Origin: Candidatus Latescibacterota bacterium
GTDB taxonomy: Bacteria > Latescibacterota > UBA2968 > UBA8231
Assembly (NCBI GenBank): GCA_965200315.1
Contig: OZ241362.1
Span: forward strand, 4,832,001 to 4,896,000
Reading direction: 5' to 3'
Length of the DNA stretch: 64,000 bases
Below, piece by piece: positions 1 through 64,000 of this stretch. The notes below the pieces were generated by a model. That model saw only the letters and a list, made by a program, of their open reading frames with translations. It had not been told where the DNA came from and did not search any database. The first letter of the stretch is position 1. Every line of letters begins with the position of its first letter. The position numbers and the translations under genes were made by a program.

Positions 1-1689
1 TTCTTCTACTACTACAAAACGATCCCCCGCCACTTGGGTGTATTGGTCGATTAAACCGCTGGGCCAGCGGATTTCCAAGGTATCCGCTGCGACATTCGGC
101 CCTAGTCCAAAAGTGAGCCACAGACTGTTGTGCGATAGGTAGCTCGAGCCGGCGGCCACTTCTCTGAGCTGTTGCTGGCCGCCAGCGACTAGGCGCACTC
201 TGGCGCCGATGCCGTCGCGGTTGCTGTTGCGGCCCAAGGTGCGAACGGTTAGCCAGTGATTGCCGCTGGCAGTGTCGTTGCGCAGCAAGGTGGGCGCATC
301 GTTTTTGTTGACCACGAAAATATCCTCGTCGCCGTCGCCGTCGTAATCGCCGACCGCAGTGCCCCGGCTCGACTTGACGATCTGCAGACCCGGACCGGCT
401 TGTGCGCTCAGATCGACGAAGACAGTACCATCGTTGCGGAAGAGATTGTTCTTTTGGGCGTAGCTCGACTGCGGAAAATAGTCCTCTAGGGCCGCAGTAA
501 CGTGGCCGTTGGCAATGAAGATATCTAGGTCGCCATCGCGGTCCCAGTCGAAGAAAGCCGTGCCCCACTGCAGCGGCATGAGCGTAGTGCGGGCGACGCC
601 AGCGGCAAAGGAGATATTGGCGAAGGCGTGGCCGTCGTTGCGGTGGAGGGTGGCGGTCTGACCTTCGTAGTTGCTCACCGCTAGGTCTAGGTCGCCATCG
701 TTGTCCCAGTCGCCAGCGGCCAGACCCATGCTGCCCTCGGGCCGTCCATCGCCGTCGTAGGCCACGCCCAAGGCCAAGGCTTCTTCGGCAAAGGTGGCGT
801 CGCCTTGGTTGGTGTAGAGGAAGTTGGGAGTGGCGTCGTTGGCCACGTAGATATCCAGAAAGCCGTCGTCGTTCCAGTCTAGGAAGGTGGCTCCCAGCGT
901 CTTGCCTAGAACGGCGTTGAGTCCGGCACTAGTGCTGACGTTGGCAAACGCGCCGTTGCCGTCGTTGCGATACAGCACATCGGGCTGGCCGGCAAATGCT
1001 TCGGGCGAGGCTACGCTGGCTACTCCGCGCTGGCCGCCGAAGAAACCGTCGCGCTGCTCGCCGGGCAGCAGGGTGGTCGCTGGATCGAAGACTACGTAAT
1101 TGCCCGCAAAAAGGTCTAGATCGCCGTCGTTGTCGTAGTCCCCGAAAGCGCAGGCCGTGCCGTAGCCCTCGTCGGCTACTCCGGCCAGTGCGCCGGTCTC
1201 GGCAAAGGCGCCGTTGCCTTGGTTGGCAAAGAGGAGATTGGGGCCGTAGTAGGTGATGTACAGGTCGGCGTCGCCGTCGTTGTCGTAGTCCCCGGCCACA
1301 CAGCCGGAGCCCCAGCCGCTGGCATCGGTACCAGTCTGTTGGCTGACATTGGCGAAGGTGCCGTCGCCCCGATTGCGAAACAGGGCGTTGCGCGGAACTT
1401 TGCCGTTGGCCGGCGGCGGCACATCGCGCGGCAGATCGGCATAGCGCGGCCCCGTAAAGCCCAGGCCACCGTTGACGATGTACAGGTCGAGCCGACCGTC
1501 GCCGTCGTAGTCGAAAAAGGCGGCACCCGATCCGGTCGTCTCTAGGATCGTGAGGGCGTTGTTGTTGCCGTACCAATTGCGGAAGACCAGCCCCGCCTCC
1601 CGGGTTGCATCGGCGAAGCGGGGCTGGGCATTGCAGATGGCAGCGCCGAGGAGAGCGGCTAGGAGCAGAAAATTGATTGTTGACGCCAG
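1..1689 (-). CDS. CRTAC1/ASPIC-UnbV family FG-GAP repeat protein (3' end runs off the window; probable CTG start)
   Basis: Manually translated parts of this minus frame, which is absent from the ORF track because no stop lies in the window. Signal-like N-terminus FLLLAALLGAAICNAQPRFADAT, then ETTGSGAAFFDYDGDGRLDLYIVN, FLDWNDDGFLDIYVAND, GDWDNDGDLDL and a C-terminal RWPSG, all typical of ASPIC/UnbV proteins. Confidence 0.85.
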   Translation of the reverse strand, partial: MASTINFLLLAALLGAAICNAQPRFADATREAGLVFRNWYGNNNALTILETTGSGAAFFDYDGDGRLDLYIVNGGLGFTGPRYADLPRDVPPPANGKVPRNALFRNRGDGTFANVSQQTGTDASGWGSGCVAGDYDNDGDADLYITYYGPNLLFANQGNGAFAETGALAGVADEGYGTACAFGDYDNDGDLDLFAGNYVVFDPATTLLPGEQRDGFFGGQRGVASVASPEAFAGQPDVLYRNDGNGAFANVSTSAGLNAVLGKTLGATFLDWNDDGFLDIYVANDATPNFLYTNQGDATFAEEALALGVAYDGDGRPEGSMGLAAGDWDNDGDLDLAVSNYEGQTATLHRNDGHAFANISFAAGVARTTLMPLQWGTAFFDWDRDGDLDIFIANGHVTAALEDYFPQSSYAQKNNLFRNDGTVFVDLSAQAGPGLQIVKSSRGTAVGDYDGDGDEDIFVVNKNDAPTLLRNDTASGNHWLTVRTLGRNSNRDGIGARVRLVAGGQQQLREVAAGSSYLSHNSLWLTFGLGPNVAADTLEIRWPSGLIDQYTQVAGDRFVVVEE

Positions 1690-1712
1690 TGCCCTTACCC
1701 CCCTCGGCTAGT

Positions 1713-1749
1713 AAGAAGCCGTCTTGGAAAAGACCCAAGACGGCTTCTT
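1713..1749 (-). terminator. Stem-loop / intrinsic terminator downstream of the FlgD-tail gene
   Basis: Perfect 15-bp inverted repeat AAGAAGCCGTCTTGG / CCAAGACGGCTTCTT with a 7-nt loop. Confidence 0.65.
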
Positions 1750-1790
1750 TGAGGCTGCACGGAGCGAAGCCCCTGCGGTTTAGCGGAGCC

Positions 1791-3665
1791 TTATTTGAGG
1801 AAGGTCATTGCCCGCGATTCAACGAACGAGCCCGCCTCCATGCGGTAGTAATAAACGCCGCTGGAAACCAACTCGCCGCTGGCATCGCGCGCATCCCAAT
1901 CAGCCCGGTATTTGCCTGCGGTCATGGTCTGGTCGGCCAAGGTGGCCACCAACTGACCGGCGGCATTAAAGACTTGCAACTTCACGTGGGCTTCGGCATC
2001 GGGGATGGTAAACTCGATGACGGTGGTCGGGTTGAAGGGGTTCGGAGTGGCATTGCCCAGACTATACGCGTCGGGGGTGCTGGCGGCCACCTCTGCTATA
2101 GCGGTGGCGTCGGCACCCAACTTGCCCGAGGCCAAGGCCGTAGGCGTATAGAGCAGCAGGTGGGGGCCGTAGGGGTTAGAGGTCTCGTCGTCCCCATAGC
2201 CGTAGGAAAAGGTTTCTAAGCGCATGCCGTTTCTCGTATAGAGACCGTCGTAGGGACCGCCCTCCTGCAATAGGAGAAAACGGGTGCCTCCCGGCCGCAT
2301 CTGGCCCCAGCTAGCGGGGAATTCGATTTCAAAGGCGCAGGCACCGTCGCGCCCCAGTGCGCTTATGGTCGCCGCCCGGCTGCCAGCATTGATAAAGACG
2401 AGGTTGCTGGTTTTGTCGGCGGTGACGCCCAAGTTGTTTATTCTGGAACCGCCCAAGGCGCCGATGGCGGCGGCTTCTTCATTGGAAATAGCGTCGCCGC
2501 ACAAATCGCCGTTGCGGTTGGCCCACATCACATTGCCGTCGTGGTCTAAGCGCAGAATGGTCGGGTGGGCCCACGAAGAGACCCAGATGCCGTCGTCGGT
2601 CACCGAAATCTGAGCGGGGCCGTCGCCGCGGACGCCCTCGTTGCCGTCGTCATCGACTGTGATCGTGTTGTAGAATTCGGTTACATCGAATGCTTGGGTG
2701 ATTTCGCCGGTGGTTTTGTCGCGCACTTCAACGGCGTTGAAGGGGACCTCTTGCTTGCCCCACAGGGCGTTGAACACCACATCGCCTTTGGGCTGAAATT
2801 CGACGATGCGGTCGCCGTTGGTATTGGGCGACTGGCCGTTGGTGCCGAATTCGGTGACTCGATCCCAAGATTGAGCGGCGCGGTTAATGCGGATTTTGTA
2901 GAGCCCGCCGAACTCTTCGCGGCGATGGGAGGTCCAAAAAATCTCTGGGTCCTGATCGTCTATGCGCATGCCGCCAAAGGTGCGGGCACCCTCAAAGCCG
3001 AAGTCGAATCTCCAGCGCTCCCAAGCGTTGGGGTTGGCCAGATAGTCCGTGCCCAAGGTGCCGCGGACCATGTCGCCGGCCGTGTGGCCCCGGTCGGGGA
3101 CTTCGCGCTCGTATTCTTGGACCCAGATTTCGGGCGGATCCTGCGAGGTGTCAATATTGGGGGCAGTGAACCCCGTGGGGCCTGCCCCAGGACCGGCCAG
3201 AACCGGCCTGTCGAGGTTGTTGACCGCGACCACGTCGAACTCGTAGTCGCCGGCTCCCGCGGCATTGCCCTCCCAGTCGTTGCCGTCCCAAGTAACGGAG
3301 CCATCGCCGGCTTCGGAGACCTGACCTGGCGTGGTGGCGATGTACATATCTTGGGGCTCTAAACGCAGCCAAGCGCCGGCTGGTCCCCGCTCTCCAGTTT
3401 CGCTGCTGCCTTTGCGGTAGATCACTACCCAGACCGTGGCGCGTTGGTTGATGGTAAAGGGAATGTCCACGCTACCGTTGCCGTCGTAGGCCACATCGTG
3501 AGTGGAAACGGCCATTGGATTGAACTCACCGGAGATGTCAGGTAGCTCAAAGGCATCTCCATAGTCAGGGCCTTGAGGGAAGGTCTGCTCGTCCTGTGCC
3601 CACGTCGCACCGACGGCGAGTGCTGCTATTGACCAGCTAATGGCCAAAATGCGCAATTTACGCAT
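1791..3665 (-). CDS. Secreted protein with FlgD Ig-like domains and a T9SS type-A-like C-terminal tail
   Basis: Signal peptide ending TWA-Q. Internal TWDGNDWEGNAAGAGDY. C-terminal YSLGNATPNPFNPTTVIEF...WDARDASGELVSSGVYYYRM...MTFLK. AAGGAGG RBS. Confidence 0.85.
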   Translation of the reverse strand: MRKLRILAISWSIAALAVGATWAQDEQTFPQGPDYGDAFELPDISGEFNPMAVSTHDVAYDGNGSVDIPFTINQRATVWVVIYRKGSSETGERGPAGAWLRLEPQDMYIATTPGQVSEAGDGSVTWDGNDWEGNAAGAGDYEFDVVAVNNLDRPVLAGPGAGPTGFTAPNIDTSQDPPEIWVQEYEREVPDRGHTAGDMVRGTLGTDYLANPNAWERWRFDFGFEGARTFGGMRIDDQDPEIFWTSHRREEFGGLYKIRINRAAQSWDRVTEFGTNGQSPNTNGDRIVEFQPKGDVVFNALWGKQEVPFNAVEVRDKTTGEITQAFDVTEFYNTITVDDDGNEGVRGDGPAQISVTDDGIWVSSWAHPTILRLDHDGNVMWANRNGDLCGDAISNEEAAAIGALGGSRINNLGVTADKTSNLVFINAGSRAATISALGRDGACAFEIEFPASWGQMRPGGTRFLLLQEGGPYDGLYTRNGMRLETFSYGYGDDETSNPYGPHLLLYTPTALASGKLGADATAIAEVAASTPDAYSLGNATPNPFNPTTVIEFTIPDAEAHVKLQVFNAAGQLVATLADQTMTAGKYRADWDARDASGELVSSGVYYYRMEAGSFVESRAMTFLK

Positions 3666-3772
3666 GGTGCCTCCTTGGTTCGAGGAAATAGTGAATAACT
3701 ACCTGCTGCAAAATCAGTAACTCAATAAAAATAAATAAGTTGAATTCTTAAATAGCCGAATTTCTTCGTAAG

Positions 3773-3801
3773 GAGATATGACTTTTGAACAAGCATGTCA
3801 A
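3773..3801 (-). promoter_or_regulatory. Putative sigma70 promoter for the FlgD-tail gene
   Basis: Minus strand TTGACA-17 nt-TATCTC in an AT-rich intergenic stretch. Confidence 0.4.
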
Positions 3802-3843
3802 GCATTTTGTTAAGAGGTTCTTGCCCCTGATTTTTATCGGCGA

Positions 3844-5394
3844 TCAGGCGGAATTTTTGAATTCGACACTGTAGAGCTCGCCGCAGCGCATCTGAAAGCC
3901 CAGCGAGATCGGCCCTTCGCCTTGGTGGCCCAAGTCGGCTTCGCCGTTCCAGGTCACTTCGCGATCTAGGTGGTCGCCCACTAGCCAATCGCAGTCCTCG
4001 AATGAGCGGCCGGGCAGGGGCTGGTACTTGCGGTCCATGACCTGCACCTTTACGCTGCCTCCGGGCACGGTCTTGAAGTTGAGGTGGACGCGGCGCTGCT
4101 CAACTGCTAGCTGAAAGGTTCTGAAGCGCCCCTCTACCGGTGCTTCCAAGGCAGCGAGCCGTCCCTTGGGCCACCCAGCCCAGGCAATGTGCCCGTGCGG
4201 GGGCTGGCGCAGATGCTTGTGAGGCTCTGGCGAGCCGCATATAGTGATGCCCATGCGCTCGCCGGGCAAAGGCACTAGGCCGACGCCGGCTGACACCGCC
4301 CCCTCGACCCATGTGCCCCCATCGCCGGGTTCGCACACTGGTCCGCCGGGCACGAAGTTCCACACCACATTGTCCGGGCTGGCGGCCAACACGAAGCTGA
4401 AGGAATCGTCGATCAAGCGCCAGCGCAGCGGGAACATGAGGTGGTAGTCGGTGGTGCCCGGCATTTTTGTTTTGGAATTGGCGTACCACAAATCGTAGGG
4501 TTCAGCCGCGGCGTTGGGCCAGAAGACTTCCTCGGACAGGGGTAGGCGGCGGAAATCTACAGAAGCAGTGCGACCGATGCTGCGGCGGTTGAAGAAATGG
4601 CTGCGGCAATAGGCCACGTACTGTCCCAGCACTGGATCGTACTCGCAGACATTGAGGGTGTCGCTGATTTGCGCGACGAGCGGATCGGGGATGGGCGTCC
4701 AGCTAAAGCCGTCGGGCGAGATGGCGCCGAACAGGCCATCCCACTTTTCTGCCTCCAGATTGAGCGCCCCCACCTCGCCGGGCCTCTGCTGCAGGTAGCG
4801 CTCCTTTTGCGCTGGGCTTAGCTGGCCTATGTAGATCATTTTGTAGCGCTCTTCTGAAGAGGCCGACTCATCCTTGAATACGGTAGCACCGTGCAGACCG
4901 GTCTCTTCGACTTGGGGCAGCCCGTAGACAATATTGTTGTCCTTGGAACCCTTGCGATCGATCCGGCCCTGCGCGGGAAAGCGCCAGTTTTCACCGTCGT
5001 CCGATTCGGCGTAGCAGATGTAGTCGGCGGCGCCTATGGGGTATTTTTCGTGGCCGACATGTTCGCCCGCGAACAATTCGTACCAGAGGCGGTAGCGCCC
5101 CTCTTCGCGGATTACGGTGCCGGGCCAGATAAAGCCTTCGTCCGCCGCTGGCAGGAGGAAAGGCTCGCTCTTAGTCGCTGGTTTGGCGCGCAGGCGGATG
5201 CCGGTGGGCATGTAATTCGGCTCGTGTATCAGCGGAGGTCTCTCGTCGTTGGTCCAGATGCGCAGCCATTGACCTTCGGCGTTGCGCCAGCCGGTCGAAT
5301 GACTGCCGTGATGGATGTAGCGCCAGTCGTGAAAGTAGATAATATTCGACGGCAATTTGTAGGGCGGGCGCTGGTTGCGGATGGGAGAAATCAC
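3844..5394 (-). CDS. Putative five-bladed beta-propeller glycoside hydrolase-like protein
   Basis: 516 aa. GTVIREEGRYRLWYE, ICYAESDDGENW, ERYKMIY, SPDGFSW, SDT.N...YDPVLGQYVAY, followed by a C-terminal beta-sandwich-like region. No signal peptide. Confidence 0.65.
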   Translation of the reverse strand: MISPIRNQRPPYKLPSNIIYFHDWRYIHHGSHSTGWRNAEGQWLRIWTNDERPPLIHEPNYMPTGIRLRAKPATKSEPFLLPAADEGFIWPGTVIREEGRYRLWYELFAGEHVGHEKYPIGAADYICYAESDDGENWRFPAQGRIDRKGSKDNNIVYGLPQVEETGLHGATVFKDESASSEERYKMIYIGQLSPAQKERYLQQRPGEVGALNLEAEKWDGLFGAISPDGFSWTPIPDPLVAQISDTLNVCEYDPVLGQYVAYCRSHFFNRRSIGRTASVDFRRLPLSEEVFWPNAAAEPYDLWYANSKTKMPGTTDYHLMFPLRWRLIDDSFSFVLAASPDNVVWNFVPGGPVCEPGDGGTWVEGAVSAGVGLVPLPGERMGITICGSPEPHKHLRQPPHGHIAWAGWPKGRLAALEAPVEGRFRTFQLAVEQRRVHLNFKTVPGGSVKVQVMDRKYQPLPGRSFEDCDWLVGDHLDREVTWNGEADLGHQGEGPISLGFQMRCGELYSVEFKNSA

Positions 5395-5432
5395 GGTGTT
5401 GTCCTTTGCCGAGAATGCGGCTTGGTTGCCAG

Positions 5433-8369
5433 TTATAGGAGCCGTCCATATTCGGTAAAGCCGATTAGGACGCGGGCGAAAAAAGTCAGCGCATCAAAGG
5501 CATCGCTGTCCCGCGATTCCTCGTCGAATGTCTTGACCTCCCGCTGCAATCCCACGATCGTGCGCAGATCGTAGCCGAAATACTTCGAGCGGTTGTTCAC
5601 GTTGAGATACAATGTGTGCTGGTCAAAACTGTTGCGGGCATTGACCCGGTCCTCGACCCGGTAGGGCAGCGGCCCCAAGCCTTGGATGCCCAACTGTAGT
5701 TGGCTGCGCTGCATCAGCGGTAGGGTACAGCGCAGGATGGGAATGACACTGAGTTCCGAGCGCACGGTGCGGTGGGTGTAGCGGCCGTCGAGTTGGCGGT
5801 CGGCGGCTTGGTCCACTAGGCGCAGCAGCAGAACCTTGAACTGGGGTTGGATCTGCAGCCGGTGCCAATGCCAAGTGTAGTCGGCGCGGCTGACCCAAGT
5901 AAAGAAGTCGAGCCGTTTGTCGCGTTGGACTAGGCCGCCGGGCAAAGGACCGGCTTGTTGCCAGTTGAAGCGCAGGCGGATTTTGTGGACCATCTGGAGG
6001 GTGGACCAGGGATTGAGCCAGCTCTCCAGATAGGTGTCGTTGACGTAGCTGTTGCGATACAGCAGCGGGTCGGCGCGGAAATTGTTGGTGAAAGAGGGCT
6101 TATTGCCGGCGACCAAGCCGCGAAAATCTGTATCTATGCGCTTCGGCCGTTCGACCAGCACGGAGAATTCGTCGGCAATATCGTCTTTGACGTGGCGCAG
6201 GTGGTTTTCGAAAAACAGCCGCTGCAGCCGCCCCAACTCTTCGCGCCGGTAGGTCACCAGTGCGTAGGTCGATTTGTTGCGCCCGCCGCCCGCGATTTGT
6301 TCGATGTCGTAGCGCCCCGCCCCCAAAGACCACTCGGACGTCAGGTCCAGTTGGCCGAATAGGTGGATGCCGCGCTGGTCGGCGTCGTAGGGGTAATCGG
6401 GGTCTAGGTCGTCCTCGCGCACATCGGGATCGTCGTTGTTGTTGCGGTCGAGGCCGTAGAAGAAGTCGTTGGATTCGACGTAGTACATGAGGAAGGGCTC
6501 GACGTAGTCGGGCACATCGTTGAAGTTGCGGTTGGTGTCGGGCAGGCCGTCGTTGTCGTCGTCTTGGCCGGGAAACACGCCGTCGATGTCTTCGTCTTCG
6601 CGGTCGTTGGGTTGCCCCTGAAGATTGCCTACGCGCTTGTCCGGGTAGCGGTCGCCGTCCTCGTTGTCCTGCACCAGATCCCAGAAGATGGTGTTGTTGG
6701 TCAGGCCGGCCAGCGTAGTTTCTGTCAAACCGATTTCAAATGGTACAAAGGTGCGCATTTCCGTGTGAAAGTCTGGATTCATGGCAAAAACTTCGGCCCC
6801 GAGGCGGCCTCCCTTGAACCAGCGCACGGCATTGATGTACCAGGCCGATCCTTTCTCGGAGAAGCGCGGCCCCCGGTCGTACAGTGTGGTCTCGTCCATG
6901 CGCGCCGGAAAGCGGGAGTAGCGCGCGGAGCGGGCGTATTCTCCGTTGATTTCTAGGCCGGCTAGGGCAAGGTGCATATCGGTGCTGTAGGTGAAAAGCG
7001 ACGTGTTTTCGCCCACATTGATCCGTCTTCTGGCCAGATTAGAGCCGTCCTGCACATTGCCATCGGCGCGCAGGACAAGCCGGTAGAATGTGCTCACGTA
7101 CTGATTGGGATAGCCGCGTCCCCGCGGATTGCTGAGATTGAGGGTAGCCACTTCTACTCGGTAGTCATTGGCCATCGCCGCTTCCACGGCCACCGATTCC
7201 ACGTAGGGCTCCTGTGACAGATCGAAGAGGAACACCAAGTGCTCGTTGCCGTCGGCTTGGAGGATCTCCTCGGATGATTCGAGTTTGAACGTGGCTAGCA
7301 GCCCTGCGAGGTTGGTATTCTTACTCACGTCAATGCCGGCCTCGTGGTCGGCGCGATAGAGGTAATCGGCAAAGAGCGGCATATCGTTTCTGCCGCGGTA
7401 GTAGAGCGTGGCCATCTGGTAATAGCCCCGAGGGCTAGTGTAAATGGTCGGGTTGAATTGGCCCGTCAGCCGGGAGATGGTGCCCACCTGCGTATCTACA
7501 CCTTCGAAGTGGCGAATCACTGTTGGCACGATATCGGGCCGGGCTTCGCCGTTAAGTATGAGTTGCGCTTCCTGCACCAAGGCACCGCCGCGGCCGTCGT
7601 GGGGCGAGTCATCGGTAAAGCGCACCACAATCAGGTCCATGGACGGCAGCTTGGGTCTCAGGGAACCTTTGAGGCTGTTGTTGTCTTGGGTGCTTTGATA
7701 CACGTGCGTGTTCACGCCGTTTAGGCCCAGCCGCAGGGTCCCGATATCTGTTTCCAGTCGCGTCCCCAATAGGATGGTCGAATCATCAGCAAAGTGCGTA
7801 TTTTCGATGGCCCAGGGGGGAACGGATTCGATGTAAAAATGAGGGCGTTCGATGCGCGATCCTAGGAAGGTGAAGCGGGCATAAGGCGTGGCCAAATCGA
7901 AGCGGACACCATTAAAGTCAACTTGCGACAGGGTCAACGGCGTGAAGCGGGCAATCAGTCCATCGCCGACAATGGCGCTGTAGCCCCAGTCGTTATAGCT
8001 GTCGCGGCCCACCACCAGAAAATCGAAAACCGTGCTCCACTGGTTGCGATCCTTGAAGATGCTGCTGCCGTATTCCTGACCGAGCGTGCGGCGCTCGGTC
8101 CAGTCGTACAGGTCGTAACCCGTGATGAGGGGATCGCCGAAGGAATCGTAGAAGGCCCGAGGTCGGTCGGCGTAGGGGAAGGTGTGGTCCGGGTAGTTGG
8201 AATAGCCCTGAAAGGCGTAGTTATTGTACTGGGGCAACTGCCGCCAGAGAAAGTCTTGGGAAGGCAGAATCTCGGGAATGCCCAAGCGCGGCGTTTGCGC
8301 CCAGCTCGGGACTATTGCCCACAGCAGCACTAGGAGCACTCCGCAGATGTGTATTGTCGGCTTTTTCAT
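5433..8369 (-). CDS. Large exported protein of unknown family (paralog 1); probable outer-membrane protein with Asp-rich Ca-binding repeats
   Basis: 978 aa with signal peptide. Shares YxNY, YDxFG, DSYxxW, NG(I/V)R(W/F)D, GxFPGxDxxxDG, PDYxEPFL and PDYPY with 10446-13172 and 13177-15891. Amphipathic C-terminal strands (FFARVLIGF). Confidence 0.75.
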   Translation of the reverse strand: MKKPTIHICGVLLVLLWAIVPSWAQTPRLGIPEILPSQDFLWRQLPQYNNYAFQGYSNYPDHTFPYADRPRAFYDSFGDPLITGYDLYDWTERRTLGQEYGSSIFKDRNQWSTVFDFLVVGRDSYNDWGYSAIVGDGLIARFTPLTLSQVDFNGVRFDLATPYARFTFLGSRIERPHFYIESVPPWAIENTHFADDSTILLGTRLETDIGTLRLGLNGVNTHVYQSTQDNNSLKGSLRPKLPSMDLIVVRFTDDSPHDGRGGALVQEAQLILNGEARPDIVPTVIRHFEGVDTQVGTISRLTGQFNPTIYTSPRGYYQMATLYYRGRNDMPLFADYLYRADHEAGIDVSKNTNLAGLLATFKLESSEEILQADGNEHLVFLFDLSQEPYVESVAVEAAMANDYRVEVATLNLSNPRGRGYPNQYVSTFYRLVLRADGNVQDGSNLARRRINVGENTSLFTYSTDMHLALAGLEINGEYARSARYSRFPARMDETTLYDRGPRFSEKGSAWYINAVRWFKGGRLGAEVFAMNPDFHTEMRTFVPFEIGLTETTLAGLTNNTIFWDLVQDNEDGDRYPDKRVGNLQGQPNDREDEDIDGVFPGQDDDNDGLPDTNRNFNDVPDYVEPFLMYYVESNDFFYGLDRNNNDDPDVREDDLDPDYPYDADQRGIHLFGQLDLTSEWSLGAGRYDIEQIAGGGRNKSTYALVTYRREELGRLQRLFFENHLRHVKDDIADEFSVLVERPKRIDTDFRGLVAGNKPSFTNNFRADPLLYRNSYVNDTYLESWLNPWSTLQMVHKIRLRFNWQQAGPLPGGLVQRDKRLDFFTWVSRADYTWHWHRLQIQPQFKVLLLRLVDQAADRQLDGRYTHRTVRSELSVIPILRCTLPLMQRSQLQLGIQGLGPLPYRVEDRVNARNSFDQHTLYLNVNNRSKYFGYDLRTIVGLQREVKTFDEESRDSDAFDALTFFARVLIGFTEYGRLL

Positions 8370-8382
8370 CTGCCCATTTCCA

Positions 8383-10449
8383 TTAGTACACCACGGCTAC
8401 GACGCGCAGGCGGCTTTTTTCTTCGCGCTCGAGAAGGAGCCGCACGCGCACTAGGTAGAGTCCTGGTGCCACTAGTTCGCCGGCATCGTTCCTGCCGTCC
8501 CATAACGTGGACACGTATTCGCCCGCGCTCAGGGTGGCTGCATATAGGGCGCACACAGGCCGGCCTTGGACATCGAATATGTCCACCTCTACTACTTGAG
8601 GCTCGCTTATCCTCGCTAAGGTAAATTCGATCGCTGTTTCGTCGTTGATGCCGTCGCCGTTGGGGCTAAATGCCTGTGGTACCGGGCGCACATGACTCAA
8701 TAGGGGCCCCTCGACACCACTGGCAGACACCTGCCACGAGCGCGGCTGGCCGCTGTCTGTATCGGGTTCAATGTTCTCCTCGGCATCCAGCGTCGCGCCT
8801 CCGTCTGGACCAGAGACTTGGGCGCGGAACTCGAAGACATTGCTCAACAGCCGTCCGCGGAAACGCATTTCTAGGGTGCCCGCTTGGTGCCAGGGCTCGG
8901 CCAGTACTATATCCAGTGCCGTGCTCGATGCTGCGATTGCGGCGATTTCTATTCCAGACGGGGGCACAATTTCTTCTAGCTCGATCTGACTGGGTAGGGC
9001 AACACGCACCCGCTCTACTCCTAGATCGTCAGCACTGAAACTTAGCGCTAGGCGATACGTGAAAAGGGTGTCGCGGCCCAGCACGGCCCGATTGGGCTCG
9101 ACCCAGCCGCGGACCAGCGAAGCAGGGATCTGGTCGGTGAAATTGACAATCAGACTGTCCAAACGCGGGCCCGCGGCTTCGGATTGAGTTTCCATATTGA
9201 CCCGGTATTGTAGGAAAGTGCGCGGTTCGGGCACCTGCAGCAGGGCCGGACTGGTGTGCACCGGCGCGCTCCAATCGCTCCAAGTGCTGCCGTCGTGCGA
9301 GCTGCGGAATTGCAGCCCGAGCGCGGTACCGTCCGGCACTTGGCTGCCCCAGCGCACGGAGGTAAAATTCTTGCGCTCTCCGGGCCGTCCTAGGTCTAGG
9401 GGCGGCGAGACAAAGTTGCCCGCAGGAGCAATACCGCTGCCCAGCACCTGAATCTCAGCTACTTTGGCGCGCTGCAGCGCATCGACCTCGGCGATGATCA
9501 CTTGCAGGTAACGGGCAAAGACCGGGGCAAAGGCAATGGCTGTGCGCTCGGGTTGATCAATGCCGTGCAGCACACCCATCTCGCTCCAGCCAAACTGGTC
9601 GTTGCTTACTTGGACAGCGTAGCCGCGCAGGGTATTCTGGACAAACTCGTCGGCGTTTCTGCCCTGAGTCAGGACCCGCACCTCGCTGATTAGACGCCGG
9701 TTCAGCAGATCCACTTGGGCAATGGCGTTCAACTCGGTCGGATCTACGGTCCAGCCGGTATTGAAGCGGCCGTCGAATACTTCTGGGCGGTTGGAGGGCA
9801 GTCTGAACGCTAGGTTTTCTCCCTCCACTGAACGCAGACTCAGGCCGCCGGCTGGCTGGCCTATGTCGATGCCACCGGGAAAGCCGGCGATTACATCTGC
9901 CTGCAGCGTATCGGACCAGCCGGATACGCCCGCTCTGTCTAGCTGACCGCGCTGTACTTGCTGCCAAGTGTCCAGTCGGCTCACATCCTTTGTCTGCCAG
10001 CCCGCGTCTTGTTGGGATTCGCCGCTCCAGTACCAAAAATTCTGCAACGCACCAAAGGTGCTGACCCATGACTGCTCTGCGGCGCTTACCTCCACAACTA
10101 GACCGCTGCCGTTGCCCCGGCCGCGATTGACGACGCGCACGGCCAGCTCGTTTTTGCGCCGCTTGAGCTCGACTGGGTACTCTTCCATGGTGGTCCAATT
10201 GTCGTCGCTGCCGATGGTTTCGCCGTTGAGGAAAACCTCGTATTCGTCTGCTGCAGTCAGGCGCAGCAGGGCCGATCCCGCCTCGGGTGCATTGAGGGTA
10301 TGCCGGTAGTACACGGTCTGCTCCCAGTGGTCAACAGTCCATTCCTCCGCATGACCTGTGGTGCCCACCAGCAAGGCCGCGGCCAATAGCAATGGGCGCA
10401 ACTGCAAAGGCGGCGATTTACCCGTCTGGTCTGTTCTCGGCCACCTCAT
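8383..10449 (-). CDS. Secreted discoidin/galactose-binding-like + FlgD protein with gliding-motility (CHU_C-like) C-terminal motif
   Basis: 688 aa. LTAADEYEVFLNG, an F5/8C-like segment (ARYLQV...VAEIQV), PQAFSPNGDGINDET and WDGRNDAGELVAPGLY. Paralog of 15893-17944. Confidence 0.8.
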   Translation of the reverse strand: MRWPRTDQTGKSPPLQLRPLLLAAALLVGTTGHAEEWTVDHWEQTVYYRHTLNAPEAGSALLRLTAADEYEVFLNGETIGSDDNWTTMEEYPVELKRRKNELAVRVVNRGRGNGSGLVVEVSAAEQSWVSTFGALQNFWYWSGESQQDAGWQTKDVSRLDTWQQVQRGQLDRAGVSGWSDTLQADVIAGFPGGIDIGQPAGGLSLRSVEGENLAFRLPSNRPEVFDGRFNTGWTVDPTELNAIAQVDLLNRRLISEVRVLTQGRNADEFVQNTLRGYAVQVSNDQFGWSEMGVLHGIDQPERTAIAFAPVFARYLQVIIAEVDALQRAKVAEIQVLGSGIAPAGNFVSPPLDLGRPGERKNFTSVRWGSQVPDGTALGLQFRSSHDGSTWSDWSAPVHTSPALLQVPEPRTFLQYRVNMETQSEAAGPRLDSLIVNFTDQIPASLVRGWVEPNRAVLGRDTLFTYRLALSFSADDLGVERVRVALPSQIELEEIVPPSGIEIAAIAASSTALDIVLAEPWHQAGTLEMRFRGRLLSNVFEFRAQVSGPDGGATLDAEENIEPDTDSGQPRSWQVSASGVEGPLLSHVRPVPQAFSPNGDGINDETAIEFTLARISEPQVVEVDIFDVQGRPVCALYAATLSAGEYVSTLWDGRNDAGELVAPGLYLVRVRLLLEREEKSRLRVVAVVY

Positions 10450-13172
10450 TGTACTGGCTCCAGTCCCACGACCATGCGGATAAAAAACTGTTCAAAATCA
10501 ATATCCTCGAATTTCCGCGTACGGTCCTTCATGCGGCGTCGGCTGATCTCGTAGCCGGCTGTAAGCGCCATATCGAAACCAGCGTATTCAAAGCGATTGA
10601 CCAGCATGAAAAGCGCATCGCGGGTGTTGTAGTCTTGGTCTCCATTTCGGCCATTGCGGTAGATGCTGGGCAGCGCGGATAGCCCTTGGACCCCGCCGCG
10701 CAGGAAGGTGCGTTCGGTGAATTTGAAGTCGGCCACTATCATGGGGAAGCCGAAGACCTCGGACACTGGCTGAATGCGCCCCCGGTCGTCGGTGCGGCGG
10801 CGCAGCATGAGTTTGTAGCGCGGCGATACCTCTAGCCCGCCCAAGCGCCAGCGGTAATCTGCTCGCAACACCGAAGTCCACAGCTGAATCGCATTGTCGC
10901 GGCTCTTGGCGCTGAGCTGTTGGTTGACTTTGAACTTGAGATTGGCACCGACAAAGAGGTTGCGCACCCCCCGGAAGGCGAAGTCGACGAAGGCGGTGTT
11001 GACGGCGCTGTCCCGCATTAACAATTCGTCTTCGACAAAGGTCTCAATGGTGGTACGCGGATTAAAGATGTCGAAATTGGCCACGTCGCCAAAGCGGAAT
11101 ACGCCGTCGGGAATGTCGTCCTGTACCCGCTTTAAGAAGTCCACGGCCCGCACTTCACCCCAGTTGCCGAAGCGCCGCTGGTACTCGGCTTTGGCGTACC
11201 ACACATCCGCCCGCTGGCCACCCCAGATGGCCTTCATATCGTAGTGCCCAAAGGTCAGTTCCAGCGCGCGCTGGGGCTGAAAGCGCACAAAGAGATGGTA
11301 GCCCTTGCGGTTGAGGTCATACGGGTAGTCCGGCTTGTTGTCGTTTTCGCGCACGTCCATGACGCCATTGTTGTTCAGGTCGTCGCCGTAGTCGAAATCG
11401 TCTGGATCGACGTCGTAGAGCAAAAAGGGCTCGAAATAATCGGGTACTTGGTTGCGATTGCGGTTGGTGTCAGGGGTGCCGTCTTGGTCCTTGTCCAGAC
11501 CGGGGAAAATCCCGTTCTGGTCCTCGAAACTGGGTATGAAGAAATCGTCTGGAAAAGGGTCTTTGTCGTCGTTGTCGTCAACCGTGTTTAGGTCGAGGGT
11601 ATTGTTCAGGCTCTCGTCGGTCGAACCCAACTCGCCGGCGAAAGGCCCGGTGCCAGAGGCCGCGTATGCCGCTAGCGTCAGGTCGGTCACCGAAAGCTCG
11701 GTGCGGTACTCGGGGCCGAGGTGGAACAGCTCCCCACCAACGGCAATTTTCGGGGTAAATTCCCGCTCGATATTGAGCAGATAGGCGTAGCTACTGCGGT
11801 CGTGGCGCCGGCCGCGGTGATCGTGGACGGGGTACTGGCGGAAGTTGAAGCTGTGGGCCCACTCGCCCTTGAAGCGGAAGCCCTTTACGTCCGTGCTCAG
11901 ACCTAGGCCAGCCAAGGTGAGACCGGTCTGGCGGCCGTAGTCAAAGCGGATCTGCTCGACATCGGCGCCGGCGGATCCACGCCCTTTGGAGCCGGCCAAA
12001 CTTTTGTAAAAAGTGGCGCGGTTGCGCTGGGCTGGTTCATTGCGGGATTCGCGCGGGTCAACGGCGTAGATCTCCGACACGCTGACGCGATAATTGCCAC
12101 TCAGCAGTGCCTCAAAGGAGGCCGACACCACGTCCTCGTCCTCGGGCAGCGGGAACCAGAACAAGACATAGTCCTTGCCATCGGCGCGGAAAGAACCATC
12201 GGGCTCGGGTGTCTGCAGCGGATAGGTGCCCAAGCGGTGGCCCTTTAACACTTCCACGTAGGGCGGAATTGGCCGTTTGAAGAAGAAGTCCTTGTTGGGA
12301 AAGTTCGGATTAAAATCCTCGGTGTTGTGGCGCGTGACAAAAGGTTCAATGTCGTCTCGTCGCTCGCCGTTGAGCAGGATATTGACGTCGAAGACCCGAG
12401 CTCCGTTGCCGTCCAAGGGCGAGGTGTCTTCAATGCGGACCACCAAGTAATCGATTACCTGTACCCGATTGGGCAATTGACCCTTCATGCCATTCCAATC
12501 GGGCGGCGAGCGAGTGTCAATGCGGAAGAGGTTCACATAAGAGGTACTCAGGTCGATGGTGCGCCAGTGCCATTGCCAGTGGCCGCCCAACAGGTACGCA
12601 GCAAAGGCCGCGGTGCTCAGGGCACTAGCGTCCTCTTGGGAAAGTACGGGCTTGTCCATGCGCGAGGCTAGGACCGAGAAGTTGTGCCTTTCATTGGCTA
12701 AATCCCAGCGGATGCCATTGAAGGCGGCCAGATCTAGGATCAACGGCGAGAAATGGGTGCGGATGCGGTCGCCGATGATCAGCCGAGTCTGCCAGTTATT
12801 ATAGCTGTCGTCGGCTACCATCAGGCGGTTGAGAAACCCCTCGTAATTGTTCGGCTTGGCAATAGTGCTGCCGCTGAATATTTGGGCCGGATCGTCAAAG
12901 CGGCGGTTCTCCCGCAGGTGGTACACCTCGACGCCGTTTACCAGAAAGTCGCCGAACTCGTCGTACACGGGGTTGGCCGTGCGCGTGATGACATTGCGGG
13001 GCCAAGTCCGGTACCCCTCTAGGCCGTAGTTGTCGTAGGTGAGCAGGCCGGGGCGGTAGAGCATTAGGCGGGCACCGGTGGTGTGGGGCTTGAGAAGTCT
13101 GGGCTCGCCTTCGCCACGCACCGTCGTTGCTAGGGCCGCTATAAGTACGCCTGTTGAGATCGCTTTTAGCAT
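10446..13172 (-). CDS. Large exported protein of unknown family (paralog 2)
   Basis: 908 aa with signal peptide and the same conserved blocks. Ends EQFFIRMVVGLEPVQ. ATGA overlap with the downstream gene. Confidence 0.75.
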   Translation of the reverse strand: MLKAISTGVLIAALATTVRGEGEPRLLKPHTTGARLMLYRPGLLTYDNYGLEGYRTWPRNVITRTANPVYDEFGDFLVNGVEVYHLRENRRFDDPAQIFSGSTIAKPNNYEGFLNRLMVADDSYNNWQTRLIIGDRIRTHFSPLILDLAAFNGIRWDLANERHNFSVLASRMDKPVLSQEDASALSTAAFAAYLLGGHWQWHWRTIDLSTSYVNLFRIDTRSPPDWNGMKGQLPNRVQVIDYLVVRIEDTSPLDGNGARVFDVNILLNGERRDDIEPFVTRHNTEDFNPNFPNKDFFFKRPIPPYVEVLKGHRLGTYPLQTPEPDGSFRADGKDYVLFWFPLPEDEDVVSASFEALLSGNYRVSVSEIYAVDPRESRNEPAQRNRATFYKSLAGSKGRGSAGADVEQIRFDYGRQTGLTLAGLGLSTDVKGFRFKGEWAHSFNFRQYPVHDHRGRRHDRSSYAYLLNIEREFTPKIAVGGELFHLGPEYRTELSVTDLTLAAYAASGTGPFAGELGSTDESLNNTLDLNTVDDNDDKDPFPDDFFIPSFEDQNGIFPGLDKDQDGTPDTNRNRNQVPDYFEPFLLYDVDPDDFDYGDDLNNNGVMDVRENDNKPDYPYDLNRKGYHLFVRFQPQRALELTFGHYDMKAIWGGQRADVWYAKAEYQRRFGNWGEVRAVDFLKRVQDDIPDGVFRFGDVANFDIFNPRTTIETFVEDELLMRDSAVNTAFVDFAFRGVRNLFVGANLKFKVNQQLSAKSRDNAIQLWTSVLRADYRWRLGGLEVSPRYKLMLRRRTDDRGRIQPVSEVFGFPMIVADFKFTERTFLRGGVQGLSALPSIYRNGRNGDQDYNTRDALFMLVNRFEYAGFDMALTAGYEISRRRMKDRTRKFEDIDFEQFFIRMVVGLEPVQ

Positions 13173-13176
13173 GGAC

Positions 13177-15891
13177 TCAATTCGTCCTCACCTGCAGGAA
13201 AAACTCCGAAGTCTCTACCGTGCCCGTCGTGCTGGAGTGGACAAAGTCGGTAAAGGATTTTCGCAGTCCTAGATTCATGCTGATCCGGTAGCCGGTGTAG
13301 CTGCTGTTGTTTTGCAAGCCGATGATATAGTGCCAGGCATTGAAATCGTTGGAAGGTGCCACGGCATCGCGAAAGCGATGCTTCAAGAGGGGAAAGCCCT
13401 GGATGCCCGCCTTTATGGTGGTGCGTTCGGTTAAGAAAAAATCGAGCCGCAGGATTGGTGCTAGGTTGGTCTCGTCGCCTAGGTCGCCCAGTAGTGCTGA
13501 GTCGGAGCGCTGATAGGTCCATTTGAGCATAGGGGTCAGCGTCAATTTCTGGCGCGGCTGCCAGACGTAGTCGACCCGATTTACTAGGGCCAGAGACCAG
13601 TCATTACCCGAATTTTGTGTCTGGCCATCGGCAAAGGTGTCGGCCAAGCGGTGGTTGAGTTCGCCGCGCCAGGTAGTATTGAGCGTCAGGTGGTCGACGC
13701 CGGTGTAGTTGAACTGCACATAGCTCAGATGGGCATGGCTGTTGCGATAGCTCAAGGGATCGGCGCGCAAGCCGATCTCGTAGCGGCCCCTCAGTAGCGG
13801 GTTGGACACGTATTGATAGAGCGGGTCGGGGATATCGTCTTGGACGCGTTTGCTGCGGTGGCGCAGCTTTAGGTGGATATTGTCGAACAGGGGTCGGCGG
13901 TACTCGAGTTTGGCGTACAGGGAGCGATTGCGACCGCCTCCAGCAATCTGGTCGATAGCGTGTCCGCCCAACCGCAACTCGAGTTGGGAAGTGGGGTTGA
14001 AGGTAAAGAATACATGCTGCCCTTTGCTGTCGCGCTCGTAGGGGTAGTCGGGTTTGTTGTCGTTTTCGCGCGAGTCAACCACGCCATTGTTGTTGAAATC
14101 GTCGCCGTACACGAAGTCTGCGGACTCGACGAAGTACATGAGGAAGGGCTCTTGGTAGTCGGGCAGGAGATTGTCGTTGACATTGGTGTCGAAGATGCCG
14201 TCGCCGTTGTCGTCTAGGCCGGGGAATACCCCGAAGCCGACGTCGCGCAGGGAGCCGGGAAAGAGGTTTTCTTTGACTTCAATGGCCGCCTCAGTGACGT
14301 CGTTCTGGAAGCGCAGGTCTAGGGGATCGTCGTGTTCCCAGGAATCGGGCCAGGGGTCCAAATCGTCGTTGTCGTCGACCAGGTCAAACTCTTTCAGGGC
14401 GGGCACGAATTCGTCGAAATAAGTGAAAGAGGTGCGGTATTGGGGTGGGGCCCGAAACAGCTCCCAGCCCACGGCGAAGTTCGCGAATAGGCGCTTACCC
14501 TGCAGTGAATAAGCGCGTTCAGCCCGCTTGTGCCGTCGGCCTTCTTGGACGGGAAAGATAAGGTGCTGGGTGCTGGTGTTGAGGTCGCCGCGCACTTCAA
14601 AGCCGAGCAGGTCCAGTTCGAGATTGGCGCCGTAGAGTTCCAAGCCCGAGGGGAAGCCGTAGTCGAACTCAACCCATCCCATGTTTGAACCGTTGCGGAC
14701 GTTGCCCCCAGCCCGCACCACATTGCGCCAGTCTTCCCACGCGGAGCCGACCACGCCGCTCCGGCCGATGGGAGCACCTAAGTCGATGGCGTAGTCGTTG
14801 GCCGCTAGGACTCTAAAGGAGATATGTTCGGCCTCGGGCGGCACTACAAAGCGGAACAGCAATACGTCGTCGCCGTCGGCTTGGAGGGCCTCTTCGCCGT
14901 CTAGTTGCAAGGGTTCGGCATTGTTAAACAGGCCGCGCGAACCAAAAAGACTGCCGAAACCAACGGTGTGCGGCAGCCAAGACTGCCGGCGGCGCAGATG
15001 GGGCACATCTTCCAAACGCAGACGTTCGGGAATCATGCGCTGCTCTTTGCCTAGGGATACGAGGCCGGCGATCCGGCGCACTGCTGGAGCCGTCTGGCTG
15101 GGCTGGCCATTGACGATCATCTGTACATCGTGGACTTGGGCTCCCACCCCATCTGCGGGCGAATCATCGCTGATGGCGAGAAAGACTTCGCTCGGTGTGA
15201 CTAGGTTGGTGGGGAAAGCGCCTTTGCGGAAAGAACCCTCCCGACGCCCCAGCAAGGTGTCCGTGATATGGGTATTGACGTACGAGGCACCAAATTGCAA
15301 GACACTGCCGATTTGGGTTTTCCAGTGTCCGCCGAAGAGATAGGTCACAAAGTCGAGCGGCCGCGCAGAGGCGAAGTTGCGCAGGGGATCGGAAATGCGC
15401 GAGCCCAATATGGTGAAGCGGTTGCGCTGCGAATTGGAGTCCCAGCGGATGCCATTCATGCGGTTAATCGATAACATCATGGGCTTGAAGCGAGCCTCCA
15501 CGGCCCGGCCGAGGATGACCGACGAACCCCAGTCCTGATAGGAATCACTGGCGACGACCAGATTCTGAAAAAGGTCTCGGTAGTCGTCGTTTTTGAAGAT
15601 GATGCTGCCGCCAAAGGGCGAAATGGTGCGAAATTCTTGGGTGCGGTAGAGATCGGCACCGTTGAGCAGGGTGAAGCCGAAGGGGTCGTAAACGCGCGTC
15701 TCCTCGTCGAGGAAGAAGCCGCCCGCTAAGCGCCGCAGACGGATATCGCGGTAGGAAAAATGAGCGTAGTTCTCATAATCCTCATTGGCCCACAGGGGAT
15801 AGTATTCGCGGTTGAGGTATTGGCCGTGGGAGCGGTCAAAAAAGCCGGTCAGCATCAGCAAAAGCAGGCAGGTTGTTTTAAGGCAGCGCAT
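13177..15891 (-). CDS. Large exported protein of unknown family (paralog 3)
   Basis: 904 aa with signal peptide and the same conserved blocks. Ends SEFFLQVRTN. Confidence 0.75.
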   Translation of the reverse strand: MRCLKTTCLLLLMLTGFFDRSHGQYLNREYYPLWANEDYENYAHFSYRDIRLRRLAGGFFLDEETRVYDPFGFTLLNGADLYRTQEFRTISPFGGSIIFKNDDYRDLFQNLVVASDSYQDWGSSVILGRAVEARFKPMMLSINRMNGIRWDSNSQRNRFTILGSRISDPLRNFASARPLDFVTYLFGGHWKTQIGSVLQFGASYVNTHITDTLLGRREGSFRKGAFPTNLVTPSEVFLAISDDSPADGVGAQVHDVQMIVNGQPSQTAPAVRRIAGLVSLGKEQRMIPERLRLEDVPHLRRRQSWLPHTVGFGSLFGSRGLFNNAEPLQLDGEEALQADGDDVLLFRFVVPPEAEHISFRVLAANDYAIDLGAPIGRSGVVGSAWEDWRNVVRAGGNVRNGSNMGWVEFDYGFPSGLELYGANLELDLLGFEVRGDLNTSTQHLIFPVQEGRRHKRAERAYSLQGKRLFANFAVGWELFRAPPQYRTSFTYFDEFVPALKEFDLVDDNDDLDPWPDSWEHDDPLDLRFQNDVTEAAIEVKENLFPGSLRDVGFGVFPGLDDNGDGIFDTNVNDNLLPDYQEPFLMYFVESADFVYGDDFNNNGVVDSRENDNKPDYPYERDSKGQHVFFTFNPTSQLELRLGGHAIDQIAGGGRNRSLYAKLEYRRPLFDNIHLKLRHRSKRVQDDIPDPLYQYVSNPLLRGRYEIGLRADPLSYRNSHAHLSYVQFNYTGVDHLTLNTTWRGELNHRLADTFADGQTQNSGNDWSLALVNRVDYVWQPRQKLTLTPMLKWTYQRSDSALLGDLGDETNLAPILRLDFFLTERTTIKAGIQGFPLLKHRFRDAVAPSNDFNAWHYIIGLQNNSSYTGYRISMNLGLRKSFTDFVHSSTTGTVETSEFFLQVRTN

Positions 15892-15892
15892 C

Positions 15893-17944
15893 TCAGTACA
15901 CCACCGCTACGGAGCCCACGGCGGTTTTGTCGCCTTGGTCCAATTGGGCCCGCACCCTCACTAGGTACAGACCCGGCACCACCAAAGTGCCATCGTCGTC
16001 GCGGCCGTCCCAAAAACCCGGGCTGAGCGCCGGGTCGCCTCCGGCTGGAGGGCGCACGTACTGGCCGCCGCGCAGCAAGCCGGGGTCTAGCTGGCGCACC
16101 AAGCGGCCCCCCAAGTCGAAGATATCCACGTCTATTTCCTGTGGCACACTGATCCGCGAGAGGACGAATTCAACGATGGTATGGTCGTTGATGTTGTCGC
16201 CGTTGGGAGTGAAAACGGGCGGATTGGCCCGCACTTGGTCCAATATCGGCCCAAGCGCGTCGAATGCTCGCACACTCCAAGAATAAGGGGCACCGGTCTC
16301 GGGATTAGAGGCGTCATCCTCTTCGGCATTGAGTGAAATAGCTGCCTGTGGGCTGGAAAGGCGCGTGGAAAAGGCGAACTGGTTGGTCAGCAACCGCGCT
16401 CTGAAACGCAGTTGCAATTGGCCGGACTGGTGCCAGCGATCGGCCCATACCAACTCCAGCGCGTCGCCCGCAATAGTGGTGTGGTCGACTTCCATCCCCG
16501 GGGGAGGCACGATTTCTGTTACCGCGGCTAGACTCGGCATATCGATGCGGATGCGTTCCACGCCCAAATCATCCTCGTCGAATTCGACTTCGAGGTAGTA
16601 GATGAATTCGGTCTCGCGCCCCACTATCCCTCTATTCGGTTCTACCCGGACGCGGGCGGCCGAGGCGGGCGTTTGCTCGGAGAAAGCAATGATTAGACTA
16701 TCTAGGCGCGGCCCGACGTCTTCAAAATCAGTGGAGAAATTGACCCGATACTGCAGCAAGTCCCGCGGTTCGGGCACTTGTAGATCGGCTTCTGAGGCAG
16801 CGGTCTCAGGGCTCCAGTCGCTCCAAGAGACGCCGTCGTTTGAAGTGCGGAACTGCAGGCTCAGGGCGGTGCCGGCGGGCCGCTGCCCGGTCCAGCGAAA
16901 GCGGTCGTAGAGCTTGCGCTGGCCGGGCAAGCCCAAATCCACTGGTGCCGAAGTGAACGTACCCGCGGGGGCCACCCCCTGCCCGGTCACCTGAATATCG
17001 GCGACGCGGGCCCGGCGCAGTGGATCGAGTTCGGTAGCGACCACGCGCAAAAAGCGGCCGAAGATCGGCTCAAAGGCGACGGCGGTTTGCTCAAAATCGG
17101 CAATGCCGCGAATGGTCCCGACTTCGCGCCACTGAAAACCGTCGTTGCCGACTTCGACGGCGTACCCCTGTAGCGTGTTGGCGGCAAAATCTTCGGCATT
17201 CTCTCCGGCCGTAAAGACCCGTACTTCGCCGAGCAGGCGCTGGATGCCCAAATCGACGCGGGCAAAGCTGTTGAGTTCGTCGGGTTCGATTGTCCAGACG
17301 CTTTCGGCTTGGCCGTCAAATACCTCCGGTCGATTTGCCGACTGACTAAGTGCCAAATTCTCGCCCTCGACGGTGCGCAAGCTCAGCCCGTCGCCGCCCA
17401 CGTCAACGCCCCCCGGGTAGCCGGCAATTACTTCTGCTCCGAGGGTGTCGTCCCAGCCGGAAAGCCTGTGTCGTTCTAGCCAGCCGCGCTGCACCGTTGT
17501 CCAGCCTGCTACCTCGCTAACATCTGCCGTCAGCCAGTCGGTGCCTTGCTGGGGAGCGCCGCTCCAGCGCCAGACCTCCTGCAGACCGCTGGTAGTACTC
17601 AGCCACGCCTGTTCGCCGGCGACCACTTCGACGATCAGACCGCTGCCGTTGCCCTGTCCCCAGTTTCCCACGCGCACGGCTAGATGGTTAGCACCGCCTT
17701 GCAGGTCGACCGCCAGTTCCTCCACGGTCGCCCAGTCGCCGTCGCGGCCCACTAAGTCGCCGTTGAGGAAAACCTCGTATTCATTGACCGCGGTCAGACG
17801 CAACGCGGCCGGTGTCGCTTCGGCCGCATTGAAGGTAAGCCGGTAGTAAACAACTTGGTCCCACTGCGCTATCTGCCACTCGGCCGCAGCCGCAGGCGAA
17901 AGCACCGCTAGAACAAAACCCACTACCAATGGCATGACGTTCAT
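15893..17944 (-). CDS. Secreted discoidin/galactose-binding-like + FlgD protein with CHU_C-like motif (paralog of 8383-10449)
   Basis: 683 aa with signal peptide. LTAVNEYEVFLNG, PPVFTPNGDNINDHT and WDGRDDDGTLVVPGLY. Ends VAVVY, like its paralog. Confidence 0.8.
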   Translation of the reverse strand: MNVMPLVVGFVLAVLSPAAAAEWQIAQWDQVVYYRLTFNAAEATPAALRLTAVNEYEVFLNGDLVGRDGDWATVEELAVDLQGGANHLAVRVGNWGQGNGSGLIVEVVAGEQAWLSTTSGLQEVWRWSGAPQQGTDWLTADVSEVAGWTTVQRGWLERHRLSGWDDTLGAEVIAGYPGGVDVGGDGLSLRTVEGENLALSQSANRPEVFDGQAESVWTIEPDELNSFARVDLGIQRLLGEVRVFTAGENAEDFAANTLQGYAVEVGNDGFQWREVGTIRGIADFEQTAVAFEPIFGRFLRVVATELDPLRRARVADIQVTGQGVAPAGTFTSAPVDLGLPGQRKLYDRFRWTGQRPAGTALSLQFRTSNDGVSWSDWSPETAASEADLQVPEPRDLLQYRVNFSTDFEDVGPRLDSLIIAFSEQTPASAARVRVEPNRGIVGRETEFIYYLEVEFDEDDLGVERIRIDMPSLAAVTEIVPPPGMEVDHTTIAGDALELVWADRWHQSGQLQLRFRARLLTNQFAFSTRLSSPQAAISLNAEEDDASNPETGAPYSWSVRAFDALGPILDQVRANPPVFTPNGDNINDHTIVEFVLSRISVPQEIDVDIFDLGGRLVRQLDPGLLRGGQYVRPPAGGDPALSPGFWDGRDDDGTLVVPGLYLVRVRAQLDQGDKTAVGSVAVVY

Positions 17945-18408
17945 TGCTCAGCTATTTCTCGTTGTGCTCCCGACTCGAGGTCGAGGCTTACAGTGACGAG
18001 TTTGGTAACTGGATTGACTACCAGACGGTGATATTGGCCGAAGGGCTTCCAGCGCTTTGAGCCGTTTTCCCAGACTTGTTCCGGCTCTTGCTCTGGCACG
18101 GACAGGCCAATGCGCCGCAGTGCTTCCGCCGTATCAAAGGGGTCCATCTTTTTGAACGTATAGGTCACATAAGATGCGCTACCGTGTATCAAATCCACGT
18201 AAACCCAAGTGCTATCTCCATCCGCATCTCTCCACTGTAGAGTGGTTATTTTCTCGGAGCGCACAAAGTCGAAATCCGGCTCGCCCAAGCGTTCTTTTAG
18301 GGTTTGTTCGGTTTTGTGCAATATTTGCTGCACTGCGAGCTGCGGCACTTCTTCCTGGTCGCAAGCGACTAGCAAAAAGAAAGTGGCAAAGAGTATGCTA
18401 GCTTGCAC
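17941..18408 (-). CDS. Small hypothetical lipoprotein
   Basis: 155 aa, GTG start, lipobox LLVA-C. Overlaps both neighbouring genes. Confidence 0.65.
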   Translation of the reverse strand: MQASILFATFFLLVACDQEEVPQLAVQQILHKTEQTLKERLGEPDFDFVRSEKITTLQWRDADGDSTWVYVDLIHGSASYVTYTFKKMDPFDTAEALRRIGLSVPEQEPEQVWENGSKRWKPFGQYHRLVVNPVTKLVTVSLDLESGAQREIAEQ

Positions 18409-19649
18409 TATTCCACCTTGAAAGTGAAGGGGTAGGTCACCAATACCGGCAGTGGCGTCAACCGGGGTGCTGTGGCCCGCGCTCCGGGGCCGCTCGTCGG
18501 CCCATTCTCTCCACTCGCGGCACCAGCCGTCGGCACCTGCAGGGCCCCTATATCAATAGGCCGGAAAGCCCACCGCATAATTTCTTGTTGCAGGCACTGG
18601 CCCACGGCTTGGCTGCCCACGCTCGAGTTGGTGGCCTTGGCCTCGGAAACGGCACCGCCTACCTCAATGGTGAAGCGCATGGTCACTGCGCCTTCGGTGG
18701 CCTCTCCTTTGTCGAATGCTTCGACGAAGCAGCGATTGAGATCCGCCAAACGCTGACGCACCACGGCCCGAATGGCACTCAGGCTGCGAGTGCTCTCACC
18801 GGGCAGGTTGCCCATGAGCTGGCTAGGCCCATTCTCGGAAATCATCAGTGTTTCGGCGGTAGAGCCGCTGGTTGCTCCCTTTTGCACGACGCGATCTTCC
18901 ACTTCGTGCTTAAAGACAAAGCGCAGATCCCGCTTTTCCACGGGTTTGTCAAAAGCCCCGAAACGCAAGACGAAGTCCTTCAGGATTAGCACTACTTCCT
19001 CGGTCTCGGGATAAACCGGATCGAAGACGATGAAACCGCCGTAATTCTCGCCCTTAAATATGGGCTGGTCTTCCTCGTAGTTATAGCTGCGCACCATGCC
19101 CATGCGCAGCTCGAAGCGATAGAACTCGTTGCCGCTCTGGCCGCGCTGCGAGCGGTAGTAGTTTTCAAAGTTGCCATAGGGCGACGACGAAGTGATGCCG
19201 TAGGCGCGCAGGAACTGGCCTTGGTCGGTCTCCAATACGGCTGCCAATGGGTCGAGCATGACTTTGGGCTGAGTGCGGTTGAAAATAGTGACCTTAAAAA
19301 CGGTGAAGCGGTTGGGCGTATACCCTAGGCGTGTATCGGTCCAGTTGCCGTAGGTATAGGGATTGGTCGAGTACTTGCCGCGCCCCGATTCGTTGGGGAA
19401 GAGGGCGTTGAGCTTGGCGTCGGTCATGTGCTCTACCTCGAGGCGCAGACCGGCTAGTTCCCAAGAGATCGCGTCATCCTCCTGCAGACTATAGGCCCCT
19501 TCCGTTGCCGCGGACTCGATGACCGGCAACAGCAGGGTTTCGCGCTTGACGGCTGTGGGAAAGAGAAAACAGCCTGATAGCAGACCGCACAGAGCAATGA
19601 TACAGATCAGTCGGCCGCGTCTCATCGCGCTATTATCCTCTTTACTCAT
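18408..19649 (-). CDS. Lipoprotein with C-terminal AgmX/PglI (TonB-C-like) domain
   Basis: Lipobox LLSG-C. C-terminal RSLSAIRAVVRQRLADLNRCF...GAVTMRFTI...G.V...VGQCL...W.F...VTYPFTF, the pattern seen in GltG/GltJ-type domains. Confidence 0.7.
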   Translation of the reverse strand: MSKEDNSAMRRGRLICIIALCGLLSGCFLFPTAVKRETLLLPVIESAATEGAYSLQEDDAISWELAGLRLEVEHMTDAKLNALFPNESGRGKYSTNPYTYGNWTDTRLGYTPNRFTVFKVTIFNRTQPKVMLDPLAAVLETDQGQFLRAYGITSSSPYGNFENYYRSQRGQSGNEFYRFELRMGMVRSYNYEEDQPIFKGENYGGFIVFDPVYPETEEVVLILKDFVLRFGAFDKPVEKRDLRFVFKHEVEDRVVQKGATSGSTAETLMISENGPSQLMGNLPGESTRSLSAIRAVVRQRLADLNRCFVEAFDKGEATEGAVTMRFTIEVGGAVSEAKATNSSVGSQAVGQCLQQEIMRWAFRPIDIGALQVPTAGAASGENGPTSGPGARATAPRLTPLPVLVTYPFTFKVE

Positions 19650-19676
19650 GTAGTTCGCCTTTGGAAACTGTCGCCT

Positions 19677-20915
19677 TTAGGGGGCAGTGGTTGACTGGTT
19701 TTGCTCCGTGTAGAAATCGATCTGTTGCTGGGCAATGGAGCCTTGCTGAGTCAGGGCGAACACCACCAGATTGACGCCCATTTGTAGCTGTGGCTCGTTG
19801 CGGAATTCCTTTTCCCAGGCGCGTCCATATTCCTTGGTGGTGAAGATCGCCACCAGCCGCTCGCCCAGAAAAATGCCTTCGAGAAAGGGCACTTCGGGAT
19901 GAAAGTCGCGGCTGTACACAAGCCTTTCCTGAGTCCGCTTTGGCGGCGGCCCATCGTCGAAGTCGTAAAAGCTGTGGTATATGGGGTGATCGTTGGGGAT
20001 GACCTTGAAGCGCGCATCCCTCCCCAGCGAAGCCTTGAGCATTTCCCGTAGCGAGGCTTCGGCCGGGGTGTATTCGGTGGCGGCATCCCGGCCCAACTCG
20101 CTCATGGCCTCGACCATGACAAAGCCGCCCTGCCGCAAATAGTCGCCGAGATTGGCGATCTCTTGCTGGGTGGGTTCAAAGGCTTGATCGACGGAGATGT
20201 ACACGAAGGGTGCCCGGAAGATAGCGCGCGAATCGAGGAAGAGATGGTCGTCCACTTCGGCGCGAATCTGGGTAAATCCATTAATCGCTTCGACCAGCTC
20301 GAAGATGGCCCGCTGGGTTGACGGTTTGAAGTCGTTGCCCCAGGCGAGGGCTAGGTAAACGAAGCCGGTGATGTTCTGTTTGTCGGTCGGATCTTGGACC
20401 ACCAACCCCTTATAACGGCCGATATCCAGCGCTTCCAAGTCGAGGAATTCTTCCTGCATACTGATGCGCTTCTCCGGCTCTTTGGGGCTTTTGATGGCGA
20501 CGCGCTGCACTTCGGGCTGGACCACTTCTAAGCCTAGATCCGCGCCGCTTGCAACGCCGAAGCGAAAGGTCTTGATCTTGCCGACTAGGTCGGGGAGACG
20601 AATCTGGGGTTTGCGGGTGATTTGCGGTTTGGCCGCCCGCACCTGACGGGTCATCTGCCGTTGGGGGATTTGCTGCTTCTCAAACTCAAAGGCTTTGGTC
20701 AGGCGCGGCTTGCGTACCACTAGGTGCATCAGCGGGGGTTTGGGCGCTTTTTTTTCTTCTTCCCTAGTAGCTAGGTAGATTGCGGGTATGGCCAACAGAA
20801 CGATAGCCACTGCCAGCGCCCGGTAGAGCACTCCGCGCTGTCGGCGCAGTAGTTCCTCCAAGCAGAGCGCGTCCGTTGGCGTGGCGAAGCGTTTGGCATC
20901 GATTCGAGCGGCCAT
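19677..20915 (-). CDS. Membrane-anchored DUF4159-like protein
   Basis: One N-terminal TM helix and a Pro/Lys-rich stalk. C-terminal APFVYIS...EIANLGDYLRQGGF...IPNDHPIYHSFYDF...LEGIFLGERLVAI...MGVNLVVFALTQ. Start placed at the ATG just after the TPR stop. Confidence 0.75.
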   Translation of the reverse strand: MAARIDAKRFATPTDALCLEELLRRQRGVLYRALAVAIVLLAIPAIYLATREEEKKAPKPPLMHLVVRKPRLTKAFEFEKQQIPQRQMTRQVRAAKPQITRKPQIRLPDLVGKIKTFRFGVASGADLGLEVVQPEVQRVAIKSPKEPEKRISMQEEFLDLEALDIGRYKGLVVQDPTDKQNITGFVYLALAWGNDFKPSTQRAIFELVEAINGFTQIRAEVDDHLFLDSRAIFRAPFVYISVDQAFEPTQQEIANLGDYLRQGGFVMVEAMSELGRDAATEYTPAEASLREMLKASLGRDARFKVIPNDHPIYHSFYDFDDGPPPKRTQERLVYSRDFHPEVPFLEGIFLGERLVAIFTTKEYGRAWEKEFRNEPQLQMGVNLVVFALTQQGSIAQQQIDFYTEQNQSTTAP

Positions 20916-20922
20916 GGCATCC

Positions 20923-23900
20923 CTATAAGCGGTTGGTTTCGATCCACTCTTTGTGCATGCGGGCAAAGCGATAGGCCTCGGCCTGCTCGTCGGCTAGGCG
21001 CTCGAGGACCTGATCGTAAACCTGCACCGCATCCTTCCACTGCCCCAAAGACTCGTAGCAGACCCCCATGTTGCTCAGCGCACCGATCTCGCTTTCGGTG
21101 CCGGGATAGTCGCGCGCAACTTCCGCAAAGCCGGCGGCCGCCCGGCGGAACTGGGCCGGGTCTTGCTCCTCAAGGGCTTGGGCAAAGATCGCCTCTACTT
21201 CGGCGTAGCGCAGGTAGGCCACCACTTCGAGCAGGTCGTCTATTAATTCGGGAACCTTTTGCGCTACCGAACTGCTCGGAAAGCGGCGGATGACTTCTCG
21301 GTAGGCCTGCAGGGCTTTGTCGTATTCCTTCTCGTTGTAGTAAAAGTCGCCGATGGTGAACTGGGCATTGGCCGCTAGAGTGCTGCTTGGGTAGTCGGAA
21401 ACCACGCTTTGGAAGGCGGCGATGGCTTGGGACGTCCGTTCCATATTGAGATGGGACCAGGCCAGATTGTAGAGCGCATCGTCGGCGAGGTCTGAGCGCG
21501 GGTGCATTTTGAGCAATTGCTGGTAGTGCTCTTGCGCCCTGTCGAATTGGCCCAAGTTGTAATGGGCCTCCCCGGCCCGGAACAGTGCGTCGGGTACCAG
21601 CTCGCTTTGGGGATACGTGCTGGCTAGATCGGCAAAGGCGACAGCGGCTTGCTCAAACTGAGTCCGGTTGAAATGGGCGTATCCCAGATAGTAGAGGGCA
21701 TAGGGGCGGTTGCGATGACCGGGCGTCTTCTGCAAATAGGTTTCGAGCACTCGCACGGTTCCCGCGAGGTCGTCCTGCTCGAATAGGGCCTGCCCCAGAG
21801 CAAAGCGCATATCGGCCGAATAATAGGAGTCTGGGTAGTGGGACAGTGCCTTTTGGTAGGTGTTGATTAGCGCTTGGGCATCGCCCCGTGAGCCGTGGGC
21901 GTCGCCCATTAGGAAGTACGCTTTCTCTTGGAAGAAATAGGGTTGCTCACCGCGCACAGCGGGCAAGTCCAAGGAGAGAATCCGCTGACATACGGCCTCG
22001 ACCTGAGCGAATTCCTCCAAGTTGTAGTGAAGTTCGGCTAGCACCACTAGGTGTTCGGCGCACTCGACGGAATCAGTTGCCGCCGCTACTAGGGCCCGGT
22101 AGTCCTCGATGGCTTCTTCCTGATGACCTAATTCGAGATGGGCCAGACCAAGCATGCGCTGGGCCGCCCTTGCCAACTCCTCGTTGTCGCTGTGCAGCAA
22201 CATCTTCAGGTCGGCTGTCGCCTCTTGGTAGCGTTTTAGTTTGAGCAGGCTTACGCCGCGACCGTAGAGGGCCCCTAAGCGCACCTCCTCGGCGTCGGCC
22301 ATTTCGATGGTGTGTCCCAGTGCCTCCACCGCGGCGACAAATGCCTCCGTTTCGATCAGGGTGCGCCCTTTCATGTAGTGAAGACGGGCCTGTTCGTTTT
22401 TAGCGGTACTGGCCTCCAAGCCCGCCTCCAGTGCCGCTAGGGCCCCCGAGAAATCACCCGCCGCAGCCAGCAGGTTGCTCGCTTCGAGCATGGCCTTGGG
22501 AAACAAGTTTGAAGTGCGATCAAGCTGTCGGAAAAACTCCACGGCCTTGCCGGGCTGGCCCAAATCTCGGTAGCACAGAGCGAGTTCAAAATAGGCCCCG
22601 TGGCGCTGCGGGTCCTCGGAGTATTTTTGCAGGATGGACTCGTAAGCGGCGATGGCCTGCTTGAAGGCTTCTTGTTGGTAGTAGATGCGGCCTAGTTGGA
22701 AAAGTGCGCTGCGCACGTAGGCTGGGTCTTGGTCGGCGGCGACGATCTCTTGGTAGCGTTTTAGGGCCCGGGCCGTGTGCTCGGCACTGCCCAACTCGGC
22801 ACTGCCCAAGGCACCGAGCATCTGGTTGCACAAGGCGATATTAAACGGGGTAGCCGCTAGGACTAGTTCGCTACTGGGGTAGTCGGCGGCAATGCGTTCG
22901 TACGCGGCGATGGCCTGTGCATAGGCCAAGCGGGCCTCGTCGTCCTCCGCGGCTTCGCTCTGGAGTTCGGCCCGCTCGTAATGGGCCCGCCCAATTTTGT
23001 AAAGGACCCAAGGCGGTGCCAGACCAGCGGCTTTGGCCACGTCCCCATACGCCTCTAGGTAGAGTTGGTATTCGGCGATGGCGCGCTGATAGTCGCCAAT
23101 GCCGTAGTAGTGTTCGGCCAGCAGGGATTGCATGCTGGCCTGAAACATGCGGTTGCGGCTACCGTCGATGGCCTCTCGGTAGGTGCGCACTGCCGCTTGG
23201 TCGTCGCCACCTTGGGTGTACATATCGGCTAGGCGGATGTAGGCTTCGGCCACCAGTTTTTGTTCCTGGGCGAAGGCGGTTATAACCTTGCTATAGGCGG
23301 TAGCGGCACCGGCAAAATCCCCGCTTTGGGCGCGACAATCGCCTACTTTGATCTGGGCTTTGGCCGCCAATTCTAGCGCAGTCTCGTCCACCAAGCCGGC
23401 TATTTTCTCGCGCCGCATCTTCAGCAGGTCGCGCTCGCTGAGGTGGTCGATGTCTTGGCGGGTTACTACCTCTTGGTACCAAGAAGTGGCCTGAGCATAG
23501 TGCTGCTGTAGAAAGTAGGCTTCGCCGATTTGGAAAAGTGCCCGATCTGCGCGGTATCCTTTGGGAGAGTGCCGCACTAATTCCTCAAAGGTGGTGATGC
23601 TTTCTTGGTACTGCCCCAACTTAAAATGGGCCCAGCCGATGTTGTAGAGGGCGTTGTCGAGGTATTGGCTGTCGGGATATTTCTGCCGAAAAGCTCGGCC
23701 TTCTTCTATGGTGCGCTGGTACTCGCCGCTTTCATAGAGGCAGTTGACTAGCCGGTTGCGGGCCAGTTCCCGCATCTGTGGGGAGGTAGTCTGGGCTTCG
23801 GTCTTGAGGAAGTAGGCGGCCGCTTCTGCGAAGTCGGTCGCTGTTCGTTCGGCGAGTTGGCGTTGGCGTTCGGGGTCGCGCTCCCGGGTGGCGCGCCGCT

Positions 23901-24186
23901 GGGATTCTTGGGCGCGCTTGAAGTAGCTATTACCCGTTTGGTAGGGGGCGATTTCTTTGATTGGGGCCGTAACCTCGCCGACCGCGACCTCAATCTCCGC
24001 CGTGTAGAGCAGCGGGCTTTCAATGGCATTGATGCGCTCGTAGGTTGCGATGGCTTGCTCGTAGTCCTCGGCGGCGTAGAATTTCTGCGCCTGCTTGAAA
24101 GAAGCTCGTATTTCGTCCGGGGTCGGTACGAAGTAGGAGCCTACTACTAGCCCCAACAGAGTACCTACAATAAGCAGAGGTGTCAT
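20923..24186 (-). CDS. Large membrane-anchored TPR protein (BamD/CpoB-like repeats)
   Basis: N-terminal hydrophobic anchor followed by many TPRs of the form A...Y...YPxS...A. Confidence 0.85.
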   Translation of the reverse strand: MTPLLIVGTLLGLVVGSYFVPTPDEIRASFKQAQKFYAAEDYEQAIATYERINAIESPLLYTAEIEVAVGEVTAPIKEIAPYQTGNSYFKRAQESQRRATRERDPERQRQLAERTATDFAEAAAYFLKTEAQTTSPQMRELARNRLVNCLYESGEYQRTIEEGRAFRQKYPDSQYLDNALYNIGWAHFKLGQYQESITTFEELVRHSPKGYRADRALFQIGEAYFLQQHYAQATSWYQEVVTRQDIDHLSERDLLKMRREKIAGLVDETALELAAKAQIKVGDCRAQSGDFAGAATAYSKVITAFAQEQKLVAEAYIRLADMYTQGGDDQAAVRTYREAIDGSRNRMFQASMQSLLAEHYYGIGDYQRAIAEYQLYLEAYGDVAKAAGLAPPWVLYKIGRAHYERAELQSEAAEDDEARLAYAQAIAAYERIAADYPSSELVLAATPFNIALCNQMLGALGSAELGSAEHTARALKRYQEIVAADQDPAYVRSALFQLGRIYYQQEAFKQAIAAYESILQKYSEDPQRHGAYFELALCYRDLGQPGKAVEFFRQLDRTSNLFPKAMLEASNLLAAAGDFSGALAALEAGLEASTAKNEQARLHYMKGRTLIETEAFVAAVEALGHTIEMADAEEVRLGALYGRGVSLLKLKRYQEATADLKMLLHSDNEELARAAQRMLGLAHLELGHQEEAIEDYRALVAAATDSVECAEHLVVLAELHYNLEEFAQVEAVCQRILSLDLPAVRGEQPYFFQEKAYFLMGDAHGSRGDAQALINTYQKALSHYPDSYYSADMRFALGQALFEQDDLAGTVRVLETYLQKTPGHRNRPYALYYLGYAHFNRTQFEQAAVAFADLASTYPQSELVPDALFRAGEAHYNLGQFDRAQEHYQQLLKMHPRSDLADDALYNLAWSHLNMERTSQAIAAFQSVVSDYPSSTLAANAQFTIGDFYYNEKEYDKALQAYREVIRRFPSSSVAQKVPELIDDLLEVVAYLRYAEVEAIFAQALEEQDPAQFRRAAAGFAEVARDYPGTESEIGALSNMGVCYESLGQWKDAVQVYDQVLERLADEQAEAYRFARMHKEWIETNRL
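22780..22809. repeat. 15-bp tandem duplication inside the TPR gene
   Basis: CTCGGCACTGCCCAA x2, in frame (LGSAE-LGSAE). Confidence 0.85.
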
Positions 24187-24426
24187 AGTACCTATCAACG
24201 AGAAAGAGCACGCCGGCACACCAAATTTTGCAGATCAGTCCAAACGGTAAGAAAAGGCAAATGCGGTTGCAAGTATTTCTCCATGCGGTTTGAGAACGGG
24301 CTTTTTACGCTAGCATATAGAGGAAAGGGGCAGATGCTTTTTTGGCATGTTGCTAGCGGTAAAGGCGGTAAAGTATATTATCGGCCCGGCGCGCCCCATT
24401 CGAGTCCAACGAGCCGCACAAACCCC

Positions 24427-25170
24427 ATGCGCTATTTCATCGCCACTCTCTGCCTAGTCCTGACCGCATCCTCCGCTCCCGCCGAGGATGCCCTGCCGCA
24501 CCACACCATCCTCCGCGCCGGGCCTATTGCCGTGGACGGCCACCTCGACGAGCCTTCTTGGGAGGCCGCCCAAGTCATCGACCAGTTCGTCTTCCCTTGG
24601 TGGACTGAAGGGGCCAAGGATCGCACCGAAGCCCGCTTGCTGTGGGACGATGTGCATCTGTACGTCGCCTTCACTGCGTACGATCCGCACATTTCGGCGA
24701 CTCTGACCGAGCGCGACAGTCCGGTGTCGCGCGACGACTGCGTCGAGGTGTTCATCGCTCCAGATACCAGCCAAGTCACCAACTATTTCAATTTTGAATT
24801 CAATGCCTTGGGCACGATTCTGGACCGCTCGCCAGATGCCGATCGTTCGTCGGCATGGAACGGTGAGGGCGTACAGGTAGCCATCGACATCCAAGGTACA
24901 CTCAACCAAGAGGCGGATCAGGACACGCTCTGGACCACTGAAATCGCCCTTCCCTTTGCCGTTTTCGCTCCATACGCTCCGCACGTACCTCCGCTCGCCG
25001 GCGCTGTGTGGCGTCTCAACCTGTACCGCACGGGCGGCGCGGTCAATCTGCAGTACATCACTTGGTCTAATACCCTGACTCCCAAGCCGCAATTCCACGT
25101 GCCCGAGTGCTTTGGAGTGGTGCATTTCGACAGCCGGCCGGTATTGAGCCTACAAGACGAAGCCGAGTAG
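24427..25170 (+). CDS. Secreted CBM9-like (carbohydrate-binding family 9) protein
   Basis: Signal peptide MRYFIATLCL. IAVDGHLDEPSW, TEARLLWDD, DDCVEVF, WTTEIALPF, WRLNLYR and FHVPE.FG. Confidence 0.8.
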   Translation: MRYFIATLCLVLTASSAPAEDALPHHTILRAGPIAVDGHLDEPSWEAAQVIDQFVFPWWTEGAKDRTEARLLWDDVHLYVAFTAYDPHISATLTERDSPVSRDDCVEVFIAPDTSQVTNYFNFEFNALGTILDRSPDADRSSAWNGEGVQVAIDIQGTLNQEADQDTLWTTEIALPFAVFAPYAPHVPPLAGAVWRLNLYRTGGAVNLQYITWSNTLTPKPQFHVPECFGVVHFDSRPVLSLQDEAE

Positions 25171-25218
25171 GAAGACGTCGCAGCAGATGGGCGTGCTGCT
25201 CGCCGGACGGCTGTCAAA

Positions 25219-26949
25219 GTGATCTATCGCATCGTACTGCTCGCGTTGTTCGCGTCCTGCGAATCCGCCCAAGAAGCGCCGCTCGTCCCCTACGAGAGCC
25301 CGCATGGACTGGTGGTACTGAAGGCGGCGCGGATCGATTTTGCGGAAGATGGCGAAGAGGCGGTTGCAGCGCAGGCGCATTTTGCTGCGGGCGGAGAGCA
25401 TCTCGACGAGGGACGTTGCGATGCGGCGGCGGCGAGCTATTTGCAGGCTGCGGCGCGGCGGCCGTCGCCAGCGGTCTGGCTCAATGCGGGAGTCGCGTTG
25501 CTGTGCGATGGGGAGTATGAAAAGGCCGGGGAAGTGCTGGCAAAGGGACTGGAGCTTGCGGCGACACGAGAAGAGGTCCAAGCCGCTTTGCTGGGCAATC
25601 TGGGCCAAGCTCATCAGCACCTAGGGAGCATCGGCTCGGCATTGGTGCTCTACCAAGGCGCGGTGGCGCTGCACCGGCAGAGCGGCTTTGCCGCTGGCGA
25701 GGCCCAAGCGCTGGGCGATTTGGGTGCGGCTTATTTCATGCAGGGCGATTTAGGGCCAGCGTTAGAATTCCTAAAGCAGGCCCGGGACGGGCATCGGCAG
25801 ATCGGCGACCGCCTCGGGCAGGCGCGAGACCTCGACCGCCTCGGCACTGTTTACTTCGTCCGGGGTGCGGCGGATTCGGCATTGGCGACCTTCACAGAGG
25901 CGCTCGCGTTCTACCGGGACGAGGGGTATCTGCATGGCCAAGCCGGTGGCCTGACGAATATCGGCAACATCCATCTAGATGAAGGGCGGCTCGATTCGGC
26001 GCATCTTTATTTTTCCTCAGGACTGGCCATCCTTGAGCGCCTAGCTGACGACGCGGCCCGCGCAGTCCAGCTAGCGAGGATTGGACAAATCTACCAGCAG
26101 CAGGACGATCTAGAGGCCGCGTTGGTCGCCTACCGAGAGGCGCTTGCTATACATCAGGCGCGAGAAAAGGTGGATAGCCAAGCCGAGATGCGCGACCGCA
26201 TGGCGTGCATTTTTTTTCAGCAGGGCCGTTTGGATTCGGCGCTGGCTGCCTATCAGTCGGCGCTCGCGCTCTATCGGCGCTACGATAGCCACCCCGGCGA
26301 GCGGGCGCAGGCATTGGACCACATTGGCGATGTGCATCTGTATCAGGGCCGTTTGGATTCGGCGCTTTCTGCCTTTGAAGCGGCGCTGGAGATTTACGTT
26401 GCCCACGGCCATCCGCGCGGCAGAGCGGTCCAGTCGAGCAAGATCGGTCAAGTGCTGCAAAAGCAGGGCCGGCGCGACGAGGCGATAGAAGCCCATCGCG
26501 CGGCACTATCGCTGTACCGCGAATTCGATCTCTACGCCGAGGGAGCTACCCAGCTCGACTACATCGGCCACGTCTATTTCCGCCAAGGCAAAATCGACGC
26601 AGCGCTCGCCTCCTTTGAGAGTGCTCTGCACGTCTTCACGCAAGCGGGCGACCGCCAAGGCGAGGCCGCGCAACTGAGCAACATCGGCAACATCTACTTT
26701 GAGCAGGGCCGCTTGAACGAGGCGCTCAAGGCATTTGGCGACGCCCGGCACGTTTTTCAGTTGATCGGACACCGACAAGGGACAGCGCAGAGCTTGGGCA
26801 ATATCGGATTGGTGTATCGCAAAAAAGGCGAGCAGGCACGGGCACTGGAGGTGCTGCAACAGGCGTGCGCTGCGTATGCCGAGATTGGGGTGCGGAGCGA
26901 GGGGTGGCAGACGGTGGAAGCGGCGATTTCGGCAATCGCTGGGCGTTAG
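25219..26949 (+). CDS. TPR-repeat lipoprotein
   Basis: Lipobox LFAS-C. About 40-aa repeats (IG.I...QG.LDSAL..Y..AL). Confidence 0.8.
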   Translation: MIYRIVLLALFASCESAQEAPLVPYESPHGLVVLKAARIDFAEDGEEAVAAQAHFAAGGEHLDEGRCDAAAASYLQAAARRPSPAVWLNAGVALLCDGEYEKAGEVLAKGLELAATREEVQAALLGNLGQAHQHLGSIGSALVLYQGAVALHRQSGFAAGEAQALGDLGAAYFMQGDLGPALEFLKQARDGHRQIGDRLGQARDLDRLGTVYFVRGAADSALATFTEALAFYRDEGYLHGQAGGLTNIGNIHLDEGRLDSAHLYFSSGLAILERLADDAARAVQLARIGQIYQQQDDLEAALVAYREALAIHQAREKVDSQAEMRDRMACIFFQQGRLDSALAAYQSALALYRRYDSHPGERAQALDHIGDVHLYQGRLDSALSAFEAALEIYVAHGHPRGRAVQSSKIGQVLQKQGRRDEAIEAHRAALSLYREFDLYAEGATQLDYIGHVYFRQGKIDAALASFESALHVFTQAGDRQGEAAQLSNIGNIYFEQGRLNEALKAFGDARHVFQLIGHRQGTAQSLGNIGLVYRKKGEQARALEVLQQACAAYAEIGVRSEGWQTVEAAISAIAGR

Positions 26950-26952
26950 GAA

Positions 26953-27274
26953 CTAATGGGCCGAGGAAGAAAGGGAGAGGCGGTTGAGGTAGATCGGGAT
27001 GGGCGCGGCGTCCCCTTCGCGAATGCGGACGATCTGGTCCATGGCGAGGTTGTGGAAACTGTTTGCGATTGTGATTTTGTGCTTTGGCTAGCTGCTCTCG
27101 CAAGTAGGCAGCGCTGGCGGCGTTCATGTTCAGGGTGTTGATATGGGTCGGGACTTGGGAGCGGACTTCGCTGGCGAGTTGCCTCAGGCGAGCGGCCATG
27201 CGCTCAAAAGCGGATTGCCGGGCTTGGGAGGATGCTGGGCAGAGCGCGAGGAGGAGTAAGACGATCAATAGCAT
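26953..27274 (-). pseudogene. Internally deleted CRTAC1/ASPIC-like gene relic
   Basis: A signal peptide and ERMAARLRQLA N-terminus join out of frame, near 27060, to SFHNLAMDQIVRIREGDAAPIPI, which resembles an ASPIC/UnbV C-terminus. Confidence 0.5.
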
Positions 27275-27316
27275 GATTTTGAAGATGTCTAGGCCGCGAT
27301 ACTTTTCAAAAATACA

Positions 27317-27345
27317 TTGACAACATAAGGGCCATTTGTTATGAC
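27317..27345 (+). promoter_or_regulatory. Putative sigma70 promoter
   Basis: TTGACA-17 nt-TATGAC with an extended TG, upstream of 27449. Confidence 0.45.
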
Positions 27346-27448
27346 TAACAGCTTACTTTACTTAATGAATGCGATTCAAAGAGCGCCTCGAATATGGGCG
27401 CGAAAATTTTATCAAAGCAACCCCCATTTTAGGAGAAGGAGATAAGCG

Positions 27449-28393
27449 ATGAGGAAACTAGTGACGCTGAGTGTGGCCGTATCACTTTTGGGGCTGAGCT
27501 CGCCTTCTTTTGCGCATGTGCCCGAGGGGCTGATCTTGGGAGTCTGGCAGTGGCCTACGTCGCATCTGCCGGTGATGGATGGCGATATTTCCGAGTGGGA
27601 TGTAGTGCCCGACAATTTGTGGCTCACGCCGTTCAGCGAATTCAACGGCGAGCTCCTGCACGTGGTGGTGGCCGGCGAGGTTGGGGCCGAGGTCAATACT
27701 GCGGATCTAAACTTCCGCTGGACTTCGGGCTGGAACGACGAGCTGGACCGCCTCTATTTCGTCTATGACCGCTTCGACGATCTGTGGGATCGCGACGCCG
27801 GCGGCGTGGGGGGTGCTGGCGGCGACGACAGCTTTGAGATCAACCTCGACGCCAACCACGGCGGCGATGTCTCGTGGTTTGGCGCCGACGATTTCGACAC
27901 CGAGGAGGAAGTGTTGCGCAACCGGGGCCGCCTCAACCAGATGAGCCACTACCGCTGGCCGCCAATGGAGCCGATTGGCTGGAACTGGCTTTGGGCCTCG
28001 AGCGCCACTTGGCACGACGCCGAGCCCTATTCGTGCTGCGGTAATTCCTTCAATCTCAACGGCGCGCACGCCACTGAGGCGACCTTCCAAGCCGAGTGGT
28101 GGACCGTGGGCTGGGACGACTTCGACCACGCGTCGCCCGAAAACAGCGTCCAGCACGCCTTCAGCGAAAACGACATCATCGGTTTGGGCATCTCGATCAT
28201 CGACAACGATGTAGGCACCGACAACGAGACCGACCGCCGCTTTGCTGCTTGGCGCATGGGCGGTGCGCGCTGCGGCAACGGCGACGGCAAGTGCATCACC
28301 GACTTCATCTTGCTGCCGGCGCAGATGGAGCTTTTGCCGACCGCTGTCGAGAACGATAGCTGGGGCCACATCAAGGCTTCGTACATGCAGTAG
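27449..28393 (+). CDS. Secreted CBM9/DOMON-like protein with C-terminal TAVExxSWGxIK tail
   Basis: Signal peptide ending SFA-H. PVMDGDISEWD, GWNDELDRLYF, DSFEINLDANHGG and ENDIIGL. Tail TAVENDSWGHIKASY. Paralog of 53546-54442. Confidence 0.75.
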   Translation: MRKLVTLSVAVSLLGLSSPSFAHVPEGLILGVWQWPTSHLPVMDGDISEWDVVPDNLWLTPFSEFNGELLHVVVAGEVGAEVNTADLNFRWTSGWNDELDRLYFVYDRFDDLWDRDAGGVGGAGGDDSFEINLDANHGGDVSWFGADDFDTEEEVLRNRGRLNQMSHYRWPPMEPIGWNWLWASSATWHDAEPYSCCGNSFNLNGAHATEATFQAEWWTVGWDDFDHASPENSVQHAFSENDIIGLGISIIDNDVGTDNETDRRFAAWRMGGARCGNGDGKCITDFILLPAQMELLPTAVENDSWGHIKASYMQ

Positions 28394-28420
28394 CAGTCCT
28401 CGTAGTTTGCGGATTTGATA

Positions 28421-28459
28421 GGGAGGTGGATCAATGGCGATCCGCCTCCCTTATTTTTT
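28421..28459 (+). terminator. Intrinsic terminator / stem-loop
   Basis: GGGAGGTGGATC-AATGGC-GATCCGCCTCCC followed by TTATTTTTT. Confidence 0.7.
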
Positions 28460-28468
28460 AAAGGTGCT

Positions 28469-30121
28469 ATGATGCGGAGAAAAGTTCTCGCCCTGTTGGC
28501 GTTTTTCGCCTGCATCAGTGCTGTGTATGCCCTCGCCGAGCGGCAGGTGCGGAAGATGCAGGCGACCGAGGCGGAGCTGCGTATCGACTGGGATGCGGTG
28601 GTCGATGACCCAGCGGAGCGGCTCGAGATCTCTTGGATGAGCATCCCGCGCTTTCCCACTGCTCGCGAGGGCACCTCGATCGAAAAGCGGCTCGAAGCGC
28701 GGTTCAATGTGGATTTCAAGCCGCTGTTTACCAGTCATTTTGCCTATATGCGCCGCCGGCCGCTGGTCTTTGCCGGCGGCAATGTGCCCGACTTGTTCTA
28801 CGCCGGCGATCCGGTGGTGGTGCAAAAGGACGCCCACCACGGCTATGCGCTGCCCATTCCCTACGAGGTCATCCAAAAACACGCGCCTAACTACGTGCGC
28901 TATCTCAACGAGTATGCCCCCGCGGCGTGGCTCTACGCCTACTGGAAGGGGGCCAACTACGGCATTCCCACTTGGGGCAGCAGCCTCGGCTATCCAGTGC
29001 CGGGGATTTGGCGAATGGACTGGCTGCGCAACGTCGGTATCGACAAGGTGCCGGCAACCCTCGATGAGATGTACGCGGCGCTGTGGAAGTTTCGCCACGA
29101 GGACCCGGATGGCAATGGGCTACAGGACACCTACGGCATGTGTCCCAACGCGCAGGCTTGGTTCAATGTCTTCGGCGAGGTCTTCGGGGCCTATGGGATT
29201 GTGCCGCACGGCTGGATGCTGCGCGATGGCGAGGTCGTGTGGGGCGGGACCCGGCCCGAGGTGAAAGAAATCTTGGGCCTTTTGCGCCAGTGGTACGCCG
29301 ACGGGCTGATTGACCCCGACTTTGCGATCGGCCAAATCAAGAGCAGCCCAATACCCTACCAGAAATTCGTCAGCGGCAAGACGGGATACCTCTTCAGCCA
29401 CGGCGGCTATAGCAGCTTTGACCAGTACAACAAGGCATCGTTGGTGTCGGTCATTGCCGAGTTGCAGCCGGGTGCCGAGGTGGTGGTCGGGCCGTTTCCG
29501 GCTGGTCCAGAAGGCATCCGTGGGGCGCGGGTGTGGAGCACGGCCGCCCATGTTTTTGTCTTTGGCAAGCAGGTAGCGGCCGCGCCTGAGAAGGTCGTGC
29601 GGATGCTCAAAATTTTCGAGGCACTAGCTGTTGAGGAAAAGCTTTTTGTGGAGGTGCGGATGGGCCAGCGGGGCGTGCATTGGGAGTTCGACGCCGAGCG
29701 CGGCCTGTACCATTTGCCGCCCTACGACGACCGCAATGTTGCCAGCAAGCATCTGACCGTGTTGAACGTCGATGGCCCGGGCGGCTTTTTTGCGCCCTGC
29801 GGGGTCCGGCCCGCCATTGCCGACAAGTACTTGCCGCCGGCGATGCTGCAACACCGCGAGCGCTATCAGCGCACCGAGTGGGCGCAGGCCGGCCTTTTTG
29901 GCAAGCCGGACGTGGTGCCCTCGTCGATTAAGCATCTGCGCGACTTGCGCAATTTGCAGATGACGGTTTACGCCGAAATTGTGCGCGGCGAGCGCGACCT
30001 CGACTATTTCGACTATTTTGTGGCCGAGTGGATGGAGCGGGGTGGGGCGGAGATGACCCAAGAGGCGCGGGAAATCTACAAGGTGCGCGAGGAGATTTAC
30101 CGGAAGGTAGGGTTGGATTAA
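28469..30121 (+). CDS. Carbohydrate ABC transporter substrate-binding protein (LplA-like)
   Basis: R.DWL..VGIDKVP.TLDEMY...KF..EDPDGNG.QDTYG, WYADGLIDPDF and FVAEWMERGG. Confidence 0.85.
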   Translation: MMRRKVLALLAFFACISAVYALAERQVRKMQATEAELRIDWDAVVDDPAERLEISWMSIPRFPTAREGTSIEKRLEARFNVDFKPLFTSHFAYMRRRPLVFAGGNVPDLFYAGDPVVVQKDAHHGYALPIPYEVIQKHAPNYVRYLNEYAPAAWLYAYWKGANYGIPTWGSSLGYPVPGIWRMDWLRNVGIDKVPATLDEMYAALWKFRHEDPDGNGLQDTYGMCPNAQAWFNVFGEVFGAYGIVPHGWMLRDGEVVWGGTRPEVKEILGLLRQWYADGLIDPDFAIGQIKSSPIPYQKFVSGKTGYLFSHGGYSSFDQYNKASLVSVIAELQPGAEVVVGPFPAGPEGIRGARVWSTAAHVFVFGKQVAAAPEKVVRMLKIFEALAVEEKLFVEVRMGQRGVHWEFDAERGLYHLPPYDDRNVASKHLTVLNVDGPGGFFAPCGVRPAIADKYLPPAMLQHRERYQRTEWAQAGLFGKPDVVPSSIKHLRDLRNLQMTVYAEIVRGERDLDYFDYFVAEWMERGGAEMTQEAREIYKVREEIYRKVGLD

Positions 30122-30444
30122 ATGAGGTCATCCACCGGCACCTGCAACGCCTTGGCGAGCGCGGCCAACTGTTTTATCGAGAATTTCACAGGCCCGAGAA
30201 AGGCGTGACTTATGAAGGAGATGTTTTATGGCTACAGTTGACACTACAACACATGGATTGGCTGCGGAAGAGCGCGAAAAGTATGCAAAAGACGGGTTCT
30301 TTATTCGCTCAGCCGCCTTCGACATTTATGAGTGAGATTGATGCACTGCGCGACAGCATCGAAGCCCTCGTAGAATTCATCGAGACCTCTGACGTGTTGA
30401 GAGAAAAATTGACAGAAGACGATATTCGGATTTCGGAGCCGTAG
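30122..30444 (+). pseudogene. Probable 5'-truncated lower-GC gene fragment of unknown function
   Basis: Open frame (...EVIHRHLQRLGERGQLFYREF...EKLTEDDIRISEP) with no clear start of its own, abutting the substrate-binding gene stop. Confidence 0.3.
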
Positions 30445-30489
30445 CAGCCAAGGTCGGAATAGCCCAATGTCGTCGGCGAAGATGAGGAC
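30426..30489 (-). pseudogene. Arylsulfatase N-terminal relic
   Basis: Minus strand reads VLIFADD-(1 nt insertion)-LGYSDLGCYGSEIR, the canonical sulfatase N-terminal motif. Confidence 0.65.
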
Positions 30490-30515
30490 GCCTAGAGAGC
30501 CAATGAGGTATCATA

Positions 30516-31955
30516 ATGAATGTACTGCACATCCTATCCGATCAGCACCAAGCGGCCTGTATGGGCTGCGAAGGCCACGCGCAGGCGCTGACGCCCAACA
30601 TGGATCGGCTGGCCAATGAGGGCATGCGCTTTTCAGGGGCGTATACCCAAAATCCGATCTGCACTCCCAGCCGCATGAGCATGTACACGGGACAGTACTG
30701 CCACAACCACGGCTTCTTCGGTTTGGGTGGGCCGCGTCCGAAGGGGATGCAGAGTTTCCTCGGCCATTTTAAGCAGCACGGCTACAAGACGGCGGTTATT
30801 GGCAAGACGCACGTGCCCAACCAGCCGCGCGATTGGCTGTTGGATCACGTTGACTACTGGATGTCTGGGACCTCGACGCCGGTGCCGGCTGCGGGCGGTC
30901 TGTCGCCGTATCAAACGTTTCTGGCGGGTGCCGGTCTGTTGCAGCAAAACGACAACTTCCGCATCACTGGCTATCCGGCCCCCCACCCGGTTGGCCTGCC
31001 GCAGAACCAGTTCCGCGCCCGGCCGTCGGAGTTGCCGCTGGAGTACAATGTCGAGAGCTGGTGCGTGGAGCGGGCGATTGAATTTATGGACGGGTGCGAA
31101 GGTGAACCCTTCTGTATGCAGGTCTCGTTGCCGCGACCGCACGCGCCCTATACGCCAGATCAGAAGTTCTGGGATAGGTATGCAGACGACATTGCGTTGC
31201 CGGAGACCTATTACCAAGAGCCGTCGGGACGCCCGCCGCACTTCCGCGACATGTACGCCCGGTTCCAGCGAGCTTGGGACGGGGAGGCTTGGTCGCCGGA
31301 GGAAGGGGCGCGCAACATCTGGCGCGGCTATCTGGGCTGCGTGACGCAGGTTGACTACTGCATTGGCCGCCTTTTGGACTACCTTGACGAACGCGGCTTG
31401 GCTGAAGATACGATCGTCGTCTATAACTCCGACCACGGCGCGTACAGCACGGCTTTTGGCATTCAGGAAAAGGCCCCCGGGATATGCTCGGAGGCGGTGT
31501 GTCGGGTGCCGATGCTCTGGCGGGTGCCGGGTGTTGCGGTTGCGGACCGGGTTTGCGATGCCTTGGTGGAAAACGTCGATTTGGCCCCGACGTTTATGAA
31601 CCTCTGTGGTCTGCCGGCGATGGAGGGCATGGACGGTGCCGATATCAGCGGACTTTTGCGGGGCGGCACGGAGCCTGTGCATGAGGTGGCAGTCACCGAG
31701 CACCGGCACAGCAAGGCGCTGCGCTGGGATAAATGGCGCTATGTCCACTATCAGCCGGAGGATTTCGGGGACGACTGCGGCGAGCTCTACGACCTAGAGG
31801 CCGATCCGCACGAGGCTCGCAATTTGTACGGCGAGCAGGCATACCAAGAGATCGTCGAGCAATGCGAGAAACGCCTATGCCACTGGTTGATCTCGAGTCG
31901 GCAGTATCGCACGGCATTTTCGGTGGGGGCGTGGAATGAGACTAATTATGTCTGA
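30516..31955 (+). CDS. Cys-type (FGly-dependent) sulfatase
   Basis: NVLHILSDQH, TPNMDRLA.EG, CTPSR (CxPxR), GKTH, SDHG and ELYDLEADP.E. Confidence 0.92.
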   Translation: MNVLHILSDQHQAACMGCEGHAQALTPNMDRLANEGMRFSGAYTQNPICTPSRMSMYTGQYCHNHGFFGLGGPRPKGMQSFLGHFKQHGYKTAVIGKTHVPNQPRDWLLDHVDYWMSGTSTPVPAAGGLSPYQTFLAGAGLLQQNDNFRITGYPAPHPVGLPQNQFRARPSELPLEYNVESWCVERAIEFMDGCEGEPFCMQVSLPRPHAPYTPDQKFWDRYADDIALPETYYQEPSGRPPHFRDMYARFQRAWDGEAWSPEEGARNIWRGYLGCVTQVDYCIGRLLDYLDERGLAEDTIVVYNSDHGAYSTAFGIQEKAPGICSEAVCRVPMLWRVPGVAVADRVCDALVENVDLAPTFMNLCGLPAMEGMDGADISGLLRGGTEPVHEVAVTEHRHSKALRWDKWRYVHYQPEDFGDDCGELYDLEADPHEARNLYGEQAYQEIVEQCEKRLCHWLISSRQYRTAFSVGAWNETNYV

Positions 31956-32215
31956 AATCTACGACCATTATCAGCTTTTCGATCTGGAAACAGACCCCAG
32001 CGAGACACGAGATGTATCAGAAGCCCCTGAATACGCCTCAATGGTATCCGAGATTGCGGGCGGAACGCGAAAAAGCGGGCCTGACAGACGAAATAGAACA
32101 ACAGATTTTTAACAGTGGAAACGTGCCACAGACGCGCAAGCATACGAATGCGTTGCTGGCGATGGTAGATGCCAATACCGCTAAGAATAAGACAGCTTCT
32201 TGTCGTGGTCAGTAG
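31948..32215 (+). pseudogene. Sulfatase C-terminal relic (frameshifted)
   Basis: MSEIYDHYQLFDLETDPSETRDVSEAPEY..., then a frame change near 32050. Lower GC. Confidence 0.5.
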
Positions 32216-32234
32216 GCCAGAGTAGTTTTCGTTG

Positions 32235-33125
32235 ATGACCTTTGACTCGCCCCTATACGTCTCCGATTTAGACGGTACTCTGCTGCGCAACGATACTTCG
32301 CTATCTCAGTACAGCAAGGATACGCTCAACCCGCTATTGGAGCAGGGTTTGCTCTTCACGGTGGCTAGTGCCCGCAGCATAGCCTCCATGCGCCCCTTGC
32401 TGGCCGATTTACCTCTGCGCTTGCCGGTGGTCGAATTCAACGGTGCCTTTGTTTCTGATCTGGCCAGCGGCCAACACTATCTGGTTCACGCCCTACACCG
32501 CGACGTTTTGTCCGAGTTGTGGCAACAAATAGCCGACGCTGGCTACAGTCCCTTTATCTCGACCTACGACGGTGCTGCCGACCGTCTCTACTACCGAGAT
32601 AGCGATATAACCAACGATGGCATGGCTTGGTACTTGCAGCATAGGCGGCTCCACCAAGATCCGCGCCTGTGCTATTTAGCCGACTTGCAAAGTGGCCTCG
32701 ACGACCAAGTAGTTTGTCTTACCGTTATCGGCCTAGGGCCGGAGCTAGAGAAGTTGGATGAGGCGATCAACCAGCGGCATGCCAAACGGGTCCAGACCCA
32801 TTGCTTCAAAAATCAGTACTCGCCTGACTGGCACTGGCTGACCATCCACGACGCCGGTGCCACCAAAGAACAGGGCATCCTAAGCCTCAAACGCTTGCAA
32901 GGGCTGGAAGACCGCCATCTAGTCGTCTTTGGCGACCAAGTAAACGACTTGGATATGTTCAAGGTGGCTGACGAGGCCCTCGCTGTGGCCAATGCCATCC
33001 CCGCTCTCAAGGAACGTGCCAGCGGGATCATTGACACCAATGAAGAAGATGGTGTGGCCCGCTACATAAAGGCTCGTTGGTACGGAACATTAAACGTTCT
33101 TGATGGGGGCGTAGAACGAGACTAA
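32235..33125 (+). CDS. Cof-type HAD-IIB hydrolase
   Basis: SDLDGTLL, ASAR, K.QG, FGDQVNDLDMF and AVANA. Confidence 0.9.
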   Translation: MTFDSPLYVSDLDGTLLRNDTSLSQYSKDTLNPLLEQGLLFTVASARSIASMRPLLADLPLRLPVVEFNGAFVSDLASGQHYLVHALHRDVLSELWQQIADAGYSPFISTYDGAADRLYYRDSDITNDGMAWYLQHRRLHQDPRLCYLADLQSGLDDQVVCLTVIGLGPELEKLDEAINQRHAKRVQTHCFKNQYSPDWHWLTIHDAGATKEQGILSLKRLQGLEDRHLVVFGDQVNDLDMFKVADEALAVANAIPALKERASGIIDTNEEDGVARYIKARWYGTLNVLDGGVERD

Positions 33126-33146
33126 TTACGCTTAAGGAGGCTATTA

Positions 33147-33587
33147 ATGGCTAGCCGACATGCCGACTGGTTAAAACAGGGCCAGCGAGATTTGGCCCAC
33201 GGACGCCGATCGCTCGACGCCGGCGACTATGAGTGGGCCTGCTTTGCCGCCCAACAGGGCGCGGAAAAAGCCGTCAAGGCGGTTGTCGAGAAGATGGGCG
33301 GTGTGGCTTGGGGACACTCTGTTACCGCTCTGTTGGAATCCTTGCCCGAATCGCTTAGGCCCGATCCGGGGCTGCTGGACGCTGCCAAAGCATTGGACAA
33401 ACACTACATTCCCGCCCGCTACCCCAATTCGCATCCACAAGGAGCACCTTATGAATACTACACCCGTACTGAGGCAGAGTGTGCGCTCGTCCACGCCGGC
33501 CAAGTCATCGGCTTCTGTGAAGGTGTTTTGGCTGGACCGCCCACAGATCCTAGCGCGTCTCAAACGTGCTGCCCAAGCGATGCGTGA
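33147..33587 (+). CDS. HEPN domain protein (HEPN-MNT module)
   Basis: YEWACFAAQQGAEKAVKA...GHS...LDKHYIPARYP. Confidence 0.88.
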   Translation: MASRHADWLKQGQRDLAHGRRSLDAGDYEWACFAAQQGAEKAVKAVVEKMGGVAWGHSVTALLESLPESLRPDPGLLDAAKALDKHYIPARYPNSHPQGAPYEYYTRTEAECALVHAGQVIGFCEGVLAGPPTDPSASQTCCPSDA

Positions 33588-33882
33588 ACGGCACCCTGAA
33601 ATCGAGAGGATCGTGTTGTTTGGTTCGCTGGCGCGGGGCGATGCCGTACCGGGTAGCGATGCGGATCTGCTCATCGTGCTAAGCCATAGCACGGCGTCTT
33701 TTTTAGATCGGGCGGTGCGCTATCGACCGGCGGATGTGGGCGTGGGCGTCGATGTGGTGGCGTACACGCACGAGGAACTAACCGCACTGCTGGAGGCAGG
33801 CAATGCCTTTGTGCGACAGGCTCTGCGCGAGGGGATGGTGCTGGTCGGCGATCCTGACCGCCGTGGAAAAGGCGGACGCTGA
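33517..33882 (+). CDS. Minimal nucleotidyltransferase (MNT)
   Basis: GTG start VKVFWLDR. LFGSLARGD...SDADLLIV (GS...DxD). Confidence 0.85.
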   Translation: MKVFWLDRPQILARLKRAAQAMRERHPEIERIVLFGSLARGDAVPGSDADLLIVLSHSTASFLDRAVRYRPADVGVGVDVVAYTHEELTALLEAGNAFVRQALREGMVLVGDPDRRGKGGR

Positions 33883-33914
33883 CCCCGGTCTTGCGTAGAG
33901 ACTGGATGGTACGC

Positions 33915-34118
33915 CTCAAGGCGTGTGATCGTCTCGGCATTTTGCCAACGAAAACTGTGTTCGTCGGAGATGGAGGATTTGATGAGCTGCAGGGTGCCGC
34001 AGCAGTTGGTATGCAGCCTGTACAAGCCCGGTGGTATTATGCGCGGGAGATCGAATGGAATGCTACATCAGAGTTGAGTTCTATCGACAAAATTGACGAT
34101 CTGGTTAATCAACTTGAA
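33915..34118 (+). pseudogene. C-terminal relic of a HAD-IA hydrolase
   Basis: LKACDRLGILPTKTVFVGDGGFDELQGAAAVGM (motif IV) with no motifs I-III. Confidence 0.6.
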
Positions 34119-34147
34119 TGTATGGTATCAAGAATCGAGGAGACGAT

Positions 34148-35965
34148 ATGTACGAACAATTGGAGATACACTACGAAGGGCAGACGGAGTTCGTCGCCAC
34201 AGACCAGCAGGTCAAGCCCTTGCGGCTATTCGTCGCTTGTCCGGCGGGCTTGGAAGCCGGGGCCGATGTGCGGGTTTCGATCAGCACGTTCCATTCCTAT
34301 TCCCGCAAGTGGACGCTTGCAGAGCCTTTTGTCGAAGGCGGCGAGGGCGTGGTGGTGATTGGGCACAGGTTGGCGCGCGACTGGACCGATATGACGCGGG
34401 GCGGCGACGGGCCGGCTGGCGGCGGATTGGTGGGGCGGCCGATCAACGAGCTCTACTTGTGTACCATCGCGGTTACCAAATCGCTGAGCGCGGGAGCGCG
34501 GCTGGTCTTTCCCTTTGGCGTGGTGCCGTCGCCGCACGCGGATATAAGCGGTGTCCTGCAAGTGCGAGTGCGGCGACCTGAAGCCGAGGTTTTCGAGAAG
34601 GTGGGAGACCCCATTCCCCTGAGTAATGCCCCTGGTCCCTTGACGCGGCTGGAAGGAAGGCTCTCCGCGGCGATGGATGCGGAGGGAAAGCGCCGGGTCG
34701 TAGTCTTTGCGACCGACGATCATCTCAATCCAATATCCGGCTACCGGGGGACGGTGACTTTGCAGGCCGACGGCGCGGTTACTGGTCTGCCCGATGAGGT
34801 AGCGATTGGTGCCGACGGTCGGGGCGTGGTCGAGGGCATTGAAGTGCAAGCCGACGGTCCAGTCCGCATCACGGTGCGCGATGCAGAGCGCGGTTTAGAA
34901 GCGCAGGGCGGGCCGGCGCAAGCGGTCGGCGAGCGCGGCCACTACTTCGGCGGGATCCACTTCCACACGCGGCTTTCGGTAGATGGCGACCGGGAGCCAC
35001 ACGCGGCCTACGCCTATGCCCGCGACTTGCTCAACCTCGACGTGATCGCGATGACGGATCACGCGCCGATTGGCCCCGGATGGGCCGAGTGCTTGGCGGT
35101 CAATGAGGAGTTTTACGAGCCGGGCCGCTTTGTGACGATTCCCGCGTGGGAAAGCTCCAATGCCTACGGACACGCCAACCTCTATCTGCGCACGCCAGAA
35201 GTTGATGGTGGCACTTGGCACTGGAAACCGGAGCTTTGCCCCGCGGAAGTGACTTGGGACGAGGACGTGGTCATGGTGCCGCACCATCCCAACTGCGGCC
35301 AGCCGATTGAGTACGGCAAGCACCGCGAGGTCATGGGCAAGACGTTTTACTGGTCGCAATACCGCTGGGAGTTCCCCAACAAGCGGGCTAGGTTGGTGGA
35401 AATCGTCCAGGGCCGGGGCAATTTTGAGGCCGACGCGCTCGACGAGTACTGGGGTATTCGCATGGGGGAGTTGGGTGCTTCGGTGCAGGACGCTTTTGCC
35501 CAAGGCTGGCGCTTGGGGTTTGTGGCCGGGACTGACAACCATCAGGGACACCCGACGCAAAATTCGGGCGGCTATGTGGGGATGACCTGTTTCCGGGCGA
35601 CGGAGTTGACCCGCGAGGGGGTGTGGCAGGCGATGGACGAGCGCTGGACCTACGCGACTTCGGGCGTGCCGATTGTCTGCGACTATGCAGTCAACGGCGT
35701 ACGCTCAGGCGCGGAGGGCGCGTTGGCGGCAGGCGAAAAGGTGCATTTTTCCGCCAGCCTGCACGGGACTGCGCCGATTGAGCGGGTGGAGATCATGGCC
35801 AACGGACAGTGCGTCTGGCAGGACGCGCCCAACGCTTGGGACGTGGAAATCGACGGGGCCGAATTGCCAGCGCCAGAGGGCGCGTGGGCCTATTACTATC
35901 TGCGGCTGCGGCAACAAGACGGGCACCGGGCGTGGCTGAGTCCAGTGTGGTTGGACCGGGTATGA
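34148..35965 (+). CDS. PHP-superfamily metallohydrolase (DUF3604/CehA-McbA-like)
   Basis: GGIHFHTRLSVDG, MTDH, GHANLY, PHHP and GFVAGTDNH. Confidence 0.8.
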   Translation: MYEQLEIHYEGQTEFVATDQQVKPLRLFVACPAGLEAGADVRVSISTFHSYSRKWTLAEPFVEGGEGVVVIGHRLARDWTDMTRGGDGPAGGGLVGRPINELYLCTIAVTKSLSAGARLVFPFGVVPSPHADISGVLQVRVRRPEAEVFEKVGDPIPLSNAPGPLTRLEGRLSAAMDAEGKRRVVVFATDDHLNPISGYRGTVTLQADGAVTGLPDEVAIGADGRGVVEGIEVQADGPVRITVRDAERGLEAQGGPAQAVGERGHYFGGIHFHTRLSVDGDREPHAAYAYARDLLNLDVIAMTDHAPIGPGWAECLAVNEEFYEPGRFVTIPAWESSNAYGHANLYLRTPEVDGGTWHWKPELCPAEVTWDEDVVMVPHHPNCGQPIEYGKHREVMGKTFYWSQYRWEFPNKRARLVEIVQGRGNFEADALDEYWGIRMGELGASVQDAFAQGWRLGFVAGTDNHQGHPTQNSGGYVGMTCFRATELTREGVWQAMDERWTYATSGVPIVCDYAVNGVRSGAEGALAAGEKVHFSASLHGTAPIERVEIMANGQCVWQDAPNAWDVEIDGAELPAPEGAWAYYYLRLRQQDGHRAWLSPVWLDRV

Positions 35966-36156
35966 ACGGAACGAGACGGGCCGATGTAGAGTGTGGAATG
36001 CGCGTTGCCATCGTGCAGAAGCAGGACCAGCGCACGGGGCGGCTAACCGAGGGCGTGGTGCGGGATATTCTGACCAAGTCGGCGACGCATCCGCACGGGA
36101 TTAAGGTGCGCTTGGAGACCGGCGAAGTCGGCCGGGTCAAGCAGGTGAGCGGTTAG
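35962..36156 (+). CDS. ywbE: YwbE family protein
   Basis: KQDQRTGRLTEGVVRDILTKSATHPHGIKVRLETGEVGRV signature. Confidence 0.88.
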   Translation: MNGTRRADVECGMRVAIVQKQDQRTGRLTEGVVRDILTKSATHPHGIKVRLETGEVGRVKQVSG

Positions 36157-36650
36157 AAGTAGTAAAAAGAATAGACCAAAGACGCCCCGCCCCCGCCGAC
36201 GCAAGCTCCCATGATAAACCCCAAAAAGAGCGGCCGCACCTTCCTGTATAAAATGACCCCGCCGTAGCTGATCAGAATCGACTTAACCAGCCAAGCGAGG
36301 AACATCCCAAACCAGTCGCCGCGCACGGTATTGGTCAGGGCCACGGCTAGCCCCACCGGGTGCAGCGGCCAGCCGGCGAGGCGGTGCTGGGCCAAGGAAA
36401 GCAAGCCGGCGAGCCCAGCGCCGAGGCCGGTGAACAGGGTGGTCAGGTGTTGGGGCGGGTGCGGGTTGTTGACCGTTTTGGCGACCCAACCCCACTTGCT
36501 CAGCGGCGAGTTGATGTAGTACCAGCGGAAGCCGTGCATCATGCCGTGCTGATAGCCCAGCCATATATAGACCACGATGGTGGTGATTGCGCTGACGACG
36601 AGGGCCGAGGCGAGGTTGCTCCGGCCCGGGATACTACGTATCCGTATTAG
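36153..36650 (-). pseudogene. C-terminal relic of a DUF6785/DUF6784-like membrane protein
   Basis: WPLHPVG...W...FLAWLVKS...YGG..LYRK.RPLFLGFIMG. An in-frame TAA lies just upstream, next to the Type ISP start. Confidence 0.6.
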
Positions 36651-36695
36651 GTGTTTTTAATCCAGTCAGACCACGTTACCTGAAAGACCTACACC

Positions 36696-39600
36696 ATGGC
36701 CGAATTGATCCCTGAGCCCAGCCACAACCCGGCTGCCCTGCGCGACCTCCTTGATAACTGGCGGCAACAGGCCGCCGCGGCCGGGTATCGCCGCGAGCGC
36801 GACAAGGGAGCCGCATTCGAGGCCCTTTGCATCGCCTACCTACAGCACGACCCGCTCCAAGCGCGGCAATACGACCCGCCCACGCCGTACTCGGACTGGG
36901 TCCGACGTCAAGATCGAGTGGCCGAGCCGCTGGCACTCTACGCTGAGCCGGAGCAGTCGGCGCAAGACCTCGGTATCGACTTGGTCGCCAAGCTGCGCGG
37001 CGAAGAGGGCTGGTGCGCCATTCAGTGCAAGTTCCACGCAACGGGCCGCCGCATCGCCAAGGCGGAAATCGACTCTTTCTTGGCTGCTTCGGGGCGTAAG
37101 GATTTCCGCCAGCGGCTGATCATCGACACGACCGGCCGCGAGTGGAGCCCGCAAGCGGAAAAGATGCTGCGCGACCAAGCGGTGCCGGTGCGGCGCATTG
37201 GCCTGCAAGAACTACAGGCCAGCCCCATCCGCTGGCAGGACTTTGCGGCCAGCGGTGAAATCCGCGTCGCCGCCCAACGCTCCCTCCGTCCACATCAGCG
37301 CCAGGCCCTCGAAGCCGTTACGGGCGGACTGGCGAACTCAGGTAGTCGCGGCAAAATGATCATGGCTTGCGGCACCGGCAAAACCCTGACCTCGCTCCGC
37401 ATTGCCGAAAAACTCGCTGGCCCCGGCGGGCGCGTTCTCTATCTCGTGCCCAGCTTGGCGCTGATGGCGCAGACGGTGCGCGAATGGGCGCAAGACGCCA
37501 ACCTGCCGCTGCGCTCGTTCGCGGTGTGTTCCGACGCACAGGTTGGCAAGCGACGCCGGCGCAACGACGACCTCATCGACATGGATGCGCTGGATTTGGC
37601 GTTTCCGGCCACGACGGATGCGGCCCGCCTCGCCAGCGTCGCGGTCCCGCCAGCACCAGACGATCTGACCGTCGTCTTTGCTACGTATCAATCCAGCACA
37701 GTGATTGAAGCCGCACAGCAGGCCCACGGGCTGTCCGCCTTTGACCTCGCAATCTGCGACGAGGCGCACCGCACGGCCGGCGCGTTGATCGAAGGCGAGG
37801 ATCCGTCGCACTTCGTCCGCATCCACCGCGACGAGCACATCCGCTGTGCGCGGCGGCTCTACATGACCGCGACCCCCAAGGTCTATGCCGCCAGTGCCCG
37901 CACTCGCGCCGGTGAGCTGGCCACGGCCCTCTGCTCTATGGAGGATGAGGAAATCTATGGGCCGCCCCTGTACGAACTCGCCTTCGGCGCGGCCGTGGAG
38001 CAGGGCTTGCTGACCGACTACAAGGTGATCGTTCTGACGGTGCCGGAGGACGCTGCGGCCCGGGCCATTCAGCGCAGCCTGGCCGAGGACAGTGAATTGA
38101 AACTCGACGACGGGGCCAAATTACTTGGCTGCTGGCGGGCCTTGGCCAAGGTGGATGCCTGCCAGTTCCCGGCAAACGACCGCCAAGGGATGCGCCGCGC
38201 CATTGCTTTTTGCCGCGACATCAAATCCTCGCAGCAAGTGGAGCGGCTGTTTGCCCAAGTCGCCGCAGAATACCGCGAGCAAGAAGGCGCACATCTAACG
38301 GAATACCCGGTGGCGGCCCAACACGTCGACGGCACCTTCAACGCCATAAAGCGTTCGGCGGCCCTGCACTGGTTGGACGAAGCCGACAGCGGCTGCCGGG
38401 TGCTCACCAACGCCCGCTGTCTTTCCGAAGGGGTGGATGTGCCCGCCCTGGACGCGATTTTGTTCATGCACCCGCGCAAGAGCCAAATCGATGTAGTGCA
38501 GGCAGTGGGCCGAGTCATGCGTAAGGCCCCGGACAAACAGATGGGCTATGTCGTCCTACCAGTGGTTATTCCGTCGGGCATTCAGCCGGAAGCCGCGCTC
38601 AACGACAACAAGGCATTCGAGGTCGTCTGGCAGACGCTGAATGCGATCCGCAGCCACGACGAGCGGTTTGAGGGGATGATCAACCGGATTGAATTGGGCG
38701 ACCCGGGCGACCGCATCGGCCTCATCACGTTAGCGGACTGGAATCCGGCGCCGGCGAGCGGAGATGGGCCGGGCATTGGGCGCGGAGCAGCGCGGGACCC
38801 AGACGCCCCGCCTAGCCAACCGGAGGATTCTCAACCAGCTTTGTTCGACGGATTGCCGGCGGCGATTCGGGCGAAAATCGTCGAGAAGTGCGGCGACCGG
38901 AAGTACTGGGACGAATGGGCTGGCGATGTGGCGGATATTGCGCGGCGGCACATTGAGCGCATCAAGGCCCTCGTCGAATCGGGCGACGCTGAGCGGGAGG
39001 TTTTCCAAGAGTTTGTCGACGAGTTGTGCGACGATCTAAACGAGGGCATCACCGACGACGACGCGATTGAAATGCTGGCGCAGCATTTGGTGACCGGGCC
39101 GGTGTTTGACGCGCTGTTCGGCGAGACGAAATTCGTTTCGCGCAATCCGGTGAGCCAAGGCATCCAATGTGTGTTGGATGTGCTCAAGCCAGAGAACATC
39201 GACGTGGAAGCGGCTAATCTCGACGAGTTTTACGCCAGCGTCCGGCGGCGAGTGGAGGGAGCGGCTACGGACGCGGCCAAGCAGAAGATCGTCGTCGAGC
39301 TATACGACAAATTCTTCCGCAACGCCTTTCCCAGCATGACGCAGCGGCTAGGCATCGTTTATACGCCTGTGGAGATCGTCGATTTCATCATTCGCTCGGT
39401 GAACGATGTTTTGGAGGACGAATTCGGTTCGACGTTGGGTTCCGAGGGCGTACACATTCTCGATCCATTCACCGGCACGGGCACGTTTGTTACGCGGCTG
39501 TTGCAGCAGGGTTTGATTGCAGCCGAGGATTTGCCGCGCAAATACGCTAATGAGATTCACGCCAATGAGATTGTCTTGTTGGCCTATTACATCGCAGCGG

Positions 39601-41600
39601 TGAACATTGAGACGGCCTATCACGAGATGGTCGGCGGGGACTACAAACCGTTTGCCGGCATCTGCCTGACAGACACCTTTGAAATGCAGGAAGGCGACGA
39701 TTTGCTGGCGCAGATTATGCCGGATAATTCGGGGCGGCGGACCCGACAGAAAGAGACGGATATTCGCGTGATTATGGGGAATCCGCCGTGGTCGCGTATG
39801 CAGAAAAGCATGAACGACAACGCGCAAAATCAGTCGTATCCAAGTTTGGATGCGCGAATCAGCGACAGCTATGCACGACATTCGAGCGTTACCAATAAGA
39901 ACATTCTCTACGACAGCTACATCCGTGCGATTCGCTGGGCGAGCGACCGGATTGGCAAGAGCGGCGTGATCGGGTTTGTGACCGGGAGTGCATGGCTTGA
40001 ACGCGCTGTCGCCGACGGGATGCGAAAGTGTCTATTCGAGGAATTTAGCAACCTCTACGTATTTCACCTGCGCGGCGACGTCCGCAAAAACATGCTGAGC
40101 GGTGGCAAGGCCGGCGAAGGTGAAAACGTATTCGGCCAAGGCAGTATGACCGGATGCGCCGTCACCATTTTCGTTAAAAATCCCTACGAGAAGGAGCATG
40201 GTCGTATCCTGTTCCGAGACATCGGCGAAGACTTGGGCACTGACGAAAAATTAGACACTATCCGAAAGTTTGGAAGTACTCGCGGCATTACCAAGGCGAA
40301 TGGCTGGACGAGAATTGTACCCGACGCCAAGCACGAATGGCTGATCCAAGGAGATCCGGAGTTCAGCCAGTTCATGCAGGTCGGCGATAAAAAACGGAAC
40401 ACGTTTAACGATCTCGTATTTAAAAATTACTCGCTCGGAGTTGCTACTGGCCGCGACGCTTGGTGTTGCAATTTCTCGGCCAGTGCGCTCGAAGAGAACG
40501 TCCGATCCATGATCGATTTCTACAATTCGGAGATTGAGCGGTGGCAAGCCGATAAACTCGGCAATGCAAAACAGGCTGTTGATGCTTTCGTCAACAATGA
40601 CCCACAAAAAATTAGCTGGACCGCGAACCTCAAGGCCGATCTCGGTCGGGGAAAACAGTTGCAATTTGACGAGGGGCGAATCGCTCCGATAACGTATCGC
40701 CCCTTCACGCGGCAGGGGCTGTATTTCAGTCGCAGATTGAACGAACGGGTTTACCAAATACCGCAAATTTTCCCACACGCCGACGCGGAAAACCGCCTCA
40801 TTTGCGTGACGGGCATTGGGGCGCGGGCCGGTTTTTCAGTGATGATGGTCGATGCAATCCCGAACCTCCACACTATGGATTCGGGCCAATGCCTTCCCTT
40901 ATACCTCTACGAAAAACCCGCCAACGACGCCGGCCTTTTCGGCCAACAATCCGACGCCCACGGCTACACCCGCCGCGCCGCCATCACCGACGACGCACTC
41001 GCCAAATTCCGCGATGCCTACGGCAGCACCGTCTCCAAGCGCGACATCTTCCACTACATCTACGGCTTGCTACACGTCCCATCCTACCGCCGCCGCTTCG
41101 CCAACAACCTCTCCAAAGAGCTGCCGCGCATCCCCCTCGCCACCGACCCCAACCACTTCGCCGCCCTCGTCGCGGCCGGCCGCGAGTTAGGCGACTTACA
41201 CGTCGGCTTCGACCGCGTTGAGCCGTGGCCGCTCAAATTCGCCAACGGCAGTTGGGACGCGCCGGCAACCTATTTCCGCGTCCAAAAGATGAAACTCGGC
41301 GGCACCCAAAAAGCCCCCGACCGCACGACGATTATCTACAACAGCCACATCACCGTCACCGACATTCCCGCCGCCGCGTGGGACTACGAAGTCAACGGCA
41401 AGCCGGCCCTCAAATGGGTCATGGAGCGACAGGCCGTATCCACCGACAAAGCCAGCGGCATTGTCAACGACGCTAACCGCTACGCCACCGAAACCCTCGG
41501 CGATCCATCCTATCCGCTAAAGCTGCTCGCCTGCGTTGTTCGCGTCAGCATGGAGACTAATCGCATTGTTAAGGGGTTGCCGGAGCCGATGTGGAATTGA
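36696..41600 (+). CDS. Type ISP restriction-modification enzyme (nuclease-helicase-MTase-TRD)
   Basis: 1634 aa. Mrr-like DLGIDLVA...QCK. SF2 motifs MACGTGKT, DEAHR, TAT, EGVDVP and QAVGR. MTase LGIVYTP, DPFTGTG and GNPPW. ISP C-terminus YRPF and KELPRIP. Confidence 0.93.
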   Translation: MAELIPEPSHNPAALRDLLDNWRQQAAAAGYRRERDKGAAFEALCIAYLQHDPLQARQYDPPTPYSDWVRRQDRVAEPLALYAEPEQSAQDLGIDLVAKLRGEEGWCAIQCKFHATGRRIAKAEIDSFLAASGRKDFRQRLIIDTTGREWSPQAEKMLRDQAVPVRRIGLQELQASPIRWQDFAASGEIRVAAQRSLRPHQRQALEAVTGGLANSGSRGKMIMACGTGKTLTSLRIAEKLAGPGGRVLYLVPSLALMAQTVREWAQDANLPLRSFAVCSDAQVGKRRRRNDDLIDMDALDLAFPATTDAARLASVAVPPAPDDLTVVFATYQSSTVIEAAQQAHGLSAFDLAICDEAHRTAGALIEGEDPSHFVRIHRDEHIRCARRLYMTATPKVYAASARTRAGELATALCSMEDEEIYGPPLYELAFGAAVEQGLLTDYKVIVLTVPEDAAARAIQRSLAEDSELKLDDGAKLLGCWRALAKVDACQFPANDRQGMRRAIAFCRDIKSSQQVERLFAQVAAEYREQEGAHLTEYPVAAQHVDGTFNAIKRSAALHWLDEADSGCRVLTNARCLSEGVDVPALDAILFMHPRKSQIDVVQAVGRVMRKAPDKQMGYVVLPVVIPSGIQPEAALNDNKAFEVVWQTLNAIRSHDERFEGMINRIELGDPGDRIGLITLADWNPAPASGDGPGIGRGAARDPDAPPSQPEDSQPALFDGLPAAIRAKIVEKCGDRKYWDEWAGDVADIARRHIERIKALVESGDAEREVFQEFVDELCDDLNEGITDDDAIEMLAQHLVTGPVFDALFGETKFVSRNPVSQGIQCVLDVLKPENIDVEAANLDEFYASVRRRVEGAATDAAKQKIVVELYDKFFRNAFPSMTQRLGIVYTPVEIVDFIIRSVNDVLEDEFGSTLGSEGVHILDPFTGTGTFVTRLLQQGLIAAEDLPRKYANEIHANEIVLLAYYIAAVNIETAYHEMVGGDYKPFAGICLTDTFEMQEGDDLLAQIMPDNSGRRTRQKETDIRVIMGNPPWSRMQKSMNDNAQNQSYPSLDARISDSYARHSSVTNKNILYDSYIRAIRWASDRIGKSGVIGFVTGSAWLERAVADGMRKCLFEEFSNLYVFHLRGDVRKNMLSGGKAGEGENVFGQGSMTGCAVTIFVKNPYEKEHGRILFRDIGEDLGTDEKLDTIRKFGSTRGITKANGWTRIVPDAKHEWLIQGDPEFSQFMQVGDKKRNTFNDLVFKNYSLGVATGRDAWCCNFSASALEENVRSMIDFYNSEIERWQADKLGNAKQAVDAFVNNDPQKISWTANLKADLGRGKQLQFDEGRIAPITYRPFTRQGLYFSRRLNERVYQIPQIFPHADAENRLICVTGIGARAGFSVMMVDAIPNLHTMDSGQCLPLYLYEKPANDAGLFGQQSDAHGYTRRAAITDDALAKFRDAYGSTVSKRDIFHYIYGLLHVPSYRRRFANNLSKELPRIPLATDPNHFAALVAAGRELGDLHVGFDRVEPWPLKFANGSWDAPATYFRVQKMKLGGTQKAPDRTTIIYNSHITVTDIPAAAWDYEVNGKPALKWVMERQAVSTDKASGIVNDANRYATETLGDPSYPLKLLACVVRVSMETNRIVKGLPEPMWN

Positions 41601-41730
41601 TGATCTATAGTTGTGAAGGAGATAGGCAGTTTTTATATTGTGAAGCGATCGAAGTGAGGAAGTAAGAGCAACGACATGACAGTTGATACGAAGGACATTA
41701 AGCCGGCTGTGAACCAGAGTAATAAACCAG

Positions 41731-42228
41731 ATGCTGACAGATCGAGAAATTCAAGAATTGATACAGTCTCCCAAGAAAATTAAAGAGAGGAATCCTGATA
41801 GAGGATACAGTGAAGGAGATGGTCATAGACGTTGCAATCTAGTATTAGAAGATGACTCGGGTGGTGGAGGCATATTTTCTGTTTTCATTCGTCAGAATAC
41901 CTTTTTTATAGAAAATTTTTCTATTGGCTTGGTCTATAAAAAAGATAAAGAGGTCGGGTCCATAACGCTTATTCGCTACAATGGTCCGCACGGAGAAACG
42001 AGCCGGGATGAGGACGGTCATTACGCCAAGTCGCATATACACCGCGTAATTGCTGAGGAAGTTCGATCTGGCATCATGCAACCACAAGAAAAGCACAGAG
42101 AGATCACAGAAAAGTATAGCATATTTGAAGAAGCTCTCAACGCTTTCTTAGTCGATGTTGGTATAGTGAATGGCTCAGAATACTTCCCTGAGTTAAATCA
42201 ATTAGGGCTTTTCGATGGATATCAATAA
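41731..42228 (+). CDS. Low-GC hypothetical protein (DUF6978-like; RYNGPH...HIH motif, C-terminal QLGLF)
   Basis: 165 aa, AT-rich, overlapping the next gene. Confidence 0.65.
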   Translation: MLTDREIQELIQSPKKIKERNPDRGYSEGDGHRRCNLVLEDDSGGGGIFSVFIRQNTFFIENFSIGLVYKKDKEVGSITLIRYNGPHGETSRDEDGHYAKSHIHRVIAEEVRSGIMQPQEKHREITEKYSIFEEALNAFLVDVGIVNGSEYFPELNQLGLFDGYQ

Positions 42229-42982
42229 AGTAAATCACCTACTCTGTGACCGAGCCAAGGCGAGTTTTGAGGTGTATGAACGAAGGCATGGGACGTATCA
42301 GCTTATAATCCCTATACTCCACGAAGACGGCGATATGGTGGATATTTATTTTCAAGATAGTCCTAAAGGTGAAAACTATGTCCGCGTATGCGACTTCGGC
42401 ATGGCTATTATGCGCCTTTCTTATGCCTATGAAATAAATACGGATTCCCGACGGAGAATTTTTGACAGCATATTAATGAACAGTGGCGTACAGAATGAAA
42501 AGGGAAACCTTTATTTAGATACTCCTCTCTCTATGCTTTATGAGAGCATTCTTCAGTTCGCAGGTTGCGTACAGAAAATATGTAATATGCGCTATTGGAG
42601 TAGAGAGATGGTCCGATCTACGTTCTACGAAGATCTTAAAGAGTATACAACAACAGAGTTGAGAAATTTTAGCCCGCAGCCAGACGTCACTCCTATTGCC
42701 GACTATGAATTAATCACTGTAGATTGGTCTTTGAGTCACAACAACCGTAAATTCTACCTTTTCGGAGTACGCGGAAATAGTAAAGCAAAAAGCACGGCTA
42801 TCGCATTGTTGGAGCTTAAAAGAGCGAGCCTCATGTTCACTAGTCTGGTAATACACGAGAACATGCTGGAACTAGGTACTAAGGAGGCCGCCTACCTTAC
42901 CAAGAATGCCGATAAGCAATATCTAAAGCTGGATGATTTCCGCGAAGACGGTATCCCTGACATTAATAGGCTGGCGGCATAA
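42215..42982 (+). CDS. DUF1828/DUF1829-like protein
   Basis: P.LHEDGD.VDIY...VRVCDFG N-terminal region, followed by a degenerate restriction-like C-terminal domain. AT-rich. Confidence 0.65.
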   Translation: MDINKVNHLLCDRAKASFEVYERRHGTYQLIIPILHEDGDMVDIYFQDSPKGENYVRVCDFGMAIMRLSYAYEINTDSRRRIFDSILMNSGVQNEKGNLYLDTPLSMLYESILQFAGCVQKICNMRYWSREMVRSTFYEDLKEYTTTELRNFSPQPDVTPIADYELITVDWSLSHNNRKFYLFGVRGNSKAKSTAIALLELKRASLMFTSLVIHENMLELGTKEAAYLTKNADKQYLKLDDFREDGIPDINRLAA

Positions 42983-43076
42983 TTAAAGAAGCTATGGACT
43001 TCTACTTATTCCAATAGCACTTAAGTACGTCCTAAGAAACTGTCTGAAAACCCACCTAGTAGATCGGGTTGAACCT

Positions 43077-43310
43077 CGGTCGGTCATTCCTGCACAAGCG
43101 GGGTTCGCCGTGGCACCCCATCTTTACGACGCCGGCCTGATCGTAAACACTAGGAATTACCTAACTGGCCCTGTTCAATAATTAAACGACTGAAATGCAG
43201 TTTTGTGCAATTGGACTCATATATCTCTGAGTCCGGTCGCTTGCATGCGGGAGTGACCGATGTCGTTCCCGCGAAAGCGGGTTTTACCGCGCCGCCCATT
43301 TTCGCGGGCG
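43077..43310. repeat. Cluster of degenerate REP-like GTCATTCCCGCG..GCGGG palindromes
   Basis: GTCATTCCTGCACAAGCGGG (43083), an inverted copy GCTTGCATGCGGGAGTGACCGA (~43239-43260) and GTCGTTCCCGCGAAAGCGGG (43262). Confidence 0.5.
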
Positions 43311-43480
43311 CAAGCTTTTAGGCGTGACATCCAGATAAAAGGGCAACTAAGTTACTGCTGTTACGTTGCGTCCTCAGTATCCACCATCGGCCTTGCCGGA
43401 TTGAGGGCTCTTGCCCTCGATCCCAGCTAAGACCTGAGGGTCGTATCCGAGTTGGGACACGAAAAGATCGGTATTATACC

Positions 43481-44386
43481 ATGCACGAAGCACTGACGCA
43501 GTATCGCCGGCACAAGGGGCTGTTGCTGCTGGTGGCACCGGGGCTGGCCTTTTTCCTCGTCTTCAATTACCTGCCCATGTTCGGGCTGGTGCTCGCCTTT
43601 AAGGAATTTCGTCTGAGCGCCGGCATCTTAGGCAGCGAGTGGAGCGGGTTGGAGAATTTTTTCCGCCTCTTCGGCGGGGCCGACTTTCCCAATGCCCTGC
43701 GCAACACGGTCACCATCAGCTTCTTGCGCCTGCTGTTCGGCTTTTTTGCGCCGATCGCGCTGGCGCTGATGCTCAACGAGATCCGCGTCTCTTGGTACAA
43801 GCGCACCGTGCAGACGGTGACCTATATCCCCTATTTTCTCTCGTGGGTCATCTTGGGCGGCATCTTTCTGATGATTTTCTCGCAGAGCGGACCGGCCAAC
43901 CAAATCGCCCAGCTCTTCGGAGTCTCCCCGATTGAGTTCCTCACCGACGATTTCTGGTTTATCGCGGTGGTCATTGTCACGGGGATTTGGCAGGCGGCTG
44001 GCTACGGGGCAGTGATTTACTTGGCGGCACTCGCTGGGATTTCTCCCGACCTGTACGAGGCGGCCGTCGTCGATGGGGCTGGTCGCTGGAAGCAGACCTT
44101 GCACATCACCCTCCCGGGGCTGGTGCCGACGATTATCACGCTTTTCATCCTCAATCTCGGCCACGTGCTCAACGCGGGCTTCGACCAGATTTACAACATG
44201 TACAATCCCATGGTGTACGACGCGGCCGACATCATCGACACCTACGTTCTGCGGCGGATCGTGCTAATGGACTTTGGGCTGGCTACCGGGGCCGGGCTTT
44301 TCAAATCCGTGGTCGGCTTGTTGATGGTGGTGCTGGCCAACTCGCTGGCCCGGCGGCTCAGCGGAGGGGAGCAGGGAATATGGTAA
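43481..44386 (+). CDS. Carbohydrate ABC transporter permease (LplB-like)
   Basis: FNYLPMFG...FK, W.GLENF, and the EAA loop LYEAAVVDGAGRW. Confidence 0.92.
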   Translation: MHEALTQYRRHKGLLLLVAPGLAFFLVFNYLPMFGLVLAFKEFRLSAGILGSEWSGLENFFRLFGGADFPNALRNTVTISFLRLLFGFFAPIALALMLNEIRVSWYKRTVQTVTYIPYFLSWVILGGIFLMIFSQSGPANQIAQLFGVSPIEFLTDDFWFIAVVIVTGIWQAAGYGAVIYLAALAGISPDLYEAAVVDGAGRWKQTLHITLPGLVPTIITLFILNLGHVLNAGFDQIYNMYNPMVYDAADIIDTYVLRRIVLMDFGLATGAGLFKSVVGLLMVVLANSLARRLSGGEQGIW

Positions 44387-45258
44387 GCCGCACGCGAGGC
44401 GAGAAGGTTTTCAACGTCTTTAACTTGACGGTGTTGGGTTTGGTCGGGCTAATGGCGCTCTATCCGTTCGTGTACACTATTTCGATGTCGTTGAGCAGTG
44501 CCGCCGAAGCCATGCGCGCAAGTCTGCACCTCTACCCGAGTGACGTTTCGCTGACCTCGTACCGCATGGTGCTGTCCAACCCCGAGATCGTCACGGGGTT
44601 CACCAACTCGATCCTGCGCACGGTGTTGGGCACGGCGCTGACGCTCTTTTTTACGTGCCTGACGGCCTACCCGCTAGCGAGGCGCGAGATGCCGCACCGC
44701 AGTCCGCTGCTGTTCTTGGTGCTTTTTACCATGCTCTTTAGCGGCGGCATTGTGCCCAACTATCTGCTGGTCAAGAACCTCGGTCTGATCGACTCAATAT
44801 GGGCGCTGGTGCTGCCGCAGATGCTGACGGCCTTCAACATCATCGTGGTCAAGAATTTCTTTCAGGCCATTCCCGAAAGTCTGGCCGAGTCGGCCAAGAT
44901 CGACGGAGCTAGCGAGTTTAATATCCTCTTTAGGATATACGTACCTCTCTCCAAGCCCGTGCTGGCGACGATTGGGTTGTGGACAGCGGTGGCGCACTGG
45001 AACCACTGGTTCGACGCCATGCTCTACATCGCGTCGGACGAGAATCAGGTGTTGCAGACCTTTTTACAGCGGATCGTCATCGAGAACAGCGTCGAGTTGA
45101 TTGAGCAGGGGCTGGTTGATCCGAACATCACCGAGTTCACGCCCGAGACGATTAAGGCGGCGACCGTGGTCGTTACCATCCTGCCGATGCTTTTGGTCTA
45201 TCCGTTCGTGCAGAAGTACTTCGTGCGAGGGATTATGCTAGGGAGCGTCAAGGAATAA
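44380..45258 (+). CDS. Carbohydrate ABC transporter permease (LplC-like)
   Basis: Start MVSRTRGEK. FSGGIVPNY, L.ESAKIDGA and YPFVQKYFV.G..LGSVKE. Confidence 0.92.
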   Translation: MVSRTRGEKVFNVFNLTVLGLVGLMALYPFVYTISMSLSSAAEAMRASLHLYPSDVSLTSYRMVLSNPEIVTGFTNSILRTVLGTALTLFFTCLTAYPLARREMPHRSPLLFLVLFTMLFSGGIVPNYLLVKNLGLIDSIWALVLPQMLTAFNIIVVKNFFQAIPESLAESAKIDGASEFNILFRIYVPLSKPVLATIGLWTAVAHWNHWFDAMLYIASDENQVLQTFLQRIVIENSVELIEQGLVDPNITEFTPETIKAATVVVTILPMLLVYPFVQKYFVRGIMLGSVKE

Positions 45259-45270
45259 ACGAGCCCCGTC

Positions 45271-46098
45271 TCACATCTGAAATCCGCCGGCCACTAACAT
45301 CGATACGCCGGTGAGGTACTCGGCTTCGTCCGAAGCGAGAAAGGCCACGGTGCGGGCCACATCCTCGGGCGTACCAATGCGGCCCAAGGGGGTTTGCGCC
45401 TCAAGGTCGTGGACTAGGGTGGCCGTGGTGTCGGCGTCTGGCTCGTCGCGCTGGGCGAGGCCCGCAGCGATGTAGTGGGTGCGCTCGGTGAGGGTGTTGC
45501 CCGGGCAGACAGCGTTGACGTTGATCCGGTGGGGGGCGAGCTCCCAAGCGAGGGATTGGGTAAAGCCGATGATGGCGAATTTGGACGTGCAGTACGCGGC
45601 GTAGCGCGGATATCCTTGGCGTCCGGCCGTAGAGGACATGTTGATGATCTTGCCGCCGTCGCCGCGATCGATCAGGTGCCGGGCCACAGCGCGCGAGCAG
45701 AGAAAGGTGCCCTTGACGTTGACCGTTTGCACTTGGTCCCAAGCGGCTTCGCTAAGATCGACGACTGGGACGCGATCGGGCCCGGGGCGCGAGCCAGCGT
45801 TGTTGACGAGCAGATCGATGCGGCCAAAGCGGGCGAGCGCGGCTTGCACCATGCCCTCGACTTGGGAGGCGTCGGACACATCGGCTTCCACCGCGAGGGC
45901 CTGCCGCCCGGCGGCTTCTACTTCGGCGACGAGGGCGGGCAGGCCGCCCCAGCCAGATTCGCTATAGGGCTGGGCGTGCAAGTCATTGACTACGAGGTTA
46001 CAGCCTTCGTGCGCTAGGCGTTGACAGATGGCGCGGCCAATGCCGTGTTCGCCGCCCGCGCCGGTGACGAGGGCGACTTTGCCGTTGAGATTGTACAT
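45271..46098 (-). CDS. SDR family oxidoreductase
   Basis: TGAGGEHGIG, NNAG and YCTSK. Confidence 0.92.
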   Translation of the reverse strand: MYNLNGKVALVTGAGGEHGIGRAICQRLAHEGCNLVVNDLHAQPYSESGWGGLPALVAEVEAAGRQALAVEADVSDASQVEGMVQAALARFGRIDLLVNNAGSRPGPDRVPVVDLSEAAWDQVQTVNVKGTFLCSRAVARHLIDRGDGGKIINMSSTAGRQGYPRYAAYCTSKFAIIGFTQSLAWELAPHRINVNAVCPGNTLTERTHYIAAGLAQRDEPDADTTATLVHDLEAQTPLGRIGTPEDVARTVAFLASDEAEYLTGVSMLVAGGFQM

Positions 46099-46193
46099 GG
46101 GGTTCTCCGCATGATTAAAGAGTTGGGTAGCAGCATTGAGATGGCGGTGTGTATATCTCACATTCTTGTTGCTGTAGGAATTAGAAATGTCTA

Positions 46194-46592
46194 TTACGTT
46201 AACTGCTCGAACAGCGCGAATTTAGATGCTTTTTTATCAAAAGTGAGAACACCATCACAATTTGAAAATTTTGCTGAATGTGCAATTAACAAATCTGCAA
46301 GCTCTATTTTGTTTGTCTGAGCAGACGAGAGAGTTCTTTGTAGAGCAGATTGAGCCTCAAATATCAAAATGGGCATAAGGAGAAGTTTCTGCAGAGAGCC
46401 GCGGATTTCTTCGCGTGGAATCTCGTATGCAGATTCGAGTACCCAGATGGTTTCAAGCACTACGAGTAAAGGAACAAAAAAGAGTTCGTCTCTACTTTCT
46501 GCTCTTTTAAAAAGTTTGTACGCAATTTGTGCTTGTTTTTTATTATCCCTTACAAGAAAGCGAATAAGCACATTCGTGTCTAATGCTTTCAC
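46194..46592 (-). CDS. vapC: VapC-type PIN domain toxin
   Basis: LDTNVLIRFL, LETIWVL, ADLLI and LTFD. Low GC. Confidence 0.9.
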   Translation of the reverse strand: MKALDTNVLIRFLVRDNKKQAQIAYKLFKRAESRDELFFVPLLVVLETIWVLESAYEIPREEIRGSLQKLLLMPILIFEAQSALQRTLSSAQTNKIELADLLIAHSAKFSNCDGVLTFDKKASKFALFEQLT

Positions 46593-46843
46593 TTAAAACG
46601 CACCTTCATTTTTTGCCTAATTCCAGACTTCATTTGGTGAACCGAAACAGGCTTTCTGACGAATTTATACAACTCGCCGAAAATTTCATCTACTTTTACT
46701 GTTTTGGTCATAGGCTTTAGAAGTGCTTCACCATTTTCTGTAAGCATAAAATCGACTTTATCGCCTTCTCGGAGTTGCAGAGCATCGCGAACGGTTTTGG
46801 GAATTGTGACTTGCCCTTTGCTTGTTAGCGTTGCTATTGCCAT
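46589..46843 (-). CDS. AbrB/MazE-family antitoxin
   Basis: ATLTSKGQVTIPK.VRD.L.L.EGD. Overlaps the vapC start. Confidence 0.9.
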   Translation of the reverse strand: MAIATLTSKGQVTIPKTVRDALQLREGDKVDFMLTENGEALLKPMTKTVKVDEIFGELYKFVRKPVSVHQMKSGIRQKMKVRFK

Positions 46844-46871
46844 ACTGAGAGCCTCTTGTTGGGGTTTATTT

Positions 46872-46887
46872 CTTACTTAGAAGTAAG
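46872..46887. promoter_or_regulatory. Putative autoregulatory operator of the AbrB-VapC operon
   Basis: Perfect palindrome CTTACTT-AG-AAGTAAG about 30 bp upstream of the antitoxin start. Confidence 0.55.
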
Positions 46888-47079
46888 GAAAATGCTCCCC
46901 GAGCGCAAGGGAGGCAGATGACAAAGGCCAGCCCTCGGCAGCTCGCATCTGGACTAAGGCAAGGCGGTAGAAGCGGGACTGTCCTCGATAGTCGCCGCGC
47001 CCAAATCCGTCTTGACAGGGAGTTGAAAATACTATAGTTCAGGGTAAATCTGCATAACCGCTAGACAAAGGAGCGCGAA

Positions 47080-48231
47080 ATGGACCAAGTGCGAATTGGT
47101 ATTATCGGCCTCGGCGGCATGGGCAACAGCCACGCCACCTATCTTTCCCAAGGCCAAATTGCCGGTGCGGAACTTGCGGCCGTAGCCGACATCGATCCGG
47201 CCCGCCTTGCGGACGTGCAAGACAAATACGGCGCGGGCGTGCAAGCGTTCGCCGGGGCCGACGCTCTGTTTGCGGCCCAATGCGTGGACGCTGTGATCGT
47301 AGCTACCCCCCATTACTTCCATCCCCCGCTGGTGATCGAGGCGCTCGAAAACGGCCTGCACGCGATGAGCGAGAAGCCAGCCGGGGTTTATACGCGCCAA
47401 GTCCGCGAGATGAACGAGGCCGCGGCCAAAAGCGACCGGGTCTTTGGCATGATGTTCAACCAGCGCGCACGCGGCGAGCACCAGAAGCTGAAGTCGCTGG
47501 TCGAATCCGGCGAGTTGGGGCCGATTCAGCGCACAATTTATATCATCAACAACTGGTTCCGCGCCCAGAGCTACTACGATTCGGGTGGTTGGCGGGCGAC
47601 TTGGGCCGGCGAGGGCGGTGGCGTGTTGGCCAACCAGTGTCCGCACAATCTCGACCTGTGGCAGTGGATCTGCGGAATGCCGCAGCGGGTGCGGGCCTTT
47701 TGCCGCTTTGGGCAATACCACGACATTGAGGTTGAAGACGACGTAACGGCCTATGTCGAATACGAGAACGGAGCTACGGGTGTTTTTATCACCTCTACGG
47801 GCGAGGCTCCGGGGACCAATCGGCTGGAGATTTCAGCGGACCGCGGCAAGGTGGTGTTGGAAGGCGGCAAAATCACCTTTTGGCGCACGACCGAGTCGGC
47901 GAGCAAGTTCCTTGTGGAGTGGCCGCATGGATTTGGCAGCCCGGAGGTTTGGAAGTGCGAGATCCCGGGCGGCGGCGGCGCGGAGCACAAGGGGATTACC
48001 CAGAACTGGGTGCAAGCTATCCGCACGGGGTCGCCGCTGTTAGCGGCCGGGACCGAGGGGATCAACGGCGTGGAGTTGTCCAACGCGATGCTGCTTTCGA
48101 CGTGGACCGACGATTGGGTGCCTATTCCGGTGGATGAGGATTTGTACTACGAGGAGTTGCAAAAGCGGGTGGCCACCTCCAAGGTGAAAGAAGCGGGCGG
48201 ACAGGTGATGGACGTACAGGGGACGTTTTAA
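47080..48231 (+). CDS. Gfo/Idh/MocA family oxidoreductase
   Basis: GIIGLGGMG, ATPHYFH, EKP and GGGVL.NQCPH.LD. Confidence 0.93.
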   Translation: MDQVRIGIIGLGGMGNSHATYLSQGQIAGAELAAVADIDPARLADVQDKYGAGVQAFAGADALFAAQCVDAVIVATPHYFHPPLVIEALENGLHAMSEKPAGVYTRQVREMNEAAAKSDRVFGMMFNQRARGEHQKLKSLVESGELGPIQRTIYIINNWFRAQSYYDSGGWRATWAGEGGGVLANQCPHNLDLWQWICGMPQRVRAFCRFGQYHDIEVEDDVTAYVEYENGATGVFITSTGEAPGTNRLEISADRGKVVLEGGKITFWRTTESASKFLVEWPHGFGSPEVWKCEIPGGGGAEHKGITQNWVQAIRTGSPLLAAGTEGINGVELSNAMLLSTWTDDWVPIPVDEDLYYEELQKRVATSKVKEAGGQVMDVQGTF

Positions 48232-49742
48232 TGCGAAACCAACTCACCTTTGAATTTGCCGAGAAACCGCTTAGGATTTCTACTAAAACGGCGAGTACTC
48301 CTAAGGGCTATAAGGGTCTGTACGGATTTCATAAGTATTGGGGCAAAAAGCCCCACGAACCCTTGGCGTTCATCATTGAACAACTTACCAATGAAGGGGA
48401 CACCGTTTTCGATCCATTTGTCGGATCAGGTACTGCCGCTCGAGAATCTCTATTGCGAAGTCGCCGGTTTATTGGTTTCGATATAAATCCCATCGCTGTC
48501 GAGATCACAAAACTCTTAGTATCGCCACCGAAATACGAAGCTGTGTGGGACGCCTTCCAACATTTAAAGAAAAACGTCAAGGAGTCAATAGATCAAAGCT
48601 ATCTCTTACAGGATGGCCGGATCGCGTCTCATTACCTGTGGGAAAACAGCCATCTCCAACAAACTTGGTTACGCGGGGGGGGGGGAAATGCCCGTGAAGA
48701 ACTATCTCCAACTACACAAGATATGAAACTGATTGACAACTTCGACGGCTATCGAAGTCAATATCTCAGCCCCCCCCGATTCTTCTCTAATAGCCGGATC
48801 AACACACATCGGGACTTGACGATCTCTGATATCTTGACTGGTCGAGCACAGCACAACTTAGATTTGTTATTGAGTGAGATTGCTGAATTTTCCCCTGAGC
48901 TTGCGAACCCACTCAGGCTGTGCCTTACGGCGGCATCTGGCCAAATGACCAAAATGGTTTTTGCTATTACGAAAAGGGGAAAAACCTTTGGAAAGGCTGT
49001 GGATAAGGTCGAAGTAGGCAGTTGGGTCATTGGATACTGGTGTCCAGAATTGCACTTTGAAGTGAACGTGTGGAATTGCTTTGAGCGTCGCGTGACAAAA
49101 CTTCTAAGAGCGATAAAATCTAGAGATCCACTGAGTGGCTTACACGTATCTACCTCGCTTGCAGAGTATTATAGGGATACATTGCAATGTTGCATCGAAT
49201 GTACTCCGTGCCAAAATTCGGTTACTCGTATCAAAGATAATTCCGTGAAACTCATTCTTACGGATCCTCCTCATAGCGACCGTATTCCATATTTGGAGTT
49301 GAGCGAACTTTGGAACTCCATTTTAGGTGCCGAGCCGAATTTTGATGACGAAATAGTGATCTCCAATGCGAAAGAACGCGAGAAATCTCCGAATAGCTAT
49401 GAGATTGCTATGAGCGATTTTTTCTTAAAGTGTTCAAAAATCCTGCAGGATGACGGTTTTATCGTCCTCATTTATAATGCTAGGCAAGGGGACCGCTGGG
49501 GGTTTGTCAACCGACTAATCGAAGATTACCGTAAAAACCAACTTAACTACATTGGCCTTTTCCCGTGTAACTATTCGGCCCGGTCAGTAATTCAAGACAA
49601 TAGAAAGGGGGGGCTGAGAAATGATATTGCTCTAGTATTCGGTAATTCTTATGTCGACTCGGGTATAGTGTCCTCACTAAGCCATATACCAGGTTGGTCC
49701 GATAAGATACCACTTCACCAAAAGGCGAATAATGAACTTTAA
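48231..49742 (+). CDS. Amino-DNA methyltransferase (alpha-type motif order) of a Type II R-M cassette
   Basis: HKYWGKKP, motif I DPFVGSGT, FDINP and motif IV TDPPH. Low GC. Contains a G11 tract. Confidence 0.85.
   Translation: MRNQLTFEFAEKPLRISTKTASTPKGYKGLYGFHKYWGKKPHEPLAFIIEQLTNEGDTVFDPFVGSGTAARESLLRSRRFIGFDINPIAVEITKLLVSPPKYEAVWDAFQHLKKNVKESIDQSYLLQDGRIASHYLWENSHLQQTWLRGGGGNAREELSPTTQDMKLIDNFDGYRSQYLSPPRFFSNSRINTHRDLTISDILTGRAQHNLDLLLSEIAEFSPELANPLRLCLTAASGQMTKMVFAITKRGKTFGKAVDKVEVGSWVIGYWCPELHFEVNVWNCFERRVTKLLRAIKSRDPLSGLHVSTSLAEYYRDTLQCCIECTPCQNSVTRIKDNSVKLILTDPPHSDRIPYLELSELWNSILGAEPNFDDEIVISNAKEREKSPNSYEIAMSDFFLKCSKILQDDGFIVLIYNARQGDRWGFVNRLIEDYRKNQLNYIGLFPCNYSARSVIQDNRKGGLRNDIALVFGNSYVDSGIVSSLSHIPGWSDKIPLHQKANNEL
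48675..48685 (+). repeat. G11 homopolymer inside the methyltransferase ORF
   Basis: CGC GGG GGG GGG GGA AAT, in frame. Confidence 0.9.
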
Positions 49743-50820
49743 TATGGCGCAAAAGTGGTTTCAACAGGACCGCATACGCGAGCTCGCTGAATCTTCCGAA
49801 GGTCTAAGGTTTCTCAAGCTCAAATCCCTTTCTCGTCGCAAGTACTTGGAATATCTCTTCTCCACTACGGGTATTGATCCTACTTCGTCTTCATCAAGAG
49901 ACTTGTTCAGAAAAGCACTTGAAACTTCTGCCCTAGATGATTCCACTATAGATAATGCCATCAAGTCGATTTACGCAGTTGAACGGGAACAGCGAAAAAA
50001 ATGCGAGGATGAATTGATCAATCAGCTATACCGATTAGAAGCATTTGATTGGGGAGGACTTCATCAAAATAGCCTTGAGAGGACAATTGTCAATAACTAC
50101 GTAAAAAAGATTCGAGATTACGACCAACTTTCTTATAATATCGAAAACGAACTACACAATAGCATGAGAGGCTATGTGCTTTGCTCTTGGTACAATCACT
50201 GGACATCAATAATCATAGAAGATATTTTCCGAGATCATTTATCCGTATTGCCTGCTGTTGGAGCAGTAAAGAAAATTGACTTCTTTATTAAAAATGTCCC
50301 ATTTGATTTAAAAGTCACCTATTTACCCGAAGGCTATATAAAACATTGTCGACAAGTTATAAATAAAAAGCCAGAACTTACGCTTTTAAAGCAATGGGCA
50401 CGTCGCTACAGAGTCACCTTTAGTAACAGCCTACCTGATAATCGGCTGCTCTCTGACTTGTGGAATAAGGCGAGCGACCACCCATCGAATGATTCTACTA
50501 AACTTTTATCCGAACTGAGCGATTTTCGAAAGCAACTTGTCAATAAAGCGAAATCAGATCCAGATTATCTTATTCAATGGCTCTATGAGAATCAAGGAGT
50601 AAATAGATTTGATGCATCTAATCGCCTTTTCCTCATCCTCGTAGACTATTCCAATTTCTTTTTATCGTGGAAATTGAAGCGTGCAAAACCACTCCTTGCC
50701 TCAGAAATTAGCAGCTATTTAGATAATACACCATCTTCTCCAGGTCGAATATTGGGCTTCACTTGGGAAGGAACGAATTATACGGTTGTATCGGACGCCA
50801 TAATCATCACTAAACCATAA
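49732..50820 (+). CDS. Putative Type II restriction endonuclease
   Basis: Low GC and overlaps the MTase end. E...IDFF...PFDLK resembles a PD-(D/E)xK motif. Confidence 0.7.
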   Translation: MNFNMAQKWFQQDRIRELAESSEGLRFLKLKSLSRRKYLEYLFSTTGIDPTSSSSRDLFRKALETSALDDSTIDNAIKSIYAVEREQRKKCEDELINQLYRLEAFDWGGLHQNSLERTIVNNYVKKIRDYDQLSYNIENELHNSMRGYVLCSWYNHWTSIIIEDIFRDHLSVLPAVGAVKKIDFFIKNVPFDLKVTYLPEGYIKHCRQVINKKPELTLLKQWARRYRVTFSNSLPDNRLLSDLWNKASDHPSNDSTKLLSELSDFRKQLVNKAKSDPDYLIQWLYENQGVNRFDASNRLFLILVDYSNFFLSWKLKRAKPLLASEISSYLDNTPSSPGRILGFTWEGTNYTVVSDAIIITKP

Positions 50821-50844
50821 CAGATAAAATCTGGAATCAGCGTT

Positions 50845-51630
50845 ATGAAACTTGCATTGATGTCAGGAAATCTGCTGTCGCCGGCAGAGATGCGCTCCGA
50901 GGGATTCGAGGCGGTGCAGATGTTTTTCGGCGGGGGAGCAGACGGGGATGCAACGGACCCGTCGGCAGAGGATATAGACAAGGTACTACAGGCGGCTGAC
51001 ATTGCCCTGGCGGCGATGACCTTGCACGTCGATCTGGTTGGACCAAAGGGGATGGTCCCGGACGATATGGCAAGGCTAGTGAGTTGCGTGGAAAAAACCG
51101 CCGCGCTCGACGGGCGTTTCGGCGGCAACCCGCGGCCGGTGCTGGTGTGGCATCCGTCGGGGTATCCAGAAGAGGGCGTTGACGATCGGGCGGTGTTCGA
51201 GGGGCTATGCAACGGGCTGAGGACCGCCTGTGCGCTGGCGGAGCGGCTTGGCATTGTCATCGCAGTGGAAATGACGCGGGCGGGGAGCGTTGACGGAGCG
51301 GAGCGCTTTTTGCGATTGCAGGACCGGGTGGGGTCCAAGGCGCTCAAAGTCTGCATGGACGCGGCGAACTTCGCGCCCGACCGCACTCCGCTGGTGCGCG
51401 CGGTGCGGATGCTTGGCCCCGATATCGCAATCGCCCATGGCAAGGACGCGCGCTTTGCCGAAAACGGCGAGGTCGCCGACTACGGGCCGACGGGGTCGGG
51501 ATGCTTGGATTATCCCACTTATATCGGCGCGTTGCAGGAGTGGGCGCAGGTGCCCTACTTCGTCTTTGAGTACTACAAAAATCGCGCAGACATGTTGAAG
51601 GCCCGCGATATTGTGCGGGCCTATCTGTAG
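50845..51630 (+). CDS. Sugar phosphate isomerase/epimerase (xylose isomerase-like TIM barrel)
   Basis: AVE, D.ANF, HGKD, G.G.LDY and FEY metal-ligand pattern. Confidence 0.85.
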   Translation: MKLALMSGNLLSPAEMRSEGFEAVQMFFGGGADGDATDPSAEDIDKVLQAADIALAAMTLHVDLVGPKGMVPDDMARLVSCVEKTAALDGRFGGNPRPVLVWHPSGYPEEGVDDRAVFEGLCNGLRTACALAERLGIVIAVEMTRAGSVDGAERFLRLQDRVGSKALKVCMDAANFAPDRTPLVRAVRMLGPDIAIAHGKDARFAENGEVADYGPTGSGCLDYPTYIGALQEWAQVPYFVFEYYKNRADMLKARDIVRAYL

Positions 51631-51665
51631 ATTTCAACCTCTCTTAAAATCGCCGGACACGCACT

Positions 51666-52736
51666 GTGAAAGAAATCGCCGTTACCAACTTCTATTCTTG
51701 GTCCATCTTCAGCCAAGAGCGTCAGATTGACTTCAACGGTCATCTGTGGGTGCGGGACGAAGGCAATGTCCTGATTGATCCGGTGCCCATGACAGCGGCC
51801 GACTTGGAGCAGTTCGACCAATTGGGCGGGGCCGCTTGGATCGTGCTGACCAACCGCGACCACGAGCGCGAAGCCGCTTTTTTCCAAGACCGAACCGGTG
51901 CTCGCATCGCCGCCCATCGCGCCGAGGCCGACTTGTTTGATCAGTCGCCGGACCGCCGGTTGGCCGATGGCGAGGAAATCGTTCCCGGGCTCCGGGTAGT
52001 GCATTTGGCGCACGGCAAAAGTCGAGGGGAAATCGCCCTGTACTGGCCGGCTCTCAAGACGGTCTTAGCAGGCGATCTGGTCGTCGGTGCGCCGCTGGGC
52101 CGCATTACTTTGCTGCCGGACGCCAAGCTCGCCGACCCGCCCCAAGCTGCCTTGGGGCTACGCAAATTGTTGCAGCTCGATTTTGACGCTCTGCTGATGG
52201 GCGATGGTCATTCCGTTCTGCACGATGCCCGCCGACTGTTGCTCGAATGCTTGGAAGAACGGACTGACATTTACGTCAATAAGATCAATGTAGAGGATAT
52301 TCCTTGGACGCCTTGGCGTGGTGCCGAGGGCTATCAATGGGAGACCAAGGATATTGACCCGCTCATCGGCGGGCGGCACTTGGGCTACCGCCTCATCCGC
52401 CTGCCCGCTGGCCAGGCGACGTTCCCACAGCACTTTCATCACTTTGAAGAGGAAATGTTCTATATCCTCGAAGGGACTTGCACGCTGGTCGGCCCTCGCG
52501 GTCCAGTGGCAGTGGAAAAGGGCGATTTTATTGCCTGTCCACCCAGCCCGCGCAGCGCACACAAGTTTACCAACCAAGGCCAGCAGCCCTGCGTACTCTT
52601 GGCCTTGAGCAATGTCCTGCCGCACGATCTGGTCCAATACCCCGATTCCGACAAAGTCTTTCCCTGCGCCTTGGGCCGACAGGGCATTTTTCATTGCGCC
52701 GACGCGGTGGACTACTGGTCGGGTGAAACTGATTGA
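51666..52736 (+). CDS. MBL-fold hydrolase-like / cupin fusion protein
   Basis: N-terminal GNVLIDP, LTNRDHER, GDL and GDG. C-terminal cupin HFHHFEEEMFYILEG...AHKF.N...YPDSDK. Confidence 0.8.
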   Translation: MKEIAVTNFYSWSIFSQERQIDFNGHLWVRDEGNVLIDPVPMTAADLEQFDQLGGAAWIVLTNRDHEREAAFFQDRTGARIAAHRAEADLFDQSPDRRLADGEEIVPGLRVVHLAHGKSRGEIALYWPALKTVLAGDLVVGAPLGRITLLPDAKLADPPQAALGLRKLLQLDFDALLMGDGHSVLHDARRLLLECLEERTDIYVNKINVEDIPWTPWRGAEGYQWETKDIDPLIGGRHLGYRLIRLPAGQATFPQHFHHFEEEMFYILEGTCTLVGPRGPVAVEKGDFIACPPSPRSAHKFTNQGQQPCVLLALSNVLPHDLVQYPDSDKVFPCALGRQGIFHCADAVDYWSGETD

Positions 52737-52745
52737 GAAGGTAAG

Positions 52746-53495
52746 ATGAGCAACCTTTTGCGACTGAATTTGCGCTCTCAGCACCTTGCACAAGACGAAG
52801 GCGGGTACGCTATCTGGCAGGTGCAGACCAGTATTCAAGAATGGGCGGCAGACCAAACCGCGCTCTTGCTGTGCGACGTGTGGAACAGCCACTGGTGCCG
52901 CGGCGCGGTCGAGCGCCTCGACGCGATGGTCGAGCGGATGGACGCCGTGGTCCGGGCGGTACGTGCGGCCGGTGGCTTGGTCGTCCACGCGCCTTCGGAT
53001 ACCATGGATTTTTACGCCGATGCGCCGGCGCGTCAGCGTGCGCTCGCGGCCCCTCAGATTGCGCCGCCGCCCGACGCCGAGCGTCCAGACCCGCCGCTGC
53101 CGGTGGATGCCTCCGATCACGGAGCGGACACGGGCGAGACTGAGGCCTATAAGGCTTGGAATCGGCAACATCCGGGGATTGGGATCGACCAAGAGCGGGA
53201 TATTATTTCTGACAGGGGGACAGAGGTGTATAGCTACTTGCAGCACGAGGGGATCGCCCATCTGCTGATTATGGGCGTCCACACCAATATGTGCGTTTTG
53301 CACCGCACCTTTGCCATCAAGCAGATGGTGCGCTGGGGAGTGGATGTGGTGCTGATCCGCGATTTGACTGACGCAATGTACAATCCGGCCATGCCGCCGT
53401 ACGTCAGCCACGACGCGGGCACGAGCTTGGTAGTGGAGTTTATCGAAAAATTTTGGTGCCCGAGCGTGGAGAGCAAGGATGTAATCGGGGCGTAA
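52746..53495 (+). CDS. Isochorismatase-family cysteine hydrolase
   Basis: LLLCDVW..HWC, GVHTNMC and RDLTD.MY. Confidence 0.85.
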   Translation: MSNLLRLNLRSQHLAQDEGGYAIWQVQTSIQEWAADQTALLLCDVWNSHWCRGAVERLDAMVERMDAVVRAVRAAGGLVVHAPSDTMDFYADAPARQRALAAPQIAPPPDAERPDPPLPVDASDHGADTGETEAYKAWNRQHPGIGIDQERDIISDRGTEVYSYLQHEGIAHLLIMGVHTNMCVLHRTFAIKQMVRWGVDVVLIRDLTDAMYNPAMPPYVSHDAGTSLVVEFIEKFWCPSVESKDVIGA

Positions 53496-53545
53496 AACTG
53501 CGCCTCATTAACCAAGATCGCCTGCGACCTAAAGGAGGTGCTTTT

Positions 53546-54442
53546 ATGCGACTCATCAGTACGTTTTGCCTCACGCTGGCCCTTATGCTGGTCGGCACTG
53601 CCCATGCTCACATCGGCGAAAAGGTCTTTTTGATCTTCGAGATCCCAGATGCCGATTTGGGGGATATTGACCTCTTTGATGCGGATATCTCCGACTGGGA
53701 GGATGTGGTCGGCGATGCTTCACTCACGCCGGCGGACTTTTTCGCCGACCCGACTGTTGGCGACGGTGCCCAGTACAACCCGGCCGACATGGACTACCGG
53801 ATCTGGCTGGGTTGGAACGAGACCAACAATCGACTCTATTTAGCTACCGAGCGCATCGACGACGTCTATATCAATGAGTACAGCGGCGGAGCACCCGCTA
53901 CGGTGTGGCAGTACGACTCGGTCGAGCTCATGGTTGACGGCGATCACTCCGGAGGTCAGTACAACTTTAATAACAGCGAGGACATGACCGACGAGGAGAA
54001 GGCACACAACCAAAACGCTCAGGCTCAGAAGTGGAACGCTATCTTCGACGCGCCCGACGGGCGCGTTCTGGGGTATCCGGGCCGGGCCGAGTGGCTCAAC
54101 TCAACACCGCTGAGCGATGGCGGCGGCGGATCGGTCGGCGGCGGGCCAACCGTGTCAGTCCTCGAGATTTACGTCACGCCCTACGACGACATTATCTTCG
54201 CCGATCAAGAGGGTAGTGTGCCCACGGACCTAGAGGCCGGTAACATCATCGGCCTCCAGATCGCCATGCCGGACTTCGACGAAGCGCCTCTGAAATACCG
54301 GGGCTACCACACCCTTTCTGGCCAAGCGGCGACCTTCCGCTTTGCCGAGCGCTTCGTTGATGCCCGGCTAGTCGGTGCCGACGAGGCCACTGCGGTTGAC
54401 GATATGTCTTGGGCGCGGATCAAGGCGAGTTTTAGCGAGTAG
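53546..54442 (+). CDS. Secreted CBM9/DOMON-like protein with C-terminal TAVDxxSWAxIK tail (paralog of 27449-28393)
   Basis: AAGGAGG RBS, signal ending AHA-H. DISDWED, GWNETNNRLY, DSVELMVDGDHSGG and GNIIGL. Tail TAVDDMSWARIKASF. Confidence 0.75.
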   Translation: MRLISTFCLTLALMLVGTAHAHIGEKVFLIFEIPDADLGDIDLFDADISDWEDVVGDASLTPADFFADPTVGDGAQYNPADMDYRIWLGWNETNNRLYLATERIDDVYINEYSGGAPATVWQYDSVELMVDGDHSGGQYNFNNSEDMTDEEKAHNQNAQAQKWNAIFDAPDGRVLGYPGRAEWLNSTPLSDGGGGSVGGGPTVSVLEIYVTPYDDIIFADQEGSVPTDLEAGNIIGLQIAMPDFDEAPLKYRGYHTLSGQAATFRFAERFVDARLVGADEATAVDDMSWARIKASFSE

Positions 54443-54457
54443 GCTTTCTGTTTTTTG

Positions 54458-54500
54458 TCCCCTGCGAGAGAGGTGCATTTCTCTCGCAGGGGATACTTTT
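54458..54500 (+). terminator. Intrinsic terminator / stem-loop
   Basis: Perfect 14-bp stem TCCCCTGCGAGAGA / TCTCTCGCAGGGGA followed by TACTTTT. Confidence 0.7.
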
Positions 54501-54586
54501 ATGCAAGAGGCCGATGTTGCCAATTCTTTACGAGAGGTTGCCATGACAAATAAGCCTAGAGCAGCCGCCAACTTCTAGCGGATCTT

Positions 54587-56878
54587 TTGAAAATAACAAC
54601 ACCTAACAAAGTTATCGGCTGGACGGTCGTTGTGCTGGGGCTGCTTTGCAGCGCGGTGCCAGGGCAAGCGGCGACTCGCGTTGAGGTGCCCATTTTTGAG
54701 GGCGGCGCGGGATTGGATTTTTTCTTTTTTGCCGCACGCGAATACGAAAAGGCCCGTCCCGATGTACAGGTCGATCTCTACGGCGATCCGCGCATCGCCG
54801 ACAAGGTGCGGGTGCGGATCCTCGAAGGCACGTTCCCGGAAGTTAGCAACGCGGGGCTCAATTACTGGGCGCTGATCCGCAACGGCGAAATCCTACCCCT
54901 CGCCCGCTATCTGGACGGGCCGAGTTGGGACGGGGATCGCACTTGGCGCACGTCCTTCTTGCCCGGCAGCCTCGACCGCTATGAGTACGAGGGCAAGGTC
55001 TACGGCATTCCTTTCCTCTACTCGGTGTACGCCGTCTGGTACAACAAGAACATGTTCGCCGAGCACGGCTGGGTACCGCCGCGCACTTGGGACGAGTTTT
55101 TTGCCCTCTGCGAGCAAATTCGCGCAGCCGGGGTCTGGCCGCTGGCCTTTCAGGGGCGCTATCCGGGCTATATCGGCGGCGTGACCGACAACGCCTATTA
55201 TCACCTCGCTGGCCGCGAGCGGTTTTACGAGCAGAAGGAGTTAGTGCCGGGCAGTTTCGCCAATCCCGAATTTGTGACGGCACTAGGGCTTATTCAGCGC
55301 ACGGCTCAGCAGTACTTCCAGCCCGGGGCTCTCGGCATGAGCCACACCGAGGCGCAGCTCGAGTTTTTCTTGGGCCACACCGCGATGGTCTTTTGCGGCT
55401 CTTGGCTCAAAAGCGAGATGATGGGCAAAATTCCCGCTGGCTTCCGCTTGGGGGCCTTTAATTTGCCCGTGGTTGAGGGCGGAGCCGGCCAACCCAATGC
55501 CATCTACACAGGTGCCGGGTATTACTTTGTCTTCAAAAACAGTGCCCACCCCGAGTTGGGCGTGGATTTTTTGCGCTTTATGACCTCTCAGGAGATGGCG
55601 GGCACCTTTGCCGAGATGCGCGATGTTTTGGTGGCCGTCGATGGGGCGATGGAGGGGCGGACCAGCGAAGATGTGCAGGACTTGGTGGTGCTGGCGCAGC
55701 AGGCGACGACGAGCTATGGCACCGCCCCGGGCGAGGGCTTCCCAGAGATGGACCAATTCCTCAACGACGTGCGCTTCAAGATCGTCAATGGGCAGATAAC
55801 GCCAGAGGAAGCGGCCCAAGAGCTGGAGTCGGCGGCCGAAGCCGTGCGCAACCGCAGCCATAACCCGGATCAGATCACCATCCGCCACCTGTGGAAACCC
55901 GCGCTGTTGTTGGGGCTTTTGGCGCTGGCGATGGGCTATTGGCTGTGCACGACAGCGCGGCAGTGGCGCGAAAAACAGGCTGGGGCCCGACCTACTAGCC
56001 GGGTGCGCTTGGGCTGGGCTGGAGTGCTATTCTTCGTCGGTCCGGCGGCCGCGTTCTACACGCTCTTTGTGGTGGTGCCCAGCATCAAGTCCTTCGTCTG
56101 GAGCGCGATGCGCTGGGACGGGCTGACCGAGATGGCTTTCGTCGGGTTGTTGCACTTCCATCGGCTGCTGTTTGAGAGCGACGAGTTTTGGATTGCGCTG
56201 TCGAACAATCTCTTCATCATGTTCATCATTCCGCTTTGCGTGTTGCCGCTGGCGCTTTTTTTGGCGGTGTGCATCAGCCGCGAGGTCGTCGGAGCCAAGC
56301 TCTTCCGCATCGTCTTCTTCTTTCCCAACATCCTCGGCGGGGTCGCGGCGACTCTGCTGTGGATGCACCTGTACAATCCACAAGGAGGGCCGATCAACAC
56401 GGTGTTGGTGGCCTTGGGATTGGAGGGGTTTGCGGGGTTTGCTTGGCTGGCGCAAGACAACCTCTACTGGGCGCTGATACCCATGTCGATCTGGGGCGCG
56501 GCCGGGTTCAACATGGTGCTGTTTTTGGCGGCGATGGAGAGCATTCCGCAGAGCATGTACGAGGCCGCCGACATCGACGGGGCCTCGGCGTGGCGGCAGT
56601 TTTGGTCGATTACGGTGCCGCTGATTTGGGAGATTTTGTCGATAGCGATTGTGTTTATGATCATCGGCGGGATGAAGGCGTTTGAGGTGATTTGGCTGTT
56701 GACCAATCAGCGGCCAACGACCGACAACCACGTCATTGGCACGCGGATGGTGCAGGCGATGTTTACCGAATTTAAGGTGGGGGAGGCTACGGCGATTGCA
56801 GTACTGCTCTTTTTGATCGTCTTCTTTGGCACCACCGCAACCTTGCGCGCCATGAAGCGCGAAGCCGTGGAGTTTTGA
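54587..56878 (+). CDS. Fused sugar ABC substrate-binding protein + permease
   Basis: N-terminal substrate-binding domain (FEGG.G, YGIPF...WYNK..F...G...P.TWDEF). C-terminal MalF-like permease with MYEAADIDGA. Confidence 0.88.
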   Translation: MKITTPNKVIGWTVVVLGLLCSAVPGQAATRVEVPIFEGGAGLDFFFFAAREYEKARPDVQVDLYGDPRIADKVRVRILEGTFPEVSNAGLNYWALIRNGEILPLARYLDGPSWDGDRTWRTSFLPGSLDRYEYEGKVYGIPFLYSVYAVWYNKNMFAEHGWVPPRTWDEFFALCEQIRAAGVWPLAFQGRYPGYIGGVTDNAYYHLAGRERFYEQKELVPGSFANPEFVTALGLIQRTAQQYFQPGALGMSHTEAQLEFFLGHTAMVFCGSWLKSEMMGKIPAGFRLGAFNLPVVEGGAGQPNAIYTGAGYYFVFKNSAHPELGVDFLRFMTSQEMAGTFAEMRDVLVAVDGAMEGRTSEDVQDLVVLAQQATTSYGTAPGEGFPEMDQFLNDVRFKIVNGQITPEEAAQELESAAEAVRNRSHNPDQITIRHLWKPALLLGLLALAMGYWLCTTARQWREKQAGARPTSRVRLGWAGVLFFVGPAAAFYTLFVVVPSIKSFVWSAMRWDGLTEMAFVGLLHFHRLLFESDEFWIALSNNLFIMFIIPLCVLPLALFLAVCISREVVGAKLFRIVFFFPNILGGVAATLLWMHLYNPQGGPINTVLVALGLEGFAGFAWLAQDNLYWALIPMSIWGAAGFNMVLFLAAMESIPQSMYEAADIDGASAWRQFWSITVPLIWEILSIAIVFMIIGGMKAFEVIWLLTNQRPTTDNHVIGTRMVQAMFTEFKVGEATAIAVLLFLIVFFGTTATLRAMKREAVEF

Positions 56879-56880
56879 GC

Positions 56881-57738
56881 ATGGCCGAGCAACGCAAATT
56901 TTCTTTTGCCAAACCTTTCGTTTATCTGGTGTTGTGCGGCTATCTGACGGTTGTGGTCTATCCGATGCTGTGGCTGCTCTACACCTCACTAAAGACCGAC
57001 CGCGAGATTTTCCTCAATCCCTTCAGCCTGCCCGAGCTCGGAGATTTGCAATGGATCAACTTTACAAACGCCTGGACTAAGGGGCACTTCGGCGACTACT
57101 TCTTCAACAGCGTCTTCTTGACCGTGGCGACGGTGGCGGTCTCCATGCTGCTGGCGGCGATGGCGGCCTACGCGCTGGCGCGCTTTAGCTTCTTTGGCGT
57201 GCGGCCGATGTTTTTCTACTTCTTGGCTGGGCTGATGATTCCGCTGCAACTGTCTATTGTGCCGCTCTTTTTTCAGATGAAGGACTTCGGCCTGCTCAAC
57301 TCGCGTCTCGGCATTCTGATGGTCTATGTGGCCTTTGGGATGCCGTTTGCCATCTTTATCCTCACCGGGTTTTTCAAGTCTTTGCCCTCCGGGTTGCACG
57401 AATCGGCGCTGATAGATGGGGCGGGGGAGTTTCGGGCGTTTTGGTCGATTATGCTGCCGTTGGCGCGGCCCGGGCTTATTACGGTGGGCATCTTCGCCTT
57501 TTTGGGGACTTGGAACGAGTTTTTCATGGCCTTTATGTTCTTGTCCGGGGAAGGGTCGCAGGCATTGCGCACCCTGCCGTTGGGGCTGGCCAACATCACT
57601 ATCGTCAGTCAGTACCGCAGCGATTGGGGCATGGCCTTTGCCGGATTGGTGCTGATCATGGCTCCGACGATGCTGGTGTATGCTTTTCTACAGCAATATC
57701 TGACGAAGGGGATTACGGTTGGGGCGCTCAAGGGGTAA
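56881..57738 (+). CDS. Sugar ABC transporter permease (MalG-like)
   Basis: SLKT, GLMIP.Q, L.ESALIDGA, WNEF and G.T.GALKG. Confidence 0.92.
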   Translation: MAEQRKFSFAKPFVYLVLCGYLTVVVYPMLWLLYTSLKTDREIFLNPFSLPELGDLQWINFTNAWTKGHFGDYFFNSVFLTVATVAVSMLLAAMAAYALARFSFFGVRPMFFYFLAGLMIPLQLSIVPLFFQMKDFGLLNSRLGILMVYVAFGMPFAIFILTGFFKSLPSGLHESALIDGAGEFRAFWSIMLPLARPGLITVGIFAFLGTWNEFFMAFMFLSGEGSQALRTLPLGLANITIVSQYRSDWGMAFAGLVLIMAPTMLVYAFLQQYLTKGITVGALKG

Positions 57739-57756
57739 AAGGAGCCGGGAGGATTG

Positions 57757-60700
57757 ATGAGCAAAACGACGACGCGGCTGACGGCAACCATTGAAACCTA
57801 TCTCGCCGATCTGCAACGAGTCCGCGCCTCCGGCGGCGCAACCGGCGAGCGGTCGAGCTATGGGCCGCTGGCGGGCCTGCTGAACGCCATCGGCACCACG
57901 GTCAAGCCCAAGGTGTTCTGCGTTGGCGAGTTGGCCGATCAGGGAGCTGGGCATCCCGACTTTGGGCTGTACTCGGCAAAGCAGGTTCAGAAGGGGCAAC
58001 CGAAACAGGGGCAGGTGCCCGAAGGCGGTGTGGTTGAAGTGAAAGCGGCAGACGATGACGCTTGGTTGACCGCGGCGGGCGATCAGGTCAGCCGCTATTG
58101 GGACCGCTACCGGCGGGTGCTGGTGACCAATACGCGCGACTTCGTGCTGGTGGGCGAGGATGCGGCGGGGCGACCTGCTAAGCTCGAAACGTTTCGGCTG
58201 GCGGCAAGTGCGGCCGAGTTTGAGCAACGGTTGGAAAGTCCGCGTGTTTTTGCTGGTGAGGTCGGCGCGGGTTTGGGGGAATATCTGTGCCGGGTGCTGG
58301 CGCATCGGGCGCGGCTTTCTGAGCCGAAGGACTTGGCTTGGCTGTTAGCGTCTCATGCCCGCGATGCGCTGGCGCGGGTCGAGGCGGCGGGCGATGCGCC
58401 AGCGTTGACGGCGGTGCGGGCGGCACTGGAAGAGGCCCTCGGCGTCCGCTTTGAGGGCGAACGAGGGGCTCGGTTTTTTCGTTCGACGCTGGTGCAAACA
58501 CTGTTCTACGGGGTGTTTTCCGCTTGGGTACTGTGGGCGCGGCAAATACCATCGCCCGCGAAAGCGTTTAATTGGCGCGAAGCCGTTTGGCACTTGCGGG
58601 CCCCTGTCATGCAGGCCCTGTTCCAACAACTATCGCAGCCCGGTCGCCTGCAACCGCTCGGCCTCGTCGAGGTGCTGGACTGGACCTCTGCTGCGCTCGA
58701 CCGGGTGGGTCGCGACGCCTTCTTTGCCCGCTTCAACGAGGGCGCGGCCGTAACCTATTTCTACGAGCCGTTTTTGGAAGCCTTTGATCCCGAATTACGC
58801 AAGCAGTTGGGCGTCTGGTACACGCCAGCCGAAGTGGTGCGCTACATGGTCGCCCGCGTGGATAAGGCACTGCGGGACGATCTCGGCATTGCCGACGGAC
58901 TGGCTGCGGAAAACGTCTATGTGCTCGATCCGTGCTGTGGCACCGGGGCGTATCTGGCGGAAGTGCTGCGCCGCATGGCCGCCAATCTGGAAAATCAAGG
59001 CTTGGGTGCGCTGACCGGTGCTCGGATCAAGCAGGCAGCGACCGAGCGCGTGTTTGGCTTTGAGATTATGCCTGCGCCGTTTGTCGTCGCTCATTTGCAA
59101 GTTGGGTTGACCATGCAGGCACTCGACGCGGCACTGGCCGACGACGGTCAGGAACGCGCCCAAGTGTTTCTCACCAATGCGCTGACCGGCTGGGAGCCGC
59201 ATACGACTAAACCGCTACCGTTCCCCGAACTGGAGGAGGAACGCGACCGGGCCGAGCGCGTGAAACAGGAGACGCCGATTCTGGTGATTTTGGGCAATCC
59301 ACCCTATAACGGCTTTGCGGGCATGGCTATGGACGAAGAGCGGGCACTAGCCGAAGCCTACCGCACGCCTAAGCGGGTGCGCCGTCCTGAAGGCCAAGGG
59401 CTGAACGACCTCTATGTCCGCTTTTTTCGCATGGCCGAGCGGCGTATTGCAAAGACCGGCCAGGGTGTGGTCTGCTTCATTTCCAACTACTCGTGGCTCG
59501 ACGGGCTGTCGCATACGGGGATGCGGGAGCAATTTCTTGGAGCATTCGACGCGATACGGATTGACTGCTTGAACGGCGACAAATACGGGACTGGCAAGGT
59601 CGCGCCGAACGGATCGCCAGACCCGAGCATCTTTTCGACGCCGGACGATCCGGTCGGCATTCAAGTTGGGACGGCGATTGCGCTGTTGATACGCAAGGAG
59701 GCTCATGCCCCGGCTGCAACAATCGGCTTTCGGCATCTGTGGGGACAGGCCAAGCGGGAGGCATTGATTGAGACGGAGGAGGCGGAGCCGGATGCGATCT
59801 ACGACAGTGTTGAGCCGATGTTGCCGCTTGGTCTGCCGTTTAAGCAAACGGCGGTGAGCGAGGATTGGTTCGCCTGGCCGGCACTCCCGGACCTGTTTCC
59901 GGTGTCGTTTCCCGGCGTCAAGACCAGCCGCAATGGATTTCTCATCGACATCGATCTCGACCCGCTCAAGGCGCGGGTTGCCGATTACTTCAACGCGGAT
60001 TTGCGCCACCAAGAAATCACCCGCCGCCATCCGGCCATAATGAAAAAATCAGCGCAGTTCGACGCCGAGGCTGTGCGCGATGAGCTACTGGTACGCGGTG
60101 GACCGAACCAAGCCGGGTTCATCCGTCATACCTATCGGCCATTTGATAATCGCTGGCTGTATTGGGAAGCGGATTCAAAGCTGCTCGACCGACCGCGGCC
60201 CCAGTATGAGCCGCATGTATTCGAGGGAAATCTGTGGCTTTCCGCGGCGCAGCACCTGCGCAAGGATGCCAACGAGCCGCAAGCCTGTTTCACGAAAATT
60301 ATGGGCTCCGGGCATCTGATTGAACGCGGTGCGAGTATGTTCCCCGCCTATCTCCGCGAGGAGGGCGATCTCGGCAACGGCGGCCAATCCGGCGACCGTC
60401 CCAATCTGTCGCCCGTTGCTCAACGCTACCTCAAGTGCCTCGGTGCGTCCGTCGAAGACCTCTTCTACCACGTCCTCTCTATCCTCCACGATCCCGCTTA
60501 CCGCGCAGCCAACGCCGGAGCGCTCCGCATGGAATGGCCGCGCATCCCCCTGCCGGGCTGGCCCGATGGCGAAGCGGACGGCGCGGCAGAGTCTCTCGCT
60601 GCATCAGCGGCGCGAGGGCGCGAACTGGCCCGCCTGCTCGACCCCGAGGCACTCGTGCCGGGCGTTACCCAAGGCACGTTGCGCCCAGAAATCGCCGCCC

Positions 60701-61122
60701 TTGCCGTGCCCGCCACCACCGACGACCGCAACATGACCGGCGACGATTTCGCCCTCACCGTCGGGTGGGGCCACTACGGAACGGGCGCCTCCGTAATGCC
60801 GGGCCAAGGCCGCATCGTCGAGCGCGAATACACCCCAGAGGAACGCGCCGCGCTGGGGGATACCCTGCCCGCGCTGGGCGAAAAGACGCTGGACGTGTAT
60901 TTGAACGACCGCGCCTTCTGGCGCAACGTCCCCGCCGCAATTTGGGACTACAAACTCGGCGGCTATCAGGTGCTCAAGAAATGGCTATCGTACCGGGAAA
61001 GCGATGCCTTAGGGAGGGCACTGACGCCGGAGGAAGTGCTGTACTTTGCGGAGATGGCGAGGAGGGTTGGGGGGATGTTGATTTGCAAACGCCGTTGCAT
61101 CAATTGCCGAGCAGATCAATGA
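57757..61122 (+). CDS. Single-chain R-M enzyme with an ISP-type MTase/TRD but no helicase (Type IIG/IIL-like)
   Basis: N-terminal GHPDF...VEVK nuclease. FYEPFL..FDP, GVWYTP, DPCCGTG, GNPPY, YRPFD, WPRIP and GGYQVLKKWL. No DEAH box. Confidence 0.85.
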   Translation: MSKTTTRLTATIETYLADLQRVRASGGATGERSSYGPLAGLLNAIGTTVKPKVFCVGELADQGAGHPDFGLYSAKQVQKGQPKQGQVPEGGVVEVKAADDDAWLTAAGDQVSRYWDRYRRVLVTNTRDFVLVGEDAAGRPAKLETFRLAASAAEFEQRLESPRVFAGEVGAGLGEYLCRVLAHRARLSEPKDLAWLLASHARDALARVEAAGDAPALTAVRAALEEALGVRFEGERGARFFRSTLVQTLFYGVFSAWVLWARQIPSPAKAFNWREAVWHLRAPVMQALFQQLSQPGRLQPLGLVEVLDWTSAALDRVGRDAFFARFNEGAAVTYFYEPFLEAFDPELRKQLGVWYTPAEVVRYMVARVDKALRDDLGIADGLAAENVYVLDPCCGTGAYLAEVLRRMAANLENQGLGALTGARIKQAATERVFGFEIMPAPFVVAHLQVGLTMQALDAALADDGQERAQVFLTNALTGWEPHTTKPLPFPELEEERDRAERVKQETPILVILGNPPYNGFAGMAMDEERALAEAYRTPKRVRRPEGQGLNDLYVRFFRMAERRIAKTGQGVVCFISNYSWLDGLSHTGMREQFLGAFDAIRIDCLNGDKYGTGKVAPNGSPDPSIFSTPDDPVGIQVGTAIALLIRKEAHAPAATIGFRHLWGQAKREALIETEEAEPDAIYDSVEPMLPLGLPFKQTAVSEDWFAWPALPDLFPVSFPGVKTSRNGFLIDIDLDPLKARVADYFNADLRHQEITRRHPAIMKKSAQFDAEAVRDELLVRGGPNQAGFIRHTYRPFDNRWLYWEADSKLLDRPRPQYEPHVFEGNLWLSAAQHLRKDANEPQACFTKIMGSGHLIERGASMFPAYLREEGDLGNGGQSGDRPNLSPVAQRYLKCLGASVEDLFYHVLSILHDPAYRAANAGALRMEWPRIPLPGWPDGEADGAAESLAASAARGRELARLLDPEALVPGVTQGTLRPEIAALAVPATTDDRNMTGDDFALTVGWGHYGTGASVMPGQGRIVEREYTPEERAALGDTLPALGEKTLDVYLNDRAFWRNVPAAIWDYKLGGYQVLKKWLSYRESDALGRALTPEEVLYFAEMARRVGGMLICKRRCINCRADQ

Positions 61123-61330
61123 ATGCCTCTCGGTCAATCCCTACATCTCTCTGAATCTTGGACATAAGGCCAACGCCGATCGTTTCACCGCCATGAATGG
61201 GCACAACTGTGCTCCGACCATCAGAGTGCTTCAAAATCGCGTGACTCCCTCGTTGCCTCACAAGCTCGAAACCGACTTTCCGCAGAGACCGGACCACATG
61301 GGCACCCGTCACTCGCGGCATTCTGTTCAT
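61100..61330 (-). CDS. hicA: HicA family mRNase toxin
   Basis: L.KVGF...RQRGSH...H.DG...VVPIH...G...KI. Confidence 0.9.
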   Translation of the reverse strand: MNRMPRVTGAHVVRSLRKVGFELVRQRGSHAILKHSDGRSTVVPIHGGETIGVGLMSKIQRDVGIDREAFIDLLGN

Positions 61331-61539
61331 ACGGATATTCTTTGAATGCCTACCAGTTCAAGTGAGTTCGGAGCGTTTTCGCTATTGGCCTCAAGCCAGA
61401 GTGCGATTGCCTCCGCCATCCGTTCGAGCAACTGGTCAATTGACTTTCCTTGGGTATGACAGCCCGGAAGGCCGGGGATACTGCCAACGTAATAACCGTC
61501 TTCGTCTTTCTCGATGACGATAGTGTATTCAGTACTCAT
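61327..61539 (-). CDS. hicB: HicB family antitoxin (short, no DNA-binding domain)
   Basis: YTIVIEKDEDGYY...P.LPGCHTQG....E...EAI.L. Confidence 0.9.
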   Translation of the reverse strand: MSTEYTIVIEKDEDGYYVGSIPGLPGCHTQGKSIDQLLERMAEAIALWLEANSENAPNSLELVGIQRISV

Positions 61540-61596
61540 TGGATTCTCCTATAGTCGAGTATGGATAGTCATGAATACTCGCGGAAGACGCCGCTT

Positions 61597-61722
61597 CTAG
61601 GAGTTGCCGAGGTGTCCCAGAATTTCACTAGCTCTGGTGATTACCACCTCTTCACCGGCTTTGACTTGACGCAAATAGGTGCTCAACGACATTTTGAGTT
61701 GTGATACCGTCGTGGTCTGCAT
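61597..61722 (-). pseudogene. Truncated Phd/YefM antitoxin
   Basis: Manual translation MQTTTVSQLKMSLSTYLRQVKAGEEVVIT, then a divergent tail and a stop after 41 aa. Confidence 0.7.
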
Positions 61723-61829
61723 GGAGTCCCTTTCTAGTTAATGCCTGCAGAGCAATATGGTCAAATCGCATCGTCAATCAATTATCGCACGGTATATCAA
61801 CACCTTATCCATTGGATCAAGACGATAGC

Positions 61830-62759
61830 TTATATCGCTTGCCCGGTAGTAGAATTGACACGGCGGAAGATGTGGATGAGTCGGTTGCGCGTCTTTTGCG
61901 TCAGTGGCGGGCGGGCGAAAGACGCGAGATTGGCGTCGAGGTGGTCGGCGTTGCCCGTGCCGGAGAGGACGATGTGGACGCCCGGCTCGTCGCGGCAAAA
62001 GCGATAGGCGGCATCGGGTAGCGATGGAGCCTCGGCCAGCAGGAAGTCGGGAAAGTCGGCGAGGTCAGCCGGATCGAGTTGTCCCTTTTCGACGAGCGCG
62101 TCGGTGAATGCGCGCAGGTTGTCGGGGTGGCTAAGTGCCTTTCTAACGGCGAACATGATTTGGATGCCGACGTTTTGCGCGATGGCCTGCGCGAAGATGT
62201 GGGCGCGAGCGGTCTGGTTGAGCAGATTGAAGCCGACCATCAGGACATCCCACAGATCGTCGGCCAGAGCCTGCTGGAGCATGGTGTGTTCAAAGTCTTC
62301 GTTGAACATCTCACTGAGGCCGACAAAGCGTATTTTGCCCTGCTGTTGCGCCTTTTGCAGCGCGGGATAGATGTCGTCGACGAGATAGGCGTAGTCTTGG
62401 GGTACGACGCCGTGCAGATTGTAGAGGTCGATGCAGTCGGTGTCTAGGTGCTTTAGACTTTGGTCGAGGCTGGTTTGCAAGGTGTCGGGTGTGACCTGTT
62501 CGTCTCGGGTGGATTTTTTGGTGGAGAGGATGACCGAGGTGCGGTCGCGGCCCTGTAGGGCTTGGCCGACGATGGATTCCGTGCCATAGCCTTCGGCCGT
62601 ATCGACGAAGTTGACCCCGCGATCTAAGGCGCGGCGGACGAGGTCGGCGGACTGGGCGTCGGTTAGGCCGGCGTTGCGTCCAAGTCGGCTGTGGCCGCCA
62701 GCCCCTAAGCCCATGCGCGAGACGGTTAGATTGGTGCGGCCTAAGAGGGTAGTTTGCAT
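61830..62759 (-). CDS. Aldo/keto reductase
   Basis: LGRTNLTVSRMGLG, GVNFVDTAEGYG, STK, SL..L.TD.IDLY.LH and GKIRFVGLS. Confidence 0.92.
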   Translation of the reverse strand: MQTTLLGRTNLTVSRMGLGAGGHSRLGRNAGLTDAQSADLVRRALDRGVNFVDTAEGYGTESIVGQALQGRDRTSVILSTKKSTRDEQVTPDTLQTSLDQSLKHLDTDCIDLYNLHGVVPQDYAYLVDDIYPALQKAQQQGKIRFVGLSEMFNEDFEHTMLQQALADDLWDVLMVGFNLLNQTARAHIFAQAIAQNVGIQIMFAVRKALSHPDNLRAFTDALVEKGQLDPADLADFPDFLLAEAPSLPDAAYRFCRDEPGVHIVLSGTGNADHLDANLASFARPPLTQKTRNRLIHIFRRVNSTTGQAI

Positions 62760-62870
62760 GACCGGGGTGTAGTTTAGGGGATCGGTGCTTAATATATAGC
62801 AATCCTGAAGCATTCAATAATCCGCAGATGGCGCAGATAATTTACAAGACGATCCGCAAGCAAGAAGCGC

Positions 62871-63527
62871 ATGGGCAAAACTAAGAAGGCACACAAAGTG
62901 AAATACATCGCATTGGCCCTAGCATTACTCGGCGGCAGTGCCTCTGCCCAAGAGGCGGACTCCAGCCGCGTCATTCTCTTTTTCGGCGATAGCCTGACCG
63001 CTGGTTATGGCCTCGACCGCGAACAGGCCTTTCCGGCTTTGGTGCAGGCGCGGATTGATTCGCTTGGCTGGAACTTTGAGGTTTTCAATGCCGGGCTTGG
63101 CGGCGAGACCTCAGCCGGTGGGTTGCGCCGCATTGACTGGCTTTTGCGCCGCCCCATCGACGTCTTCGTCCTCGAATTGGGGGCCAACGACGGCCTGCGC
63201 GGCATAGATCCCAAAGACACCCGCGCCAACCTGCAACAAATCGTCGAGCGGGTGCAGGCGAAAAACCCGCAAGTAGCCCTAGTCATCGCCGGGATGCTAA
63301 TGCCGCCCAATTTGGGCGCGGAATACACAGAGGCGTTTGCGGCGATTTTCCCGGCGTTGGCAAAAGAAAACGACGCGGCCTTGATTCCCTTTTTGTTGGA
63401 AGGCGTGGGCGACCAACCCGCGCTGAACCTGCCCGACGGCAACCATCCCAACGCCGAAGGCCACCGGATCGTCGCCGGAACCGTGTGGGCGACGCTGGGG
63501 CCGGTGCTGGCGAAGCTGCGCCGCTAA
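62871..63527 (+). CDS. tesA: SGNH arylesterase / acyl-CoA thioesterase I
   Basis: GDSLTAGYG, NAG..GET..GG, ELGANDGLRG and D.NHP. Confidence 0.88.
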   Translation: MGKTKKAHKVKYIALALALLGGSASAQEADSSRVILFFGDSLTAGYGLDREQAFPALVQARIDSLGWNFEVFNAGLGGETSAGGLRRIDWLLRRPIDVFVLELGANDGLRGIDPKDTRANLQQIVERVQAKNPQVALVIAGMLMPPNLGAEYTEAFAAIFPALAKENDAALIPFLLEGVGDQPALNLPDGNHPNAEGHRIVAGTVWATLGPVLAKLRR

Positions 63528-64000
63528 CCGAGCGAGCGCAGGACTTCGAGCGGTGGGCTGCTGTGGACGCCGCGGCTGGAGGCCATGCCAACGGCGACCG
63601 TTAGCAGACTGACCGCCGCAAAGGCGAGGATCAGCGGCAGGTAGTCGGGCGCGAAGCTGATCTCGAAGAGATAGCGGTTCAAGGCCCAGACGCCCCCTAG
63701 CGACAGGGCCACTCCCGTCGCCGCGGCAAAAGCTCCCAAAAACAGATATTCGAGTGCCATGATCGCTACCACTTGGCGGCGACGGGCCCCCAAGGTCTTG
63801 AGCAAGACGCTTTCCTCAATGCGTTGGTAGCGGCTGCTGGCAATCACGCCGACGAGTACGAGCAGGCCCACGGAGACGCTGAAAAAGGCCATAAAGCGCA
63901 TCACCAGCGACACCTTGTCGAGGATGGTATCGACCGTGCTGAGGATGCTGCCGAGATCGATGACCGAGACATTGGGAAATTGGCGCACGGTGGCCCGCTG
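63524..64000 (-). CDS. FtsX-like ABC permease (YbbP-like), C-terminal part (5' end outside the window)
   Basis: FPNVSVID...R..E...LKTLGA.R...EY...G...PLEVLR. Adjacent to tesA. Confidence 0.85.
   Translation of the reverse strand, partial: QRATVRQFPNVSVIDLGSILSTVDTILDKVSLVMRFMAFFSVSVGLLVLVGVIASSRYQRIEESVLLKTLGARRRQVVAIMALEYLFLGAFAAATGVALSLGGVWALNRYLFEISFAPDYLPLILAFAAVSLLTVAVGMASSRGVHSSPPLEVLRSLG

Follow-up and report, generated by a model that had tools for sequence, protein, structure and literature searches.

Gene content, distribution and proposed function of a candidate cell-envelope system with predicted giant outer-membrane barrels in Candidatus Latescibacterota

Closest described systems and operon layout

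Linked gene pairs for T9SS type-B cargo and shuttle are described in PMC12618676, which gives type-B signals as requiring up to 235 residues, and PMC9143113 shows PorP as the anchor of type-B cargo. The Agl-Glt core complex is presented in PMC3169522 as widespread and as containing a TolQR-like motor, the TonB-like protein GltG and TPR proteins. SusC/SusD PULs and TonB-dependent transporters (TBDTs) comprise many diverged cassettes of barrel and surface binder served by few ExbBD/TonB-type energisers. Several of the solved giant barrels (the set of SlpA, MtrB, LptD and SprA) enclose another protein or a lipoprotein as a partner inside the lumen.

The locus compared with these systems lies in a 64,000-nucleotide stretch (the window) of a 5.36-Mb genome. 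Nine ORFs, all on the minus strand (24219-20923, 20966-19677, 19649-18408, 18408-17941, 17944-15893, 15891-13177, 13172-10446, 10449-8383 and 8369-5433), encode in operon order T, U, A, a small lipoprotein, discA, X1, X2, discB and X3 (1098, 429, 413, 155, 683, 904, 908, 688 and 978 aa). The junctions are -44, +27, -1, -4, +1, +4, -4 and +13 nt, the first being +7 rather than -44 nt if the DUF4159 gene begins at the ATG at 20915; these values were computed from the ORF coordinates, and the initial annotation was correct in describing nine co-directional genes with gaps under 30 nt or overlaps. Its domain calls (TPR, DUF4159, AgmX/PglI and discoidin) agree with Pfam and NCBIfam scores, and its signal peptides, lipoboxes (LLSGC in A, LVAC in the small lipoprotein) and TM anchors were accepted by eye from the translations. 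The TPR gene start given at 24186 is an ATG, but the ORF opens at a GTG at 24219, 11 codons earlier. The operon extent holds for the nine genes, but two further co-directional genes downstream (5394-3844 and 3665-1791) appear to be retained in orthologous loci. As had been noted, the window has no recognisable Por/Spr/Gld, SusC/D or ExbBD gene: a scan of 35 of its proteins gave no such family, and the six ExbB matches in the genome all lie elsewhere. The operon is beyond chance, because the proposed synteny check found the whole gene order repeated in other genomes at 88-95% protein identity and the same gene set recurs in other phyla. The idea of a single dedicated nine-gene machine was not supported, since this genome has about 26 cassettes made up of these families and the window operon is just one of them. 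It appears to be a single instance of a cell-envelope system that combines very large barrels, secreted surface proteins of sugar-binding type and a TonB-like power unit, and of which the literature searched gave no description.

X proteins, D proteins and their cassettes

X1 (13177..15891, minus strand; 904 aa) is predicted to be a giant outer-membrane beta-barrel and carries a conserved N-terminal extension. Its paralogues X2 (10446..13172, minus strand; 908 aa, HMM score 910 bits) and X3 (5433..8369, minus strand; 978 aa) complete a set with pairwise identities of 34-36%. SlpA_C is matched weakly by X3 (21.5 bits, cut-off 35) and by one X homologue, and X1 has no Pfam or NCBIfam match. The AF2 model of X1 (pLDDT 82.9, pTM 0.82) has about 30 strands, a number counted by the author from the DSSP string, and an acidic Asp/Asn-rich insert at about residues 505-620 contains invariant Asp and Gly columns. 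The best Foldseek structures were SlpA of Deinococcus (8ae1, 7zgx), MtrB (6r2q), LptD and SprA (E 6e-10 to 1e-5; SlpA barrels E 3e-9, TM about 0.2), all generic barrel matches at TM-scores of 0.13-0.25 and 18-27 A rmsd, and the top VIA rows included the TpsB transporters FhaC and CdiB, again generic matches (Z 12.4-12.8, 9-10 A rmsd). X resembles these giant barrels in being a very large beta-barrel but shares no sequence family with them, and its signature is the N-terminal extension plus the Asp/Asn-rich insert. Pfam and NCBIfam gave no Plug domain, TBDT barrel family match, recognisable TonB box, POTRA or Omp85 family match in X. An identity of X with PorP/SprF or PorV barrels was rejected (hhalign probability 0.1%), and with no T9SS family match either, X is not a known T9SS subunit. 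On the model, the X proteins are predicted to form a family without annotation of very large (~30-strand) outer-membrane barrels, with 38 full-length copies in the genome.

The secreted protein discA (15893..17944, minus strand; 683 aa) combines a discoidin/F5-8 type C lectin-like domain with a C-terminal module of about 310 aa, and its paralogue discB (8383..10449, minus strand; 688 aa) is 54% identical to it. The earlier discoidin-FlgD label stands for F5/8 type C (34.5 bits, and 37.9 bits in discB; cut-off 28.2), but FlgD_ig and CHU_C are borderline, the sole pass being CHU_C in discB (29.0 bits, cut-off 27). Neither protein attains the curated type-A or type-B CTD thresholds. The D family has 102 members in the genome, sharing the ~310-aa module, which closes with an Ig domain of T9SS type and a Tyr as last residue; an aromatic last residue follows an alternating hydrophobic strand in 100 of the 102, and in 75/77 D proteins of other genomes. 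Lectin-type domains occur in the family (F5/8 type C in 21/55) and enzyme families are absent.

The X and D genes occupy 6.34% of the genome. Of the 102 D genes, 78 have an X no more than 10 kb away, against a mean of 14.1 and a maximum of 23 in 300 random trials, and 24 lie far from any X. The greedy gene list used for this count contains 37 full-length X genes, and 18 of these have a D gene as upstream neighbour, with tiny gaps; the number of D genes per X ranges from one to four. As in T9SS type-B systems (SprB-SprF, PG1035-PorP), the secreted protein has a long, conserved C-terminal part ending in an Ig-like T9SS-type domain, its gene immediately precedes that of an outer-membrane barrel, and a genome contains many such pairs. 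Unlike in those systems, X has about 900 aa, ~30 strands and no PorP/PorV kinship, and the D C-terminal domains fall under the curated cut-offs. The 86 cassette neighbours scanned included 12 SurA-like PPIases, eight TPR proteins, five FG-GAP/ASPIC and five PMT_2 proteins and no glycoside-hydrolase catalytic family, the sole related match being a weak PL22-like one within a PD40 propeller. DUF6785/6784 membrane proteins were also recurrent in cassettes. The likeness to SusC/SusD PULs lies in the many barrel and binder cassettes with few energisers and in surface partners with carbohydrate-binding-type domains; here, in contrast, there is no Plug, TBDT barrel family or SusD (no SusD match in the genome), the partners are T9SS-type proteins and not lipoproteins, and the cassettes lack glycoside hydrolases and the usual PUL regulators. 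Some related loci are bordered by GHL10 with a CTD, GH130, an SSF symporter and solute-binding proteins.

Periplasmic proteins, energiser loci and phyletic pattern

T (20923..24219, minus strand) is a TPR protein of about 1090 aa, starting at the GTG or the ATG, with an N-terminal hydrophobic anchor. Many TPR families match it, YbgF-type repeats reaching 268.9 bits across eight stretches and PorW/SprE 119.5 bits, under its cut-off of 250. Three close paralogues are found in the genome's other energiser loci, and T directly follows X in 37/70 foreign loci. U (19677..20966, minus strand) is a bitopic membrane protein made up of a TM helix, a Lys/Pro-rich basic linker and, in the periplasm, a DUF4159 domain (PF13709, 103.7 bits, residues 208-405); it weakly matches PDB 4i66, the uncharacterised Hoch_4089 protein (E 2e-4), and sits after ExbB-ExbD in distant loci. 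A (18408..19649, minus strand) is a lipoprotein in which a conserved N-terminal beta-sandwich is joined to a TonB-C-like domain of the AgmX/PglI C-terminal type (NF033768 at 61.3 bits against a cut-off of 40). Foldseek with its AF2 model (pLDDT 87.0) gave MPT63/YjhA-like sandwiches (E 2e-3 to 1.5e-2) and, as a weak fold resemblance, TonB C-terminal domains (6fip, E 0.019, prob 1.00), so that the earlier TonB-C-like call holds by family and weakly by fold. It does not extend to the A family of this genome: 15 paralogues have the N-terminal domain alone in common, and among nine A copies aligned only that of the window has the TonB-C-like domain. Homologues elsewhere, many of about 400 aa, are often fused to such a domain; among 120 listed, four had a precomputed TonB_C (PF03544) and five were labelled TonB family or AgmX/PglI by their sources. 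The small lipoprotein (17941..18408, minus strand) has no Pfam or NCBIfam match and no paralogue in the genome; judged by place and length, its putative counterparts are an ORF of 155 aa in each of L026-L028 and L078 and one of 167 aa in L035, and it has been seen only in close orthologous loci.

ExbB and ExbD are encoded at sister loci at 1.36, 1.50 and 3.95 Mb, of which the 1.50-Mb locus holds A, a PorV-like barrel, T, ExbB, ExbD and U without X; the genome has 38 X genes and 3-4 ExbBD modules. Loci with the titles Zixibacteria and Neomarinimicrobiota show the arrangement D, PorV-like, X, T, ExbB, ExbD, U, A, some of them with genes missing, and part of it is seen in Zhuqueibacterota, 'Cytophagia' and one further MAG. 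The ancestral cluster thus runs from D through a PorV/PorQ-like barrel, X, a ~1040-aa TPR protein, ExbB, ExbD and DUF4159 to lipoprotein A. With ExbB/ExbD beside TPR, DUF4159 and lipoprotein genes at paralogous loci and in other phyla, the earlier suggestion of a trans-envelope energy-coupled complex is strengthened. Its suggested link to T9SS cargo also gained support, as the genome encodes SprA and PorU, with a PorV-like gene adjoining PorU, and a PorV/PorQ/PorP-superfamily barrel lies between D and X in the ancestral cluster (all six barrels there or beside T match PorV/PorQ and four match PorP/SprF). That barrel is shared with type-B systems, whereas ExbB, ExbD, the TonB-C-like lipoprotein, DUF4159 and the ~1040-aa TPR protein are additions to them. 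The ExbBD/TolQR-type motor, AgmX/PglI TonB-like domain, large TPR proteins and outer-membrane barrels with a surface adhesin recall Agl-Glt, but GltG and GltJ equivalog scores are far under cut-off (29.7 vs 650; 20.3 vs 450), A is a lipoprotein instead of a bitopic FHA protein, nothing in Glt corresponds to DUF4159 or X, and there is no hint of motility here.

X and A have one common phyletic pattern in the phylum, occurring in 106 and 104 of 168 genomes, both in 75/75 of the own family and both in 0/61 of four others (f2, f3, f4, f14). SprA is near-universal in the phylum and kept in sister families without X, and X is therefore not a core T9SS part. Plug-domain matches number 4-26 in families with X and 6-25 in those without, and there is therefore no sign of X replacing TBDTs.

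Proposed function, alternative readings and flanking genes

The explanation we tentatively favour is that the cassettes are PUL-like, with lectin proteins delivered by the T9SS feeding a giant barrel that is energised in TonB fashion. The window operon would be one enlarged example of a modular envelope system spread over FCB-group candidate phyla, with X as the very large outer-membrane conduit. D would comprise lectin-bearing surface proteins exported via Sec and the genome's T9SS and handed over by a PorV/PorQ-like shuttle; we infer that they dock at X via the conserved C-terminal module, that T, U and A form a periplasm-spanning link to the ExbB/ExbD proton-driven motor, presumably shared from the sister loci, and that transport is inward. 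The function would most likely be to capture glycans or other large nutrients and to take them up in an energised manner, comparable to SusC/D or TBDTs and outside those families, and the family would then have radiated into about 26 substrate-specific cassettes. Uptake is suggested by the confident barrel model, the X-D linkage, the ExbBD clusters, the TonB-C-like A, the co-distribution of X and A, D lectin domains without enzymes, the lack of SusD in the genome and the glycan and transport genes bordering some related loci; the many barrels per few motors also mirror the TBDT-to-TonB ratio. Against it stand X without Plug, TBDT family or TonB box, the 86 neighbours without glycoside-hydrolase catalytic families, similar Plug counts with and without X, the TonB-C-like domain in one of nine aligned A, and a window operon without ExbBD. 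The PorV-like gene and the cargo-then-barrel order are equally consistent with anchoring, and a T9SS-fed display platform is the main alternative, somewhat less likely than uptake, in which D would be adhesins or lectins secreted by the T9SS and X their cognate outer-membrane anchor or destination, a part that PorP/SprF-like barrels have for type-B cargo, without import; at some loci an ExbBD-type motor would move or tension the adhesin, as happens to CglB in Agl-Glt and to SprB in the gliding motor. The SprA, PorU and PorV-like genes and the six PorV/PorQ-family barrels favour display, and D aromatic ends after the hydrophobic strand could dock by strand pairing. The tiny-gapped gene order resembles type-B cargo/shuttle pairs (PMC12618676) and PorP anchoring (PMC9143113), the ~310 conserved D residues agree with the type-B signal length, and the set of motor, TonB-like protein, TPR protein and outer-membrane barrel resembles the Agl-Glt core complex (PMC3169522). 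A ~30-strand barrel, however, far exceeds an anchor's needs, the ancestral cluster already has a PorV/PorP-like barrel unrelated to X, discA and discB stay under the CTD thresholds, and an anchor requires no ExbBD, TonB-like protein or periplasm-spanning TPR protein. We know of no precedent for an expansion to 38 anchors.

It is improbable that the system is an envelope-maintenance machine of Tol-Pal or Glt-core type for outer-membrane tethering, coat assembly or polysaccharide handling, with X a structural SlpA-like barrel and D coat components. The YbgF/CpoB-type repeats abundant in T, the SlpA_C and Foldseek SlpA matches, the recurrent PMT_2 glycosyltransferase-like and DUF6785/6784 proteins and the X-free 1.50-Mb locus would fit, but TolB, Pal and SLH domains are absent from the loci scanned, and a housekeeping role is unexpected in 38 diverged copies or in a system missing from same-class sister families. 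Slightly less probable still is a dedicated export conduit in which each X is the translocon for its adjoining D in two-partner-secretion style, with cassette SurA-like PPIases chaperoning unfolded D and ExbBD/TonB-like energy driving or gating export. Cargo-barrel adjacency, the 12 PPIase genes, the very wide barrel and the generic FhaC and CdiB matches are in its favour; the T9SS-type C-terminal domains of D, which the genome's T9SS would already export, the lack of POTRA or Omp85 matches in X, the one to four D per X and the 24 distant D genes speak against it.

Downstream of X3 by 38 nt, the co-directional g516 (3844..5394, minus strand; 516 aa) is a probable operon member. It has no Pfam, NCBIfam or PDB match and 13 further paralogues in the genome, and its putative counterpart, judged by place and length, is an ORF of 516-536 aa just behind the last X of L026-L029 and L033. 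After a gap of 178 nt, the co-directional g624 (1791..3665, minus strand) has a T9SS type-A-like C-terminal domain (FlgD_ig 69 bits; TIGR04183 27.2 bits, cut-off 23), and its homologue is the first gene of a paralogous 3.93-Mb locus. On the other side, a divergent CBM9-like gene (24283..25170, plus strand) matches CBM9_2 (67.3 bits). CBM9_1-matching genes of about 310 aa are present at the 1.36- and 1.50-Mb loci and in L022, and the CBM9-like family recurs at energiser loci.

Operon layout and gene products

The nine minus-strand ORFs (approximately 5433-24219) that the initial annotation had described as a single operon were recovered in place and are packed as tightly as it had proposed, with junctions that overlap by up to 44 nt or leave gaps of up to 27 nt, and its domain labels were upheld by Pfam and NCBIfam scans. 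The first four genes encode T, a TPR protein of ~1090 aa (Pfam, NCBIfam), U, a DUF4159 protein with a transmembrane (TM) helix and a basic linker, A, a 413-aa lipoprotein with an AgmX/PglI C-terminal domain, and a 155-aa lipoprotein. The remaining genes, in the order discA, X1, X2, discB and X3, encode two secreted proteins (683 and 688 aa; 54 % identical to each other) that have a discoidin (F5/8 type C) domain and end in a FlgD_ig/CHU_C-like region, and three ~900-aa proteins (904, 908 and 978 aa) that belong to no family and have pairwise identities of 34-36 %. Two additional co-directional genes, g516 (3844-5394) and g624 (1791-3665), lie downstream of the nine-gene set, and a CBM9-like gene (24283-25170) is transcribed divergently at the T end. 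The tail of g624 is type-A-like T9SS and reaches the cut-off of TIGR04183 (27.2 vs 23), and g516 had no Pfam, NCBIfam or PDB match; 13 further paralogues of g516 occur in the genome, and an ORF of similar size follows the last X gene in orthologous loci. The number of sites in a promoter and terminator scan of positions 1-6000 was not above that in shuffled sequences.

A search of 5.8 billion proteins returned 46 homologues of X, four of which had a descriptive name given by the source, in every case 'hypothetical', the rest being unnamed. One homologue is attributed to Ignavibacteriales. The X profile matched 1,170 of 1.84 billion cluster representatives at E ≤ 0.001 (393 at E ≤ 1e-30). X is predicted to be a very large outer-membrane beta-barrel of ~30 strands, based on an AlphaFold2 model of X1 (39-sequence alignment; pLDDT 82.9, pTM 0.82) that is nearly all beta-strand from residue ~110 to the C-terminus. 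Roughly 30 long strands were counted from the DSSP string alone, and the strand number and the sidedness of the loops are provisional. The best Foldseek matches of X1 were other very large barrels (MtrB, SlpA, LptD and SprA) with TM-scores of only 0.13-0.25, and the top rows of a wide VIA search were FhaC, the SusC-like BT1762 and CdiB (Z 12.4-12.8), whose matches are limited to residues 430-904 or 635-904, with an rmsd of 9-10 Å for two of the three; both searches yielded generic barrel matches only, and a family assignment of X by fold was rejected. In the ESM Atlas, a stored homologue (P0002) was accompanied only by 'hypothetical' Latescibacterota clusters, and the nearest named cluster, DUF6029 (score 0.88), is a lead only; a polysaccharide-porin role for DUF6029 has been proposed from HHpred alone, in a paper that in substance does not bear on this system. 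The most conserved parts of X include the N-terminal extension (Y39, N41, Y42, Y68, D69, G72 and G78), where model confidence is low, and an insert rich in Asp and Asn (residues ~505-620), in which many Asp and Gly columns are invariant. This insert, which we take to resemble thrombospondin-type-3 repeats, may by that likeness bind calcium. Two X genes are seemingly broken, one (G000:C1:2085640-2088272) being split into ORFs of 608 and 258 aa and the other (680193-681583) reduced to fragments of 379 and 122 aa, and turnover of the family seems to involve decay as well as duplication.

A search with the last ~310 residues of discA matched 102 further ORFs in the genome (103 targets including discA), whose N-terminal parts differ, and a C-terminal query at E ≤ 1e-8 then placed 102 ORFs in the D class as used here. 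Domains found at E ≤ 0.001 among the 55 D proteins scanned were FlgD_ig (49), CHU_C (47) and F5/8 type C (21), with no enzyme family. The curated scores for T9SS cargo were missed by discA (TIGR04131, 18.0 vs 35) and by discB (TIGR04131, 19.1 vs 35; TIGR04183, 18.8 vs 23), and of these two proteins only discB was over the Pfam CHU_C cut-off (29.0 vs 27). An aromatic last residue, almost always Tyr, follows an alternating hydrophobic strand in 100 of the 102 D proteins, the commonest endings being VGVAY, VAVAY and VAVVY, and in 75 of 77 D proteins from loci of other genomes, including Zixibacteria- and Neomarinimicrobiota-labelled ones; the same ending is found in only 5 of 43 X ORFs. The terminal strand presumably resembles the C-terminal signal of outer-membrane proteins, here carried on a soluble Ig-like domain, and this likeness suggests that the last strand of D pairs with a barrel. 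A complex prediction for residues 24-904 of X1 and residues 565-683 of discA (its C-terminal domain), made without control pairs, gave a score of 0.00 and a mark of 0.32 and counts neither way on binding.

Cassettes, relatives and the putative ExbB/ExbD energiser

The genome is a single contig of 5.36 Mb (completeness 94.7 %) in which the X profile found 43 ORFs, 38 of them full length, in 28 clusters, and X and D genes together occupy 6.34 % of it. The families are tightly linked: an X gene is found within 10 kb of 78 of the 102 D genes (random placement mean 14.1, maximum 23) and of 13 out of 15 genes for A-type lipoproteins (random mean 1.9). Cassettes typically have the order A, one to four D, X, and in the greedy gene list the same-strand upstream neighbour is a D gene for 18 of 37 full-length X genes and another X gene for 7 more. 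The recurrent genes among 86 others scanned in the cassettes encode SurA-like parvulin PPIases (12), TPR proteins (8), FG-GAP/ASPIC proteins (5), PMT_2 proteins (5, four of them with TPR), DUF6785/6784 membrane proteins (2) and CBM9-like proteins (2), with no glycoside-hydrolase catalytic family, and these neighbour counts are approximate, as genes were called as greedy longest ORFs and not by a trained gene finder. Greedy calling displaced at least one real gene, the PorV-like gene at the 1.50 Mb locus, by an overlapping ORF. In the cassettes designated L001-L025, SurA-like double-parvulin PPIases are encoded by at least 12 genes, which for a single genome is an unusual count of paralogous periplasmic chaperones.

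Close paralogues of T, U and A occur at three other places in the genome. The locus at 3.93 Mb has the order g624-like, D, X, X, X, T, DUF5683-like, U, A, 307-aa gene, ExbB, ExbD, ExbD, and that at 1.36 Mb the order CBM9-like, X, A, 218-aa gene, D, PorV-like, X, T, ExbB, ExbD, ExbD, with U nearby. The third, at 1.50 Mb (L096, G000:C1:1494000-1510000), has the order CBM9-like, A, PorV-like, T, ExbB, ExbD, U and a divergent D gene; it contains no X, and the energiser module can thus occur where no giant barrel is linked to it. Three of the six ExbB matches in the genome are at these three loci, and neither ExbB nor ExbD was found in the window by family scans or among the genome-wide ExbB matches, so the operon is read as a rearranged copy without its own motor genes. 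ExbB and ExbD adjoin T, U and A in L005, L096 and L097 of this genome and in five distant loci.

An alignment of nine copies of A from this genome has only the N-terminal domain in common, and the AgmX/PglI domain is confined to the copy in the operon, which reaches NF033768 (AgmX/PglI C-terminal domain, 61.3 vs 40) and misses TIGR01352 (17.7 bits vs 27.1). Homologues of A across databases number 285, many of them ~400 aa; among the 120 listed, four had a precomputed TonB_C match (PF03544) and five were named TonB family or AgmX/PglI by their sources. The AlphaFold2 model of A (pLDDT 87.0) has two parts, a beta-sandwich like MPT63 and YjhA-type lipoproteins and a C-terminal alpha/beta domain like those of TonB and TolA, both at weak E-values (6fip 0.019 and 6sly 0.068 for the latter). 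As a lipoprotein, A lacks a TonB-type N-terminal TM helix, and a PDB sequence search with its profile gave no match. The DUF4159 domain of U had a single, weak structural match, the uncharacterised 4i66. T scored 268.9 vs 90.1 for TIGR02795, but as a sum over 8 repeat stretches in a 1098-aa protein, and its orthologue-level scores were 143 vs 383 for CpoB and 119.5 vs 250 for PorW/SprE. Neither TolB nor Pal was seen in the loci scanned.

The closest loci in other genomes are labelled Candidatus Latescibacterota, and some Gemmatimonadetes. L026-L029, L033 and L078, several of which end at a contig or locus edge, have exactly the arrangement of the operon (T, U, A, 155-aa ORF, D, X, X, D, X, ~516-aa ORF), with an X identity of 93-95 %, and both D genes are present at equal spacing in 6 of 12 same-genus genomes. 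Of the 70 foreign loci, 48 have D immediately before X and 37 have T immediately after it; many of these loci are from related genomes and end at 10 kb or at a contig edge, so they are not independent and absences are uninformative. The order D, ~320-aa barrel, X, T (~1040 aa), ExbB, ExbD, U, A was found in the Zixibacteria-labelled L076 and the Neomarinimicrobiota-labelled L069, and the order X, T, ExbB, ExbD is kept in the Zhuqueibacterota-labelled L067, the 'Cytophagia'-labelled L074 and the MAG locus L080. L067 and L080 also contain U, and in all three D and A are elsewhere in the locus or beyond the sequence covered. The ~320-aa barrels all match the PorV/PorQ family model (6 of 6, best E 2.7e-25), one member scoring 84.1 bits vs a cut-off of 90, and four of the six match PorP/SprF as well.

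Within the phylum, X is present in 106 of 168 genomes, including all 75 of its own family and none of the 61 in the four sister families f2, f3, f4 and f14. A occurs in 104 of the 168 with the same family pattern. SprA is found in 163, and none of the 61 genomes in the X-less families lacks it. Given this common distribution and the near-universal SprA, X and A behave as a pair that is an accessory of the T9SS and not part of it. Plug-domain (TBDT) matches number 4-26 in genomes of the own family and 6-25 in those of f2, f3, f4 and f14. Replacement of TBDTs by X would predict higher Plug counts in the X-less families; the counts are not higher and there is no compensation signal.

Comparison with known systems and possible role

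Core genes of the T9SS are present in the genome, where SprA (496.6 bits; 622.2 with neighbours in frame) and PorU (615 bits) are over their cut-offs and a PorV-like match (149.8 bits) is under its cut-off of 250; all three genes are outside the window. Genome searches for GldM and for PorP/SprF gave no match, but the controls gave none either, and these two negatives are uninformative. X1-X3 had no TIGR03519, NF033709 or NF033710 match that would identify them as PorP/SprF or PorV/PorQ, and the X profile is unrelated to a profile of six linked PorV-like barrels (hhalign probability 0.1 %). Nor did they match Plug (PF07715) or the TBDT barrel (PF00593) at E ≤ 0.01, as TBDT or SusC proteins would; elsewhere in the genome these families have 12 and 13 matches, respectively. 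SusD/RagB (PF07980) had 0 matches in the genome, at its completeness of 94.7 %, and the control, Bacteroides thetaiotaomicron, was matched. Scores for the Agl-Glt equivalogs GltG (29.7 vs 650) and GltJ (20.3 vs 450) came from the C-terminal domain of A only, and for SlpA_C (PF21620) X3 scored 21.5 vs a gathering score of 35, with no match for X1 or X2. By these membership tests the whole system falls outside TBDT/SusC, SusD, PorP/PorV, the Glt equivalogs and SlpA. In its manner of working it would combine features of T9SS cargo-shuttle pairs with those of TonB-dependent uptake.

In the proposed mechanism, D proteins would exit via the T9SS with a PorV/PorQ-like shuttle and dock at X by their conserved C-terminal module, and A, U and T would link X to the ExbB/ExbD motor. 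We lean, at somewhat less than even confidence, towards the view that the system serves to capture glycans or other large nutrients and to take them up with energy input, since a barrel of ~30 strands implies a conduit, more than a mere anchor, ExbBD with a TonB-C-like domain is a signature of gated import, the D partners of X are lectin-type, the genome has no SusD match, and the many barrels with few motors and the radiation into dozens of diverged cassettes look like nutrient-uptake loci. Against this, X has no plug and no recognisable TonB box, the cassette genes scanned include no hydrolases, and TBDT numbers show no trade-off. The main rival, that the system is a platform for display and anchoring, is somewhat less likely; it rests on the PorV-like gene in the clusters, the cargo-then-barrel order, which is like that of type-B cargo and shuttle pairs (PMC9143113, PMC12618676), and a composition like that of Agl-Glt (PMC3169522). 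A role in envelope maintenance and export via X are both improbable, and less likely than uptake or display.

It is possible, rather than probable, that D, the PorV-like barrel, X, TPR, ExbB, ExbD, DUF4159 and the TonB-C-lipoprotein constitute a previously unrecognised class of proton-motive-force-coupled outer-membrane machine, with a plug-less ~30-strand barrel, a distribution over several FCB-group candidate phyla and dozens of PUL-like cassettes in one Latescibacterota family. Such a machine would be an independent solution to the SusC/D task of Bacteroidota; within it, DUF4159 would be an energy-transducing partner of a novel type, and D would dock by its terminal-Tyr strand. In open-access PubMed Central and bioRxiv, no account of the system was found, nothing was found on Latescibacter with type IX secretion, and for DUF4159 only the Pfam database article was found. 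Little is known about uptake or binding of material at the envelope in Latescibacterota, Zixibacteria, Marinimicrobia-type and related candidate phyla, which are uncultured; the X/D system is a concrete candidate for large-substrate capture or surface attachment in these bacteria. Two unannotated families making up 6.3 % of one genome are given a modular genetic logic with ties to T9SS cargo handling and an ExbBD/TonB-like energiser, DUF4159 and a giant-barrel family of about 1,170 clusters are given their first context, and hundreds of 'hypothetical' genes per genome could gain annotation.

Transcription and flanking genes

Four metatranscriptome libraries from one study contained 67-87 % of the sampled words of a 9.6-kb piece, and their contigs cover the whole operon and bridge its junctions (for example 14378-21366, X1 to T; 4500-8669, g516 to discB); runs with small shares of these words were left out. 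These data are compatible with transcription and co-transcription of the operon, with the limits that assembled contigs cannot prove single transcripts and that DNA carry-over is possible. Contig depth varies several-fold along the locus. In three of the four RNA runs, the contig over g516 and the start of X3 (4500-8669) had a depth of 61-78 vs 2-17 for the upstream contigs (8641-24286), a difference that at most hints at an internal promoter or at unequal stability, since contig depths cannot rank genes. At position 22780, inside the TPR gene T, 15 bases are missing in contigs of two RNA-library runs (designated X2 and X4), probably representing an in-frame strain variant.

Beside the operon lie nutrient-type genes (27449-35965 and 54587-57738) encoding solute-binding proteins, ABC permeases, a sulfatase (30516-31955) and a HAD hydrolase. 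A possible mobile defence island comprises two genes of the Type ISP restriction-modification type (36696-41600 and 57754-61122; Type_ISP_C 381 and 141 bits) and, between them, a DNA methylase gene (48231-49742) and a stretch at 40-52 kb with a G+C content of 0.46-0.53 vs ~0.59 elsewhere.
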